From NCBI RefSeq assembly GCF_036588685.1, contig NC_086384.1:15686001-15750000 (forward strand): a stretch of 64,000 nt of DNA, written 5' to 3'. The first letter of the stretch is position 1. The number at the start of each line of letters is the position of its first letter. The position numbers and the translations under genes were made by a program. A model generated the notes under the pieces. It did not search any database. It was not told the DNA's origin and saw only the letters and a list, made by a program, of their open reading frames with translations. The stretch is from Mytilus trossulus. Its lineage: Eukaryota. Below are positions 1 to 64,000 of this stretch, one piece after another.

Positions 1-38
1 ACATTTATAAAATTTATCAAATGCATTTTCCATTTTAG

Positions 39-209
39 TTAATGGTGGATGGACAGAATGGTCAGTCTGGAGTGATTGTCCAGAAACTTGCGGAGATGAA
101 GACCTTATTAGAACTAGATCATGTACAAATCCTTCGCCGGAAAATAACGGAACAGTTTGCCAAGGGAGCAACACGGAAACAATTTCATGTTCTACAGCAC
201 AATGTCCAG
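39..209 (+). CDS. TSR (thrombospondin type-1) exon of gene 1 (gene begins upstream of window)
   Basis: AG|...|GTAAG, phase 1-1, 171 nt; VNGGWTEWSVWSDCPETCGDEDLIRTRSCTNPSPENNGTVCQG...CSTAQCP (WxxWxxW, RxRxC). Confidence 0.93.
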
Positions 210-699
210 GTAAGAAATATATTAAACGGAGTACTTGTTCATTTAAATAGAAATAATTAAGAAAACACGTAATGGCTGAAAGAAATTTGAAATTTAAATA
301 AATACAAAATAAAGGGTAGAAATGGGATGTGTGTCATGTAAAAATCACAATGGGATAAAAAAAAAAAAAAAAAAAAAACTGATTTCTGATACTTTTAACA
401 TGTTTAATAACCAATCAGGGTTAATTTAAAGTTTTCAAAGTGTTGTACTCATTCAGGTAATAAAGCGTATATTGGAGTGAAAGATAAGATCGAATGACGT
501 ATATTCAACATGAAGAAAAAATATTTCATCGGTTAGACTTTTCTCCGTACACTGACTTTTACAGTCCGTAAAAGAAACTTAATAGAAAAATTTAAAAAAA
601 ATCTATGGTGGTTAAACATGAATATGATAATTGTATGAAATTTGATGGAGACAAGGTATGGAGAATCTAACAAAGGTATATCGATATTTGTTCAAATAG

Positions 700-870
700 T
701 GAATGGAGGATGGTCAACTTGGACACCATGGTCAAGCTGTCCGGAAACGTGCAATGGTGAAACTTTAAATCGTACCAGATCATGCTCAAACCCAGAATCT
801 GACAACAATGGGACGGATTGTCAGGGAAATGATATAGAGTACATGTCTTGTCAAGAAGCACCATGTCCAG
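700..870 (+). CDS. TSR exon, gene 1 (type A)
   Basis: 171 nt, AG/GT, VNGGWSTWTPWSSCPETCNG...YMSCQEAPCP. Confidence 0.93.
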
Positions 871-929
871 GTATGTAACCTAATTATTTCCTTTTAGTTT
901 AAATTATATAACAACTAGGCATTGATTTG

Positions 930-1296
930 TATAGTTCGTTCTTATGTTGAACTGTTACACCCCTGTCCCAGGTTAGGGTTGGTTTGGAATCCCGCTAACA
1001 TGTTCAACCCGCCGCATTCTGTATGTATGTGCCTGTCTAAAGTCGTCAAGAGACAGTAATTCAGTCGTTGTCGCTTGTTGATGTGTTACATATTTGTTTT
1101 TCGTTCATTGTTGTACATAAATTAAACCGTTAGTTTTCTCTTTGCATTGTTTGACATTTGTCATTTCGGGGCCCTTTTATAGCTTACTAGAAGGTATGGG
1201 CTTTGCTCATTGTTTAAGGCCGTACGCTGACCTGTGTCATTTGGTCCCTTGTGGATAGTTGTCTCATTGGCAATTGTGTCCCATCTTCTTTTTTAT
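930..1296 (+). repeat. abundant interspersed repeat family I (other copies about 3780-4106, 4688-4835 minus, 4890-5410, 10110-10450, 11800-11900, 49130-49390 minus)
   Basis: shared aacatgtttaaccccgcc...cctgtcccaagtcaggagcc...gtctcattggcaatcataccacatcttc. Confidence 0.8.
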
Positions 1297-1676
1297 GTTG
1301 GTCGATGAAACAAAAGATCATTGTTGTGAAAGAATGATGGCATAAACAATTTTATTACTAGTATACAAATTTTAATAATTAGAAAAAATGCATTACGTAT
1401 CACATACTGTAAACGGCCTCCGCATACCAAAAGTAAAGTAAAAGTGAAGTTAACTAGTCAACAAAGAACTGCTGCTATCACAGTTAGGTAGAAAAGATAT
1501 CAATAAGTAAAATGAACAATCAAAGGCGCTACTGCGGATTTCCTGATTCCACTTATAATAAGTAAAATGAGCAAAAATTGATTTGGTTGTTGTATGACTG
1601 ATAAAACTTGGGCCATACAATACATTAAGCAATGTTAAGCAATCATCAAAGAATTGTTAATATCTATTTTAAACAG

Positions 1677-1847
1677 TTAATGGAGGATGGACAACTTGGA
1701 CACCATGGTCAAGCTGTCCGGAAACGTGTAATGATGAATATCTAAATCGTACAAGATCCTGCTCAAATCCGGCTTCTGTCAACAATGGAACAGATTGCCA
1801 AGGGAATGATATAGAGTTCAAGTCATGTCAAACAGCAGATTGTCCAG
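1677..1847 (+). CDS. TSR exon, gene 1 (type B)
   Basis: 171 nt, AG/GT, VNGGWTTWTPWSSCPETCND...FKSCQTADCP. Confidence 0.93.
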
Positions 1848-2212
1848 GTAGATAGACAAACCTTACTTTCTTTCAGTTTTATTCATAAAACAAGAGAAAT
1901 TTTGTTACATTTTCATTAAAACAAGAATTAAATATCTCAAAACAATTAAGGATATATTCGACTATTTATGATTTAACAGCTTTTCATTATAAGCAAAACT
2001 CATACTGTATCACAAACTGTAAGCGGCCTTCACATAACAAAAGTGTAGTTAACTGGTTAAGTAAAAACTGTCCGCAATCACAGATAGGTAGAAAATAGAG
2101 TAATAAGTAAGATGAACATAAATGAATTTAGTTGTAATATGACCGATTAAAATTAAGTAAGACAAGACATTGGGCTTTCTAACAGAGTAATTTTGATATT
2201 TGTTTTGCACAG

Positions 2213-2383
2213 TGAATGGAGGATGGACAACTTGGAGTTCATGGACAAGCTGTCCGGAAACGTGCAATGGTGAAAAATTAAGTCGAACCAGATCCTGTTC
2301 CAACCCAGAGTCTGACAACAATGGGACAGATTGTCAGGGAATAGATATAGAGTATATTTCCTGCCAAGAAGCAAAATGTCCAG
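2213..2383 (+). CDS. TSR exon, gene 1 (type A)
   Basis: 171 nt, AG/GT, ...YISCQEAKCP. Confidence 0.93.
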
Positions 2384-2727
2384 GTATATAGCCAAACTAT
2401 TTTTCTTTTAGTTTAATGTACACAACAATAGGAATTGTGGTATATATCTGTCAATGATACAAAAAGTCATTAAAGTGACAGAATAAGGATATGCACAAGT
2501 TTATTGAATTATACAATCTTTCATAATGAGCAAAATGTTTCGGTTCATAAATTGTAAACATCCGCTTGCTTAACTAGAATTAAAGTTAAATGTTCACGTA
2601 TAACGTGTTCGCCATCAAAACTTGATAGATTTATTATAAGCATTTCATGGTTGTATGACTGGGTCAATTAAAATTAGACAGAGCGTTACGATCTGTCAAA
2701 GGTATGTTGATATTTATTTTCTAATAG

Positions 2728-2898
2728 TGAATGGACAGTGGTCAACTTGGACATCATGGACAAGCTGTCCGGAAACGTGTAATGGTGAATATCTAAATCG
2801 TACCAGAACCTGCTCAAACCCAGCCTCTGAGAATAATGGAACAGATTGCCAAGGAGATGATATAGAGTTCAAGTCATGTCAAACAGCAGATTGTCCAG
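2728..2898 (+). CDS. TSR exon, gene 1 (type B)
   Basis: 171 nt, AG/GT, ...FKSCQTADCP. Confidence 0.93.
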
Positions 2899-2959
2899 GT
2901 ATATATTTTAAACTGTACCCATATTTTGACTAATTTATTTATTGTGTTTGTTTATTTAA

Positions 2960-3160
2960 CACATAAATGTAAATATAACGGATTTTGATGAGACTGTCAT
3001 TAAAGTGAGAGGGTTAGCGCTATAGAACCAGGTTTAATCCACCATTTTCTACATTTGAAAATACCTGTACCAAGTCAGGAATATGACAGTTCTTGTTCAT
3101 TCGTTTTTGATGCGTTTTATTATTTGATTTTGTCATGTGATTATGGACTTTCCTAATTCA
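2960..3160 (+). repeat. interspersed repeat family III (other copies 5990-6150, 11630-11760 minus, 44840-44975, 47790-47920 minus, 53490-53800, 62380-62500 minus)
   Basis: aaccaggtttaatcc...cctgtaccaagtcaggaatatgacagtt. Confidence 0.75.
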
Positions 3161-4427
3161 ACACTTTATACAACGTATCAAAATGAGCACAATATAAATC
3201 ATATAATAACCTGTATGAATAGAGACATCTAAAGACTGTATTAAAAAGTCATTTTGAGTGGAAAAATAAATTTATGGGATAAGATTATGATAAGAAAAAC
3301 ATACACTTATAGGATGAAATTTGGATAAGAAAGGAAAATATATACTAATGGAAAAGGATTCGGATAAATAGGAAAAATGAAATTATGTAAAAAAAGGGAT
3401 ATCTAGGAGAAATGCATTTTTGCGCCTGTCCCAAGTCAGGAGCCTCTGGCCTTTGTTAGTCTTTTATTATTTTAATTTTGGTTTCTTGTGTACAATTTGG
3501 AAATTAGTATGGCGTTCATTATCACTGAACTAAACTAGTATATATTTGTGTAGGGGCCATTACATTACAAATACATTAATAGGAAAATATTTAAAAACAA
3601 GGGGGAAATACATACATAGGATAAGATTCGGATCAGGGGTTAGAAGGAACAAATCACTTTTGGGATAATATTTAGATATGATTTCCCTTTTCAAATCTAA
3701 AGTTATCTACAAAAATAAATAAAGAAATATTTGTTTCATACATGCTTAGATAAAACCCAACGATAGATAATCTAACTTGGGATCCCGCTAACATGTTTAA
3801 CCCCGCCACATTATTTATGTATGTGCCTGTCCCAAGTCAGGAGCCTGTACATTTAGTGGTTGTCGTTTGTTTATGTGTTACATATTTTTTTTTTTTTTTT
3901 TTTTTTTTACATAAATAAGGCCGTTAGTTTTCTCGTTTGAATTGTTTTACATTGTCTTATCGGAGCCTTTTATAGCTGACTATGCGGTATGGGCTTTGCT
4001 CATTGTTGAAGGCCGTACGATGACCTATAGGTGTTAATGTCTGTGTCAGTTTGGTTTTTTGTGGATAGTTGTCTCATTGGCAATCATACCACATCTTCTT
4101 TTTTATATTATCTGCAATATATTCCATATGTATGCATTTTATTTCATGCACTGTGTTACAACTCTAGATTCTACTGACGCAGAAAGGTAACAGCAGACCA
4201 CCGAATACTGAATTTTATGTTCAATCTAGGTGTTCGAGAGGTGTAGTAAGCGCTAGACACAGTGCAGATGGTGTTGTCTCTATATCCCAATAACGTGATT
4301 TCGAATTCCGGACTAGGGAAGAACAAAACTTGCTTTCGCAAAATTGCAGTTTTAACATTGTTGTGCTGATATCTTAAATATGTATATAATTATATAATAT
4401 ATAGTTACATCTGATCATTTGTTTTAG

Positions 4428-4604
4428 TGGATGGAAGCTGGACATCATGGTCATCTTGGAGTGATTGTCCGGACAACTGCAATGGAGAGATTTTGTCGAG
4501 GAAGAGAAATTGTACAAACCCTATGCCACAAAATGGAGGGAAACAATGCATTGGGAATGAAACTGAAACGTCCTCGTGTGAAGCCATTGGCTGTCCATGT
4601 ATAG
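4428..4604 (+). CDS. TSR exon, gene 1
   Basis: 177 nt, AG/GT, VDGSWTSWSSWSDCPDNCNG...CEAIGCPCI. Confidence 0.9.
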   Translation, partial: WMEAGHHGHLGVIVRTTAMERFCRGREIVQTLCHKMEGNNALGMKLKRPRVKPLAVHV

Positions 4605-5472
4605 GTAAAGAAAAACAAATTAATAGGAAACTGATTAATTAGAAATTTCAGCAACTACTACGGATTTGTTTATAAATATTTCTATATAAAAAGGAAGATG
4701 TGGTATGATTGCTAATGAGACAACTATCCACAAAAGACCAAAATGACACAGACATTTAAACAACTATAGACACCGTACGGCCTTCAACAATGAGCGAAGC
4801 CCATACCGCATAGTCAGCTATAAAAGGCCCCGATGTGTGCTTTAACTGACATGATAGTGATTAAAAGGGATATAGAACAGAGACATCAGTAGTTGTCGTT
4901 TGTTTATGTGGTTCATAAAGTGTTTCTAGTTTCTCGTTATTTTTATATAGATTCATAGACCGTTGGTTTTCTTTTTTCACATGCCATTTAAGGGGCTCTC
5001 TTTATCTCGTTGAATGGTGTGAGCCACTGTTCCGTGTGGAAGACCGTACGATTACATATGATTATTTACTTTTACATATTGTGACTTGGATGATAGAGTT
5101 ATGTCATTGGCTCTCATACCACATCTTCGTATATCTACCATTGTATTCACATTATCATATGAGGCAACTCGGTTCATTTCAATCCAAAAACAAGGATCCT
5201 GTAATTCAGTGGTTGTTTTTTGGTTCATTTCTGTCATATTTGTTTAGGTTGTTGAAATCTCAATTGCATCGTTTATAATTTTTCATGCCCGGTCTTTTTA
5301 TGGCATTTAGCGTACAGTCGGTATGGGTTTATTCATTGTTGAAGGTCGAACATTTGCCTATACTTTTTAAATCCACTTCGTCTGATCTATTTGCTTAAAA
5401 GTTGTCTCATTTGCTAACACACAAATTATCCTTATCTTTAAACTAATTATCAAATATGTTTTCACATAACAG

Positions 5473-5649
5473 TTGATGGTGGATGGTCACCGTGGTCATC
5501 ATGGAGTGCTTGTCCATATAGCTGTCATGGGCACGTATTGACAAGGGACAGAACTTGTACAAACCCTGTACCGACACATGGCGGGACAGATTGCACTGGA
5601 AATAGTACAGACACGACGTCGTGTGAATCTCAAGGATGCCCATGCAAAG
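5473..5649 (+). CDS. TSR exon, gene 1
   Basis: 177 nt, AG/GT, VDGGWSPWSSWSACPYSCHG...CESQGCPCK. Confidence 0.9.
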
Positions 5650-6184
5650 GTAAACATATAATTTGTAGGAAATTACTCAATTAAAATCACTTGTTTGTTC
5701 TCTTTTTATGTCGTATCAACCAATACTGATTTGTTGGGGATGGAAAAGCTTCTATATAGTTCTTTTTGTATTATAATTCCTGCAATGTTAGTTAAAAAAA
5801 GATATAGAAAATGGTAAGGCAAATGACAAATGTTGCTTTTTTCGGATTCAGATTTTCCCCATGCCTTATAATGTTGAATTTTAGAAACAAATAATTTGTT
5901 TGCTAAAAAAAATTAAAAAAAAAATGTTTTGAATTTGATAATTGCTCCCGAAGTTAGAACTTTTATAACATGATAAAACTAGAATTGATCCATCATTTTC
6001 TACATAAGAAAATGCCATTACCAAGTTAGGATTATGGCAGTTGTGTTCCATTCGTTTGATGTGTTTGAGGTTTTGATTTTGCCATTAGATTAGGAACTGT
6101 CCTTTTTATTTATTTTTTATCGGAGTTCAGTATTAATGTAATTTCACTTACCAACTATTTAATGTTTATATTCCTATTTTTCAG

Positions 6185-6199
6185 GCTATCTTCACTTTG
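6185..6199 (+). CDS. 15-nt microexon of gene 1 (GYLHF)
   Basis: pyrimidine tract ttcctatttttcAG, donor GTATGT, phase 1-1 in frame. Confidence 0.6.
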
Positions 6200-6275
6200 G
6201 TATGTATAACTGCAATTTTTAATATATACAAATGTTTGTTAACTTTAAAACTGTCACAGTGGTTAATGTGTCATA

Positions 6276-6456
6276 ATTCGCCGTTTCAGAATGTAATGCA
6301 TCCTGGGTAATATTTTCAAAAGCGTACACCCAAGCGTTTTGATTGGTTTAAAACGTTATAAACAATGGAAATTCAACCAATGACGTAACGTTATTTTCAC
6401 TTTGGGGTAAGAACAATGAAATTACCCATGATGCTTTAGATTCTGAAACGACCAAT
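6276..6456. mobile_element. small MITE with ~40-bp imperfect TIRs
   Basis: aattcgccgtttcagaatgtaatgcatcctgggtaat ... attacccatgatgctttagattctgaaacgaccaatt. Confidence 0.7.
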
Positions 6457-6559
6457 TGAATTAATAACAGATGGTTGAAAAATAGACGGTACTATAACAA
6501 AAACATTCGGATTTGTATCGATTACAGAAAAACTTTGAAAAAAAAATGATTACTGATAA

Positions 6560-6866
6560 GATAGTTATCAAAGGTACCAGGATTAAAATTTACTCCGCCA
6601 GACGCGCGTTTCGTCTACATAAGACTCATCAGTGACGCGTATATCAAAATATTTACAAAGCCAAACAAGTTTAAAGTTGAAGAGCATTGAGGGTCCAAAA
6701 TTTCCAAAAAGTTTTGCCAAACACGGCTAAGGTCATCTATGCCTGAGATAAGAAAATCCTTAGTTTTTCGGTAAATTCAAAGTTTTGTAAATAGGAAATT
6801 TATAAAAATGACCACATTATTGATATTCATGTCAACACCGAAGTGCTGACTACTGGGCTGGTGATA
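6560..6866 (-). mobile_element. non-LTR retrozyme-like repeat carrying a hammerhead ribozyme
   Basis: homologous to 60830-61262 and to 28890-28965 plus 36070-36345; contains an HHR core. Confidence 0.75.
6596..6639 (-). ncRNA. type I hammerhead ribozyme (intact core)
   Basis: reverse complement cgcgtca-CTGATGA-GTC ttatgta GAC-GAAA-CGCGCG-TC-tggcg; stems I and II pair, palindromic minimal stem III. Confidence 0.85.
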
Positions 6867-7019
6867 AATTGTACATTGCTATATTTAACATCTTGCTGTA
6901 TTAAAATAGACAGGGAATACGAAATATAAATACCCTGATTGATTTTTTTTATTATTTTTATCCGCTAACCGAGACCCTGTGCTTTAAAGTCGTACAGTTA
7001 TACATGAAAAGCAGATTAC

Positions 7020-7218
7020 ATAAAATTGAGAATGGAAATGGGGAATGTGTCAAAGAGACAACAACCCGACCAAATAAAAAACAACAGCAGAAGGTCACCA
7101 ACAGGTCGTCAATGTAGCGAGAAATTCCCGCACCTGGAGGCGTCCTTCAGCTGGCCCCTAAACAAATATATACTAGTTCAGTGATAATGAACGCCATACT
7201 AATTTCCAAATTGTACAC
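7020..7218 (+). repeat. interspersed repeat family II (other copies 11477-11608, 29119/35533-35850, 40250-40485 minus, 40670-40860, 52440-52555 minus, 3420-3560 minus)
   Basis: aaaattgagaatggaaatggggaatgtgtcaaagagacaacaacccgacc...ccttcagctggcccct. Confidence 0.8.
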
Positions 7219-7429
7219 ATGTATGACGACATTACAAGAACAGCAATAGAAGCGTTGTTTTTTACTTTTTGTGTTTTGCTGTGCATGTAGTGAAATTGTG
7301 TTATGAACAAATAACTCATTGCAGTAATTGATTTGACAGAACACAGAAAAAACTGAATTATGCAAGGATAGCATAAAATGGCACATACATACGTTTGTTC
7401 AACATATTAACTATAAATAACTTATGATT

Positions 7430-7925
7430 TTAAGATCCATATCCCCTTTTAATAATTAAAAAAATTATCTGATAAGCTTTTTGACTCAGCTGGTAAAAAA
7501 ACAGAAGATAACGTTCAGGTTTTCGGTCATGCAAAATAAGTTTTCTGGCAAAAGAGTCACCTCTTCTACAAAATCAAATGATATTAAGTATGCTATCTCC
7601 TCTGTTTCAAAATAACAAGCTTTTAAAAAAACTGTTCTTATATGATAGTATATAAATAAAGGAACAAATAAAGCAGAAAAAAATGAGGTGTGCTGGTTTT
7701 TGAAATATTTGCTGGTTTTTGAGATATAAGCCATTACAAATTTGGCGACAAATGATTCTCTATAGAGTGTTCATACTTTTAGCATTGGTCTCAAAAAATT
7801 TGATAAAAATAGCAAGGGTTTGAAGGCAAAAAATATTGAATGGCAATACATACGTGTAGATAAAACCAGAGAAATATGAAAATCTTGCAAAAGATACAAA
7901 ATTAAGAGGAGCAAAGATCCTTAAT
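7430..7925. mobile_element. TTAA-flanked MITE (Kolobok-like non-autonomous)
   Basis: imperfect TIR ttaagatc.../...gatccttaa; internal similarity to 8811-9215. Confidence 0.55.
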
Positions 7926-8431
7926 CTTCAATATTGATGATGGAAGATACGTCAGGTTACTTTTGAAATGTAGTAAAGAAAGTTAACTAACTTTTTATTT
8001 ATTATATAGACGGTCTTCAATGTCAGCAATATCATTCATAAGATGACATATAGCTGCCTAGCTTATATATACATGTACGTCATTGTGCCTATGGTAAATG
8101 GTTGTCACATTGGCAATCATGCAAAATCCTAGTATCTTATGTGATTAAAGTTTAGTTTTTGCTTATTTTGGATATATATATATACATTTTAATGAACTTT
8201 GATTATCATTAAATTCAAGATACCAACGTTTGACTTTTTCTCCACCGAAAGTCATGTTTTCAAATTAAGAGGTATATTTAACACCCAATGTTTTATGTTT
8301 TCCTCAACAGATCATGTTTTCCAAATAAAAGGTCTATCTAACTACCAATGTTTTATGTTTTCTCGAACATAAGTCACGCTTTCTAAATAAAAAGTCTATC
8401 TAACAACCAACGTTTAATATTATCGTTTCAG

Positions 8432-8514
8432 ACATGGGAAGTGGCTTCACGAGATTAAGCTTCAATTGGAAACTGTTTGGAGTTCTATCTGCAGTGTTAT
8501 TTGTGTGGCGATGA
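8432..8514 (+). CDS. terminal exon of gene 1, GPI-anchor-signal-like tail
   Basis: tttcAG acceptor, phase 1; DMGSGFTRLSFNWKLFGVLSAVLFVWR* (small residues, spacer, hydrophobic end). Confidence 0.7.
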
Positions 8515-8810
8515 TGATTGGTGTCTATTGTTGGATGTATGCCAGTGATAAAACTGACATTTGTAGATCAATCTAATCTGTGTACTGACACCACGTGACT
8601 GACACACGCGAACACAATAAGCATGTGTTGGCAAATAGTAATCCATTAAGGGTTGATGGAAACATGTAAGACCGGAAGACACTTTTCTTTCGATTCATTA
8701 TAATTGTATCACAATGGAATTTTTTTCGAAAGTGTCATGGAAGCATTGCTTATGTATTTTGTTGGCCCTCGAACATAAAAACCGCATTTTGTTTTGTTAA
8801 TTATATGCTT

Positions 8811-9215
8811 TAGGGATGTTCGGTATTCCGTTTCCAAATAACTTTTTTTTTTAAATGTTATAAATCGATAATATATAATACAGGGACTAAAAAATAGTAT
8901 AAATGATGGGTCCGTGTGTTTTTTTATTTCGAGATATAAGTCAATGAAAATTTGGTGGAAAGTAATTCTCTCAAGACTTAATTTGCATACATTAAAATTG
9001 GAACCCTTTTTCTCACTCAAATTATGAAAATTAACTAGGCTTTAATAGGATTTTCAAATATTATTTTTTAATTAATACATGTATATGATATCTATAGTTA
9101 AGTAAAAAGGAAGGGGTTAGCTGGGAATATTTTTTATTCTTTCTAAATGGATAAAACCAGAGGATTCATCATATCTAGCAAAACTTAAAAAACAAGAGAA
9201 GCGAACATCCTTTAA
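8811..9215. mobile_element. MITE related to 7430-7925
   Basis: TIR agggatgttcg/cgaacatcctt; shared gagatataag and gataaaaccagag blocks. Confidence 0.55.
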
Positions 9216-9454
9216 CCATCAAAGTTTTAGACGAAACTTATAAACATGAGCTTCTATAACTAGTTGTTTTCAGGGTTTTGAAATTAATGTAGAAGTTCAA
9301 ATGTTTTTATTGTTTAGTCAAACTATGCATTTCCTATTCTTCTGTGACCTTATGTGCCTACAACTGCTACTTTATATTGTAAATACAATCACTACATTGC
9401 TGTTATTTCATTTTTTTCGTCATTGATGTTTTATTTTTAAAGCGGCTATTTATT

Positions 9455-9910
9455 GGGCCATTCCAGTTAATTTCTGACAGATGGGGAGATTTCTTTTTAT
9501 ACGTATCAGAAAAAAACATCATGAAAAACTACCTATCAGATCTAAAAATTAAGACCTATCAGATGTAGTGTTTCTGTTCATATTGGGTGGATGGGCTTTC
9601 ATGGGGGAAAATGACCTATCAAAATTTAGGATTGTATCCATCAAAATGTTAAACACAATACAAGATAATGCATGATACGAAACTGTTTACATTTCAAAGC
9701 ACCCCTAAGATCTAACATAGGCATTTTTGTAACCCCTAAGATGTAATTATTTTTATTTATTTACTGCTGCAATACCCTCAGAATTGTTTTGCGTATAAGT
9801 GAAAGTGTCAGATGAAAAAACCTATAATTTCACCCCTAAGATGTATAAATTTTACATCCCTCAGAAAGGACCATCCATCCCCCTTTAGCAGATATTAACT
9901 GGAATGGCCC
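9455..9910. mobile_element. PIF/Harbinger-group MITE
   Basis: TIR gggccattccagttaat / attaactggaatggccc, 3-bp ATT duplication. Confidence 0.75.
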
Positions 9911-12730
9911 ATTAGACTGCACGAGCTTGAAGCTCTATTTCTATTTCTACTTTGTTATGTGGTTATATGACTGTCGGTGTTCTTTGGAATTCATCTCCAT
10001 GGGTACTGAGATGGCGTCTAGTCTGAAATACGCACGAAATTTTGATACATTTTTATTCATTTAACTAATTAAGACTTTTTTAAATGATATTTATTATAAT
10101 AGTTTGTTCTTGTGATGTACTTGTTAACCTTTGGCACAGGTTAAGGGTAGGGTTGATATCTCAGCGCTTACATGTTTAACCCCTCAACATTATGTACGTA
10201 TGTGCCTATCCCAAGTCAAGAGCCTGTAAATCAGTGGTTGTAGTTCGTTGCTGTGTTTATATTTCTTTTTGTTCACTTTTTTGTTTAACGTGTTTTTTAC
10301 ATTTGCAATTTTGGGGCATTAAATAGCTGACTATGTTGTATGGGCCGTGCTCATTGTTTGAGTCTGTGTGGTGATAGTTGTTAATTTCTGTGTCATTTGG
10401 TCTCTCGAAAAGAGATGTTTCATTTACATAGACAACATCCTCTTTTTTATATTTCTTTTTTTCTTTTTAAATTTTTGTAATCTGAATATACGTTTATCAA
10501 ACATGAGAATTTGAATCAGATCGGTAAATGTGAATTTTACAGTTAATGCCACCTTTTGTGTATATACATGTACAGGGTGTTTTTGTTGTTCTGTAAATAT
10601 TGGCTTTTGTGTAAAAAAAATCTATCTGTGATTATTTTTTTGTATATTTGTATGCATATAAAAATATGTAAATTTAATACTGAATTGATTTATATACATC
10701 TGTTAGCTCATAGATGGTTCGCTATCTCGTCATTTTACCAGGCATAATGTACTAAAATACTTTTAGTTTTATTTTGTATTATTTTTTATTTCATTGTTCA
10801 ATTTTGAGAATACAAATAAAATTTCTGCTTTTACAGTATGTAGTTGGCGCATCAACCAATCTTGTTCTGCATCTCATGGAGTGCATGTATTTCCCCTTTC
10901 TCTAGAATTAGATTATGTTTCATTTATTCACCCCTCTCTTTTAAAATCATTAGAGAATACTCCTACTATTCATAAATGACGAGCGGCAAATAATGTTGTT
11001 TTTTTTTGTTGTCGTTATTTATGTATATTTTGTGCTTTGCTTTTTTGTCTGTTTTGTTAACTTTTGTATCTATTATTTGTGTATTTCTTAGTCATGTGTG
11101 TAATCTGTTTAAACTATATATCCGTCCAATTGAATAATAAATATTTTACATGCTGTAATTTTGGTAATTTTATTATTCAGGTTATGATTGCCTTTGGTTA
11201 TTGTAGACATACAAATTTAGACTGGTTTCCTGTTGCTCGTTAGTTTGGCTCTGATAGATATTGACAAAAAAGAGTGATTCAGAACCCATATGTTGCGTTG
11301 CAAGGGAGAGAACCAATTCAAATCGTAAAAGCATTGTCTTTTTTTATTTAATTTTTGACTCCAGAATGTATTTATCTTTTATGAAAAATGAAATTTATGC
11401 TGTAGTAACCAATGAGACAGCTTCACAACATGACAAACATCAAACAACTTGATAAATGTTCTTTGATAAGTAAGATAAAATTGAGAATGGAAATGGGGAA
11501 TGTGTCAAAGAGACAACAACCCGACCATAGAAAAAAACAACAGCAGAAGGTCACCAACAGGTCTTCAATACAGCGAGAAAAGCCCGCACCCGGAGGCGTC
11601 CTTCAGCCAGGCTTTTACATAAAGTGTAAAGTAAAATCACAAAAATACCGAACTCTGAGGAAAATTCAAAACAATAAATCCACTATTCCAAGCCAAATTC
11701 AAAAGCTAAAACACATTAAACGAATTGATAACAACTGGCATATTCCTGACTTAGTACAGGCAAGCTTTGAGTCGTTCTGAGTCCTTGGAAGAAGTAAGGT
11801 ATTGCTCATTGTTGAAGGCCGTATGTAGTTGCAAATTTCTGTGTCATTTGGTCTCTTATGGAAAGTTGTCTCATTGGCAATCATATCACATCTTTTTTTA
11901 TATATAAAAAAACAACCACTAAAGTAAACCATTAGTGATGTTCCATTTATCTGCGTCAATAGAATATACCAAAAAGTGCTTTATTTAAAACATACTATAA
12001 TCATTAGCAGTTTCAGCAAAAACAACAAAAAAACACATTTGGATCCCATTGGCAAAATAGATAAAAAAAAAAAACCACTCAAACAAGGGCCATGTAGAAA
12101 GGCCAACAGAAATGATTAATCTGAATCAAAAATCAAATGTATCCAACAGTTACCAGTGACAACTGTCTAAAAGAACACTAAACTCAAACAAAATAGTTCA
12201 ATAATTCTTAACTTTTTAATGATTATATGGCTGTACTAACTGCATGGGAATGAAAGAAGAAAAACGAAAAAAACGACTCGAACAACTAGATTCCCAACGT
12301 ACATGTTTTCTGTCCTACTGTTGGTTATATGACTTTTTTGAAACAGTTAGGTCTAATTCATTTCTTGACTTACACTTAGAAATCATTGATAAAAGTTAAA
12401 AAAAACGCTGCTGAGACCTATACATCTGACTACAGTAAAGTGTGTAAACATCAGTGAAATAAATCAGAAAACGTAGAGGAGCAAATAAAAAAATACACAA
12501 GTAGGAAAGGACATCAACCTCTTCTTCTTCTTTAGGTTTTCAGTAGTCCTTCATTATCTGAAGATAATATACTGATTTGCGCTGCGTGGCCTATATAAAA
12601 TTATATAATTACATAAACACAAAAATAATTGAAAAAGAGTTTGGAGTGCGTAAAAAAATAATTTTAAATTGTGATTAAAACTATGTACGTAGGCTAATAA
12701 TGAGTTAAATAAATTTGTGGAGAACAGTTG

Positions 12731-15700
12731 GTGTAAACTGTGATTACAGCGACTGTGTAGATTAGTAGTAAATGTGTCAACTGTGATTACAGCGACTGTG
12801 TGGACTTGTAGTAAATGTGTCAACCTGGATTACAGCGACTCTGTGGACTGGTAGTAAATGTGTCAACTGTGATAACAGCGACTGTGTGGACTTGTAGTAA
12901 ATGTGTCAACCTGGATTACAGCGACTGTGTGGACTGGTAGTAAATGTGTCAACTGTGATTACAGTGACTGTGTGGACTGGTACTAAATGTGTCAACTGTG
13001 ATAACAACGACTGTGTGGACTTGTAGTAAATGTGTCAACCTGGATTACAGCGACTGTGTGGACTGGTAGTAAATGTGTCAACTGTGATTACAGCGACTGT
13101 GAAGACAGGTAGTAAATGTGTCAACTGTGATTACAGTGACTGTGTGGACTGGTAGTAAATGTGTCAACTGTGATTACAGCGAGTGTGTAGACTGGTAGTA
13201 AATGTGTCAACTCTGATTACAGTGAATGTGTGGACTGGTAGTAAATGTGTCAACTCTGATTACAGTGACTGTGTGGACTGGTAGTAAATGTGTCAACTGT
13301 TATTACAGCGACTGTGTGGACTGGTAGTAATATGTCAACTGTGATTACAGTGACTGTGTGGACTGGTAGTAAATGTGTCAACTGTGATTACAGTGACTGT
13401 GTGGACTGGTAGTAAATGTGTCAACTGTGATAACAACGACTGTGTGGACTTGTAGTAAATGTGTCAACCTGGATTACAGCGACTGTGTGGACTGGTAGTA
13501 AATGTGTCAACTGTGATTACAGCGACTGTGAAGACAGGTAGTAAATGTGTCAACTGTGATAACAGCGACTGTGTGGACTTGTAGTAAATGTGTCAACCTG
13601 GATTACAGCGACTGTGTGGACTGGTAGTAAATGTGTCAACTGTGATAACAGCGACTGTGTGGACTTGTAGTAAATGTGTCAACTGTGATAACAACGACTG
13701 TGTGGACTTGTAGTAGATGTGTCAACCTGGATTACAGCGACTGTGTGGACTGGTAGTAAATGTGTCAACTGTGATTACAGTGACTGTGTGGACAGGAAGT
13801 AAATGTGTCAACTGTGATAACAACGACTGTGTGGACTTGTAGTAGATGTGTCAACCTGGATTACAGCGACTGTGTGGACTGGTAGTAAATGTGTCAACTG
13901 TGATTACAGTGACTGTGTGGACAGGTAGTAAATGTGTCAACTGTGATTACAGTGACTGTGTGGACTGGTAGTAAATGTGTCAACTGTGATTACAGCGACT
14001 GTGTGGACTGGTAGTAAATGTGTCAGCTGTGATTACAGTGACTGTGTGGACTGGTAGTAAATGTGTCAACTGTGATTACAGTGACTCTGTGGACTGGTAG
14101 TAAATGTGTCAACTGTGATTACAGCGACTGTGTGGACTGGTAGTAAATGTGTCAACTGTGATTACAGCGACTGTGTGGACTGGTAGTAAATGTGTCAACT
14201 GTGATTACAGTGACTGTGTGGACTGGTAGTAAATGTGTCAACTGTGATTACAGCGACTGTGTGGACTGGTAGTAAATGTGTCAACTGTGATTACAGCGAC
14301 TGTGTGGACTGGAAGTAAATGTGTCAACTGTGATAACAGTGACTGTGTGGACTGGTAGTAAATGTGTCAACTGTGAATACAGTGACTGTGTGGACTGGTA
14401 GTAAATGTGTAAACTGTGATTACAGTGACTGTGTGGACTGGTAGTAAATGTGTCAACTGTGATTACAGTGACTGTGTGGACTGGTAGTAAATGTGTCAAC
14501 TGTGATTACAGCGACTGTGTAGACTAGAAGTAAATGTGTCAACTGTGAATACAGCGACTTTGTGGACTGGTAGTAAATGTGTCAACTGTCATTACAGTGA
14601 CTGTGTGGATTGGAAGTAAATATGTCAACTGTGAATACAGTGACTGTGTGGACTGGTAGTAAATGTGTAAACTGTGATTACAGTGACTGTGTGGACTGGT
14701 AGTAAATGTGTCAACTGTGATTACAGTGACTGTGTGGACTGGTAGTAAATGTGTCAACTGTGATTACAGCGACTGTGTAGACTAGAAGTAAATGTGTCAA
14801 CTGTGATTACAGCGACTTTGTGGACTGGTAGTAAATGTGTCAACTGTGATTACAGTGACTGTGTGGATTGGAAGTAAATGTGTCAACTGTGATTACAGCG
14901 ACTGTGTGGACTGGTAGTAAATGTGTCAACTGTGATTACAGTGACTGTGTGGACTGGTAATAAATGTGTCAACTGTGATTACTGCGACTGTTTTGACTGG
15001 TTAATGTGTAAACTGTTATTACAGCGACTGTGTGGACTGGTAGTAAATGTGTCAACTGTGATTACAGCGACTGTGTGGACTTGTAGTAAATGTGTCAACT
15101 GTGATTACAGTGACTGTGTGGACTGGTAGTAAATGTGTCAACTGTGATTACAGTGACTGTGTGGACTGGTAGTAAATGTTTCAACTGTGATTACAGCGAC
15201 TGTGTAGACCAGAAGTAAATGTGTCAACTGTGATTACAGCTACTTTGTGGACTGGTAGTAAATGTGTCAACTGTCATTACAGTGACTGTGTGGATTGGAA
15301 GTAAATGTGTCAACTGTGAATACAGTGACTGTGTGGACTGGTAGTAAATGTGTAAACTGTGATTACAGTGACTGTGTGGACTGGTAGTAAATGTGTCAAC
15401 TGTGATTACAGTGACTGTGTGGACTGGTAGTAAATGTGTCAACTGTGATTACAGCGACTGTGTAGACTAGAAGCAAATGTGTCAACTGTGATTACAGCGA
15501 CTTTGTGGACTGGTAGTAAATGTGTCAACTGTGATTACAGTGACTGTGTGGATTGGAAGTAAATGTGTCAACTGTGATTACAGCGACTGTGTGGACTGGT
15601 TGTAAATGTGTCAACTGTGATTACAGCGACTGTGTGGACTGGTAGTAAATGTGTCAACTGTGATTACAGTGACTGTGTGGACTGGTAATAAATGTGTCAA

Positions 15701-18292
15701 CTGTGATTACTGCGACTGTTTTGACTGGTAAATGTGTAAACTGTGATTACAGCGACTGTGTGGACTGGTAGTAAATGTGTCAACTGTGATTACAGCGACT
15801 GTGTGGACTGGTAGTAAATGTGTCAACTGTGATTACAGCGACTGTGTGGACTGGTAGTAAATGTGTCAACTGTGATTACAGTGACTGTGTGGACTGGTAG
15901 TAAATGTGTCAACTTTGATTACAGTGACTGTGTGGACTGGTAGTAAATGTGTCAACTGTGATTACAGCGACTGTGTAGACCAGAAGTAAATGTGTCAACT
16001 GTGATTACAGCGACTTTGTGGACTGGTAGTAAATGTGTCAACTGTCATTACAGTGACTGTGTGGATTGGAAGTAAATGTGTCAACTGTGAATACAGTGAC
16101 TGTGTGGACTGGTAGTAAATGTGTAAACTGTGATTACAGTGACTGTGTGGACTGGTAGTAAATGTGTCAACTGTGATTACAGTGACTGTGTGGACTGGTA
16201 GTAAATGTGTCAACTGTGATTACAGCGACTGTGTAGACTAGAAGCAAATGTGTCAACTGTGATTACAGCGACTGTGTGGACTGGTAGTAAATGTGTCAAC
16301 TGTGATTACAGTGACTGTGTGGACTGGTAGTAAATGTGTCAACTGTGATTACAGCGACTGTGTAGACTAGAAGCAAATGTGTCAACTGTGATTACAGCGA
16401 CTGTGTGGACTGGTAGTAAATGTGTCAACTGTGATTACAGTGACTGTGTGGATTGGAAGTAAATGTGTCAACTGTGATTACAGCGACTGTGTGGACTGGT
16501 AGTAAATGTGTCAACTGTGATTACAGTGACTGTGTGGATTGGAAGTAAATGTGTCAACTGTGATTACAGCGACTGTGTGGACTGGTTGTAAATGTGTCAA
16601 CTGTGATTACAGCGACTGTGTGGACTGGTAGTAAATGTGTCAACTGTGATTACAGTGACTGTGTGGACTGGTAATAAATGTGTCAACTGTGATTACTGCG
16701 ACTGTTTTGACTGGTAAATGTGTAAACTGTGATTACAGCGACTGTGTGGAGTGGTAGTAAATGTGTCAACTGTGATTACAGTGACTCTGTGGACTGGTAG
16801 TAAATGTGTCAACTGTGATTACAGCGACTGTGTGGACTGGTAGTAAATGTGTCAACTGTGATTACAGCGACTGTGTGGACTGGTAGTAAATGTGTCAACT
16901 GTGATTACAGTGACTGTGTGGACTGGTAGTAAATGTGTCAACTGTGATTACAGCGACTGTGTGGACTGGTAGTAAATGTGTCAACTGTGATTACAGCGAC
17001 TGTGTGGACTGGAAGTAAATGTGTCAACTGTGATAACAGTGACTGTGTGGACTGGTAGTAAATGTGTCAACTGTGAATACAGTGACTGTGTGGACTGGTA
17101 GTAAATGTGTAAACTGTGATTACAGTGACTGTGTGGACTGGTAGTAAATGTGTCAACTGTGATTACAGTGACTGTGTGGACTGGTAGTAAATGTGTCAAC
17201 TGTGATTACAGCGACTGTGTAGACTAGAAGTAAATGTGTCAACTGTGATTACAGCGACTTTGTGGACTGGTAGTAAATGTGTCAACTGTCATTACAATGA
17301 CTGTGTGGATTGGAAGTAAATGTGTCAACTGTGAATACAGTGACTGTGTGGACTGGTAGTAAATGTGTAAACTGTGATTACAGTGACTGTGTGGACTGGT
17401 AGTAAATGTGTCAACTGTGATTACAGTGACTGTGTGGACTGGTAGTAAATGTGTCAACTGTGATTACAGCGACTGTGTAGACTAGAAGTAAATGTGTCAA
17501 CTGTGATTACAGCGACTTTGTGGACTGGTAGTAAATGTGTCAACTGTGATAACAGTGACTGTGTGGATTGGAAGTAAATGTGTCAACTGTGATTACAGCG
17601 ACTGTGTGGACTGGTAGTAAATGTGTCAACTGTGATTACAGCGACTGTGTGGACTGGTAGTAAATGTGTCAACTGTGATTACAGTGACTGTGTGGACTGG
17701 TAATAAATGTGTCAACTGTGATTACTGCGACTGTTTTGACTGGTAAATGTGTAAACTGTGATTACAGCGACTGTGTGGACTGGTAGTAAATGTGTCAACT
17801 GTGATTACAGCGACTGTGTGGACTTGTAGTAAATGTGTCAACTGTGGTTACAACGACTGTGTAGACTGGTAGTAAATGTGTCAACTGTGATTACAGCGAC
17901 TGTGTGGACTGGTAGTAAATGTGTCCACTGTGATAACAGCGACTTTGTGGACTGGTAGTAAATGTGTCAACTGTGATTACAGCGACTGTGTAGACTAGTA
18001 GTAAATGTGTCAAATGTGGTTACAGTGACTGTGTGGACTGGTTGTAAATGTGTCAACTGTGATTACAGCGACTGTGTGGACTGGTAGTAAATGTGTCAAC
18101 TGTGGTAACTGCGACTGTGTGGACTAGTAGTAAATGTGTCAACTGTGGTTACAGCGACTGTGTGGACTGGTAGAAATTGTGTCAACTGCGGTTACAGCGA
18201 CTGTGTAGACTAGTAGTAAATGTGTCAACTGTGGTTACAGCGACTGTGTGGACTTGTAGTAAATGTGTTACAGTGACTGTGTCGACTTGTAG
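12731..18292. repeat. 43-bp satellite array, ~130 copies
   Basis: unit tgtgtcaactgtgattacag(c/t)gactgtgtggactggtagtaaa repeated head to tail. Confidence 0.98.
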
Positions 18293-18296
18293 TCAA

Positions 18297-18299
<3 letters not shown>

Positions 18300-18368
<69 letters not shown>
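18300..18368. repeat. (CT)n microsatellite
   Basis: direct read. Confidence 0.98.
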
Positions 18369-18371
<3 letters not shown>

Positions 18372-18769
18372 GTAAAACATATTTGTATCAGATATAACGA
18401 TACGCAAGACAACCCATTGCACTTTTACAACCTTAATAAACGTTACATGAGAATAAATACTACAATCGCAGGTGTGATATTAAAGTCAAGTACCGTCTTT
18501 ATATATAATGTTTACCTACCTATAGTTTTATCTTTGATCCCCTTTATTGACAAGGAAACAAAAATGCATATTGTTTAAATATTTTGAAATGATCACATAA
18601 AATTTTAAGTAGTCACAAGTTCATATCTTGCATAGTTATTTAAATACTTTGTAATAACTAACTATTTGTATCTCTTTAGTAAATTATAAGATCAATAGAA
18701 CAAAGATCCAATTACATGTTACAGTTTTATTTTTAAGTAAATAAACTTGACAATAAAAATGTATTTTAA

Positions 18770-18779
18770 GGAACTTTCC
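18770..18779 (+). promoter_or_regulatory. NF-kB-like site upstream of gene 2
   Basis: GGAACTTTCC about 70 nt before the putative 5'UTR exon donor AG|GTAAGA at 18850/18851. Confidence 0.3.
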
Positions 18780-19111
18780 ATAATATTGTTTTTATAGAGC
18801 TTATATCGTTCGACACACTTTTTTTTATTTCAAGAAATTCAGCAAATAAGGTAAGACATCTTAGAATTAATAAATTCCTCATTTTTTATATGTATCTTAT
18901 CGTGTAATGCATTCTTTCTTAGATTTACAAAGTTCTTTCTTCTTTTTTTTTTTCTTTTTTTTTTTTAACGAAAACGCATATTTTATTTTAAATATATTAA
19001 CTAAAGATATTCTAAAGTAAAATAAATATGGTTGATGTAAATTCATTATCAATTTGATAATATAACGTTTACAATTAAAACTCATTATGCTTTCTTTATA
19101 GTTTTGCAGAG

Positions 19112-19163
19112 ATGATTTACTCTGTAATTTTGACTTTTATGATCTGGAATAGCGCACTTCTAG
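19112..19163 (+). CDS. gene 2 first coding exon, signal peptide
   Basis: MIYSVILTFMIWNSALL(G), donor GTAAGA, upstream acceptor tttctttatAG. Confidence 0.7.
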
Positions 19164-21585
19164 GTAAGATTCTCATACATTGTAAAAAAAAAATATTAAG
19201 AAAAATACATTAAAAAAACAAGGTGCGCAATCGAACTCATAATAAAATGTCAGGCTTTCATTGTATAAAATTAGAACGCAAAATGCGTGCTTCGCCTACA
19301 TTAGACCTACATAAGACCCACGTTCGTAGTAAAAAAAGGTTAATAGGGTAAATAGTTGATAGGGTAAACAGTTAAAGAGGCTACGCGAACGACACCGCTA
19401 GACGACAGTAGTGATATATATGTATCAACATAGCTGGAGAAACAATGATTGTTTTTATTTGGAGAATAAGGTGATAAAGTAAAATCTTTAATTATTTGTA
19501 TACAAAATACCTCCTTTGCTAATTATATCTGCAAACGTAAAGTTTTACTCAGAGGCAACGTTTTGAAAGTTACTGACAATGTGTAGACCGATTTGCCAGA
19601 ATCTTACCTTTTGAAAATCGGTCAATTTTGAAAAACTCGTGAACGGGAAACACTTACAAATGTTTGTATGAACAGACATTTAAAGTCCAAAAATATTTCA
19701 TATTTGCTACAAAGTTGAAACATTATGTCATATCATTAACTACTGTATTTGTAGTATTTTATAAAATGAATAAGTATTATTTGTATTTTAATAGTCTCTC
19801 ATAATTCTTTTAAGAATGGCACAAACATGTATTTAATTGTTTTAACTATGTTTACTGTATAATTAATTTTATAATTGTATCTTGTTTTAATCATGTTGTA
19901 TGTGGTGAGACTTTAATAAACTATAGAATCTTGAATCTGAATCTACAAAGTTGAAATTGTAAAATAAAATAATCGAAAAATAAATCCAAAGTGTAAAAAC
20001 TAGAACTGCTTTTTGGTCTACAAATATTTTAAATATATTTGGACAATTGGGACAATGACCCATATGCACCTAATATATTTTAAAAAAATCACAGCTACGA
20101 GAATTGTAAAATAGTGATTTCGAAAAGACTCAAAGAAACTTGATAGATAACTTACTCCTTGATTTTATTTAATCAAATTAAACATTTTCTTCAGGAAAGA
20201 TTTTTTCACTCGAATCGTATATACATGTACAATGTATGAACCGCTAGTGGATGATTTAGTTATTAAAATCTCTATGGCTTATCAAAAACATAATCTTTAA
20301 TATCTTGCTCTTTGGTTGAAATTCCCATATTCAATATTTTTATTGCGTAAAGAAATCCTATTCTTACTTATGAATCTGGACATTGTGGTATACATATGAT
20401 AAAATGTGTTTGTCCTCGCTGCGAAACAGGAGTTGCTCCAATACAGATGTCTTAAATTTGTTTAATCTTTCTTTACAAATATTTCTGATTAATTGATGGT
20501 TGTTATATTTCTATGGAACAGTGACACATATTTCATTCTTAAGTGAAACTTAGTGACCCCAATTTTTTTGTATAAAGTATATGATAAAGTTCATTTATAG
20601 AAATAAAGCGAAATCTTATATTTTAAAAAATTATACCCGCGAGCCCCCTTAAGAAGATAACAATTAAGCTATTAAACAACACATATATATTTAAAGAATG
20701 AGCTGGTTCCTTAGATAGGCTACATACGGACCCATCAAAGTATTGCATGATTTTTAAAACTCATAAAGCCTGGCATTCGCTTTTATCAAAATGAGTTATC
20801 TATTCAAAACCAGCGTTGCTGCGTATCTCAAACCTGCAAACTAAGTTAAAGGGATGCCCCTCTTTTTAGCACGTCTTTTACCAAAAAAATAATCAAATTA
20901 TCAACTTTGAATAATTAAAAGAAATGTTTGTTATAATCATACTGCTGTTACGACAGAATTATATTTATATTCCTAATCTAAAGCTAAAAATCAAAACTGT
21001 TTTGTGTATTGAAATCCGGTAAAAACAATATACAGATGAAACGCGAAATAGCATTTATTTTTTAATTGTTACAATGTTGCATTTAATTCTTCTGTTTTCG
21101 CTCCCATATTTAGGTGTCTACGTTGTCATGTTCTCAGCATTCAATTGTTGATGACTTTTAAAGCGTTGTTGTAACAAAGTTTTTTTGCCCTTTTTTTGTT
21201 GTGTCATAATCGATATTTTCGTCCCAATAAAAGTTATGTCCAATGACGTAGTCCAATGACCTTGTTTTAAACACAAACACAGTGGGATCGATAAAAAACT
21301 ATGTTCAACATTTCAAACTAGAACCTAATTTCAGACTAAAAACATAAACCAACAAAAACTAGTTTGATCCAGAAACATATTCATGTCCAAAATTAGAAAA
21401 CTCTGACTTAGTTCTCTTTTATCAAAGTTTTTCTGGTTTTTTTTTAAGAAAAAATGTCAGTTATTGATCAACGGTTGGAATGTCTGCATATATTACAGGG
21501 TAGTAATGTTAAAAATTTGATATAAGATATACATGTAACTTCCGAAAGGATTTGGCTAAAACTTTCAAAAAATGTTTTATTGCAA

Positions 21586-23850
21586 AAAAGTCACTGTTAG
21601 GAATTGATCTTTAAAATGTTCTAGGGCCGAAAAATCAGGTGGAAAATTTAAAGGTTATCATGATATAGACAACAATTCACTGTTAGGAATTGATCTTTAA
21701 AATGTTACACGGACGAAAAGTTCCTGTTAGGAATTGTTCTTTTAAAATGTTATATATACGGAAGAAAAGTCCCTGTTAGGAATTGTTCTTTTAAAATGAT
21801 CTAGGTTCGACAAGTCACTGTAAGGAATTTTTCTTATGAAATGTTCTAGATTAAAAAAGTTTCTGTTAGAAATTATTCTTTTAAAATGTTCTAGATTCGA
21901 AAGGTTTCTGTTAGGCATTGTTCTTTTAAAATGTTCTAGGGCCGAAAAGTCTCTCTTAGGAATTGTCCTTTTAAAATGTGTTAGGGGCGGAAAGTCTCTG
22001 TTAGGAATTGTTCTTTTAAAATGTTTTAGGTCCTAAAAGTCTCAGTTACGAATTGTTCTTTTAAAATGTTAAAGGACCGAAAAGTCATTGTTCTTCTAAA
22101 ATGTGCTCGGGTCGTAAAGTCACTGTTAGTAATTGTTTTTTTAAAATGTTCAAGGGTCAAAAAGTCACTGTCAGAAATTGCTCTTCCAAAATGTTCTAGG
22201 GCCAAAAAGTCACTGTTCGGAATTATTCTTTTAAAATGTTGGATGTTTGTAAAGTCTCTGTGAGGAATTGTTCTTTTTCAATGTTCTAGGTTCTAAAAGT
22301 CACTGAAAGGAATTGTTCTTTTAAAATGTTCGAGGTTGGAAAAGTCACTGTAAGGAATTGTTCTTTTAAAATGCTATAGGTTCTAAAAGTCACTGTAAGG
22401 AATTGTTCTTTTAAAATGTACTGTGTTCTAAAAGTCACTGGAATGAATTGTTCTTTTTAAATAATCTAGGTTCAATAAGTCACTGTAAGGAATGGTTCTT
22501 TTAGAATGTTCGAGGTTTTAAAAGTCACCGTAAGGAATGGTTCTTTTAAAATGTTCGAGGTTTGAAAAGTCACTGCAAGGAATTGTTCTTTTAAAATGTT
22601 ATAGGTTCTAATAGTCACTGTCAGGAATTGTTGTTTTGAAATTTTCTGTGTTCTAAAATTTACTGTAAGGAATGGTTCCTTCAAAATGTTCTAGGTTCTA
22701 AAAGTTACTGTAAGCCATTGTTCTTTTAAAATGTTTTAGGTTCCAAAAGTCACTGGAAGGAATGGTTCTTTAAAAATGTTCTAGGTTCTAAAAGTCACTG
22801 TCAGAAATTGCTCTTCCAAAATATTCTAGGGCCGAAAGGTCGCTTTAATGAATTGTTCTTTTTAAAAATGTTCAAGGGCCGAAAAGTCAGGGTTAAATTG
22901 TTCTTTCAAAATGTTCGAGGTTTAAAAAGTCATTGTAAGGAATGGTTCTTTTAAAATGTTCTAGGTTCGAAAAGTTAATGTAAGGAATGGTTCTTTTTAA
23001 ATGTTCGAGGTTTGAAAAATCTCTGTGAGGAAATGTTTTTTTTTAATTTTTTATTTTCTAAAAGTCACTGTAGGGAATTGTTCTTTTAAGATATTAGAGG
23101 TTTGAAAAGTCACTGTAAGGAATTGTTCTTTTAAACTGTTCTAGATTCTAAAAGTCACTGGAAGGAATGGTTCTTTTAAAATGTTCTAGGTTCTACAAAT
23201 CCCTCTAAGGAATGGTCTTTTAAAATGTTCTAGGTTCGAAAAGTCACTGGAAGGAAAATTGTTCTTTTATTATGTTCTAGGTTCGAAAAGTCAATATAAG
23301 GAATAGTTCTTTTAAAATGTTCGAGAGTCGAAAAGTCACTGTAAGGAACAGTTCTTTTAAAATGTTCTAGGTTCTAAAAGTCACTGTCAGAAATTGCTCT
23401 TCCAAAATGTTCTAGGACCAAAAAATCACTTTAAAGAATTGTTCTTTTTAAATGTTCAGGGGCCGAAAAGTCAGAAGGAAATTGTTCTTTTAAAATGTAC
23501 TTGGTTCTAAAAGTCACTGGAAGGAATAGCTCTTTAAAATGTTCTAGGTTCTGAAAGTCTCTGTAAGGAATTGTTCTTTTTAAATGTTCAAGGGCCAAAA
23601 AGTCAACAGGAAATTGTTCTGTAAAAATGTTCTAGGTTCCAAAAGTCACTGTTAGGAATTGTTCTTGTAAAATGTTCTAGGTTCGAAAAGTCACTGTAAG
23701 GAATGGTTCTTTTAAAATCTGTTATGGCTAAAAAGCCTCTGTTAGAAATTGATCTTTTAAAATGTTATATGGAATAAAAGTCACTGACGTGTAAGGAATT
23801 ATTCTATTAAATGTTCTATGGAAGAGAATTCACTGGTAGGTATTGTTGAT
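21586..23850. repeat. 45-bp satellite array, ~50 diverged copies, intronic
   Basis: unit aaaagtcactgtaaggaattgttcttttaaaatgttctaggttct. Confidence 0.95.
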
Positions 23851-23902
23851 TTAAAATGATATAGGGCCGATAAGTCAGTTTTAGGCAGAGTTCTTTTTTA
23901 GA

Positions 23903-24044
23903 CAATATACGTATAGTGTCTTGAAATATGAAATTTATTTGTATGAGGCTTAGAAACGGGAAAATGCGAGGTTCTACCGAGCATTTTCCCGTTTCGTGCC
24001 GAATACAAATTAATTTCATATTTCAAGACACTATACGTATATTG
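23903..24044. repeat. 142-nt near-perfect palindrome/hairpin
   Basis: caatatacgtatagtgtcttgaaatatgaaatt ... aatttcatatttcaagacactatacgtatattg. Confidence 0.9.
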
Positions 24045-25334
24045 CCTTTATACTGAAATCGAAAAAAAATAATTTAATTATGAAAAAAATATGTAACAAA
24101 AATTGTTAAAAAAAGTGTTTTGAATTTCCCTCTTGGGGTATCATTTTGGGAGATTTCCCTATGAACGTAGTCCAGGCGGTAAGACATTGACATTTTAAGG
24201 AATTAGAAAGGGAAAATGAACTTAATTAATAACATTTGATAAACATGGTATATAAAAAAAAAATTGTAGCATCAATATCTTGTTGTAGTTTATTACAGCT
24301 TTTTAGGTCTACCATGATTCTCTTTACATGATAAGGTTATCAACTAAAAGTCTGGAAATTTTGTTTCCAAAATATTTAAATGTGATATACAGGTCTTTTG
24401 GTAAAATATGTACTGGCAAAATTGTTAAGTGCAAACACTATTTTTCTGTTTCAAAATCTTGAAAGTTCTACTTTTTGACTTAGGGAACCAAATAAAAATA
24501 GTTGTTAAAAACTGTTATTATGGTGGCCACAAAACAATGTTAAAAGTTTCCACTACAAAATACTCCAGCCGAACTAAAATTGTAACTATTAATAGATTAA
24601 TTCTTTCATTTGTTCACCAATTCTATTACCTTTAGTGGTGTTAAAATCATTTGTTTGATATTTCAAGTATGCATTCCATATTAATTTCTCTAAAAACACA
24701 CTGTTAAGTACAGATGAACTATACAAAGGATGACGTAATGCTGTACAATATAATACATTTAAAATAAAAACAATTTGAGTAAAGAAAAATCGAATTTCTT
24801 AAACTGCTAGATTTGAAATTGTATAATATTATCTAACTGCTTTTGAACTTTGAATTGAAAATCGTTATAATACAAAGAAAATTCTGATGAAAGTTAATTG
24901 TCAGTATTTGATCATGATATAAACAGCCAAAACAAGCTGTCATCCATTGAATAATCACGTGATTGTCATGTTCTTACAAAAAGCAACTATATTTATACAA
25001 ATGGTCTTTTGTTGCATTTTCGTCATTCTAAATATTGAATTGTTTACATATACCAGTTGGAGTTCAACATCGAAATACGGACGACTGACCGACATTGATA
25101 TTGTTTTTGAACGGAAATTCGATTTAAAGGAAAAGGGTTCAACAAGTCTCAGTTTTGAGAGTTCTTATTCAACTTTGATAGAGACATCGGATTTTTTTTG
25201 TGTCCATCTTTTAAAAAAAATAATACATTGGAATACACTACCATTGTTATAATAATGAACATAAAAATTATATACATATAAACAATGTATAACTAATGTC
25301 CATGCAAAATCAATGATACATTTTATTTTTACAG

Positions 25335-25352
25335 GTGGCGTGTTAGCACAAG
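25335..25352 (+). CDS. gene 2 18-nt microexon completing the signal peptide (GGVLAQ)
   Basis: tttttacAG / GTAAGA, phase 1-1. Confidence 0.75.
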
Positions 25353-25879
25353 GTAAGAGAATAAAATTCCGAGAATAAAATAAAATTTGTAGCATTATAA
25401 CTGAGAAAAAAATATGACAAATTAAGAAGATTTATCATAAGTGGAGAAAAGAATCGAAGATCGAAACAAAAAGCAACCCATTCTTCAAAGGAAGGGGAAA
25501 GTGACATTCGGGTACTACAGATTTCTCAGCGGGAATCGACTCAAGCTTCTGTAACATTGTAGCATCTCCTACACCTCTATGTCCAGTGAACGATACATGT
25601 GGTACTCGGCTAAAAAAGCCAATATCAATTATGCAAAGATTTGCGTCGTCGGTTTTATCAAGGCCTGGATATTTTGATGGTATTACAGACAGTCGAATAC
25701 TGTTTTCTCTCTGTTTCCCTGATAGCGTTTTCTCGGTACAAATGTACTTTACAGACGAAATATTACATTTGTATATTGAATTAAAATCGAATATAATATG
25801 TAAATAGAAAATAAATGAAATAAAAGTAGATATTTTAGAGAAAGATCATTCATATTAATTTGATTTTTTTGATTGACAG

Positions 25880-26095
25880 ATTGCGTGGATAACGACTTGA
25901 TGGTGTTTGTTGATGACACGTGTTTGACCATGCACATGATTACCCCGTACACAAACACCTATGGTTCTAACGTCACGTATCGTTGCTCTTCTCGTCTGTA
26001 TTCACTTCAAACGGCAGAATTCGACTTTTGTCCAGTGGAACTTTGCACAACAACTAATGCTGGCAACTGGACAGACGCTCACCTTTCGTGTGCTC
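25880..26095 (+). CDS. gene 2 atypical 6-Cys CCP/sushi-like domain 1
   Basis: DCVDND...TYGSNVTYRC...FCPVELC...GNWTDAHLSCA; AG/GTAAGT. Confidence 0.85.
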
Positions 26096-26279
26096 GTAAG
26101 TACATGTTTCTCCATGTTTGCTTAAACTAATAAATTTACATATCAAAAAAGGAATTTTAGAATTAAGATAAATCTATGAAATGAATAAATAAATAAAAAG
26201 AACTGGTATATTGTTCATCTAATTTTGAATAGAATTAAGATTGATTACGAACAGAATCCATGCTTAAAATTACTTTCAG

Positions 26280-26537
26280 AGGATGAATGTTATACATCCG
26301 GGTCACCACATTTATACGCGGGAAAACGCAACTGTGGATTGTCTGGGATGACATGCCAAGCATGGAATCAGCAAACTCCACATGCGCATACATACATAAG
26401 CGCAGACTTTCCAGACGCCAGCCTCGATCTCGCCAAGAACTACTGTCGTGACCCAGGAGGCTCTGTTGGTGAACCATGGTGTTTTACCACCAATTCTAGT
26501 GTTGTCTGGGAAATCTGTGAAATACCAGAATGTTCAG
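26280..26537 (+). CDS. gene 2 kringle 1
   Basis: CY...YAG...SGMTCQAW...NYCRDP...PWCFT...WEICEIPEC. Confidence 0.93.
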
Positions 26538-27013
26538 GTATCTATTATCATCCTTTATTGTTCATCATCTGCTAATATTTGATTGAATCACAAATAAAAC
26601 AAAACATCTATTTTTCCACATTATTCTATATAAGATAAATGTTTTAACAATCGTAGGACTATTTCAAGGAACAACAAAAAAACCACCCAAAAAATGAAAA
26701 CGAAGATCTTCATTCAGCTCATACTTTCCTACTTTAGCATAAATATTATTGATTGCTTATTTCACAAAAGACGCATTTAGTTCTGTTAAACAAATTTTCC
26801 AATGTATTTTTTACTTGATTGTTTAAAGTGAGCAAGGAACACATTTTTTAAATCGACATTGCTATACGCACAGATATAAAAGCGACAACCAATCGCGTCT
26901 TCATTGTTGAAGATAAATGTATTACAACTATGTAGGCTAGGTTGTGGCTCTATTTAAACCAAAATCGTCTTTGTCATTGTTTTTGTTAATAAAAATTGTA
27001 TTAACTATTTCAG

Positions 27014-27040
27014 AGGTGCCAATAGACTACGGAGAATGTG
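27014..27040 (+). CDS. gene 2 27-nt Cys microexon (EVPIDYGEC)
   Basis: tttcAG / GTGAGT, phase 1-1. Confidence 0.8.
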
Positions 27041-27404
27041 GTGAGTAAATTTCTAAGATTAAGAAAAATAAAACATACTAGATATTAACATAAATACGGA
27101 AACGAGATATAATCTCCGCCAATAAGCATAATTATCATATTCCACACATAATATAACCAAAGTTTTAATTGATTTAATTTTATTTAAAGAATTAACCATT
27201 CAAAAGCAAACATCTTAAAAAAAGTACCCTGAGGAAATCAATACCAGTTTTGATTAAATTGTTTCAAACGTAAGTATATATTACGATAGTGGTACAGCGA
27301 ACCAGTCAAACAATCAAATAAAAGCAAATTAGAAGGAGAATATTATACACCCTTTAAGAAACGAAAAGTGCATATTTTATTTCAAATATTTTTTGCCTTC
27401 TTAG

Positions 27405-27614
27405 CTGATTGTGGCCCGGCAGACTTACAGGTACCATTTGATCATCCTTGTACAGAAATAGACACAATCATCACACCACCAACGACGTACGGAACAGTTG
27501 TAAACTACAAGTGTACAAACCTGTTATCTAAGGTTTCAGCAATCAACGGTTTCTGTCCAGTGGAGGTTTGTCAAGCCAATGGTGTGTGGACGAACGGATC
27601 CCGGTCATGTGGAG
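27405..27614 (+). CDS. gene 2 atypical 6-Cys CCP-like domain 2
   Basis: DCGPAD...TYGTVVNYKC...FCPVEVC...GVWTNGSRSCG; paralogous to 25880-26095. Confidence 0.85.
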
Positions 27615-29144
27615 GTATTTCATCTCAGAGTTTTTGTCTTTTAATGAAGTAGAAGCACAATATATTTTCAAAAAAGTGAACATTCATAAAAAGAACACTG
27701 CATTTCTAGAGACTGTGGAACATTTGATTAAACCATCTGTCAAGTAATAATAACGATTTTTAGTGCGTTTCCATAATAGTATCATGTACATGTATTTGTC
27801 ACAGTGATCTTGACATACACCAAATTATCGTGATGGCTATAACAATACAGTGACTTGGATACTCTTTTTATTAACTGTAAATATTGCTTTAGCATTTAAG
27901 CGTCTGCATTGAAAGGCAGCTATTCAGTTAATGAAATACTAAATCTCGATATATAAATAAGGCGTACATATATTTTCCCGCGCTCGTGCAATAATATTTT
28001 ATTCTATTTAAATCGTTCAGGTATTTATTGTACATATGAAATTGTGCATTGACGTATATTAGAAATGTCCACGGCCGACACTCGGCTAACCGAGAGATAG
28101 ATCGGTTAATCTATATTGAGTATGCGGCTATATCGGCGGTGGGTCTGTTAATCGGGTTGGTTATACGTCTGTTAAGAGTAAAACTCATAATTTAATGTTA
28201 AACTCTGTTAAATATACAGATTTGTTGGCACATTATGAGAATCACATAAAAAAAAGGAATGTGTCTGACAAAATGATATCTTTCATAGAACATTTTCCAC
28301 CATTAACAAAAAATCATAGCCTGCGCAATTTTAAGTAAAACGAAAAGGCGTCGCGCAAGCATGTGGTTTTTATGCTTGTACGCATATCAATATTTTAGAT
28401 AAAAGGCCAAAAACCATTTTTAGATATGATTTAAAGGACACAAAGTAGTACTTTGGTTCTAAAAAATCAATTGTCATTGATAAATATTTCAAAATTGTTA
28501 TATAAGTTGAGTTATACCACATTTTAATGAATATAAGAAGAATACAGTCTGTTCATGGGTTGGACAATTTAAATCGTGTCAGTTAAGAGTTATTTAGCCA
28601 CGACAATAGTCTTACTACCTTGAGTTTTTATTTTCACATTGGAAAAAATGAGATGTACTAATGACGAAAAATATACAATACGGTGCAACAGTATCCTTAT
28701 AAAAGAGCACTTTTATTTTAATTTTTTTTCTCTGCATTTCATTAAAAGGGTGTGTCACTTCAAATAAGCGTTATATAGACTGATTGGCCGCTCTAATTCG
28801 CATGAATTTATTATTTACGCCAAGTTATCAATCAGCCGTATGTTTTTGTCTGTTCAAAGTCTGTTACATCTATGAATCTTTCATGTGTTGCAATTCAGCT
28901 GGTTAAATTCCATGCGTTTTCTTTGGAATACTAAGGCTTTTCTACCTCAGGAATAGATTACCTTATGCCGGCGTCACACATTGGCGGATAGACCAGCGTG
29001 CACCAAACGTACAGAGAAAACGGACAGAGTCGGTATACGTTAGTTGCACGCCATAGGAACGATTAGCAATCGTTCAAAGCGCTTTGCATAAGTTTGAAGT
29101 ACGTCGAAATACAAAGGTAAAATTGAGAAAGGAAATGGGAATGT

Positions 29145-30105
29145 CTTCTCCAGGTTCCTCACCCGTTCATATTGACCCTAACGCTATTAATCATGCTTCA
29201 GTCCCTGCAGGCCTAAGCTCTCTGCAATACCAGCCAACGACTGAAACTACATCTGAAACATGCCAATTGCATGCACTTTAGCCCAGTCAGATATCATTCA
29301 AATAGCCTTGCAATTAAAAGAAATGATACATTGTGAGATCGACTACACTATCAAAGCCACAATAGACCAGTACAAATTTGAAATCGAGAGGCTTAATAAA
29401 GAAAACCAATCGATGCGTGATGATATGGATGTGTTTGAACAATACAGTCGACGGGACCTAATTCGTATCAATGGCATTTCAGACGGTGGAATAGATATAT
29501 CTTCCCTTCAAACAAACGAGTTAGTGAAAAAACTTATCCAAACCATCGATGAAGATGATCTAACACCCGAAGACATCATTCGATCTCATAGAATTGGTAA
29601 ACCACGCACAAGGGAAGGCAATGAAGAAGGTCGAGTTAGCAATAAGTTTCAGCCTCCTAGACAAATAATTGTCAAGATTAAGGATCATAATGTTAAAAAG
29701 AGGATCATTAGATGCAGAAAATTCCTAAAAGGGAAAACACAATACAAGTATGTCAGAATTAATGAGGACCTGACCAAGCCGAGGAACGCCATACAAAGCC
29801 AGACAGCTCAGTATTGAGCGTCATCTAAGAGACACGTGGACAGTTGATGGGAAAATTATGTAAAGGACAATCAAATGCAAGTCCATGTTGTCAACACAAT
29901 GCCAGCGTTCCTACGTTTTGTATCGATATACCGCTGTCCTGGTTCCATGGACTTCCTTGATAGGCTTGACTACAACAACAAACTAAACAGACGCGAGTAC
30001 ACACCACCACAACTTATAACATATGCGGAAGCACAAGCGAAGGAATTAGCCGAGAGAGCATCTTCAAATACATCAGCTGAAAACACGATTGTCAAAATGT
30101 CATGA
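29145..30105 (+). pseudogene. LINE ORF1 (L1-ORF1p-like coiled coil/RRM), frameshifted
   Basis: EQYSRRDLIRINGI, RSHRIGK, PRQIIVK, INEDLTK, TWTVDGK motifs across frames. Confidence 0.85.
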
Positions 30106-31088
30106 TTTAACTTTAAATAAAACTGCATATATATATATATATATTGACAATATGTTTATTTTTTTTTTGTATATATTTCTACATTTTTTTAGACTATAAT
30201 TGACGGTCTTGTTTCAGAATTTCGCAAAAACAACTGTATTCTGACTAAATATAGTGATGTCATATAGTCTGCAATTGACTTTTGCTTCTTTTTTTTCTGT
30301 TTGTTTCTCTTGTTTATGTATTTTTTTTATTTTACTACAATTATATGCTACACAATTCTTGTACATAATACATCTAATTTGAAATTCATCCGCATTCCTG
30401 TAAATTACACGGGAATACTTACCTTGATCGCTGATTTGTCACGTGACCAATTTTAACGTATTGATTTTCAAAACACAACCTCTCATAGTAAAATGAATTA
30501 CTCATGCGTGAAAATGGTAAAACTAACGGTTGTTTTACATGATGTTAAATTCCATGGTAAGGAAATTTTCATGGCTAACTTCAAACTAATAAAACTGCTT
30601 AAAAAAAAAGATCTTAATTTCAATTTGTAAATTTTATCTTATACACGCAAACCTTAAACAACATGTACAGTGAATTGTACTGCTTAAAACGTGTATGCTT
30701 ACTATAAATTGTAAATTGTATAGACAAACCTTGTCAATTCAGCGATAAAATCAATTAGGCAATCAAATTAAATCGAGATGATTTGACACGGCTGGTATTA
30801 ACAGTTGTACTGAATTACTACGTATAGATAAAGTTGTACCATTCACCAATCATTTATACATGTGTATATACTCATTCATCCAAACTACTTGTTAAATCAA
30901 TGTACATGTGCATAATTTTTCTTTTGCTTCAGGCATACAACACATTGTTATTCAATTTTTGTTCCAACATTTTTTTCATATTTTTTACTTACACTTTTTT
31001 CACAAAACAGATGAAATGCTATGGTTTATTAAAATTTGTATATGGCCGCTCTCAATTTGACCAGTTTCAGCCAGATGTAACATTACTC

Positions 31089-34000
31089 ATGGGCGTAGGA
31101 ATCGAGTTATATCGCATGAGAGTTGGCCAATACTCACCAGGCAAAAACATCAAACAAAGACTAAATTATATTGATTTTATCTGTATCAACTTATTTCTCG
31201 CTTGTAAAAGTGTCTCACAGGCACATTCTAATTTTCACGATGTCGCATCAATTAGGCATATGCCCAATACCTTCAGAGATGAAACATGTAGACTCAAATG
31301 TACAAAAAACAACAAGTGTAAATGTTAATCTTAGACTATTTATTATTTTATTTTTACTATTTGTTATTCAAATTTTGCTTGTCCTAGCAGGAATAGAGGT
31401 AAATCCAGGTCCAAGTGACGATATCGATTCTTCTCAAAGTTCCATTAACTCAATTGACATGTCGGATTTCGGTGAACTTTTTTCAAAATCAGTCTCAATT
31501 CTTCACTTAAATGTACAAAGCCTAGCCCCGAAAATAGATCTGAGTCAAGCCGAATATTCTGATTTCGACATTTTAGCGTTTAATGAAACATGGTTAAACA
31601 ATAATCATACCGACGAATCAATTGAAATCCTAAATTACCAGCACCCCTTCCGTCGTGACAGAGGTCCACACAAGGTTGGAGGGGGGATAATTGTTTATGT
31701 AAAAAATGATATACATGTTCAACGTCGAATTGATCTCGAAAGCGAAAGCTTGAAAGCAATATGTTAGAATTTAAATTTAAAGATAAAAAGGCTTTGCTCG
31801 GAACCTTTTATATACCTCCTAATAGTGGATCAGATATCTGGGAAAAAATTGAATATTCTCTTGATATGGCGTCTAATGATACTAATACTATTAATTACAT
31901 AATGGCCACAGGCGATTTTAACGATAACCAACTAGCTCCTGTTAATTAAAAAATTACACCTTTGTTAAGCCAATTTAGTCTTACTCAAATGATAGATTAA
32001 CCTACTCATTTTACTGAATCGTCGTCATCATTGTTAAATCTTTTTATACCAAACGATGCTCACATAATAAATTACAGTGGAGTCGGGCCACCATTATTAG
32101 ACCAAATACGTTTTCACTGTCCTATAATTAGTCTTTTGAACTTTCCAAAATGTCGTCAAACAACCTTTAAGCGTAAAATTTGGCTATATGATCGAGGAGA
32201 CTATGACAGATATCGTAACATTTTATCTGAAAAAAATTGGGATTCCGTAATTAACTTAAATAACGTTGAACAATTTACAACTGAAATAACAAAAACTATC
32301 ATAGAAGCTGCTGAAAAATGTATTCCAAATAAAATAGTAACTGTTCGTAAAAATGAACCTCCATGGTTAAATAATGATGTTAAAAAAAAGATAAGGAAAA
32401 AAAATAGAATCCACAGAAAGGCTGAAAAATATAATAACCCATCGGAGTGGTCATAATTTAAGAAAATACGAAATGAAGTTACTAGTTTAATAATAAAATC
32501 GAAGGATGATTATAACAACAATTTAATTAAAAAAATCATGAACAGTAACCCGTCCACTAATAACTGGTGGAAAACGGTTAAACAAATATCCGGATTAAAA
32601 ACGAAAGACGCAAGTATACCTCCTTTAATGGTTAATAACAACTTAATATTTGATGAAATCGAAAAGGCAAATGAATTTAATCGATTTTTTTCTTCCCGGT
32701 CAAATATTGATGATTCAAGTGCTGTGTTACCTGAAGAACATCATAACATTAGTTATATAGAACTAACTGTTACTGAAGTTGAAGATATATTGAAAATTGT
32801 TAATCCCACAAAAGCTTCTGGCCCTGACCTCATAAGTCCCAAATTGTTAAAAAAAGCATCTTCTGTTTTAAAGTATCCACTATGTAAACTATTTAACTTA
32901 TCGTTAAGTACGTCTACTTTTCCAGATCAATGGAAAAGAGCAAATGTTACCCCAGTTTATAAAAATAGTAAACCGAATGACGTTAAAAACTATAGACCTA
33001 TTTCCTTGTTGAGTGTAATATCAAAGTGTATGGAACGATTTGTATACAAACATGTTTACAATCACTTTATGCGCAATAATATTTTAACGAAAAACCAGTC
33101 GGGCTTTACACGGGGGGATTCAGCGGTTAATCAATTAATTAACATTTCGAATGATTTTGGGAAGGCTTTAGATAGCGGTAAAGAAATAAGGGTAGTATTC
33201 TGTGATATTAATAAAGCGTTTTATCGAGTCTTGCATAAGGGACTGCTATTTAAACTTCAACAAGCGGGCATATCGGGTTCTTTACTAAGGTGGTCTGAAA
33301 ATTATCTTACAAATAGAGTCCAGCGGTTGGTTATTAACGGTTCAAGTTCTGGATGGTTACCTGTAAATGCAGGCGTCCCACAAGGGTCCATTGTAGGCCC
33401 TCTCCTTTTTTTGATATTTATAAACGATATTGTAAAAGATATTCAAGCTCCAATTAAGCTATTCGCAGATAACACTTCATTATATATTATGGTTGACAAT
33501 CCAACAGAAACAGCTAAAATTTTAAATGATGATCTAGATAAGATTTATAATTGGTAAAAAAATTGGCTTGTGAATTTTAATGCCCAAAAAACTGAAAGTA
33601 TGATAATTTCAAAAATAAATAAATAGACCTTTTCATCCTCCATTAAATATGAACACCCAAGAGTTACAAACAATAAGTAAACACAAACATCTAGGTGTCC
33701 TCTTTTCTAATAACGGATCCTGGAAAGATCATATTGAATACATAGTTTCTAAATCTTACAAAAGAATAAATATAATGAGAAAAATGAAAAATGTCTTTGA
33801 TAGATTTTCACTTGAAAAAAATTATATATCATTTGTTCGCCCAATTCTTGAATATGCCGATGTCGTTTGGGACTCTCAAAATCAGAATTTGATTGCTAAA
33901 CTTGAAAGTTTTCAGCTGGACGCAGCGCGTATCGTCACGGGCTCCAATTAAGCTATTCGCAGATAACACTTCATTATATATTATGGTTGACAATCCAACA

Positions 34001-35121
34001 GAAACAGCTAAAATTTTAAATGATGATCTAGATAAGATTTATAATTGGTAAAAAAAATGGCTTGTGAATTTTAATGCCCAAAAAACTGAAAGTATGATAA
34101 TTTCAAAAATAAATAAATAGACCTTTTCATCCTCCATTAAATATGAACACCCAAGAGTTACAAACAATAAGTAAACACAAACATCTAGGTGTCCTCTTTT
34201 CTAATAACGGATCCTGGAAAGATCATATTGAATACATAGTTTCTAAATCTTACAAAAGAATAAATATAATGAGAAAAATGAAAAATGTCTTTGATAGATT
34301 TTCACTTGAAAAAAATTATATATCATTTGTTCGCCCAATTCTTGAATATGCCGATGTCGTTTGGGACTCTCAAAATCAGAATTTGATTGCTAAACTTGAA
34401 AGTTTTCAGCTGGACGCAGCGCGTATCGTCACGGGGGGTACTAAACTTACCAGTATAAACAATTTATATGTTGAAACGCGATGGGAAAAATCATCTGTAA
34501 GACGATGCAATCACAGACTAACCCAGTATCACAAAATTTTGAATAATAAAACTCCAGAGTATTTAAGAAACTTATTACCTAATTCAGTAGGCAGTACGTG
34601 GGCATGATCATAATACAAGACAGAGAAATAATATTTCACAAGTCAACACACGGACCCGTTTATATTCTGAATATTTCATCCCTGCAACAACAAAACTATG
34701 GAACACTCTTAACTTAAACATAAGAAAATGTGAATCTCTATCATTATTCAAAAAACAAATTAGTACCCAAAATAGTAAGATCCCAGCGTATTATTATATA
34801 GGACATCGTTTTGGTCAAATTCTTCATGCTCGCTTAAGAATGGATTCAAGTTCATTGAAATCTCACCTTTTCCTTCGTAACTTAGTAGACTCTCCAAATT
34901 TTCGTTGTGGTGATGTAGAAACAAATTCTCACTTCCTGTTATCTTGCCCTTTATATACTAATTTAAGACAAGAACTATTAGATTCTGTTTCAGTTCTTCC
35001 TGTCCAAGTTAACACAACAACTTTGCTTTTTGGATCAACGGTACTCTCAGATGAGCAAAATAGTCTTTTATTTAGTTTGGTGCAGAAATATATTATTAAA
35101 AGTAAACGTTTTAACCCTTGA
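31089..35121 (+). pseudogene. LINE ORF2 (AP endonuclease, reverse transcriptase, C-terminal Cys/His), disrupted
   Basis: HLNVQSL, NETWL, GDFN, YRPISLL, GVPQGS; catalytic FADD changed to FADN; multiple stops and frameshifts. Confidence 0.93.
33447..34434 (+). repeat. 494-bp tandem duplication inside LINE RT
   Basis: 33447-33940 repeated at 33941-34434; ORFs 33649 and 34143 are near-identical, differing only at the 3' end. Confidence 0.95.
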
Positions 35122-35879
35122 TGTTAATGCTTCATCACTCAATAGGAAATAGTCTTTTATTTAGTTTGGTGCAGAAATATATTATTAAAAGTAAACGTTT
35201 TAACCCTTGATGTTAATGCTTCATCACTCAATAGGAACCAAAGCATTTCACACTGTATACATTACAACAATTCATGTTTTTTTTTATTTTCTTAATTTTT
35301 TTTCTCATTATTTTTTTTTCTTCTTATTCTTCTTTCACCTTTTGCATATTCATATATTTATTACAGAGCATGCCAGTATTTATTTTATGTATTGTTCAAT
35401 AAGTGTATTATTTTTGTAAAGGAGACAGATTTGTAAAAGCATATTGCTTGTTTCTGAATCCTGAATATATTTGTATTATACATTGTTATATCGTATCATG
35501 ATGAATTTATCTGAATAAATATTGTTTAAACTAAATGGGAATGTGTCAAAGCGACAACAACCCGACCATAGAACAGGCAACAGACAAAGGCCACCAATGG
35601 GTCTTCAATGTAGAGAGAAACTCCCGCACCCGTAGGCGTCCTTCAGCTGGCCCCTTAAAAAATATGCATACTAGTACAGTGATAATGGACGTCATAATAA
35701 ACTCCGAATTAAACACAAGAAACTAAAATTAAAAATTATATCAGACTAACAAAGGCCAGAGGCTCCTGACTTGGGACAGGCGCAAAATTGCGGAGGGGAT
35801 AAACATGTTTATGAGATATCAACCCTCCCGGCCCTATACCTCTAGCCACTGAAGGAAAGTAAATATGCTTGATGAACGC

Positions 35880-36234
35880 TACAACCCGAGGAAATTTGTA
35901 TGCAGCATAAAAAAATACAACATACGCCAACATACGTTTCTTGAACGCCGGATAAACGCTTAGCCATAGGTACGCTTCTAGTAGGCTCATACACGCTTAA
36001 AGCATAATTATTGGCAGCGTAAATGATTTTTAACACGCCGGAGCTATATGCTGATGTGTGACGCCGGTATTAGTTGTATTTCCTCAATGCTTTTCAACTT
36101 TGTAAAAAACAAAGTTGAAAAGTATGAGCCTACTAGAAGCGTACCTATGGCTAAGCGTTTATCCGGCGTTCAAGAAACGTATGTTGGCGTATGTTGTATT
36201 TTTTTATGCTGCATACAAATTTCCTCGGGTTGTA
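35880..36234. repeat. 113-bp perfect inverted repeat
   Basis: 35880-35992 is the reverse complement of 36122-36234. Confidence 0.95.
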
Positions 36235-36245
36235 ACATTTTTTTC

Positions 36246-36291
36246 GAGCGTCACTGATGAGTTTTTCGTAGACGAAACGCGTGTCTGGCGT
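36246..36291 (+). ncRNA. type I hammerhead ribozyme (core intact), sense to gene 2 intron
   Basis: gagcgtca-CTGATGA-GTT tttcgta GAC-GAAA-CGCGTG-TC|tggcgt; predicted cut after 36285. Confidence 0.8.
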
Positions 36292-37616
36292 CAATAAAAG
36301 GCGCAAATGTCAAATTTCAATCCTGGTATCTGTGAGTTTATTTCCGGTATGCATTTTTCTTTGTACCGAGTTATCATTCTCATTTTCTGCCGCCTAAGGA
36401 AATGTCTATACCAAGTTCTAAACCGTGGTTCTAAACAAAAAATAGACATTAGTAATTGTATTTTTTATATTAGTGTTTGGTGCTGATTTAATGTGTAACA
36501 ACAAGACAATCTTATATTCCTGTAAATCACAATAAATGCACAATATTAATTTTATTTTTCGAGTAATGATGTATTCCTATGATATATGAAATCGTAGGTC
36601 ATTTAGCCGACTCGGAGTCTGCAAACGTGCTTGTTTTTCTATCGAGTGACCTTCAAGGTGGTGTAGAGAAAGGTTGATGTTGAAAGGTTGCCTATATTTT
36701 TTTTTGCATTATAAACATATTTCAGTTCATTTGATCAAAAAAATCAAAACATTAGGAAGTTTATCTCTGATTTATGTACTTGTTAACTATGTAAATGACA
36801 AATTGGTGCCATTCATATAAATGAAACAGAATCCACATGATATATGCGACCATTCTTTGATGAAATAAATATTACTTTGATATTACATTTTTTAAAATCA
36901 TTTCTATCAATTTTCAGATTCCATTGTCTAAACTTATGTTTCATTGTCCATGTGTTGTTTCCATTTATTCTAGCCACTAATCTTGGGCATATCTCTTTAT
37001 TCAGACAACAACCCATATAGCAATTAAATTATACTTGTAATGTCATTCATAACTCTTAACAGACCAATTAACAGACCGAGTTTTATACATGTACATCCGA
37101 CCCATTAACAGACCAGATTTTTTTTTATCAAAAATTGATTTATGTCACCAAAATACAGTTTTTCGTGTAGATTTTTCTCATATTGATGTTAATATGGTAA
37201 ACAAACATAATGCCAGTCTGTTTTCGATGTTCAAAAGATTGCATGCAAGTAAACTCAACTAACTTGTCATTTTTGTGTACATTTTGTGTGTGTAAAATGT
37301 GTATAAATTTACTGATGAGTAACTCGCCTTTTCATTTTATAGATCTTTTATTGAAGCTAGGAAAAAAAAAATTACACCACTGGATTCAGTACTCCAAATC
37401 ATTTTGTCAGACATGAAAAGTTATGCTGACCTTGCACTGATTTTCACTATAACACCTGATTAACAGACTTTAGCCAACCCGATTAACAGACCCACCGCCG
37501 ATATAGCCACATACTCAATTTATATTAACCAACCTATCCCTTGGTTAGCCTAGTGTCGGCCGTGATGTCGTCAGTCTCAGTCAAACGTCATAATGAGTAT
37601 GATAAAACAGAAAATG

Positions 37617-37711
37617 GAATGAATGAAATGAATGAAATGAATGAAATGAATGAAATGAATGAAATGAATGAATGAAATGAATGAATGAAATAAATGAATG
37701 AAATAAATGAA
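37617..37711. repeat. (GAAT/GAAAT)n simple repeat
   Basis: direct read. Confidence 0.9.
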
Positions 37712-37957
37712 CTGATAAACCAATCAAACATTTGATAATACACATACGACGGTGACATATGCAAGTGTCGACAAGCCTTACCAATTTAAAATCGAATTTT
37801 AGCAGATGACAAAAAGAAAAAATTTGTGTTTCCCCTGAATATATACGTATATTTAATGATGTTCAATATTTGCGGACGGAATTCTGAGAAATTACATTTA
37901 AAACGATTTATTGCATTTCCTTTGCCTATTTGTATAATATATGTTGTTAGTTACAAG

Positions 37958-38725
37958 GTGTGTTAGTGACCTGATACGATATATATATATATAGATCTAA
38001 CATTGTTGGGTTGATGTTTAGACGAGTTATATATGGGTCTGTAAATTCCATAGGGAGTATGAAAGACTCTCGAATCCCCATATGGAATTTACTTACCCCA
38101 TATATATCGTATTAGGTCACTAGCACACCGTATAACGAATTTATCTTACCGACTGTCTGCACATGCGATATTTAGACTATTGGGTTATCAAAGTGATTAA
38201 GTCTTCAATAATTAGTATAAACATGTTTAAGAACCTACTTCCATTTGTCTATACACAAAACAAATACCAACAACAACAAGAACGTTCGTGTTAACTTTAA
38301 ATTTGTTTTTAAGAAATCATGTACTTCAATCTTTCATTATCAGTTTCGTTGTCTGGTTTTAACCTTTCTTTTTTGTTTTGAAAGAGAAATAACTCCATAC
38401 TAACCCCATATGATTACTGAAAGAACCTACTTCCATTTTCTATACAAAAATGTAATGCCAATTCAAATAACAACGTGTTAGCTTTAAAACAAATTTATGA
38501 ATGTTATTCAATTGTTCGTTATCAGTTTCTTAGTCTGTTTAAACCTTTCAGATATTTCTTCTGTTTCGAAAGGGAAGTAATTCTTTACTAACCCCATATG
38601 GCTGCTAACCATGTATGGTAACTAACCATGTATTATTAGGACACCCTATACGGAATATATAGAGTCACCACGTGTAGTCCGTTAACCAATCATATCCCCA
38701 TAAATCTATAGGAGGTAAGATGAAA
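37958..38725. mobile_element. non-autonomous element with terminal fold-back palindrome
   Basis: gtgttagtgacctgatacgatatat inverted with atatatcgtattaggtcactagcacac; internal direct repeats; partial copy at 38878-38935. Confidence 0.55.
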
Positions 38726-38975
38726 TAAATCTATAGTACAATGTATATCGTTTAAAATTAAATATCTCGCTGGAATATAACATACATTGTACATACACAT
38801 TTCCATGATAAAAAATAAATTTGAGACTCTGAAGACCTTGATTGTTAATAAACGCCGATTTTATCCAGCAGCTCTCACCCCATATGGAATTTACTGACGC
38901 TATATATATCGTATTATGTCACTTATACACCATGTAACTAATATTACAGTAACTTGTTTTTGTATTTTCATACAG

Positions 38976-39227
38976 ACAAGGAATGCTACGATAGCGCTGA
39001 GGGACAGTCTATGTGGTATATGGGCAAGCAGATATGCACCTCTGATGGAACACCATGTGTGCGATGGGATTCCCTCAGTCATGGGTATACAAACACTAGC
39101 TTTCCCGAAGAATCGGTTGTTCTAGCTGGAGCGTATTGTAGAGATCCTGGCGGACTCAAAGGAAAGCCGTGGTGCTACATATCTGGAGATTTTTATTACA
39201 GTTTCTGTGGAATTGCTGATTGTTTAT
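38976..39227 (+). CDS. gene 2 kringle 2
   Basis: ECY...YMG...DGTPCVRW...YCRDP...PWCY...FCGIADC; AG/GTACGT. Confidence 0.92.
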
Positions 39228-39399
39228 GTACGTGACATACTATAATTAAGGAAGTTTTGGTCTCTCCTTTTCATATCTATAGTTTTAAGGTGGTATAAAT
39301 TAATTCTGCTTTAAAAATTTCATAAAAAAATCTACTTTACTAGACAACATATCTTTTAATATATAGTCCGGCAACTTTTATATTCAATGTACTCTTTAT

Positions 39400-39900
39400 G
39401 AAAAATTCAGAATAAAGTAGGCTGTTATCAATTTCCGAACTACATAAATTCCCTATTTTGACATTCTTACAAAACTTTACGAAATATAAAAATATTCCGT
39501 AAAATGCAATGAAAAGACAATTTCTAGGAGATGTAAACGGGTAAATAAAAAAAATATCAAATCAAAGAGATGATACAATTTGTGATTCTTGTACTATCAG
39601 TGAAGTTGAGGACGAACACAATGTTTTCTAACCATACGAACTTTACAAGTCTGTACCCCAGCTGCTCGAACAATAATGCTACTGTCTATCCAGGATTCAT
39701 AGAATCATATTTTTGAAATGATAAATTGCAATTTCTTTCATCTTTAAAACTTATAGAGCTTAAATTGCTGTTTATAAAACAATCGTTTTCACTAAGTATG
39801 GTGAACTCAATGTGTTTCGAGATGGTTGTTATTTCTTTGAACAATATTGGTTTATAATGTTAGGGTTATTTGCGATTGTGGTACATGTACAGTTTCTTTG
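39400..39900 (+). mobile_element. degraded 3' LINE fragment
   Basis: translates to RDDTICDSCTISEVEDEHNVF at about 39567, resembling the LINE C-terminal zinc knuckle. Confidence 0.5.
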
Positions 39901-39999
39901 TTTTATAAATATGTCATCAACCACATTTTAGATGTGTATTTATGAATATACAAAATATTTAATACATGTAATTGTATAAACTTCTTGCTTTAATTACAG

Positions 40000-40026
40000 C
40001 ACTACCAGTTGTACCAGACACATGTG
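40000..40026 (+). CDS. gene 2 27-nt Cys microexon (SLPVVPDTC)
   Basis: tacAG / GTATGT; same length and Cys position as 27014-27040. Confidence 0.8.
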
Positions 40027-41320
40027 GTATGTACTTTTTTTTTTTCAACTTTAAATATTTTATTTCATTCCTGGTTGTGAACAATGTCCCTTAGCGCTAC
40101 AACAATGACGCTAAGGTTCATCCCTGTGTTATTAATTACTAATGAAACCAGGGGATTTGATAAGCAAAATATATCTTATATTTATATCGTGTGTTAGTTG
40201 TATTTTACAAAGTATTAGTACTTTTCAGTTCATAAATTCATACACTAATGGCCTTTGTTAGTCTTGTTTTTTTTATTTTTGTTTTTTGTGTACAATTTGG
40301 AAATTAGTTTGGCGTTCATTATCACTGAACTAGTATATATTTGTTTAGGGGCCAGTTGAAGGACGTCTCCGGGTGCGGGAATTTCTCGCTACATTGAAGA
40401 CCTGTTGGTGACCTTCTGCTGTTATTTTTTCTATGGTTGGGTTGTTGTCTCTTTGACACATTCCCCATTTCCATTCACAATTTTAATATAAAAACTTGAG
40501 AAATTCAAAAATGAAATGTTTTGTTGATGTGAATACTCGTAAAACTTTTTAATGATTGAGTAGTAATTTCTTGATTTATACGATAGAAGTAACGTTTACA
40601 ATTTTGGTTTCCATTGTTACGACATTTGTGAAGGCAAATTATAATTAGACCTTGACTTGATTAAAGTAAAAAGATTGAGAATGGACATGAGGAATGATCA
40701 AAGAGACAACAACACAAACAAAAAGCAAAAGAACATAACAGCTGTGGGCTACAACATTTACAAAAGGGTCTCCAGTTTAGCGAGAAAAGCCCGCATCCGG
40801 AGGCGCGCTTCTACTGACTTCTAAACAAAAGTGAGGACTTCTAGTTCAGTGAAAATAGCCTTTGTATTAATATCCAGATTTCATACCAGTATAGCATTAG
40901 GTCACATGTCGTTTAGATAAACAAATCCGTATTCAGCTTCACGATACATATTCATGCATGAAACGTGTGTCTATATTATGTCATTAGTTTATGCATGAAA
41001 TGAGTGCTTATTAAAAGTCATTATATTTTGGACTCTCTTTAGTTATTTTCAAACGAATGCACTATCGCCCTCGTAATGAATTAAAACTATGGAAGGATAC
41101 TAGAAACTATTTCACTTAAATCATGACGTTATTTGATTTTTACAAGATACACTGTGTGCTTTACTGTTTGAGTCAAAAGTCCGGCACAAATATGGAAACT
41201 TAAAACTGCTCACAAAAGGTACACAAGACTGCCGAAGAATAACTTATATTTAGCCACTAGTTTGATAGAATTTCTTAGATAATTTCTCTTAATTAGATCT
41301 TACCAGTAAATATTTTGCAG

Positions 41321-41350
41321 ATTTAACAACCGCCGAAGCAACAACCCAAG
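41321..41350 (+). CDS. gene 2 30-nt Thr-rich microexon (DLTTAEATTQ)
   Basis: ttttgcAG / GTAATT, phase 1-1. Confidence 0.8.
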
Positions 41351-41947
41351 GTAATTTTTAATACGTCGTTATGTTAAATGAATATGTGTGTCTTAGCCAC
41401 ACAAAACCCAAACGTAGATGCATATAACTATTTCAGCAAACAAATGACACGGTTTATTTATTTTTAACATCAGTCAAAATATATGTCTTATATTCATTTA
41501 TTGCAATTGAAAACAGAGGATGACAAATAATTGAAAAATAGAGAAAAATAAAAACATCAACCATCAACATGATCAACATGTTTCTTTGGTTTTGTAAAGG
41601 AATATCCGTTGGTTTTTTTTTTGTTAAAAAAACTATCTTTCTTTCATCAGATAAAGACTGAAATGTGAAATCCGCTGGTTTTTTTTTAACCTTGACACTT
41701 CTTACACTGTGGACGGATACTAGTTACTTATTTCACTAAAAACTGGATTACGTGTTGTTGTCAATGTTGTTTCTTTAAAGATACAATGTGTGCTCTAATG
41801 TTTAAGTCAGAACTCAGACACTTATAAGGAAGCTGGAAATTGTTTACAAAAGGTACAAAATGTTGCTGTGGAAAATCGTAAGTTTAATGGAATGTTTGAC
41901 AGTGTTTCAGTTAATAAAATCTAACGAGCAAACAATTTTTTTTTCAG

Positions 41948-41977
41948 ATCAAACAACAGTCGAAGCAACAACCCAAG
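41948..41977 (+). CDS. gene 2 30-nt Thr-rich microexon (DQTTVEATTQ)
   Basis: ttttcAG / GTAGTT. Confidence 0.8.
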
Positions 41978-42468
41978 GTAGTTTTTGTTAATTTGTTTTA
42001 ATAAATGAATCTGTATGTCACATCTAACACAAAACCTATACATACATGAAACTTATATATATCTATCAAGGCATTTAAAATTCAAAGAATTGAAGAGAAG
42101 AGAAAAAGCCGAAAACATAAAATTATTTCTTCAGTTTTGAAAAAAAGATACATTTTGGTTTATAATAACCTATCTTTGTCTTTTAAGGTAAGGATTAAAA
42201 TATAAAATCCGTTTTTTTCTTTGCACTTCAATCGCTAAAAACTTGACGTGATTATGTTGAGAAAGTTGTTTCTTACAAGACCCTTACAAGATGCAATTGA
42301 TGCTCTTATGTTTGAATTAGAACGTTGGCAGATTTATGGAAACTCAAAACTGCCTACGACAGGTACGCAATGCTGCTATGGTAAAACTTAAGTTAGCCAT
42401 AAGTTTGATAGAATTAATGACATAATTTCACTTAATATCTAATGAGTAAAAAAAAATGTTTTTTTCAG

Positions 42469-42498
42469 ATCAAACTACCGTCGAAGCAACAACACAAG
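42469..42498 (+). CDS. gene 2 30-nt Thr-rich microexon (DQTTVEATTQ)
   Basis: ttttcAG / GTAATT. Confidence 0.8.
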
Positions 42499-42579
42499 GT
42501 AATTTAACATTCGTCGTTTTAATAAATGAATCTGTGTTTAACAGCCACACAAAACCTATACATACAGGAAACGTATTAA

Positions 42580-42852
42580 GGTGGTACCTAACACTACAGG
42601 GAGATAACTCTGTAAAGTCAGCTAAACGTTTTAATTACGTTGTGTTGTAAAAGAAATATAAAGCTCCTCAATGATCAAAACTGGTGTTTGTCAAACTGCT
42701 ATATAACCAGTGTATTTTTTCTGACAAAACGGTTGGTTCAAAATTTTAGAAATTTTTATATTTTTGTTAAAGGGTCAAAGTAAATACTTTGTCAAAATTT
42801 TGTGAAAATTAAACGAGCCAAATTAATTTTAGTGAAAGTTTTGGGTACCACC
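42580..42852. mobile_element. Kolobok-type MITE
   Basis: TTAA TSD; TIR ggtggtacc / ggtaccacc. Confidence 0.8.
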
Positions 42853-44506
42853 TTAATATATGATTTTATGGAAATTATTGGAACTTTGGTCTTTCTTCAG
42901 TTTTCAACCCTAATGCACTGTTTCTGTCTCTAAACTGACCATACGTTTCAAACTTATGTGTTTTCATCAATCCTTTCCACTATACAAAACACACGATTTT
43001 ATCATAAATATCAGGCAAAATATAAGTGTATAAAGTTATTGATTACATATGATATCAAAATGTTGGAAAAGGAAAATAATCAGCATTTATTAAAGGCAAC
43101 AGTAGTATACCACTATTCGAAATTTCTACATCGATCGAGACAAAAATGAGAGAAACACAAAGTTGGTTTCTTTCGTTGTATAGAAAGAAAAAAAATACAC
43201 GTAATGGTATCCCCGCCTATCGCCACAGTGTTGTACGCTTATTGTCGTAAAGAACAGAGACGGAGATTGGTTATACTTGGTTTATCACATAATGAAGAAA
43301 CCCGAAAATAAAACGCAAAATACGGATAACAGTTTTCGAATGAAAGCATGGAAATTTAAAGACGGATTAACTAAAAAATAAGTCTGATTTCAGGTGTTCC
43401 AGAAAGTAACCATCGTATTGCTCATCTATTGAAATACAAATATGTTTCGTATTAAAATATCTGTAATTTGTGTACACTTCGGACATGTCGGACGTTTATT
43501 CATTGTTAAAACATACTAATATCTGTTGACTTCTTGTTGTCACACGTTGTTTGTTACCATTGACATTCGTATATTTTTTTCTCTTATGTTTGTGTCGCAG
43601 TTTTAACATACATATGGCAACTGAACACTGCACATAGGTATTAAGGTTAAACAAAGAAAAAGGGATTAACCCAACAAAACCAATGAATCTTTCAAATCGA
43701 ATTAGTTAAGAAATATAAGATTATGAACAGTTTAAAAATACAGTGATCATGCACTATCATAATCAAAACAAAATATAACCAAGCTTTCATGGTGCCTTCG
43801 TATATATAATGATCAATTGTTTAAATTTAAATAATAGAAAAGATGTCTCTCAAAGAAGAGGGAAAAGGTTAAAACAAACAACACAGCAGACAATAAAGGA
43901 ACTGAATGATGCTGTAGTATATGACATTTATAAAATTTGACACATTATATTAGTATATTTTTACATACTTATTTATATGAGTAGAAATACATATTTTTTT
44001 TGAACATCGCTTTATGACTGTCGTCTCAAAATCACCAATTGATACGTGTATTTTCTTTTAAGAAATTATAATATGTAGATAAGAACCCCTCCCCCCCCCC
44101 CAAAAAAAAGAGCCAAGATAATACCAATAAGTTATATAACAGCTGTTAATAGAAACATAATTTATACAACAAAATATATATACAAATATTGCAACGATAC
44201 TGAAGTTTCCAATCGACTCCTTATACTGAATTTGGAACATGTTTAAAATCTACCTCAACACTAACATAGAAAATGGGATATTGACAACAAAATTAGCATT
44301 TTCAGTTATATACGATACAAATTGAATAAAAGTCTTCGTCGTCGTTCGAACCAATTTCAAGTAAATGTAGTATACTATGTATATTTGATTCCTAAAAAAA
44401 TATCTTTTTTATTCTGTTTTCATATATGTACTGTTTTATATTATATTTTTTTTATTTTCTTGGCTTCTTTCTTTGCTTTTTTTGACATGTAATAGCTATA
44501 TTTTAG

Positions 44507-44683
44507 CTCCATCATGTCCAATACCTAAATTGATAACGTATTCTACAAATTCCTACACTGGTCTATTGTCTGGTGACAATGTGACATATGTATGCGATCA
44601 AGGATATGCTGTCACATCTGGCAATCTTGTTCGCACATGCGATTTGAGTGGTGTATGGAGTGGTTCTTGGCCAGTTTGCACAA
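44507..44683 (+). CDS. gene 2 CCP/sushi domain
   Basis: CPIP...GDNVTYVCDQGY...RTCDLSGVWSGSWPVC. Confidence 0.93.
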
Positions 44684-45382
44684 GTAAGCTCAGCAAATTG
44701 TGCATTTTAAAAGTCATTAGAAGATCAAGTGACTAATATGATTTATATTTTAGATCTATGTTGTGTTTTGTCTTTTTGTAGTTTCTTTTTTGCAACAGTG
44801 TTGTCAGCTTAATTCCACCTCACGCATCATTGAAAAAAGAATGGAATTTGACGCGACTTTCGTACAAGCGCGAGGTTTAGCGCTATAATGTGTTTATCAT
44901 TTGATTTTGCCAATTGACTGGGGACTTTCCGTTTTGAATTTTCCTCGGTGTTCATTATTTTTGTGATTTTACTATTTAGATATTGTTTTCAAAATTTAGC
45001 AAAAGCAAATTTTTAAAATTTCTTTATGTTTTTCCTTTTTTGTTTATGTTTATAAACATATCAAAATCATTATCATGATTATATATACTTTAAAATAAAG
45101 ACAATATGATGTTACACATTGTTGTTTTTCATCCTTCTGTCTTAGGACGTGATCACACCAAACGCCATGTACAGTAAACATGTTTACAATTAGTTTCATG
45201 TAATAAAAACTGGTTTTACATTACATTTGATCACATCTATACACCTGGTTTATTTACCAGTTTTGTTCAACTTTATGCCATTTAAATATTCATTACATAG
45301 AACCGAATTAAAGTTTCTTGGACACATTTTCCAACAGTGATGAAAGCCATTTTCATGATTTGAACCTAGTTTAAAGATACTA

Positions 45383-45833
45383 TACAGCTACTTTTGCATA
45401 GGTACTATTCCTGTACCAAAAATCTGTAGTACTGGACATCTACTTTTAATATTCAGTACTATTTTTGTTACTTTAAAATTATTGTAATATTTAGGTACCT
45501 ATTTTACAGTACTTGATTTGTACTTGAAATTTAAGTACTACAGATTTTTGGTTGCATGGTTATATTTTCAGTATTTTGTGTTTATCTTCTTCATATCTCA
45601 TAAAGTTATGATGTTCAAACATGGAATACTGTATCATTTTTTTTTATAATTGTTGAAACAATGTTGTACCAATGTTTTAAGTACAAATCAAGTACTGGAA
45701 AATACAAGTACCTAAATATTACAATATTTCTAAAGTAAAGAAATAGTACTAAATATTAAAAGTAAATTTCCAGTACTACAGATTTTCAGTACAGAAATAG
45801 TACAGAAAAAGTACCTATGCAAAAGAAGCTGTG
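45383..45833. mobile_element. fold-back MITE with long inverted arms
   Basis: tacagctacttttgcataggtact / agtacctatgcaaaagaagctgtg; arms about 170 bp; TA duplication. Confidence 0.8.
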
Positions 45834-47292
45834 TAAAGATGTCTCGATTACTCGATTACCAGAGGCGGATAAAGACATTTTTAAAATGCATTGGGTTCTG
45901 AATATTGATACTCCTAAAAAGGGGGTTCCATCCGCCGGAACCCGTCCCTATCTGAATCCGCCACTAAGTACACAATACATTACGTAGGATACAAAAGAAG
46001 AAGAAGTATTGGTTGGTTGATTGTTGCATGGTTGCTTTACGCCGCATTAACATAAAAAGGCTTTATCGCGGCGAAAGAAGTATTGAGATGTCAAGGGTGT
46101 TTTAGTATTGCATTTATGAGTGAATCGTTGATTCACCAGTGGCGAATATTTCTGTGTACGTCCAGTCAATTTGGGAAGACATTTTCAAATGAATTATGTG
46201 TTTGGCAATGGTGATGTTTTGAGTCTGGATTAGGGGTTCAGGGAATGACCATTCAACTAAAAAAGAGAGGATTTTTTATTTCTCCATAAAATATTCTAAT
46301 TCTAAAATTGATGAAAAAATATTCTGTTCAATGAGGAAAATAAATTTCTGAATCCAGATTTTCACCTTATCTGATTGTGTTAAATTTTTAACAAAACTAT
46401 TTGATTAATAGCTTTGAAAAACTTAATAAAAATATTCGTGCACGAAAATTTGTTGTGTCGAACATGAAAACCATAACCACCTTCACGCATGTAGTGAAAT
46501 GGTTGCTCCCTAATATGGCGACTTACACAGTATTTTTAAAACATTTTTTTAATATATCGAGATTAGACAAATGATTCAGTAAAACAACTACATACTAAAT
46601 AATTGTTATAAATGTATTAATTTTTTTAAAAAGAAGTTTCTTCTTTAAATATACATGTTGTTTTGTGTACACTGAATCACACAAGTTCTACATTGACTAT
46701 CGACTGCATGTAGTCAAAACATGATTTAAACTACATGTAAACATTGAGTTTTATCAATAGGCACGTAAATGTGTTTTGTTTACGTGTGAATTACACTAAA
46801 ACAACACAGAGTTTATGTCAATGAGAACACGACCTTACATTTCAATACAAACCACAATTAATCTTGAAATAATATTTTGTAAAGCATAACACATTGAAAT
46901 GCAAATAATTATCTTTTACACGACAATAGGGAGAATACTATGTATGAAGCCAAAGATTTGCTAGAGAGTTTTCTTATAAATGAATTCATTTGAAATTGTC
47001 AAATGTCTATTTTTATCGACAAAATTACTTTGTTTTGTATGAATGCTTGGAAAGAGTAGAGTCTATTTTTATCGACAAAATTACTTTGTTTTGTATGAAT
47101 GCTTGGAAAGAGTAGAGAAGTCCATAAAACATGAAGAGTTATTTTAGTTTTAGATCTAGAATAACGATTTAGAAATGATTTAAAGGGCATACATTTCTCA
47201 TTATTCATCTAAAACATTAATTTTTTTATGAAAGTTTCAAAATATTATCATGATGCGCAAACATATTTTAAATGTGTATTACATTATTACAG

Positions 47293-47469
47293 TTGTAACA
47301 TGTGGAGAACCTCCAGCAATTCCGAATGGAAGTTATACTGTCTTGGGATACAACGTTGATCATACAGTTACTTATGTGTGTGACGATGGATTCGTTCATT
47401 CTGCTGGAAATTTAGTTGGAACATGTACCAGTTCAGGGACATGGAGTTTGATAGTACCATCTTGCAGTG
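47293..47469 (+). CDS. gene 2 CCP/sushi domain
   Basis: CGEPPAIPNG...VTYVCDDGF...CTSSGTWSLIVPSC. Confidence 0.93.
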
Positions 47470-48011
47470 GTAAAGGAGTGTTTTTGTATAGCTTACACAT
47501 ACCATCACTTGCATTGTGACGTCCTTTGTTAACTATTAATAACATTATGATTCTGAAATTAGAGGGCCAGTTAGAACCATATTTAACATTTTTTCCTTGA
47601 ATTTGAAAAATTTAAATGTCAGATGTTATTTCTGACAACTAACAGGGCCATCAATAAAAAGACAGGAAATTACAGCTATATTTTGTTATGCAAGTCTTCA
47701 TAGAAAGAGAACAAAACGACAGGAATTGAAATGTGCACAATTTACTTCAATCTACCTATTGATAATTTGCAATAAAAATGCCACCAACGTAAAAAGTAAA
47801 ATCACAAAAATACTGAACTCGGAGTAAATTCAAAACGGAATGTCCCTAATCAAAAGGTAAACTCAAAAGATAAAACACACGAAACGAATGGTCAACAACT
47901 GTCATATTCCTGACTTGTAAGTAAATGACCCACAAAAAGAATTAACAGTTTTGTTTTGTTTGGTGAATCGAAAACTATTAAAAATCATAATAAGAATATT
48001 TATATACTTAA

Positions 48012-48582
48012 GGTGGTATGGGAGTCTAAAATAAAAATGATAGAATTTGTTCATATTTTGCCAAAACGTAGTATCTATATGTTCAAAAATATAATAAAAA
48101 AAGATAGGTCATCGCGCATTTTCTCAAGCTACAGGTTGTGACAAAATGACACATTTTGAATGGATTTTACAGGGAAAAACATCATTTAGTGTTTAGAAAC
48201 TATAAAAAATGATAGAATTGTAAAATAAATTAGGAAAAGATAGTTTTCAAACACTGCTTTGAAAATATCAATAGAAAAGATAGGGTCACCGTACGTTTTT
48301 CCCGGCTTAAATACAAAATAGGAAAATTCCAAGTAGATTTCTTCCGAAAATGCACTGTTTTAGAGTGACCTCCCTTTAAAATTCCAATTTAAAAACACTT
48401 AAAAACAACCAAAAATAATCAACACTTGTAAAAATATTAATATTCTTATAAACTTGTTTTTTTTAAAAAATTCACATTAAATATCTGCATTCCTGCATCA
48501 AATTTTGCTAACTTGATAGAAAATCTGGATCTTTGGTTCTCTGTTTTTTACAATCTAAGATGACGAAAGACACCATACCACC
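48012..48582. mobile_element. Kolobok-type MITE
   Basis: TTAA TSD; TIR ggtggtatgg / ccataccacc. Confidence 0.8.
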
Positions 48583-48915
48583 TTAAATGCAATAAATGTA
48601 CCAAATATAAATTTTTCTTATCTTTCATATGCTTGTTTCATAAAAAGCAAAAATTTCAAGAGAGTAAATCTATTTGATAGTTCTATACAAGCTGTTTTTT
48701 TGATAAAAAAAGTATTCGCCAAAGATAAGTTTAAATATGGGATAGTTAGTCTACGTCAACAATATAAAGAGTATCTAGAATGTAAAGATATGTCTATAAC
48801 ATGTATAAGTGAAGATTTGATTGATAAGACAATTTCCAAGTATCAAATTGTTATTAATACGAATTTGTTTTTTTAATAATTTCTATACACTCTACTGTCT
48901 AAACCAATTTTACAG

Positions 48916-49092
48916 CTGCCTTGTGTCCGTCACCACCAACAATAGCCAACACTGTTATAAAAGAACAAGGAAGAAGTCCCGGAGACAAAGTAGTCTATAG
49001 TTGTATACCTGGATTTGTTGCCGTCTCTGGTGATCTGGAACGTGTGTGTAGTACTAGTTTGTCTTGGGAAGGAATCAATCCGGTTTGCATAC
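48916..49092 (+). CDS. gene 2 CCP/sushi domain
   Basis: CPSPPTIAN...GDKVVYSCIPGF...CSTSLSWEGINPVC. Confidence 0.93.
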
Positions 49093-49699
49093 GTAAGTTT
49101 CAAGGGTATAATATAATTTATAATAAGGAGATGTGGTATAATGTCAAATGAAACAACTATCTTTTGATGTTAAAATATAGAGGCTGTAAGCCAATATTGA
49201 CAACTGTACGGGTTCAAATAAATAGAAAAAACAGAAGGCAATAAAAGGACCCGACATAGAATAAATGTGTAACGATTTGGTATAAATCAACAACACCACT
49301 GAAGACTTCTTACTTACTACATTATGCGGCGGGGTTAAACATTTGTGTTTGTGCCAAACCCTTCACCTTACATGAGACAGTGGTGTGACAGTGTAACAAA
49401 CTATAGGACTCCTTTTGAAGAGGTTTGAATTGAACTTCAATCTGTTACAACACACAAAGGAAGCAACAGCTTTTAATATAACAAAACGTTTATATTATTG
49501 GAATCTTTATGCAACAACTGCATTCACATGGTTAATTTCTTTCTGGTTTTTTTTATGATCACCTTAACAAAATTCGAAGTAAACAAATAAATGTCCACAA
49601 AACAACACACAGAAAAGGAAGATTGAGAAACACAAAACCCCACCGAAATTAGTTGGTCTGGAAGTATCATTGTGTTTTGATAACATTTTCTTTTCACAG

Positions 49700-49950
49700 A
49701 AATTGTAAGCGGTCAAAAAACAGATCGTAACTACAAGAAAGCAACTCAAAATTTATCAAACTATTTACAGCTGTATCAACCAAAAGCAAGGTCTAATTTA
49801 AACTGTGCAGAAAAATGTAACAAGGATTCGTTGTGTAATTCATATACTTTTGATAATAGTGTTAAGGCATGTCGTCTGTATATGTTTGACATGACCGGAA
49901 GTAATCTTGTTTGCACCGGAAGTGACACATGCTACATTCGACAGTCATGA
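49700..49950 (+). CDS. gene 2 terminal exon, PAN/apple domain
   Basis: SNLNCAEKCNKDSLCNSYTFDNSVKACRLY...CYIRQS*; AATAAA at about 50221 and 50392. Confidence 0.85.
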
Positions 49951-50985
49951 TTTTTCGAATTGTTAAAAGTTTTACATGTATGATTTGTATTGTGATTCAG
50001 ACATATTATTGACTACGTTTCTGCCAAAAAATTGTTATTTGCAGCCATGATTTAAAACGACTATTTTGATTTCTAGATTATTTTGTTCTTCAAACTAAGG
50101 TTGTACATGCTACACCCTCGTACATTTTCTAGTGATGATTTGTTAGTTTGTATTATTCGTTACCAACTGAATGTTTGTTCTTGCGCCTGCATTTTGTGTA
50201 ATGTTTTGTTAGTTGCCTTGAATAAATATATTTTTTTTATAAATTTTTACGAAGATACATATTACTACGGTTGATGCAGAACTACATGTAGTATATTGTT
50301 AATTTATTGTTTATTTTGATATAGAGTTACATTATTGTTTAACATGTAAACTTGTCATCTATGTTTATAATTAAGTTTAGCAATACAATTTAATAAAACC
50401 AGCTTTACCTATTTCGTATTTATTCCACCTTTTCTTTTCCCTGGTATCAAAAGTCATTTATACAAAACAGTAAGCATGCCTTATAGAGAACTATGACGTG
50501 ACAATAGGATAATGAGAAAAGGAAAAGCCAAGAAAATAACAAGTAGATTTCGTTTTGTAATTTAAACAAAATAGTAAACATGCATTATAGATAAATATGA
50601 CATGACAATAGGATAATGAGAAAAGGAAAAGCCGAGAAAATAACATGTAGATTTCTACCAATCATTTGCCTAGAACAGTAAGATTGTTAACTAGTGAGGA
50701 GGAATATTTGTCTCAAAACGATTAAGATAATTGAAAAAAGCACAAACACACATTCTTGCAAGAAAGATTGTGATGACAGTAGAAGCTCCTAAACCAGGCG
50801 TCATTCTAGATTAGGATAGCATATTATAACTAGAATATAATGTGTAAAATTGGAGACTGATTCCTCCTAGTGTCTAAAAAAATTGTCTGTTGCAAATCAT
50901 GCATTTCTCTGTTCATGTTAAAATTAAACAACACAGTTCTTTTCAATTTGTTTCGTTTTATTTGGGGTCATTAGATAGTTGTGGT

Positions 50986-51016
50986 TTATCCAATAATAGT
51001 CCCACCGGTTTCGGTG
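50986..51016 (-). CDS. gene 3 (C-type lectin) terminal exon NTETGGTIIG*
   Basis: ttttgtAG acceptor, phase 2 matches upstream donor; AATAAA about 25 nt downstream. Confidence 0.7.
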
Positions 51017-52659
51017 CTACAAAAGATAAATTGTCACATAAACGGTTAAAATAAAACAACTCTAATACATAAAATAATATTAAAAAAAAGAAAGTATAAT
51101 TTAACGATGTCGTTTAACGAAATTATTTCCACGGAAATAGTCATATGATAATTATTCACCAAAAATATTTTCCGGTGTCTCCCGAATTCACACAATCGTC
51201 GTTTTATTTTGTTTATCACTTTGCTTTAAATATCGTTTTCTGAATGTGTTACTTCAATAAGTTTTTCGCATTCATACTATTATGCTTCAGTCTCATGTAA
51301 AATATAAGTACCGTCAAAATAATCGTTTATCACAACACATGAAAAGAGAATGGTTGCCCAATCATTAATACATAGTTTACTCCGACCCCGTGCAAAACAA
51401 CGAATACACTTGTATGTATGGGGCATGTATGGGGCATGTAGCAGTCAATCAATATTTTGCTATAAACGTCATATTTAAAGACGGTTGAATAATCGTGTCC
51501 TGGTTAGTTTCTTGCTTCTAAATGTGTTGTTTTCTATTCAGTTTTTCATAGAGTGTAGTTTGTTGTTTGGAAAAACAGGAAACTGTTAAAAACAAAATGC
51601 GTTGATTTGTACTACGGTAAGTCTGTTTGTCTTTTTCATTTTTAGCCATAACATTTTCAGTTTATTTTCGATCTATAAATTTGACTGTCCCTGATCTTTT
51701 GCACTTCTTTTGTAAAATCTGCACGTATAGAGTCTAAATTGTATACCGTGTTTCTATTTCCTGACTTAGAATTGTCAGTTTTCATTCGACTTAAAAATCT
51801 TTCACCTGTCTTTTATTAATTCTAATTTTATATCAATTGATCTTAAATATACAATTTAAACTCTTTACGTGCAGATTTTACAATTAAACTTGTTTTGTGC
51901 TTAACAGTTGGTTTGTCATTGAAACAGGCAAATATTTTCTCAGATTTTTCATTAATTCAATTTCGCTTACATGTATTTTGTATTCACAGACTTAATATCG
52001 ATCGGTAATGAAGAAAGTTTTTGCAGAAACAATGTTTAACGAAAGTCGGTCTTTATCCACAACGTTGTTTACCATTTAAGAACTAGGATAAAACAAACAA
52101 TTTATCTTCCGAATTTTGAACCATACTAATAATTATTTTTACCTTCTTTTTTTCGGTTCTAACAATACAAACGTGGAATGTTTTCAAATATATGCTATTG
52201 ATCCATTATTGGGTTTGAAAAGTTTGTTAATTGAGCTCAAATTTCTTTATGATTCAAATCCAGAAACATGCTCGTGAAGTATCATTTTATATAAAGTATC
52301 GTATTCGTTTACCTTACCCTTTTTTGCTATATTTCTTAGGTGTCAAACAGTACGTTGTATTCACAAATATCAATGGAACATAATAATAAAGTGTTAAATA
52401 GGAATTTTATAAAGTTAATTAATTAATCAAGACCACCTCTGGGTGTGTGATTTTCTAGCTCGTTGAAGACCCATTTGTGGTTTTCGGCTGTTGTCTGCTC
52501 TTTGGTCAGGTTGTTATCTCTTTGACATATTCCTCATTTCCATTTTTAATTTTATTTTACTGTTGACTTAACAAGAGAAACCTCTCACAAGTTGTGACTA
52601 ATAATAATTAAACAGCATTACGAACGATCATCCATACAATGTTTTTGTTAGTTACTAAC

Positions 52660-52753
52660 TTTGATTCACAAATGTATCCATGGTTTCCAGTACAATAGTC
52701 ATCAGTCCATTTGTAATTAAAATCTTTTCTCATTGCTAGACAGTGTTGTTTTC
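52660..52753 (-). CDS. gene 3 exon 5, CTLD C-terminus
   Basis: GKQHCLAMRKDFNYKWTDDYCTGNHGYICES; donor GTTAGT. Confidence 0.88.
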
Positions 52754-53841
52754 CTACATTATAAGTCACATAAAGAGTTATTCCTCAATGCTCGTCAACT
52801 TCGTACATTATTTATTATATGTAAACTGCAGTGGTGAATTGGTTAGCATTTTTAACTTTTTTATTCGAACGCCAAAATAATTTTAAATTATGGTATCTAT
52901 GATGATTTTTCTATTCTATAATTATGTATATTTTATGGCTTGCGATTTGCAGTTACAACTTGCATTTCACCATCAATGATCACTTTTCACTGTCATAACA
53001 TTTTAACCAAGTGTAAATGTGCATGCTTATTGATGTCATGAGACTTTCACAAAGATCTCGCTTTGTTTGGGGTTATTCACTTATTTTGATTAATATGTCA
53101 AATGAATTCTCTAGAAGATTTACAAAATATTGTCACTTCCTATCCATCTATTGTTTTTTTTTATTATTCTATCTTTGCATATGTAAATAAAGCCAACAAA
53201 GTGTTACAATGTTCAAAAGTCATAGATCGATGAAGCGGAAACAAAGTTCACAATTAAAAACCGATACATGAAAACACATCCACTGTAAGGGGTAAACAAA
53301 TGAACAATAGAAACATTTCTACAAAAACAACAGCCAACAGGCATAGAAAAGGACTATTTGATAATAAATGGCATATCTCCTTCTTGATACAAGACCTTAT
53401 AAGAATGATTGTATTATCTTATCCTAATAATATACTTTGTAAACGTGGGCTTGTTGTCCACGTTGTTTCTATAGTGATTAAGATGATGACACAATGTTGA
53501 CTGCTGTACCCATATTTTTGACATTTTAACCTTTTTGTGTCTGATTGCTTTGTTCACACATAGTTTTCAATATAATGAAATTTTATACGACTGTCATACA
53601 GGTGAGAGGTTTACCTAGCTATAAAACCAGGTTTAATCTACCCCTTTCTTCATGAGAAAATACCTGTACCAAGTCATAAATATTACAGTTGTTATTCATT
53701 CGTGTGGAGTGTTTGAGCTTTTGATTTTGTCATTTAATTAGGGATTCTCCTTTTTGAATATTCCTCAAAAATTCAGTATTTTGTTTTTATTTTACTTTGT
53801 ACGTGTAAACGTGGGCTTGTTTTACGTGTGAATTAACATAC

Positions 53842-53970
53842 CAGGATGATCTGGTTCTGTAGGATGCCAATCTGTATATCCCGCATTTATATTCTGTTCT
53901 GTCATCACCCAGAACCATTCTGTGCCGTTGTCAAACTGATCTGTACCTCCCAGCCAGAACATAAAACTTG
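53842..53970 (-). CDS. gene 3 exon 4
   Basis: FWLGGTD...WFW...YTDWHPTEPDHP. Confidence 0.92.
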
Positions 53971-54543
53971 CTGGTAATTGTACACAGAAAAAGAAGTAAT
54001 ATGATTTGTAAACTTTGACATCACAGAGTAAGACTTGTATGTAACAATGAAAATAATTTTAATCATTAACACTATAACCGGGATGACACATGTTTTTCTG
54101 GTGTGCAAAAGAACAACCCGTTTGTAAGCGGGATTTGTTTTGCTAAGTCTTAAGATATTTATAGAAAAAAACTATATATTAAGCAGTGGTATCTTCTGAA
54201 TGCATTTTTTATGCCAAATTACCATATAAATACACACACGTACATTAAGAGCATACAATTATACCCTTAATACCGAAAATAATTAAAATAATATCTGTTA
54301 ACAGAATGAAAGTGGTCCGTATTGCAACTTATGCCAATATCCCTCACATTGAATTTAGGCCGTGTAAACGCCAAAATTAGAATTCTTGCACAGAAATTCT
54401 ACACAGTGTCAACAAAACATCTATCAATTAGTAATTTCTAACAATAACTATGATAACAGGGGTCAGTTAATGCCTTATCCATAGGATAAGATGATGAAAT
54501 CGTTTCTTTTGAAAGTGGATAGACTATTAAAATATATTTTTAC

Positions 54544-54634
54544 CGAACTCGTGATGAAGACGTGCCTCTATGAAAGCTTCCTCTGATTGTGATTCTATCG
54601 CCACAAGAGATGAAGATACGCTCTGACATATATC
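54544..54634 (-). CDS. gene 3 exon 3
   Basis: DICQSVSSSLVAIESQSEEAFI. Confidence 0.9.
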
Positions 54635-55111
54635 CTGGAAAATATATATATAACACGGATTATATTATTTAACGGTACAACTATTCCTAAATTAAATTTA
54701 AAAAAAACAACGTTACATACTTCTATCCAAGGTAAAAAGTGTAAATGATTAATGTTTTAAAGATTCTAGAAAGGCATACAATTAGCCTTTTATCTGGGCA
54801 AAACAGTGTATTCGTTAGTCGTATTGAGTGTTTCAGAAACACGTGTACATCTTGAATTATGAAATGTTGTATTTTTACAACAATGTGTTTATAGAAATAA
54901 AAAGATCGTTAGACATGTTATATTTAATGTGTCTTTAAACTGATAGACTAACCCTGTAACCACAACACACGGGTTTTCACTTGATATGTTTCCTACATGT
55001 CACCGAACTGAAAAATTAAATCTTCGGTTTCTTTAATTCTTTATATATAAGACAAAGCTGTGTTCTCTGTTTAACAGTTAGATTACAAATGATGAACATT
55101 AAGCTACATAC

Positions 55112-55206
55112 CCTTGCAGCTTCCCAAGTTGCTGTGTCTTTACTAAACAGATAACACGAGTTGTCATGATGATCCCAGCCAGGTTGGCAATTGATAGCCG
55201 ATGCCC
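55112..55206 (-). CDS. gene 3 exon 2
   Basis: CQPGWDHHDNSCYLFSKDTATWEAAR. Confidence 0.92.
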
Positions 55207-55836
55207 CTGTCAAAGAAGTGAATGCATATACGAAAGGGTAAGTATTGTGATACTACACATGAAAGCATCAGCAATCAATAAGAATGCTTATACATATGTC
55301 TGCGTGAATGTTTGTATTTCTGTATGTATGATAATGTATGTGCATGTATGATGATGAAATGTGTGCGTGCATCCTATTATCGGAAATGTTATCGCGAAAA
55401 TAATGCAGTGATTCAGGGTGCTAACCACCATATCATGTTGAGACCAAGTTACAGAAAATGGGCTATGTCACAGATTTCAGTAAAATTTTTGCATACTACT
55501 CTGGCACAATAAGCTACCTAAACATGCTAAAATTTTAAAAATAATGCATTCATCTCATGACAAAATTAATGAGTTATAAATGCATAAGAGATTAAAGCAT
55601 TATTTTTTCGATTTTCAGTTGTAGGTTTACGAGGCAAGGCTGTATGCAAAATCAAAATAATTAACTCGTTAACAAAGAAAATAAATTTAAATTGCATGGG
55701 GACAAAGCACAGAAGCATAGTCAATGGAATCAACACGAAAGTCGATTATAAATTGTAATATTAAAAGTATAGCGTAACAAGACAAAAGGAAGAACAAAAT
55801 CGACAATGTAGATAATTGCTAAGTTGCTGTACTTAC

Positions 55837-55885
55837 TAAACACGAACAATGCTTGAATACTCAATAAGACAACAAAACTAGACAT
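55837..55885 (-). CDS. gene 3 exon 1, signal peptide of perlucin-like C-type lectin (162 aa total)
   Basis: MSSFVVLLSIQALFVF, donor GTAAGT, phase 1. Confidence 0.78.
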
Positions 55886-57364
55886 GTTTATTCGGAACTA
55901 AAGATTGTCACCTTTTCGGTTTACCTATATTGTAAACATGATAAACTATTTGATAAGGAAAATAAACTAGGTCAAGTTAATATTAGAAGGATATGTTTTC
56001 ACCAGCGACCGTGAAAGACCTTCATGTTTAGTCGAGGTAGATTAAAGTCACCCGCGTCTTCGTCTTAACATACAACTATTATAAACATAATAGTTTTAAC
56101 AAAATTCACTACATAAAAAATACTGTCTCGATTAAATGCAACAAAAATATTAAAAATTTAACCGTAAACTTGTTAAAAACTTATTTTCATAGCTGTATGT
56201 CAATATCATTCAATTTACGATAATTTATTGATAACATAATCTATATATATACATTTGTTGTGTTCAAGAGGCAAATTTTTACCAATTATATTTTGTACAG
56301 GGTTGTTGTTAAAGTTATTAGTTTTTTTAAACATAACTTCACAATTAAAATATGAGTCATCTAGACTCGACTGTGTATGCTGTATTCGTTATTTCAAATT
56401 TAATCGGATAGATAAGTTTCACCCAATTTTCAATCATTTAGTGAAAAAACATTGATCATCCATATAGCGGAAAAAAGGACGTTAAAGGATACGACGACAT
56501 TTTCCTAAGATGTTCTTGTATAAAGATAATATGAATGAACGACCAAGAGAATACTAGTTGGATCTCATTGGTTTTGTGATGCAATGCACGTCCCACCAAC
56601 GTAATAAATATGTTGTTAATCAAGAAATCGAACTAAATTTTCTTAGAAATTGCCAGTATTAAACCTTTGAATACATGTTACATGATGTATTTAAATACTC
56701 AACTGGTCCTTAGCATGTTGGTTAGCATTACTTGTGACTCACAATTATGCCATGGAAAATTTCAAAAAAAATTGAATTAAATCAAACGAAACAATAATAA
56801 AAGTTTGAAAAATAAAATAAAACAACCACCAAAAACAGACTTTACAGTAAAATTTATATCGATAACTATAAAAAAAACAACAACACTATAACAAGTTCTG
56901 AAGACAAAGTTTGTACCCATAATCTATACTTCATGGATTTCGTGCATTATTTGTGAAAGATAAAATGGATTGAGAAATTCTATTTCTACATTTTATATTG
57001 ATTTTATCCTTTTCTGGCTTTTACGAATTGATAAAGCCGTCTGAATTAATTTTTAATACCTTGTTAAGAAAATTATTACCATTATTGATGTTAAAGATTT
57101 TATAACTATATTTTATTGTTTACCTCACTAGAAAGGCAATTCAATCTTGTAAAGGTACTGTTAGAAGTATCGTAAAATCATTTCATTTATCGCGCACTTT
57201 ATGAAGTATTTATGAATATGTATCGGGTAGCTTTTCTTTGAAGAGAATGGACCAAAGTTTCAAGCCAAATAATAGCAAACTTGAAATGTGTTTATATTGA
57301 AGGTGTTAATTTATGCTACTTAATGTTAGGGTTCGTGTTTCTAAGTATTTGTATATCTATTTAC

Positions 57365-57650
57365 ACAGCCATGTATCACCATCATTGATGGCGATCCGAT
57401 GGATACATCTGTTGTAGGGTTGTCACTGACTCAGACGTACTTATGAATATAATTATTTTCTGTGACTGTATCTTACATTAGTTTGTAGGATCCTTTACTA
57501 TAGATAATTTAGCTGATCTGTAACAATAACATCTTCATGCCTTATATATCATGTACTGTAGTACGCCGCTAGATTAAAACTGACGTGGAAAGGTAACACA
57601 TGCCCACCGAGAGCTCTTCTTTTTTGAGAGCCCAGGTGGTCGTGTGGTCT
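57365..57650 (+). mobile_element. repeat ending in a tRNA-like A-box (family fragments also at 4160-4385 and 37993-38028)
   Basis: ctagattaaaactgacgtggaaaggtaacac...caggtggtcgtgtggtct; degenerate longer copy at 4160 has ttcgaattcc B-box-like motif. Confidence 0.5.
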
Positions 57651-59518
57651 TGCTTACAATGTAAACCGACGTAACTTATTGATGATGATTTTTGGAAGAA
57701 TTCTGTCATATGCGATACAGTATCACAGTTTGATCGTCAAATTTTTTTTTAGCTTGACAAAATCTACCAAACGTTGAGTATTACCAAAGGCTTATTTTTT
57801 CTAATATTGTCCAGTTACATGTAGCACACACAAAGCAAGATAGTCAGTCATATACCGATTTTTTTTCCTACAATAACAGAACAATAAAGACTTTCATTTG
57901 TTGGAATTCAAATATAAATGAATTCTTTTTATTTTGGTAGAAATTTCAGTGTTATCTAAAATGTAATAAAAAACAACAACACTGAAGTGTGAACTCCTGA
58001 TTCTTACAGGGCACTATCTATTTTTCATGGGGTTCGTGTTGCTCAAACTTTAAATTTCTGTGTTATTTTTTGTATCACTCGTTTGACTTTAAGACATGGT
58101 CATCTGAGTTTTCTGTTTATAATTTATGATTGCACGCGTGGTGTTTGTTTATTTTTATTTGATATTAAGGATCAACTTGACTTATTTTTTAGAGTTTTTA
58201 GCCCATTTTCACGGTCCACTGAACATGGAAAATTATAGTGCGAGTGGGGCATCCGTGTACTTGGGACACATTCTTGTTTGATATATTTTCTGATAAAATA
58301 CTTCATTTGAACAAATGGTTTATTGTTTTATGTACAGTAGTCAATATTGCGGATTAAAGCGTGGCAAAATAAAAGACTAAAAATTTCAGACAGACCTTCT
58401 TCTCTGTCGTACTTAATTTCTTGTAAGCAAACTCTCTCGTGTGATTAACCATATAAGATTGTCCGCAGTTGGCATGCATAATGATGTTGTGCCAAATATT
58501 AGATTATTTTCTTGGGTTTTTCATACAATAACTTGCCGTATTAAAAGTATAAAAGACATCTAGCTGCGGAAAAAAACTTTTAGTGTTTTTTAGAAAATAT
58601 GTAAGTGGGTTTTTTTCACACAACATTGTTAATATATATATATATAGTAGAAGGTTACGTAAATCATCACATATCGTGGTACTATGTCATAATGAGACTT
58701 GCTGATGTGTGGGATTTTATTATATTGTTTATAAAATCATTCCTCTCAAGACAGTAAAAATATACAGCGTGTCAAAACAAGCATTTGAAAAGTTTTAATA
58801 GAAATTTATCACAAATTAAATTTTAAATCGTGAATACGGCATTATTTTACAGAAGTATTTAATTGTATTAATATAAGAATAGACTGTTCAGTTCACATGG
58901 ATAACGTTATGTTTAGAAAAAATATCTCAATTTCAACGTGCAATTTATCGGTTTGTTCTACGTTACATTCTAGCGTTGACTACCGATAACGACGTCAAAT
59001 GCGATAAGGGTGGTTTTTGCTTGACGGTGGTGTTTTTAAAATGTTGTTTGCCTTTCGTTGCTTTTGTTTTTCGTGTTTGATAACGTCAGTGAGATCTCGT
59101 TGTTCCGAAGTTTGGAAGTTTGTTATTGGCACTGAACCTTGGAAGATAGATTCGTCTTTAAAGTTACAGATAACGTACATTATGTACTAGGCAACTAATT
59201 AATTATCGTGTTTATATGCAGTATCAATCAAGAGCTTGTTAGTTGATCGAAAGAAGTCGAAGTTTGTGGTATCATTTCATTGGAAAGCACTTATGAAGAA
59301 GTAAGAAATTTCAAGAAGTGTGTGACACAGCAATATAGCCAAATGGTTTTAGTATTGTGAACTTGAGAAAAATAATACAACACTTAGTGGTTTCTACTCC
59401 ATAACTTTATTTTTTTCCGTGCCATTGACAGAGATAAACGACATGTTTGATAGGATCATTTAAAAAGGGTACAATGATGTATTATAAAACTACCAGAAGT
59501 TCTTAAAAATCATATTAT

Positions 59519-60348
59519 CACTTTTACAAATATATGAATATTGTGTTTTAATTATAACATGTCATTCTTAAATTCAGCATATCAAAAGCATATGTTTGTT
59601 TTAAATATTTAAATCAACAAAAAGTATTGGTCGTAGAAGAATACACTTACTACTTATATTCATTTAAACTAGTTTTTGATATTCAAATTGTAGTTTGTAA
59701 TCCGGTTTTATCAAAATATATGGATATTTTGTTTTAATTATAACATGTCATTCTTAAACGCATCTTGTTAGTATAGTTACAACAGACTTTGTGTTAATGC
59801 CGTTCTTCTATAAAAAATAATGAGATTTAGCATTTCTTCTTATTGGAAATCAAACCTCAAAATTTCATTTCATCTTAATTAATAATTATTGATAAGATAG
59901 ATTCTATTAAATTGTTGTCCAATGAAAATGTGTCACTTTTTCAAATATATGAATATTTTGTTTTAATTATAACATGTCATTCTTAAATTCAGCATATCAT
60001 AAGCATATTTGTTTTAAATCTTTAAATCAACAAAAAGTATTGGTCGTAGAAGAAGGCACATACTACCTATATTCATTGAAACTAGTTTTAGATATTCAAA
60101 TTGTGGTTTGTAATCCGGTATTATCCAAATATATGGATATTTTGTTTTAATTATAACATGTCATTCTTACACTAATCTTGTTAGTATAGTTACAACATAC
60201 TTTGTGTTAATGCCAATGCCGTTCTTCTAATAAATAAGAGATTATGCATATTTCCTTATTGGAAATCAAACCTCAAAATGTCTTTCCATCTTAATTAGTA
60301 ATTATTGATAAGATAGATTCTATTAAATTATTGTCCAATGAAAATGTG
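59519..60348. repeat. ~415-bp tandem duplication upstream of gene 4
   Basis: 59519-59933 similar to 59934-60348; each has an internal sub-repeat. Confidence 0.9.
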
Positions 60349-61072
60349 CAAACACTATTTTCAAAGATGACGTAACATGATTGTTTTAAGTGAACTATTT
60401 AAAAGTCACAACAAGAAAATTAGAATTACACTTCTAAATATAATATAATTGCAATTGGAAACTTGGCATCAAAGTATGGCAAGATGAATTGGAAACTAGT
60501 ATTTATGTTCACCTTGTTTACCGGTTGTTTTGCATTGAAGGTCAAAAGTCGAAATTATACTATGGAAAAACAGAAGATCATTGTTTCGAACGAAACCTTA
60601 ATTGGTATCACTACAGAACTGTCTGATTAAGCATGTGCTCATCGGTGTTTAATGACACCAACATGTTGCTCGGCTGGTTACAAAATAAAAACCAATAAAT
60701 GTCTACTCAATTCCTGCTGCAATCCAGAAATACAGTCCTCGGAAAATGGGATATTCATACAGAAAACAGGTAAGTTTTATTTCGTATTATATTTGATACG
60801 ACGTGTAAAGGTCAACATACAGTTTTATCACAGTTTGGTCGATACCACTGTTTGTGGACGTTTCGTCCCTGAAGGTAGTCGTCACTTCAGTATTAATATG
60901 AATATTAATTTCTAGTATATGGTCAATTTCCTGTTTACACAACTTTGATTTTTTCGAGAAACTAAGGATTTTCTTATCCCAGGCATAGATATTACCTTAG
61001 GCGTATTTGTCACAGCTTTTTGGAATTTTGGGTCCTCAATGCTCTTTAACTTTGTATTTCAAATGTTTGGCT

Positions 61073-61121
61073 TTGAGCGTTCCTGATGGAGATAAATCCA
61101 GAAAAGCGCTTCGGACGCAAA
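61073..61121 (+). ncRNA. second-family type I hammerhead motif, core variant CUGAUGG
   Basis: gcgttc-CTGATGG-agataaatcca-GAAA-AGCGCT-TC|ggacgc; stem I pairs. Confidence 0.6.
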
Positions 61122-61182
61122 GAATTATCGAACGTGTTGTTTTCTTTTTTGTATTTGTTTGGCTTTTTAGTTATCTTGATCT

Positions 61183-61228
61183 GAGCGTCACTGGTGAGTC
61201 TCATGTAGACGAAACGCGCGTCTGGCGT
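61183..61228 (+). ncRNA. type I hammerhead motif, core variant CUGGUGA
   Basis: gagcgtca-CTGGTGA-GTC tcatgta GAC-GAAA-CGCGCG-TC|tggcgt. Confidence 0.75.
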
Positions 61229-63275
61229 ATTGAATTATAATTCTTGTACCTTTGATAACTAATTAGCGTAAACCTTATATTATACTATATGTTTAACAGA
61301 AGTTACAGATCATAAAACACTTGACAGAGAATTGAAGAAGAAAAAACAACGACGCAAAGACAAACAACAGTCAACAAAGCACAATAGAAAAAACATCCTT
61401 AGAAACTCGGAGTGATCTTAGGCGATCCACATAAGGAAACAATTCATTACAGACATATTCAAGTTGTATACGGCAGACATCCGCATCATTGCTTCATATT
61501 ATATTTCAAATGTGTTCGCAATTTTGAGATGATTGTTGATACCACATTCAAACGTTTATTTGAAACTCAACTACGTTTTTTTTTGTATCATTGTTTTTAG
61601 ATACATTCTCTGAAAATGATCAGTTTTATATTCATTTTTATTTTAAATGAATTTCCTGTCATTTTAATAGGTATCTCTACTCGTGAAGAAGAGTGCATAG
61701 CAAGTTCTGGCTTTATATATAATGGAAGTGCTGACATTTGTTACTTCATTGGTTCAGAAATGGAAATGAATTTTACGTATATCAACACATTATGTCCATT
61801 AATGGGTAGCAAGCTAATAGCTATAGATTCTCAAATCAAGCAAAAATTCGTCCAGGAAATATTAGGTTAGCTATGTAATTATATCCTTTAACTTGATTTA
61901 TGATCTTGTGTATATAATAAGAATCAAAAGGATAAGTTTTGTAATTATCCTTGTTATCATTGTTTTGTTGTCGGTAATGTGAGCTGTTTTCAAGACACGA
62001 TACTAGTCGCGGTTCAATCCTAGATCTATCAAAATGAACAAAATATGGCTCTTGAAGTATTATAATACTAGAATATTTGACTTTTAATTGTGTTTATTTG
62101 TTTAACATTTCGAATGAATCATAATCTAAGAATGCGCCACCAATATTTTTATAACGATATGGTGTTCGAAAATATAAATATAAATTAGACTTTTCGCATT
62201 GCTTTAACATAAAATAAAATTGGGAAACTTTGATTATTCAAATACCTTTTTTGCTGTAAAATTGACATTTCAAGGCGACGGCTATAGCCTTTGCCAGAGG
62301 ATGATTAATGCCTTTTATAAATAAAAATGTAAATAAAATAAATCAACAAAAAAAAAATCAACACGTAAGATTCCTTATCTAATGACAACATCAAAAGCTC
62401 AAACACGTTAAATAAATTTAAAAACTGCTATTTTATTCTTGACGTGGTACAGGCATTCCCTCATGTGAATAATGGTAGATGAATCCTAGGATTATAGCAA
62501 GCTTAATCTCTAACTAAATAATAGAATACAATAATTGACATTAATTATTACTTAACGTGTTTCTACCATTAATTATAATTTAAGAAGCATAGAATATCTT
62601 GAATAATCACAAAAAAAACCATGAACAATTGAACAGTTTAATTGAATCATATGATTTTTTTAAAAATAAATTTCAGAAAGGGGACCGACAATATTCAAAG
62701 TTTACTTTTTTTTCTATTTGTTATAAATAACTGTATACTTTGTTCAACTTATGTGATACCAGAACAAAATGATATACCATACTTTTGATATATACTATAA
62801 AAATAAAAATAAAAAAACACCTAAGTCTGCATTTGTTTAAATAAAAGGAAACTTAATTCTCTATTTAATTGCCTTTCGAATTTCTGTATCTGATTTCTCT
62901 TTGTATGTGTTGTTTTTACAGTTTCAGACGCACCATCTTTTGTATGCATACAAGGGAATAGCGACAATCCTGAATTCCAATATCGATTCGACAACGGCTC
63001 GGAAATGACGTATTTGAACTGGGATGACAATCAACCAAATAATCCTGATATTGACCATTACATAGCATTAATGAAAGACAGATTTTACAAATGGCACGAT
63101 GTCTCAAAAGAACGACCAAACATGCAATGCGCTTTCGTTTGTGAAAAGTAATAAAGAGTTAACAGAGCAAGGTCTATACAACAACACTCATCTTTTTTAT
63201 TTTTATTTTAACAAAACAAAACCAACACGTAAGGTTCCTTATCTAATGACAACATCAAAAGCTCAAACACATTAA

Positions 63276-63810
63276 GGTATCCGACCCATAATAGACCACG
63301 TGACTAAAATTAGTCGAAGTATACCGAGGTCGATCTTATCTTTTCACCTCGGTATTTTCCGGCGATTTCCTTATTTTTATTTTTCACATTTATAAAATTT
63401 GACAAATACAAATAGTCTTTCAGTTTCCATTTTAAATTGATTGATTTAGTTGAAATATCTAATTTTAAGTCCGAATATGTGTTTTGAAAGTAACGTAATA
63501 ATCATATCCAATGTAAACAATAACACAAAATGGCCGACAAACGAGGGAGGTTTTCAAAGACACTACAAGAAACAAGTGAACCTGAAGTTGCAGAAAACAT
63601 TGAAATTGACCACAATTATGGTGTGGGACACTTATGTATAGCCGGAGCAACAGGCTGTGCCGTTTGCTGCCCCGGCATTGACAAACTTTTGGGGAGTACA
63701 AACTAGATAAATACCAGTACCTCCTGGCATTCGGGGAGAAGATTGGTGGAATGGGGAACACTGCTGGATCATCTTAAATTTTGTTCGAGGTGTTATAACG
63801 GCCCTCTTAT
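63276..63810 (+). mobile_element. 5' fragment of a Kolobok-like transposon with transposase N-terminus
   Basis: starts after TTAA; ATG at 63530 MADKRGRF...DHNY...*...WHSGRRLVEWGTLLDHLKFCSRCYNGPL. Confidence 0.6.
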
Positions 63811-63814
63811 ATAT

Positions 63815-64000
63815 CATATGATTTTTTTTTAAATAAATTTCAGAGAAGGGACCGACAATATTCAAAGTTTACTTTTTTGTTCTATTTGTTATAAAAAACT
63901 GTATACTTTGTTCAACTTATGTGATACCAGAACAAAATGATATACCATACTTTTGATATATACCATAAAAATAAAAATAAAAAAAACACCTAAGTCTGCA
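63815..64000 (+). repeat. duplicate of gene 4 intron-2 segment (62646-62830)
   Basis: near-identical gggaccgacaatattcaaag...cacctaagtctgca; 62357-62411 also recurs at 63222-63275. Confidence 0.92.

What the first reader, a model, noticed from the sequence alone, without database searches (positions are those of the whole stretch)
19112..49950. Unusual secreted mosaic protein: (CCP-like, kringle) x2, mucin stalk, CCP x3, PAN; every intron phase 1
Seen: 15 coding exons join in frame to about 643 aa with no stops. There is a split signal peptide and no TM or protease domain. Known: kringle plus PAN defines plasminogen/HGF-type proteins, and CCPs typify complement regulators. Inference: here PAN is C-terminal and there is no serine protease, so this may be a lineage-specific exon-shuffled recognition or decoy protein. 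Both kringles have RDPGG instead of the Asp-x-Asp lysine-binding motif, suggesting a different ligand. Six exons are 30 nt or shorter, so automated annotation would probably fragment or miss it.
Basis: partly seen in the sequence, partly recalled or inferred. Interest (0 to 1): 0.72.

Follow-up and report, generated by a model that had tools for sequence, protein, structure and literature searches.

The report
Bivalve sushi-kringle-PAN secreted protein family
This is a real, spliced mussel gene for a predicted secreted protein with no enzyme part; it belongs to an apparently undescribed bivalve family that databases mislabel as plasminogen or HGF, and it likely works as a multi-armed binding protein outside cells.

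Summary
In detail: 15 exons, 643 aa, all 14 introns GT-AG and phase 1. The gene is from a Mytilus mussel, and a 623-aa RefSeq model 90% identical already has the whole domain order, so it is not missed by annotation, though other models split it. Phase-1 introns are the rule for such modules, and lacking Asp-x-Asp is the default (26 of 30 other kringles in this genome). The interesting part is a three-exon, 14-cysteine unit: a 6-Cys sushi variant below Pfam's cut-off, a kringle with a seventh Cys and invariant RDP, and a one-Cys microexon. Repeated one to five or more times before a C-terminal PAN domain, it defines a low-copy family found in eight bivalve genera. This gene adds a short Thr-rich spacer and three ordinary CCPs. 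It is not a plasminogen/HGF member. Best reading: a non-catalytic, multivalent extracellular bridging protein; ligand unknown. Modest interest.

The parts
18790..18850 (+). Candidate non-coding 5' exon (start approximate); strong donor after 18850, puts an in-frame stop just before the ATG
19110..19163 (+). Exon 1: ATG at 19112, hydrophobic core of predicted signal peptide (aa 1-17)
   Evidence: joined to exon 2 in X4 loose end
25335..25352 (+). Exon 2, 18-nt microexon: end of predicted signal peptide (aa 18-23)
   Evidence: present in P0009, P0004
25880..26095 (+). Exon 3: 6-Cys sushi/CCP variant, unit 1 (aa 24-95)
   Evidence: no Pfam hit; AF2 pLDDT 83; 49 of 50 listed structure matches are CCP-bearing chains, Z up to 3.5
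26280..26537 (+). Exon 4: kringle 1 with a seventh Cys and RDP motif (aa 96-181)
27014..27040 (+). Exon 5, 27-nt microexon with conserved Cys, closes unit 1
   Evidence: equivalent microexon in the C12 paralog
27405..27614 (+). Exon 6: 6-Cys sushi/CCP variant, unit 2 (aa 191-260)
38976..39227 (+). Exon 7: kringle 2 with seventh Cys and RDP motif (aa 261-344)
   Evidence: joined to exon 6 in X1 and X4 loose ends
40000..40026 (+). Exon 8, 27-nt microexon with conserved Cys, closes unit 2
   Evidence: present in P0009, P0004
41321..41350 (+). Exon 9, 30-nt Thr-rich spacer repeat 1
   Evidence: lies in tandem intron+exon duplication units
41948..41977 (+). Exon 10, 30-nt Thr-rich spacer repeat 2
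42469..42498 (+). Exon 11, 30-nt Thr-rich spacer repeat 3
   Evidence: model P0003 also has three repeats, P0009 one
44507..44683 (+). Exon 12: canonical 4-Cys CCP (skipped in RefSeq isoform X2, P0002)
47293..47469 (+). Exon 13: canonical CCP
48916..49092 (+). Exon 14: canonical CCP, closest to the single CCP of relative P0108 (45% vs 36-38%)
49700..49950 (+). Exon 15: 6-Cys PAN domain and stop; only net-basic domain (+5) of an acidic protein (pI 4.45)
50221..50226 (+). First AATAAA after the stop, candidate polyadenylation signal

Best explanation
The gene encodes a protease-free mosaic protein, predicted to be secreted, of a bivalve-wide family built from a repeated three-exon unit (6-Cys sushi variant, 7-Cys kringle, 1-Cys microexon) and a C-terminal PAN domain, and it likely works as a multivalent extracellular bridge in mucus, matrix or haemolymph. 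Shown: gene structure, splicing of exons 1-7, domain order, family range, loss of the lysine-site residues. Inferred: each unit is a disulfide-locked binding head (the kringle's extra Cys would pair with the microexon Cys, the six sushi Cys among themselves); the heads would bind a repeated protein or glycan target without using lysine, gaining avidity from their number (1 to 5 or more across the family); PAN would hold a second partner; the Thr-rich repeats and three CCPs would set the reach between the two ends and can be lengthened or shortened because every exon is phase 1-1. This gene probably arose from a one-unit-plus-PAN or one-unit-CCP-PAN ancestor by gain of a second unit and CCP exons.
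For: Gene and splicing. Orthologs 86-90% identical. Profile of five 6-Cys modules against 1.84 billion representatives: 48 hits, 35 of this type, 13 weak cross-matches to long repeat proteins; 8 of 20 representatives looked up carry an organism name, all bivalves, 12 unnamed. In 23 proteins mapped with local profiles, 38 of 40 such modules are directly followed by a kringle, the two exceptions being broken or truncated models (includes isoforms and orthologs, not independent). Across 22 units from 13 proteins the extra kringle Cys is 22/22, the linker Cys 21/22, RDP 22/22; 0 of 12 parsed ordinary kringles of this genome have the extra Cys. Unit number and spacer vary: 1 unit (P0050, P0053, P0074, P0075, P0077), 2 (P0011, P0049, P0107), 5 or more (P0105), about 700 aa spacer (P0106), one CCP (P0108). 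No catalytic or TM domain. Low copy: 3 genes, 5 units found in a genome with at least 150 kringles. 6 of 9 differences in contig X4 are synonymous, as for a constrained protein.
Against: No ligand, tissue or induction data; all functional steps are inferred from domain type. Junctions 7-15 were not observed directly: support is the ortholog models and a contig length (1566 = 1349 coding + 217 of 3' UTR). Disulfide pairing could not be read from the model, and the full-length prediction failed (pLDDT 36.5). One unit in P0011 lacks the linker Cys although its kringle has the extra Cys (may be a skipped microexon). The basic charge of PAN is not a family trait (net -4 to +6 in 12 proteins). The tree does not resolve where unit 2 came from. 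Copy counts in this genome are lower bounds.
Confidence: 0.5

Rival explanations
1. Soluble immune recognition protein or opsonin: the kringle units or PAN recognise microbial surfaces and the CCPs recruit the bivalve C3-based complement system.
For: Secreted-type protein with kringle, CCP and PAN domains, all used in defence elsewhere (recalled); three contiguous canonical CCPs; Mytilus versions differ by 4-15% at the protein level; a PAN/C-type-lectin-like gene lies 10 kb downstream (by eye).
Against: Only 3 genes found in this genome, unlike the large expansions typical of bivalve recognition families (recalled); contig differences are mostly synonymous, 6 of 9; most family members have no canonical CCP.
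Confidence: 0.25
2. A growth-factor-like ligand, functionally like the protease-free HGF splice forms NK1/NK2 but with PAN moved to the C-terminus, binding a cell-surface receptor.
For: Same two domain types as NK1/NK2 and no protease; HGF kringles also lack Asp-x-Asp and align over the full kringle; low copy and conserved across bivalve subclasses; PAN is net basic in this subfamily.
Against: Domain order is reversed; unit number and spacer length vary far more than expected of a receptor ligand; kringle 1 matches plasminogen, ROR and prothrombin kringles about as well as HGF; no receptor was looked for.
Confidence: 0.12
3. A complement regulator (factor H / DAF-like) acting through its three canonical CCPs.
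For: Three tandem Sushi domains over the Pfam cut-off; three CCPs suffice for some vertebrate regulatory sites (recalled).
Against: The CCPs are the dispensable part: absent from most relatives, one in P0108, one skipped in isoform X2; their nearest genomic matches are generic multi-CCP genes at 30-45% identity.
Confidence: 0.08
4. Two adjacent genes (a kringle gene and a CCP-PAN gene) joined by mistake, or a protease gene that has lost its protease exons.
Against: No second signal peptide or start exon found before exon 12; the PAN exon's only close match in the genome is the PAN of the one-unit paralog (52%), and unit 1 groups with that paralog (100/99); relatives across bivalves link units to PAN in one chain; other models join both halves (P0009, P0010, P0001); the last exon ends in a stop after PAN.
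Confidence: 0.04

Closest known systems
Plasminogen / HGF / MSP family
   Same: Kringles plus a PAN domain in a secreted-type protein; kringle 1 aligns to plasminogen and HGF kringles with E about 1e-17 to 1e-23; databases use these names for family members.
   Different: PAN is last, not first; no trypsin-like domain; each kringle is preceded by a 6-Cys sushi variant and has an extra Cys; Asp55/Asp57 site absent.
HGF splice forms NK1/NK2 and angiostatin-type kringle fragments
   Same: Protease-free PAN/kringle binding proteins (recalled; PDB entries).
   Different: Those are fragments or splice forms of protease-type genes; here the whole gene family lacks a protease and has the reverse order plus sushi modules.
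Apolipoprotein(a)
   Same: Kringle-containing units multiplied by tandem exon duplication; the Mercenaria member with 5 or more units is auto-named after it.
   Different: The repeat here is a three-exon sushi-kringle-Cys unit, no protease-like domain, no lysine site.
Complement control proteins (RCA family, beta-2-glycoprotein I, SVEP1/CSMD-type multi-CCP proteins)
   Same: Three canonical CCPs; the 6-Cys module aligns end to end with CCP folds.
   Different: CCPs are interleaved with kringles and PAN; the family-defining module has six Cys and a CPV motif, and scores below Pfam's Sushi cut-off.
Database models of the same locus in Mytilus (XP_076085439.1, XP_076085440.1, CAG2214250.1, CAG2233824.1)
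   Same: Same domain order, 86-90% identity.
   Different: Uncharacterised automatic models named SVEP1-like, CSMD or HGF; they hold one spacer exon instead of three, and some skip microexons or a CCP.

Membership tests
Plasminogen/HGF family | Kringle domains | tested here: met
   Pfam Kringle over cut-off on exons 4 and 7
Plasminogen/HGF family | PAN domain at the N-terminus | tested here: not met
   PAN is the last exon here and last in 12 proteins examined
Plasminogen/HGF family | C-terminal trypsin-like domain (active or inactive) | tested here: not met
   Stop follows PAN; no Trypsin hit in P0009, P0105, P0106, P0108, P0053 or 19 other relatives
Lysine-binding kringles | Asp55 and Asp57 anionic centre with Arg71 (PMC8618066, passage) | tested here: not met
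   Both positions after RDP are Gly/Ser or Gly/Leu; alignment to plasminogen K1 and K4
Sushi/CCP domain (exons 12-14) | Four Cys, conserved Trp, about 60 aa, Pfam Sushi over cut-off | tested here: met
Sushi/CCP domain (exons 3 and 6) | Sequence match to Pfam Sushi over cut-off | tested here: not met
   Exon 3 none, exon 6 16.4 bits vs 20.7; 6 of 28 family modules match weakly, best E 0.0034; best PDB sequence match CD46, E 0.016
Sushi/CCP domain (exons 3 and 6) | CCP fold | tested here: inconclusive
   Model pLDDT 83; 49 of 50 listed matches are CCP-bearing chains aligned over residues 1-71, but Z only up to 3.5, rmsd about 3 A over about 55 residues; Foldseek no match at E 0.001, weak rows mostly CCP proteins
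Regulators of complement activation | Binding to C3b/C4b with cofactor or decay activity | not testable with these tools
   needs assay
Class 1-1 exon-shuffled mosaic proteins (PMC8001218) | Each module on an exon flanked by phase-1 introns, after a signal peptide | tested here: met
   14 of 14 introns phase 1, one domain per exon
Mucins | Long Pro/Thr/Ser-rich tandem repeat region | tested here: not met
   30 aa, 40% Ser/Thr, no Pro; the paralog P0106 does have a spacer of about 700 aa

The most novel reading that the evidence does not exclude
Bivalves independently built an HGF-like signalling ligand from the same parts in reverse order: a disulfide-locked sushi-kringle supermodule that engages a receptor, and a C-terminal PAN that holds it on glycans, with exon-number changes tuning valence and reach.
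Probability: 0.1. Interest if true: 0.72.

Novelty: new variant of a known kind. Interest (0 to 1): 0.36.

Why it matters
The gene itself is already in databases, but the family appears not to have been described: a conserved 14-Cys sushi-kringle unit that Pfam sees only in half, so that bivalve genome and transcriptome papers count its members as plasminogen, HGF, apolipoprotein(a), SVEP1 or CSMD. Defining it corrects those labels (relevant to claims of a bivalve fibrinolytic or coagulation toolkit), gives a new domain model, and offers a compact example of a three-exon unit that is duplicated as a block. If it proved to be a receptor ligand or a complement-linked recognition protein, it would be a case of convergence on HGF- or factor H-like function in a protostome.

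Tried and rejected
Full-length AlphaFold2 on a 6-sequence alignment failed (pLDDT 36.5) and was not used. ESM Atlas: no usable hit for residues 24-190 of P0009; for P0011 only leads under 0.9. HRM (hormone-receptor domain) for the 6-Cys module: weak Pfam score but 1 of 28 members, and no class B receptor domain among the 50 listed structural matches; one weak Foldseek row; not adopted. Byssus link: the 'plasminogen-like' footprint protein of Dreissena bugensis (PMC12993968: passage, section 6, one supplement row) shares its transcript cluster with zonadhesin/IgGFc-binding proteins and could not be tied to this family. 'Plasminogen' and 'SVEP1' among muscle-enriched transcripts in PMC4581086 (passages) carry no accession in the passages seen, so could not be tied either; its supplements were not read. 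PMC13608469 and PMC13425148 (passages) mention kringle, PAN or sushi domains only generically. Ten literature searches (listings only) returned no paper on this architecture; the library lacks most subscription papers. No run on record as RNA was listed; the runs used are unlabelled or guessed. Read-through from the upstream TSP1 gene into exon 1 was considered because exon 1 is itself symmetric; that gene has its own last exon and stop, and the candidate 5' exon puts a stop before the ATG. A scan for extra symmetric exons in the introns found only LINE frames and alternative ends of known exons. A donor for the three CCPs was sought: the multi-CCP gene about 250 kb upstream is only 30-47% identical, no donor can be named. 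A two-chain fold of the 6-Cys module with its kringle was not run, so their packing is open. Four look-ups of earlier scan findings returned nothing.
Full report
Observation. Fifteen exons between 19112 and 49950 join to 1932 nt, 643 aa and a stop; all 14 introns are GT-AG and phase 1, and six exons are 30 nt or shorter. Pfam on eight exons gives two kringles and three Sushi domains over cut-off, PAN_1 just under it, a sub-threshold Sushi/HRM score for exon 6 and nothing for exon 3. Hydropathy shows one N-terminal hydrophobic stretch and no TM segment; the mature chain is about 67 kDa, pI 4.45, with eight N-glycosylation sequons.

Expression. Four public runs were laid on 25200-27900. One contig of X4 crosses exons 2, 3, 4 and 5 and its loose 5' end is the end of exon 1; X1, from another study, shows joints 3-4, 4-5 and 5-6; both continue from the end of exon 6 into the start of exon 7 across an 11.4-kb intron that holds a broken LINE. 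X2 covers exon 4 and intron unspliced and X3 one exon. The runs are not on record as RNA, but no intronless copy turned up in the genome, so the joined forms are taken as mRNA (inference).

Orthologs. Exon 6 finds Mytilus edulis and M. galloprovincialis proteins at 91-93%. So annotation sometimes fragments it but has not missed it; the names given are SVEP1-like, CSMD, HGF, plasminogen-like and beta-2-glycoprotein-like.

Family. The genome holds two more genes with the 6-Cys module: one with a single unit, Cys microexon and PAN 3.7 Mb away on the same contig, and one with two units on C5; counts are lower bounds. A profile of these five modules against 1.84 billion representatives gave 48 hits, 35 of this type and 13 weak cross-matches to long repeat proteins. 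Of 20 looked up, 8 carry an organism, all bivalves; the named genera are Mytilus, Pecten, Pinctada, Sinanodonta, Potamilus, Ruditapes, Mercenaria and Dreissena. Twelve are unnamed, so the range outside bivalves is not excluded. In 23 proteins mapped, 38 of 40 modules are directly followed by a kringle, and complete models end in PAN except Pecten P0045, where none was detected. Unit number runs from one to five or more, the spacer from none to about 700 aa, canonical CCPs from none to one (P0108, unnamed) to three (Mytilus). Over 22 units from 13 proteins, not independent of one another, the kringle's extra Cys and RDP are invariant, the linker Cys is in 21, and the CPV motif and Trp of the first module are conserved; none of 12 parsed ordinary kringles of this genome has the extra Cys, and none of 30 has RDP (these are the best Pfam scorers, a biased sample).

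Fold of the 6-Cys module. With a 28-sequence alignment AlphaFold2 gave pLDDT 83. Foldseek found nothing at E 0.001, its weak rows being mostly CCP proteins; the exhaustive alignment listed 50 chains, 49 of them CCP-bearing, aligned over the whole model at Z up to 3.5. Sequence profile hits in the PDB point the same way. It is best read as a diverged sushi domain with a third disulfide; the low Z leaves this short of proof.

The two 'surprises'. All-phase-1 introns are what class 1-1 extracellular modules show in animals, including the intron near the signal-peptide cleavage site (PMC8001218, passages); the neighbouring TSP1 gene is built the same way. The lysine site needs Asp55 and Asp57 (PMC8618066, passage); both are absent here, but 26 of 30 other kringle cores in this genome also lack the pair, so this says only that the kringles are not plasminogen-type lysine binders.

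History. In a tree of 25 units, unit 1 groups with the one-unit paralog and with P0053 and P0108 (100/99), while unit 2 sits on a long branch without a supported place (one of several near-identical tandem units and partial models were left out). The PAN is 52-57% identical to that paralog's and 44-46% to P0053 and P0108, against 20-28% to other members; the last CCP is closest to the single CCP of P0108. The simplest account, inferred, is a one-unit(-CCP)-PAN ancestor that gained a second unit and more CCPs. The three spacer exons lie in tandem intron-plus-exon duplications of about 600 bp, 58-69% alike.

Mechanism. There is no catalytic or membrane domain, so the protein must act by binding. 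The conserved part is the unit plus PAN; valence and spacing are free to vary. That fits a bridge that binds a repeated target with its units and a second partner with PAN (0.5) better than an expanded immune receptor (0.25; only three genes, 6 of 9 contig differences synonymous), an NK2-like ligand (0.12) or a complement regulator (0.08; the canonical CCPs are the dispensable part). The pairing of the extra kringle Cys with the microexon Cys is inferred from their co-occurrence and the even count, not seen. No ligand or tissue is known.

Verdict. A real, expressed, already modelled gene; ordinary in how it was built; not a member of the plasminogen/HGF family. Its value is as an entry to an apparently undescribed bivalve family with a new sushi-kringle supermodule (no paper found in ten searches of an incomplete library). 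New variant of a known kind; interest 0.36.

Noticed in passing
window 39-8520 (+): 3' part of a TSP1-repeat gene: 7 symmetric 171-177 nt exons (Pfam TSP_1 on the one tested) and a last exon with a hydrophobic, GPI-signal-like tail and its own stop.
   Followed up: partly
window 60484-63151 (+): Three-exon secreted-type gene with PAN-like and C-type-lectin-like parts by eye (no Pfam hit at E 0.01 for two exons tested); in-frame TAA at 60628, codon 49, so probably a pseudogene or null allele.
   Followed up: partly
window 31165-35121 and 29257-29817 (+): Broken LINE (endonuclease and RVT_1 frames) inside intron 6, with near-perfect internal tandem duplications of 494 and 89 bp; an ORF1-like frame lies upstream, no Pfam hit.
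   Followed up: partly
window 12731-18268 and 21677-23877: Satellite arrays: 43 bp x 129 just upstream of the gene, 45 bp x 49 in intron 1.
   Followed up: no
window 41140-41225, 41820-41860, 42300-42366: Each spacer duplication unit carries a second donor-like site with an exon-like stretch before it; one is 31 nt between AG and GT and would shift the frame. Possibly decayed exons.
   Followed up: partly
G000:C12:15416566-15481506: Large multi-CCP gene about 250 kb upstream with some 30 near-identical CCP exons from recent tandem duplication.
   Followed up: no
G000 whole genome: At least 150 kringle-coding exons, many in tandem clusters; the expansion did not turn up as a subject in the literature searches.
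   Followed up: no
P0010 vs P0007/P0001 (M. edulis models): Two M. edulis versions of the C-terminal half differ by about 15%, more than M. edulis P0010 differs from M. galloprovincialis P0009 (4%): old alleles, introgression or a hidden duplicate.
   Followed up: no
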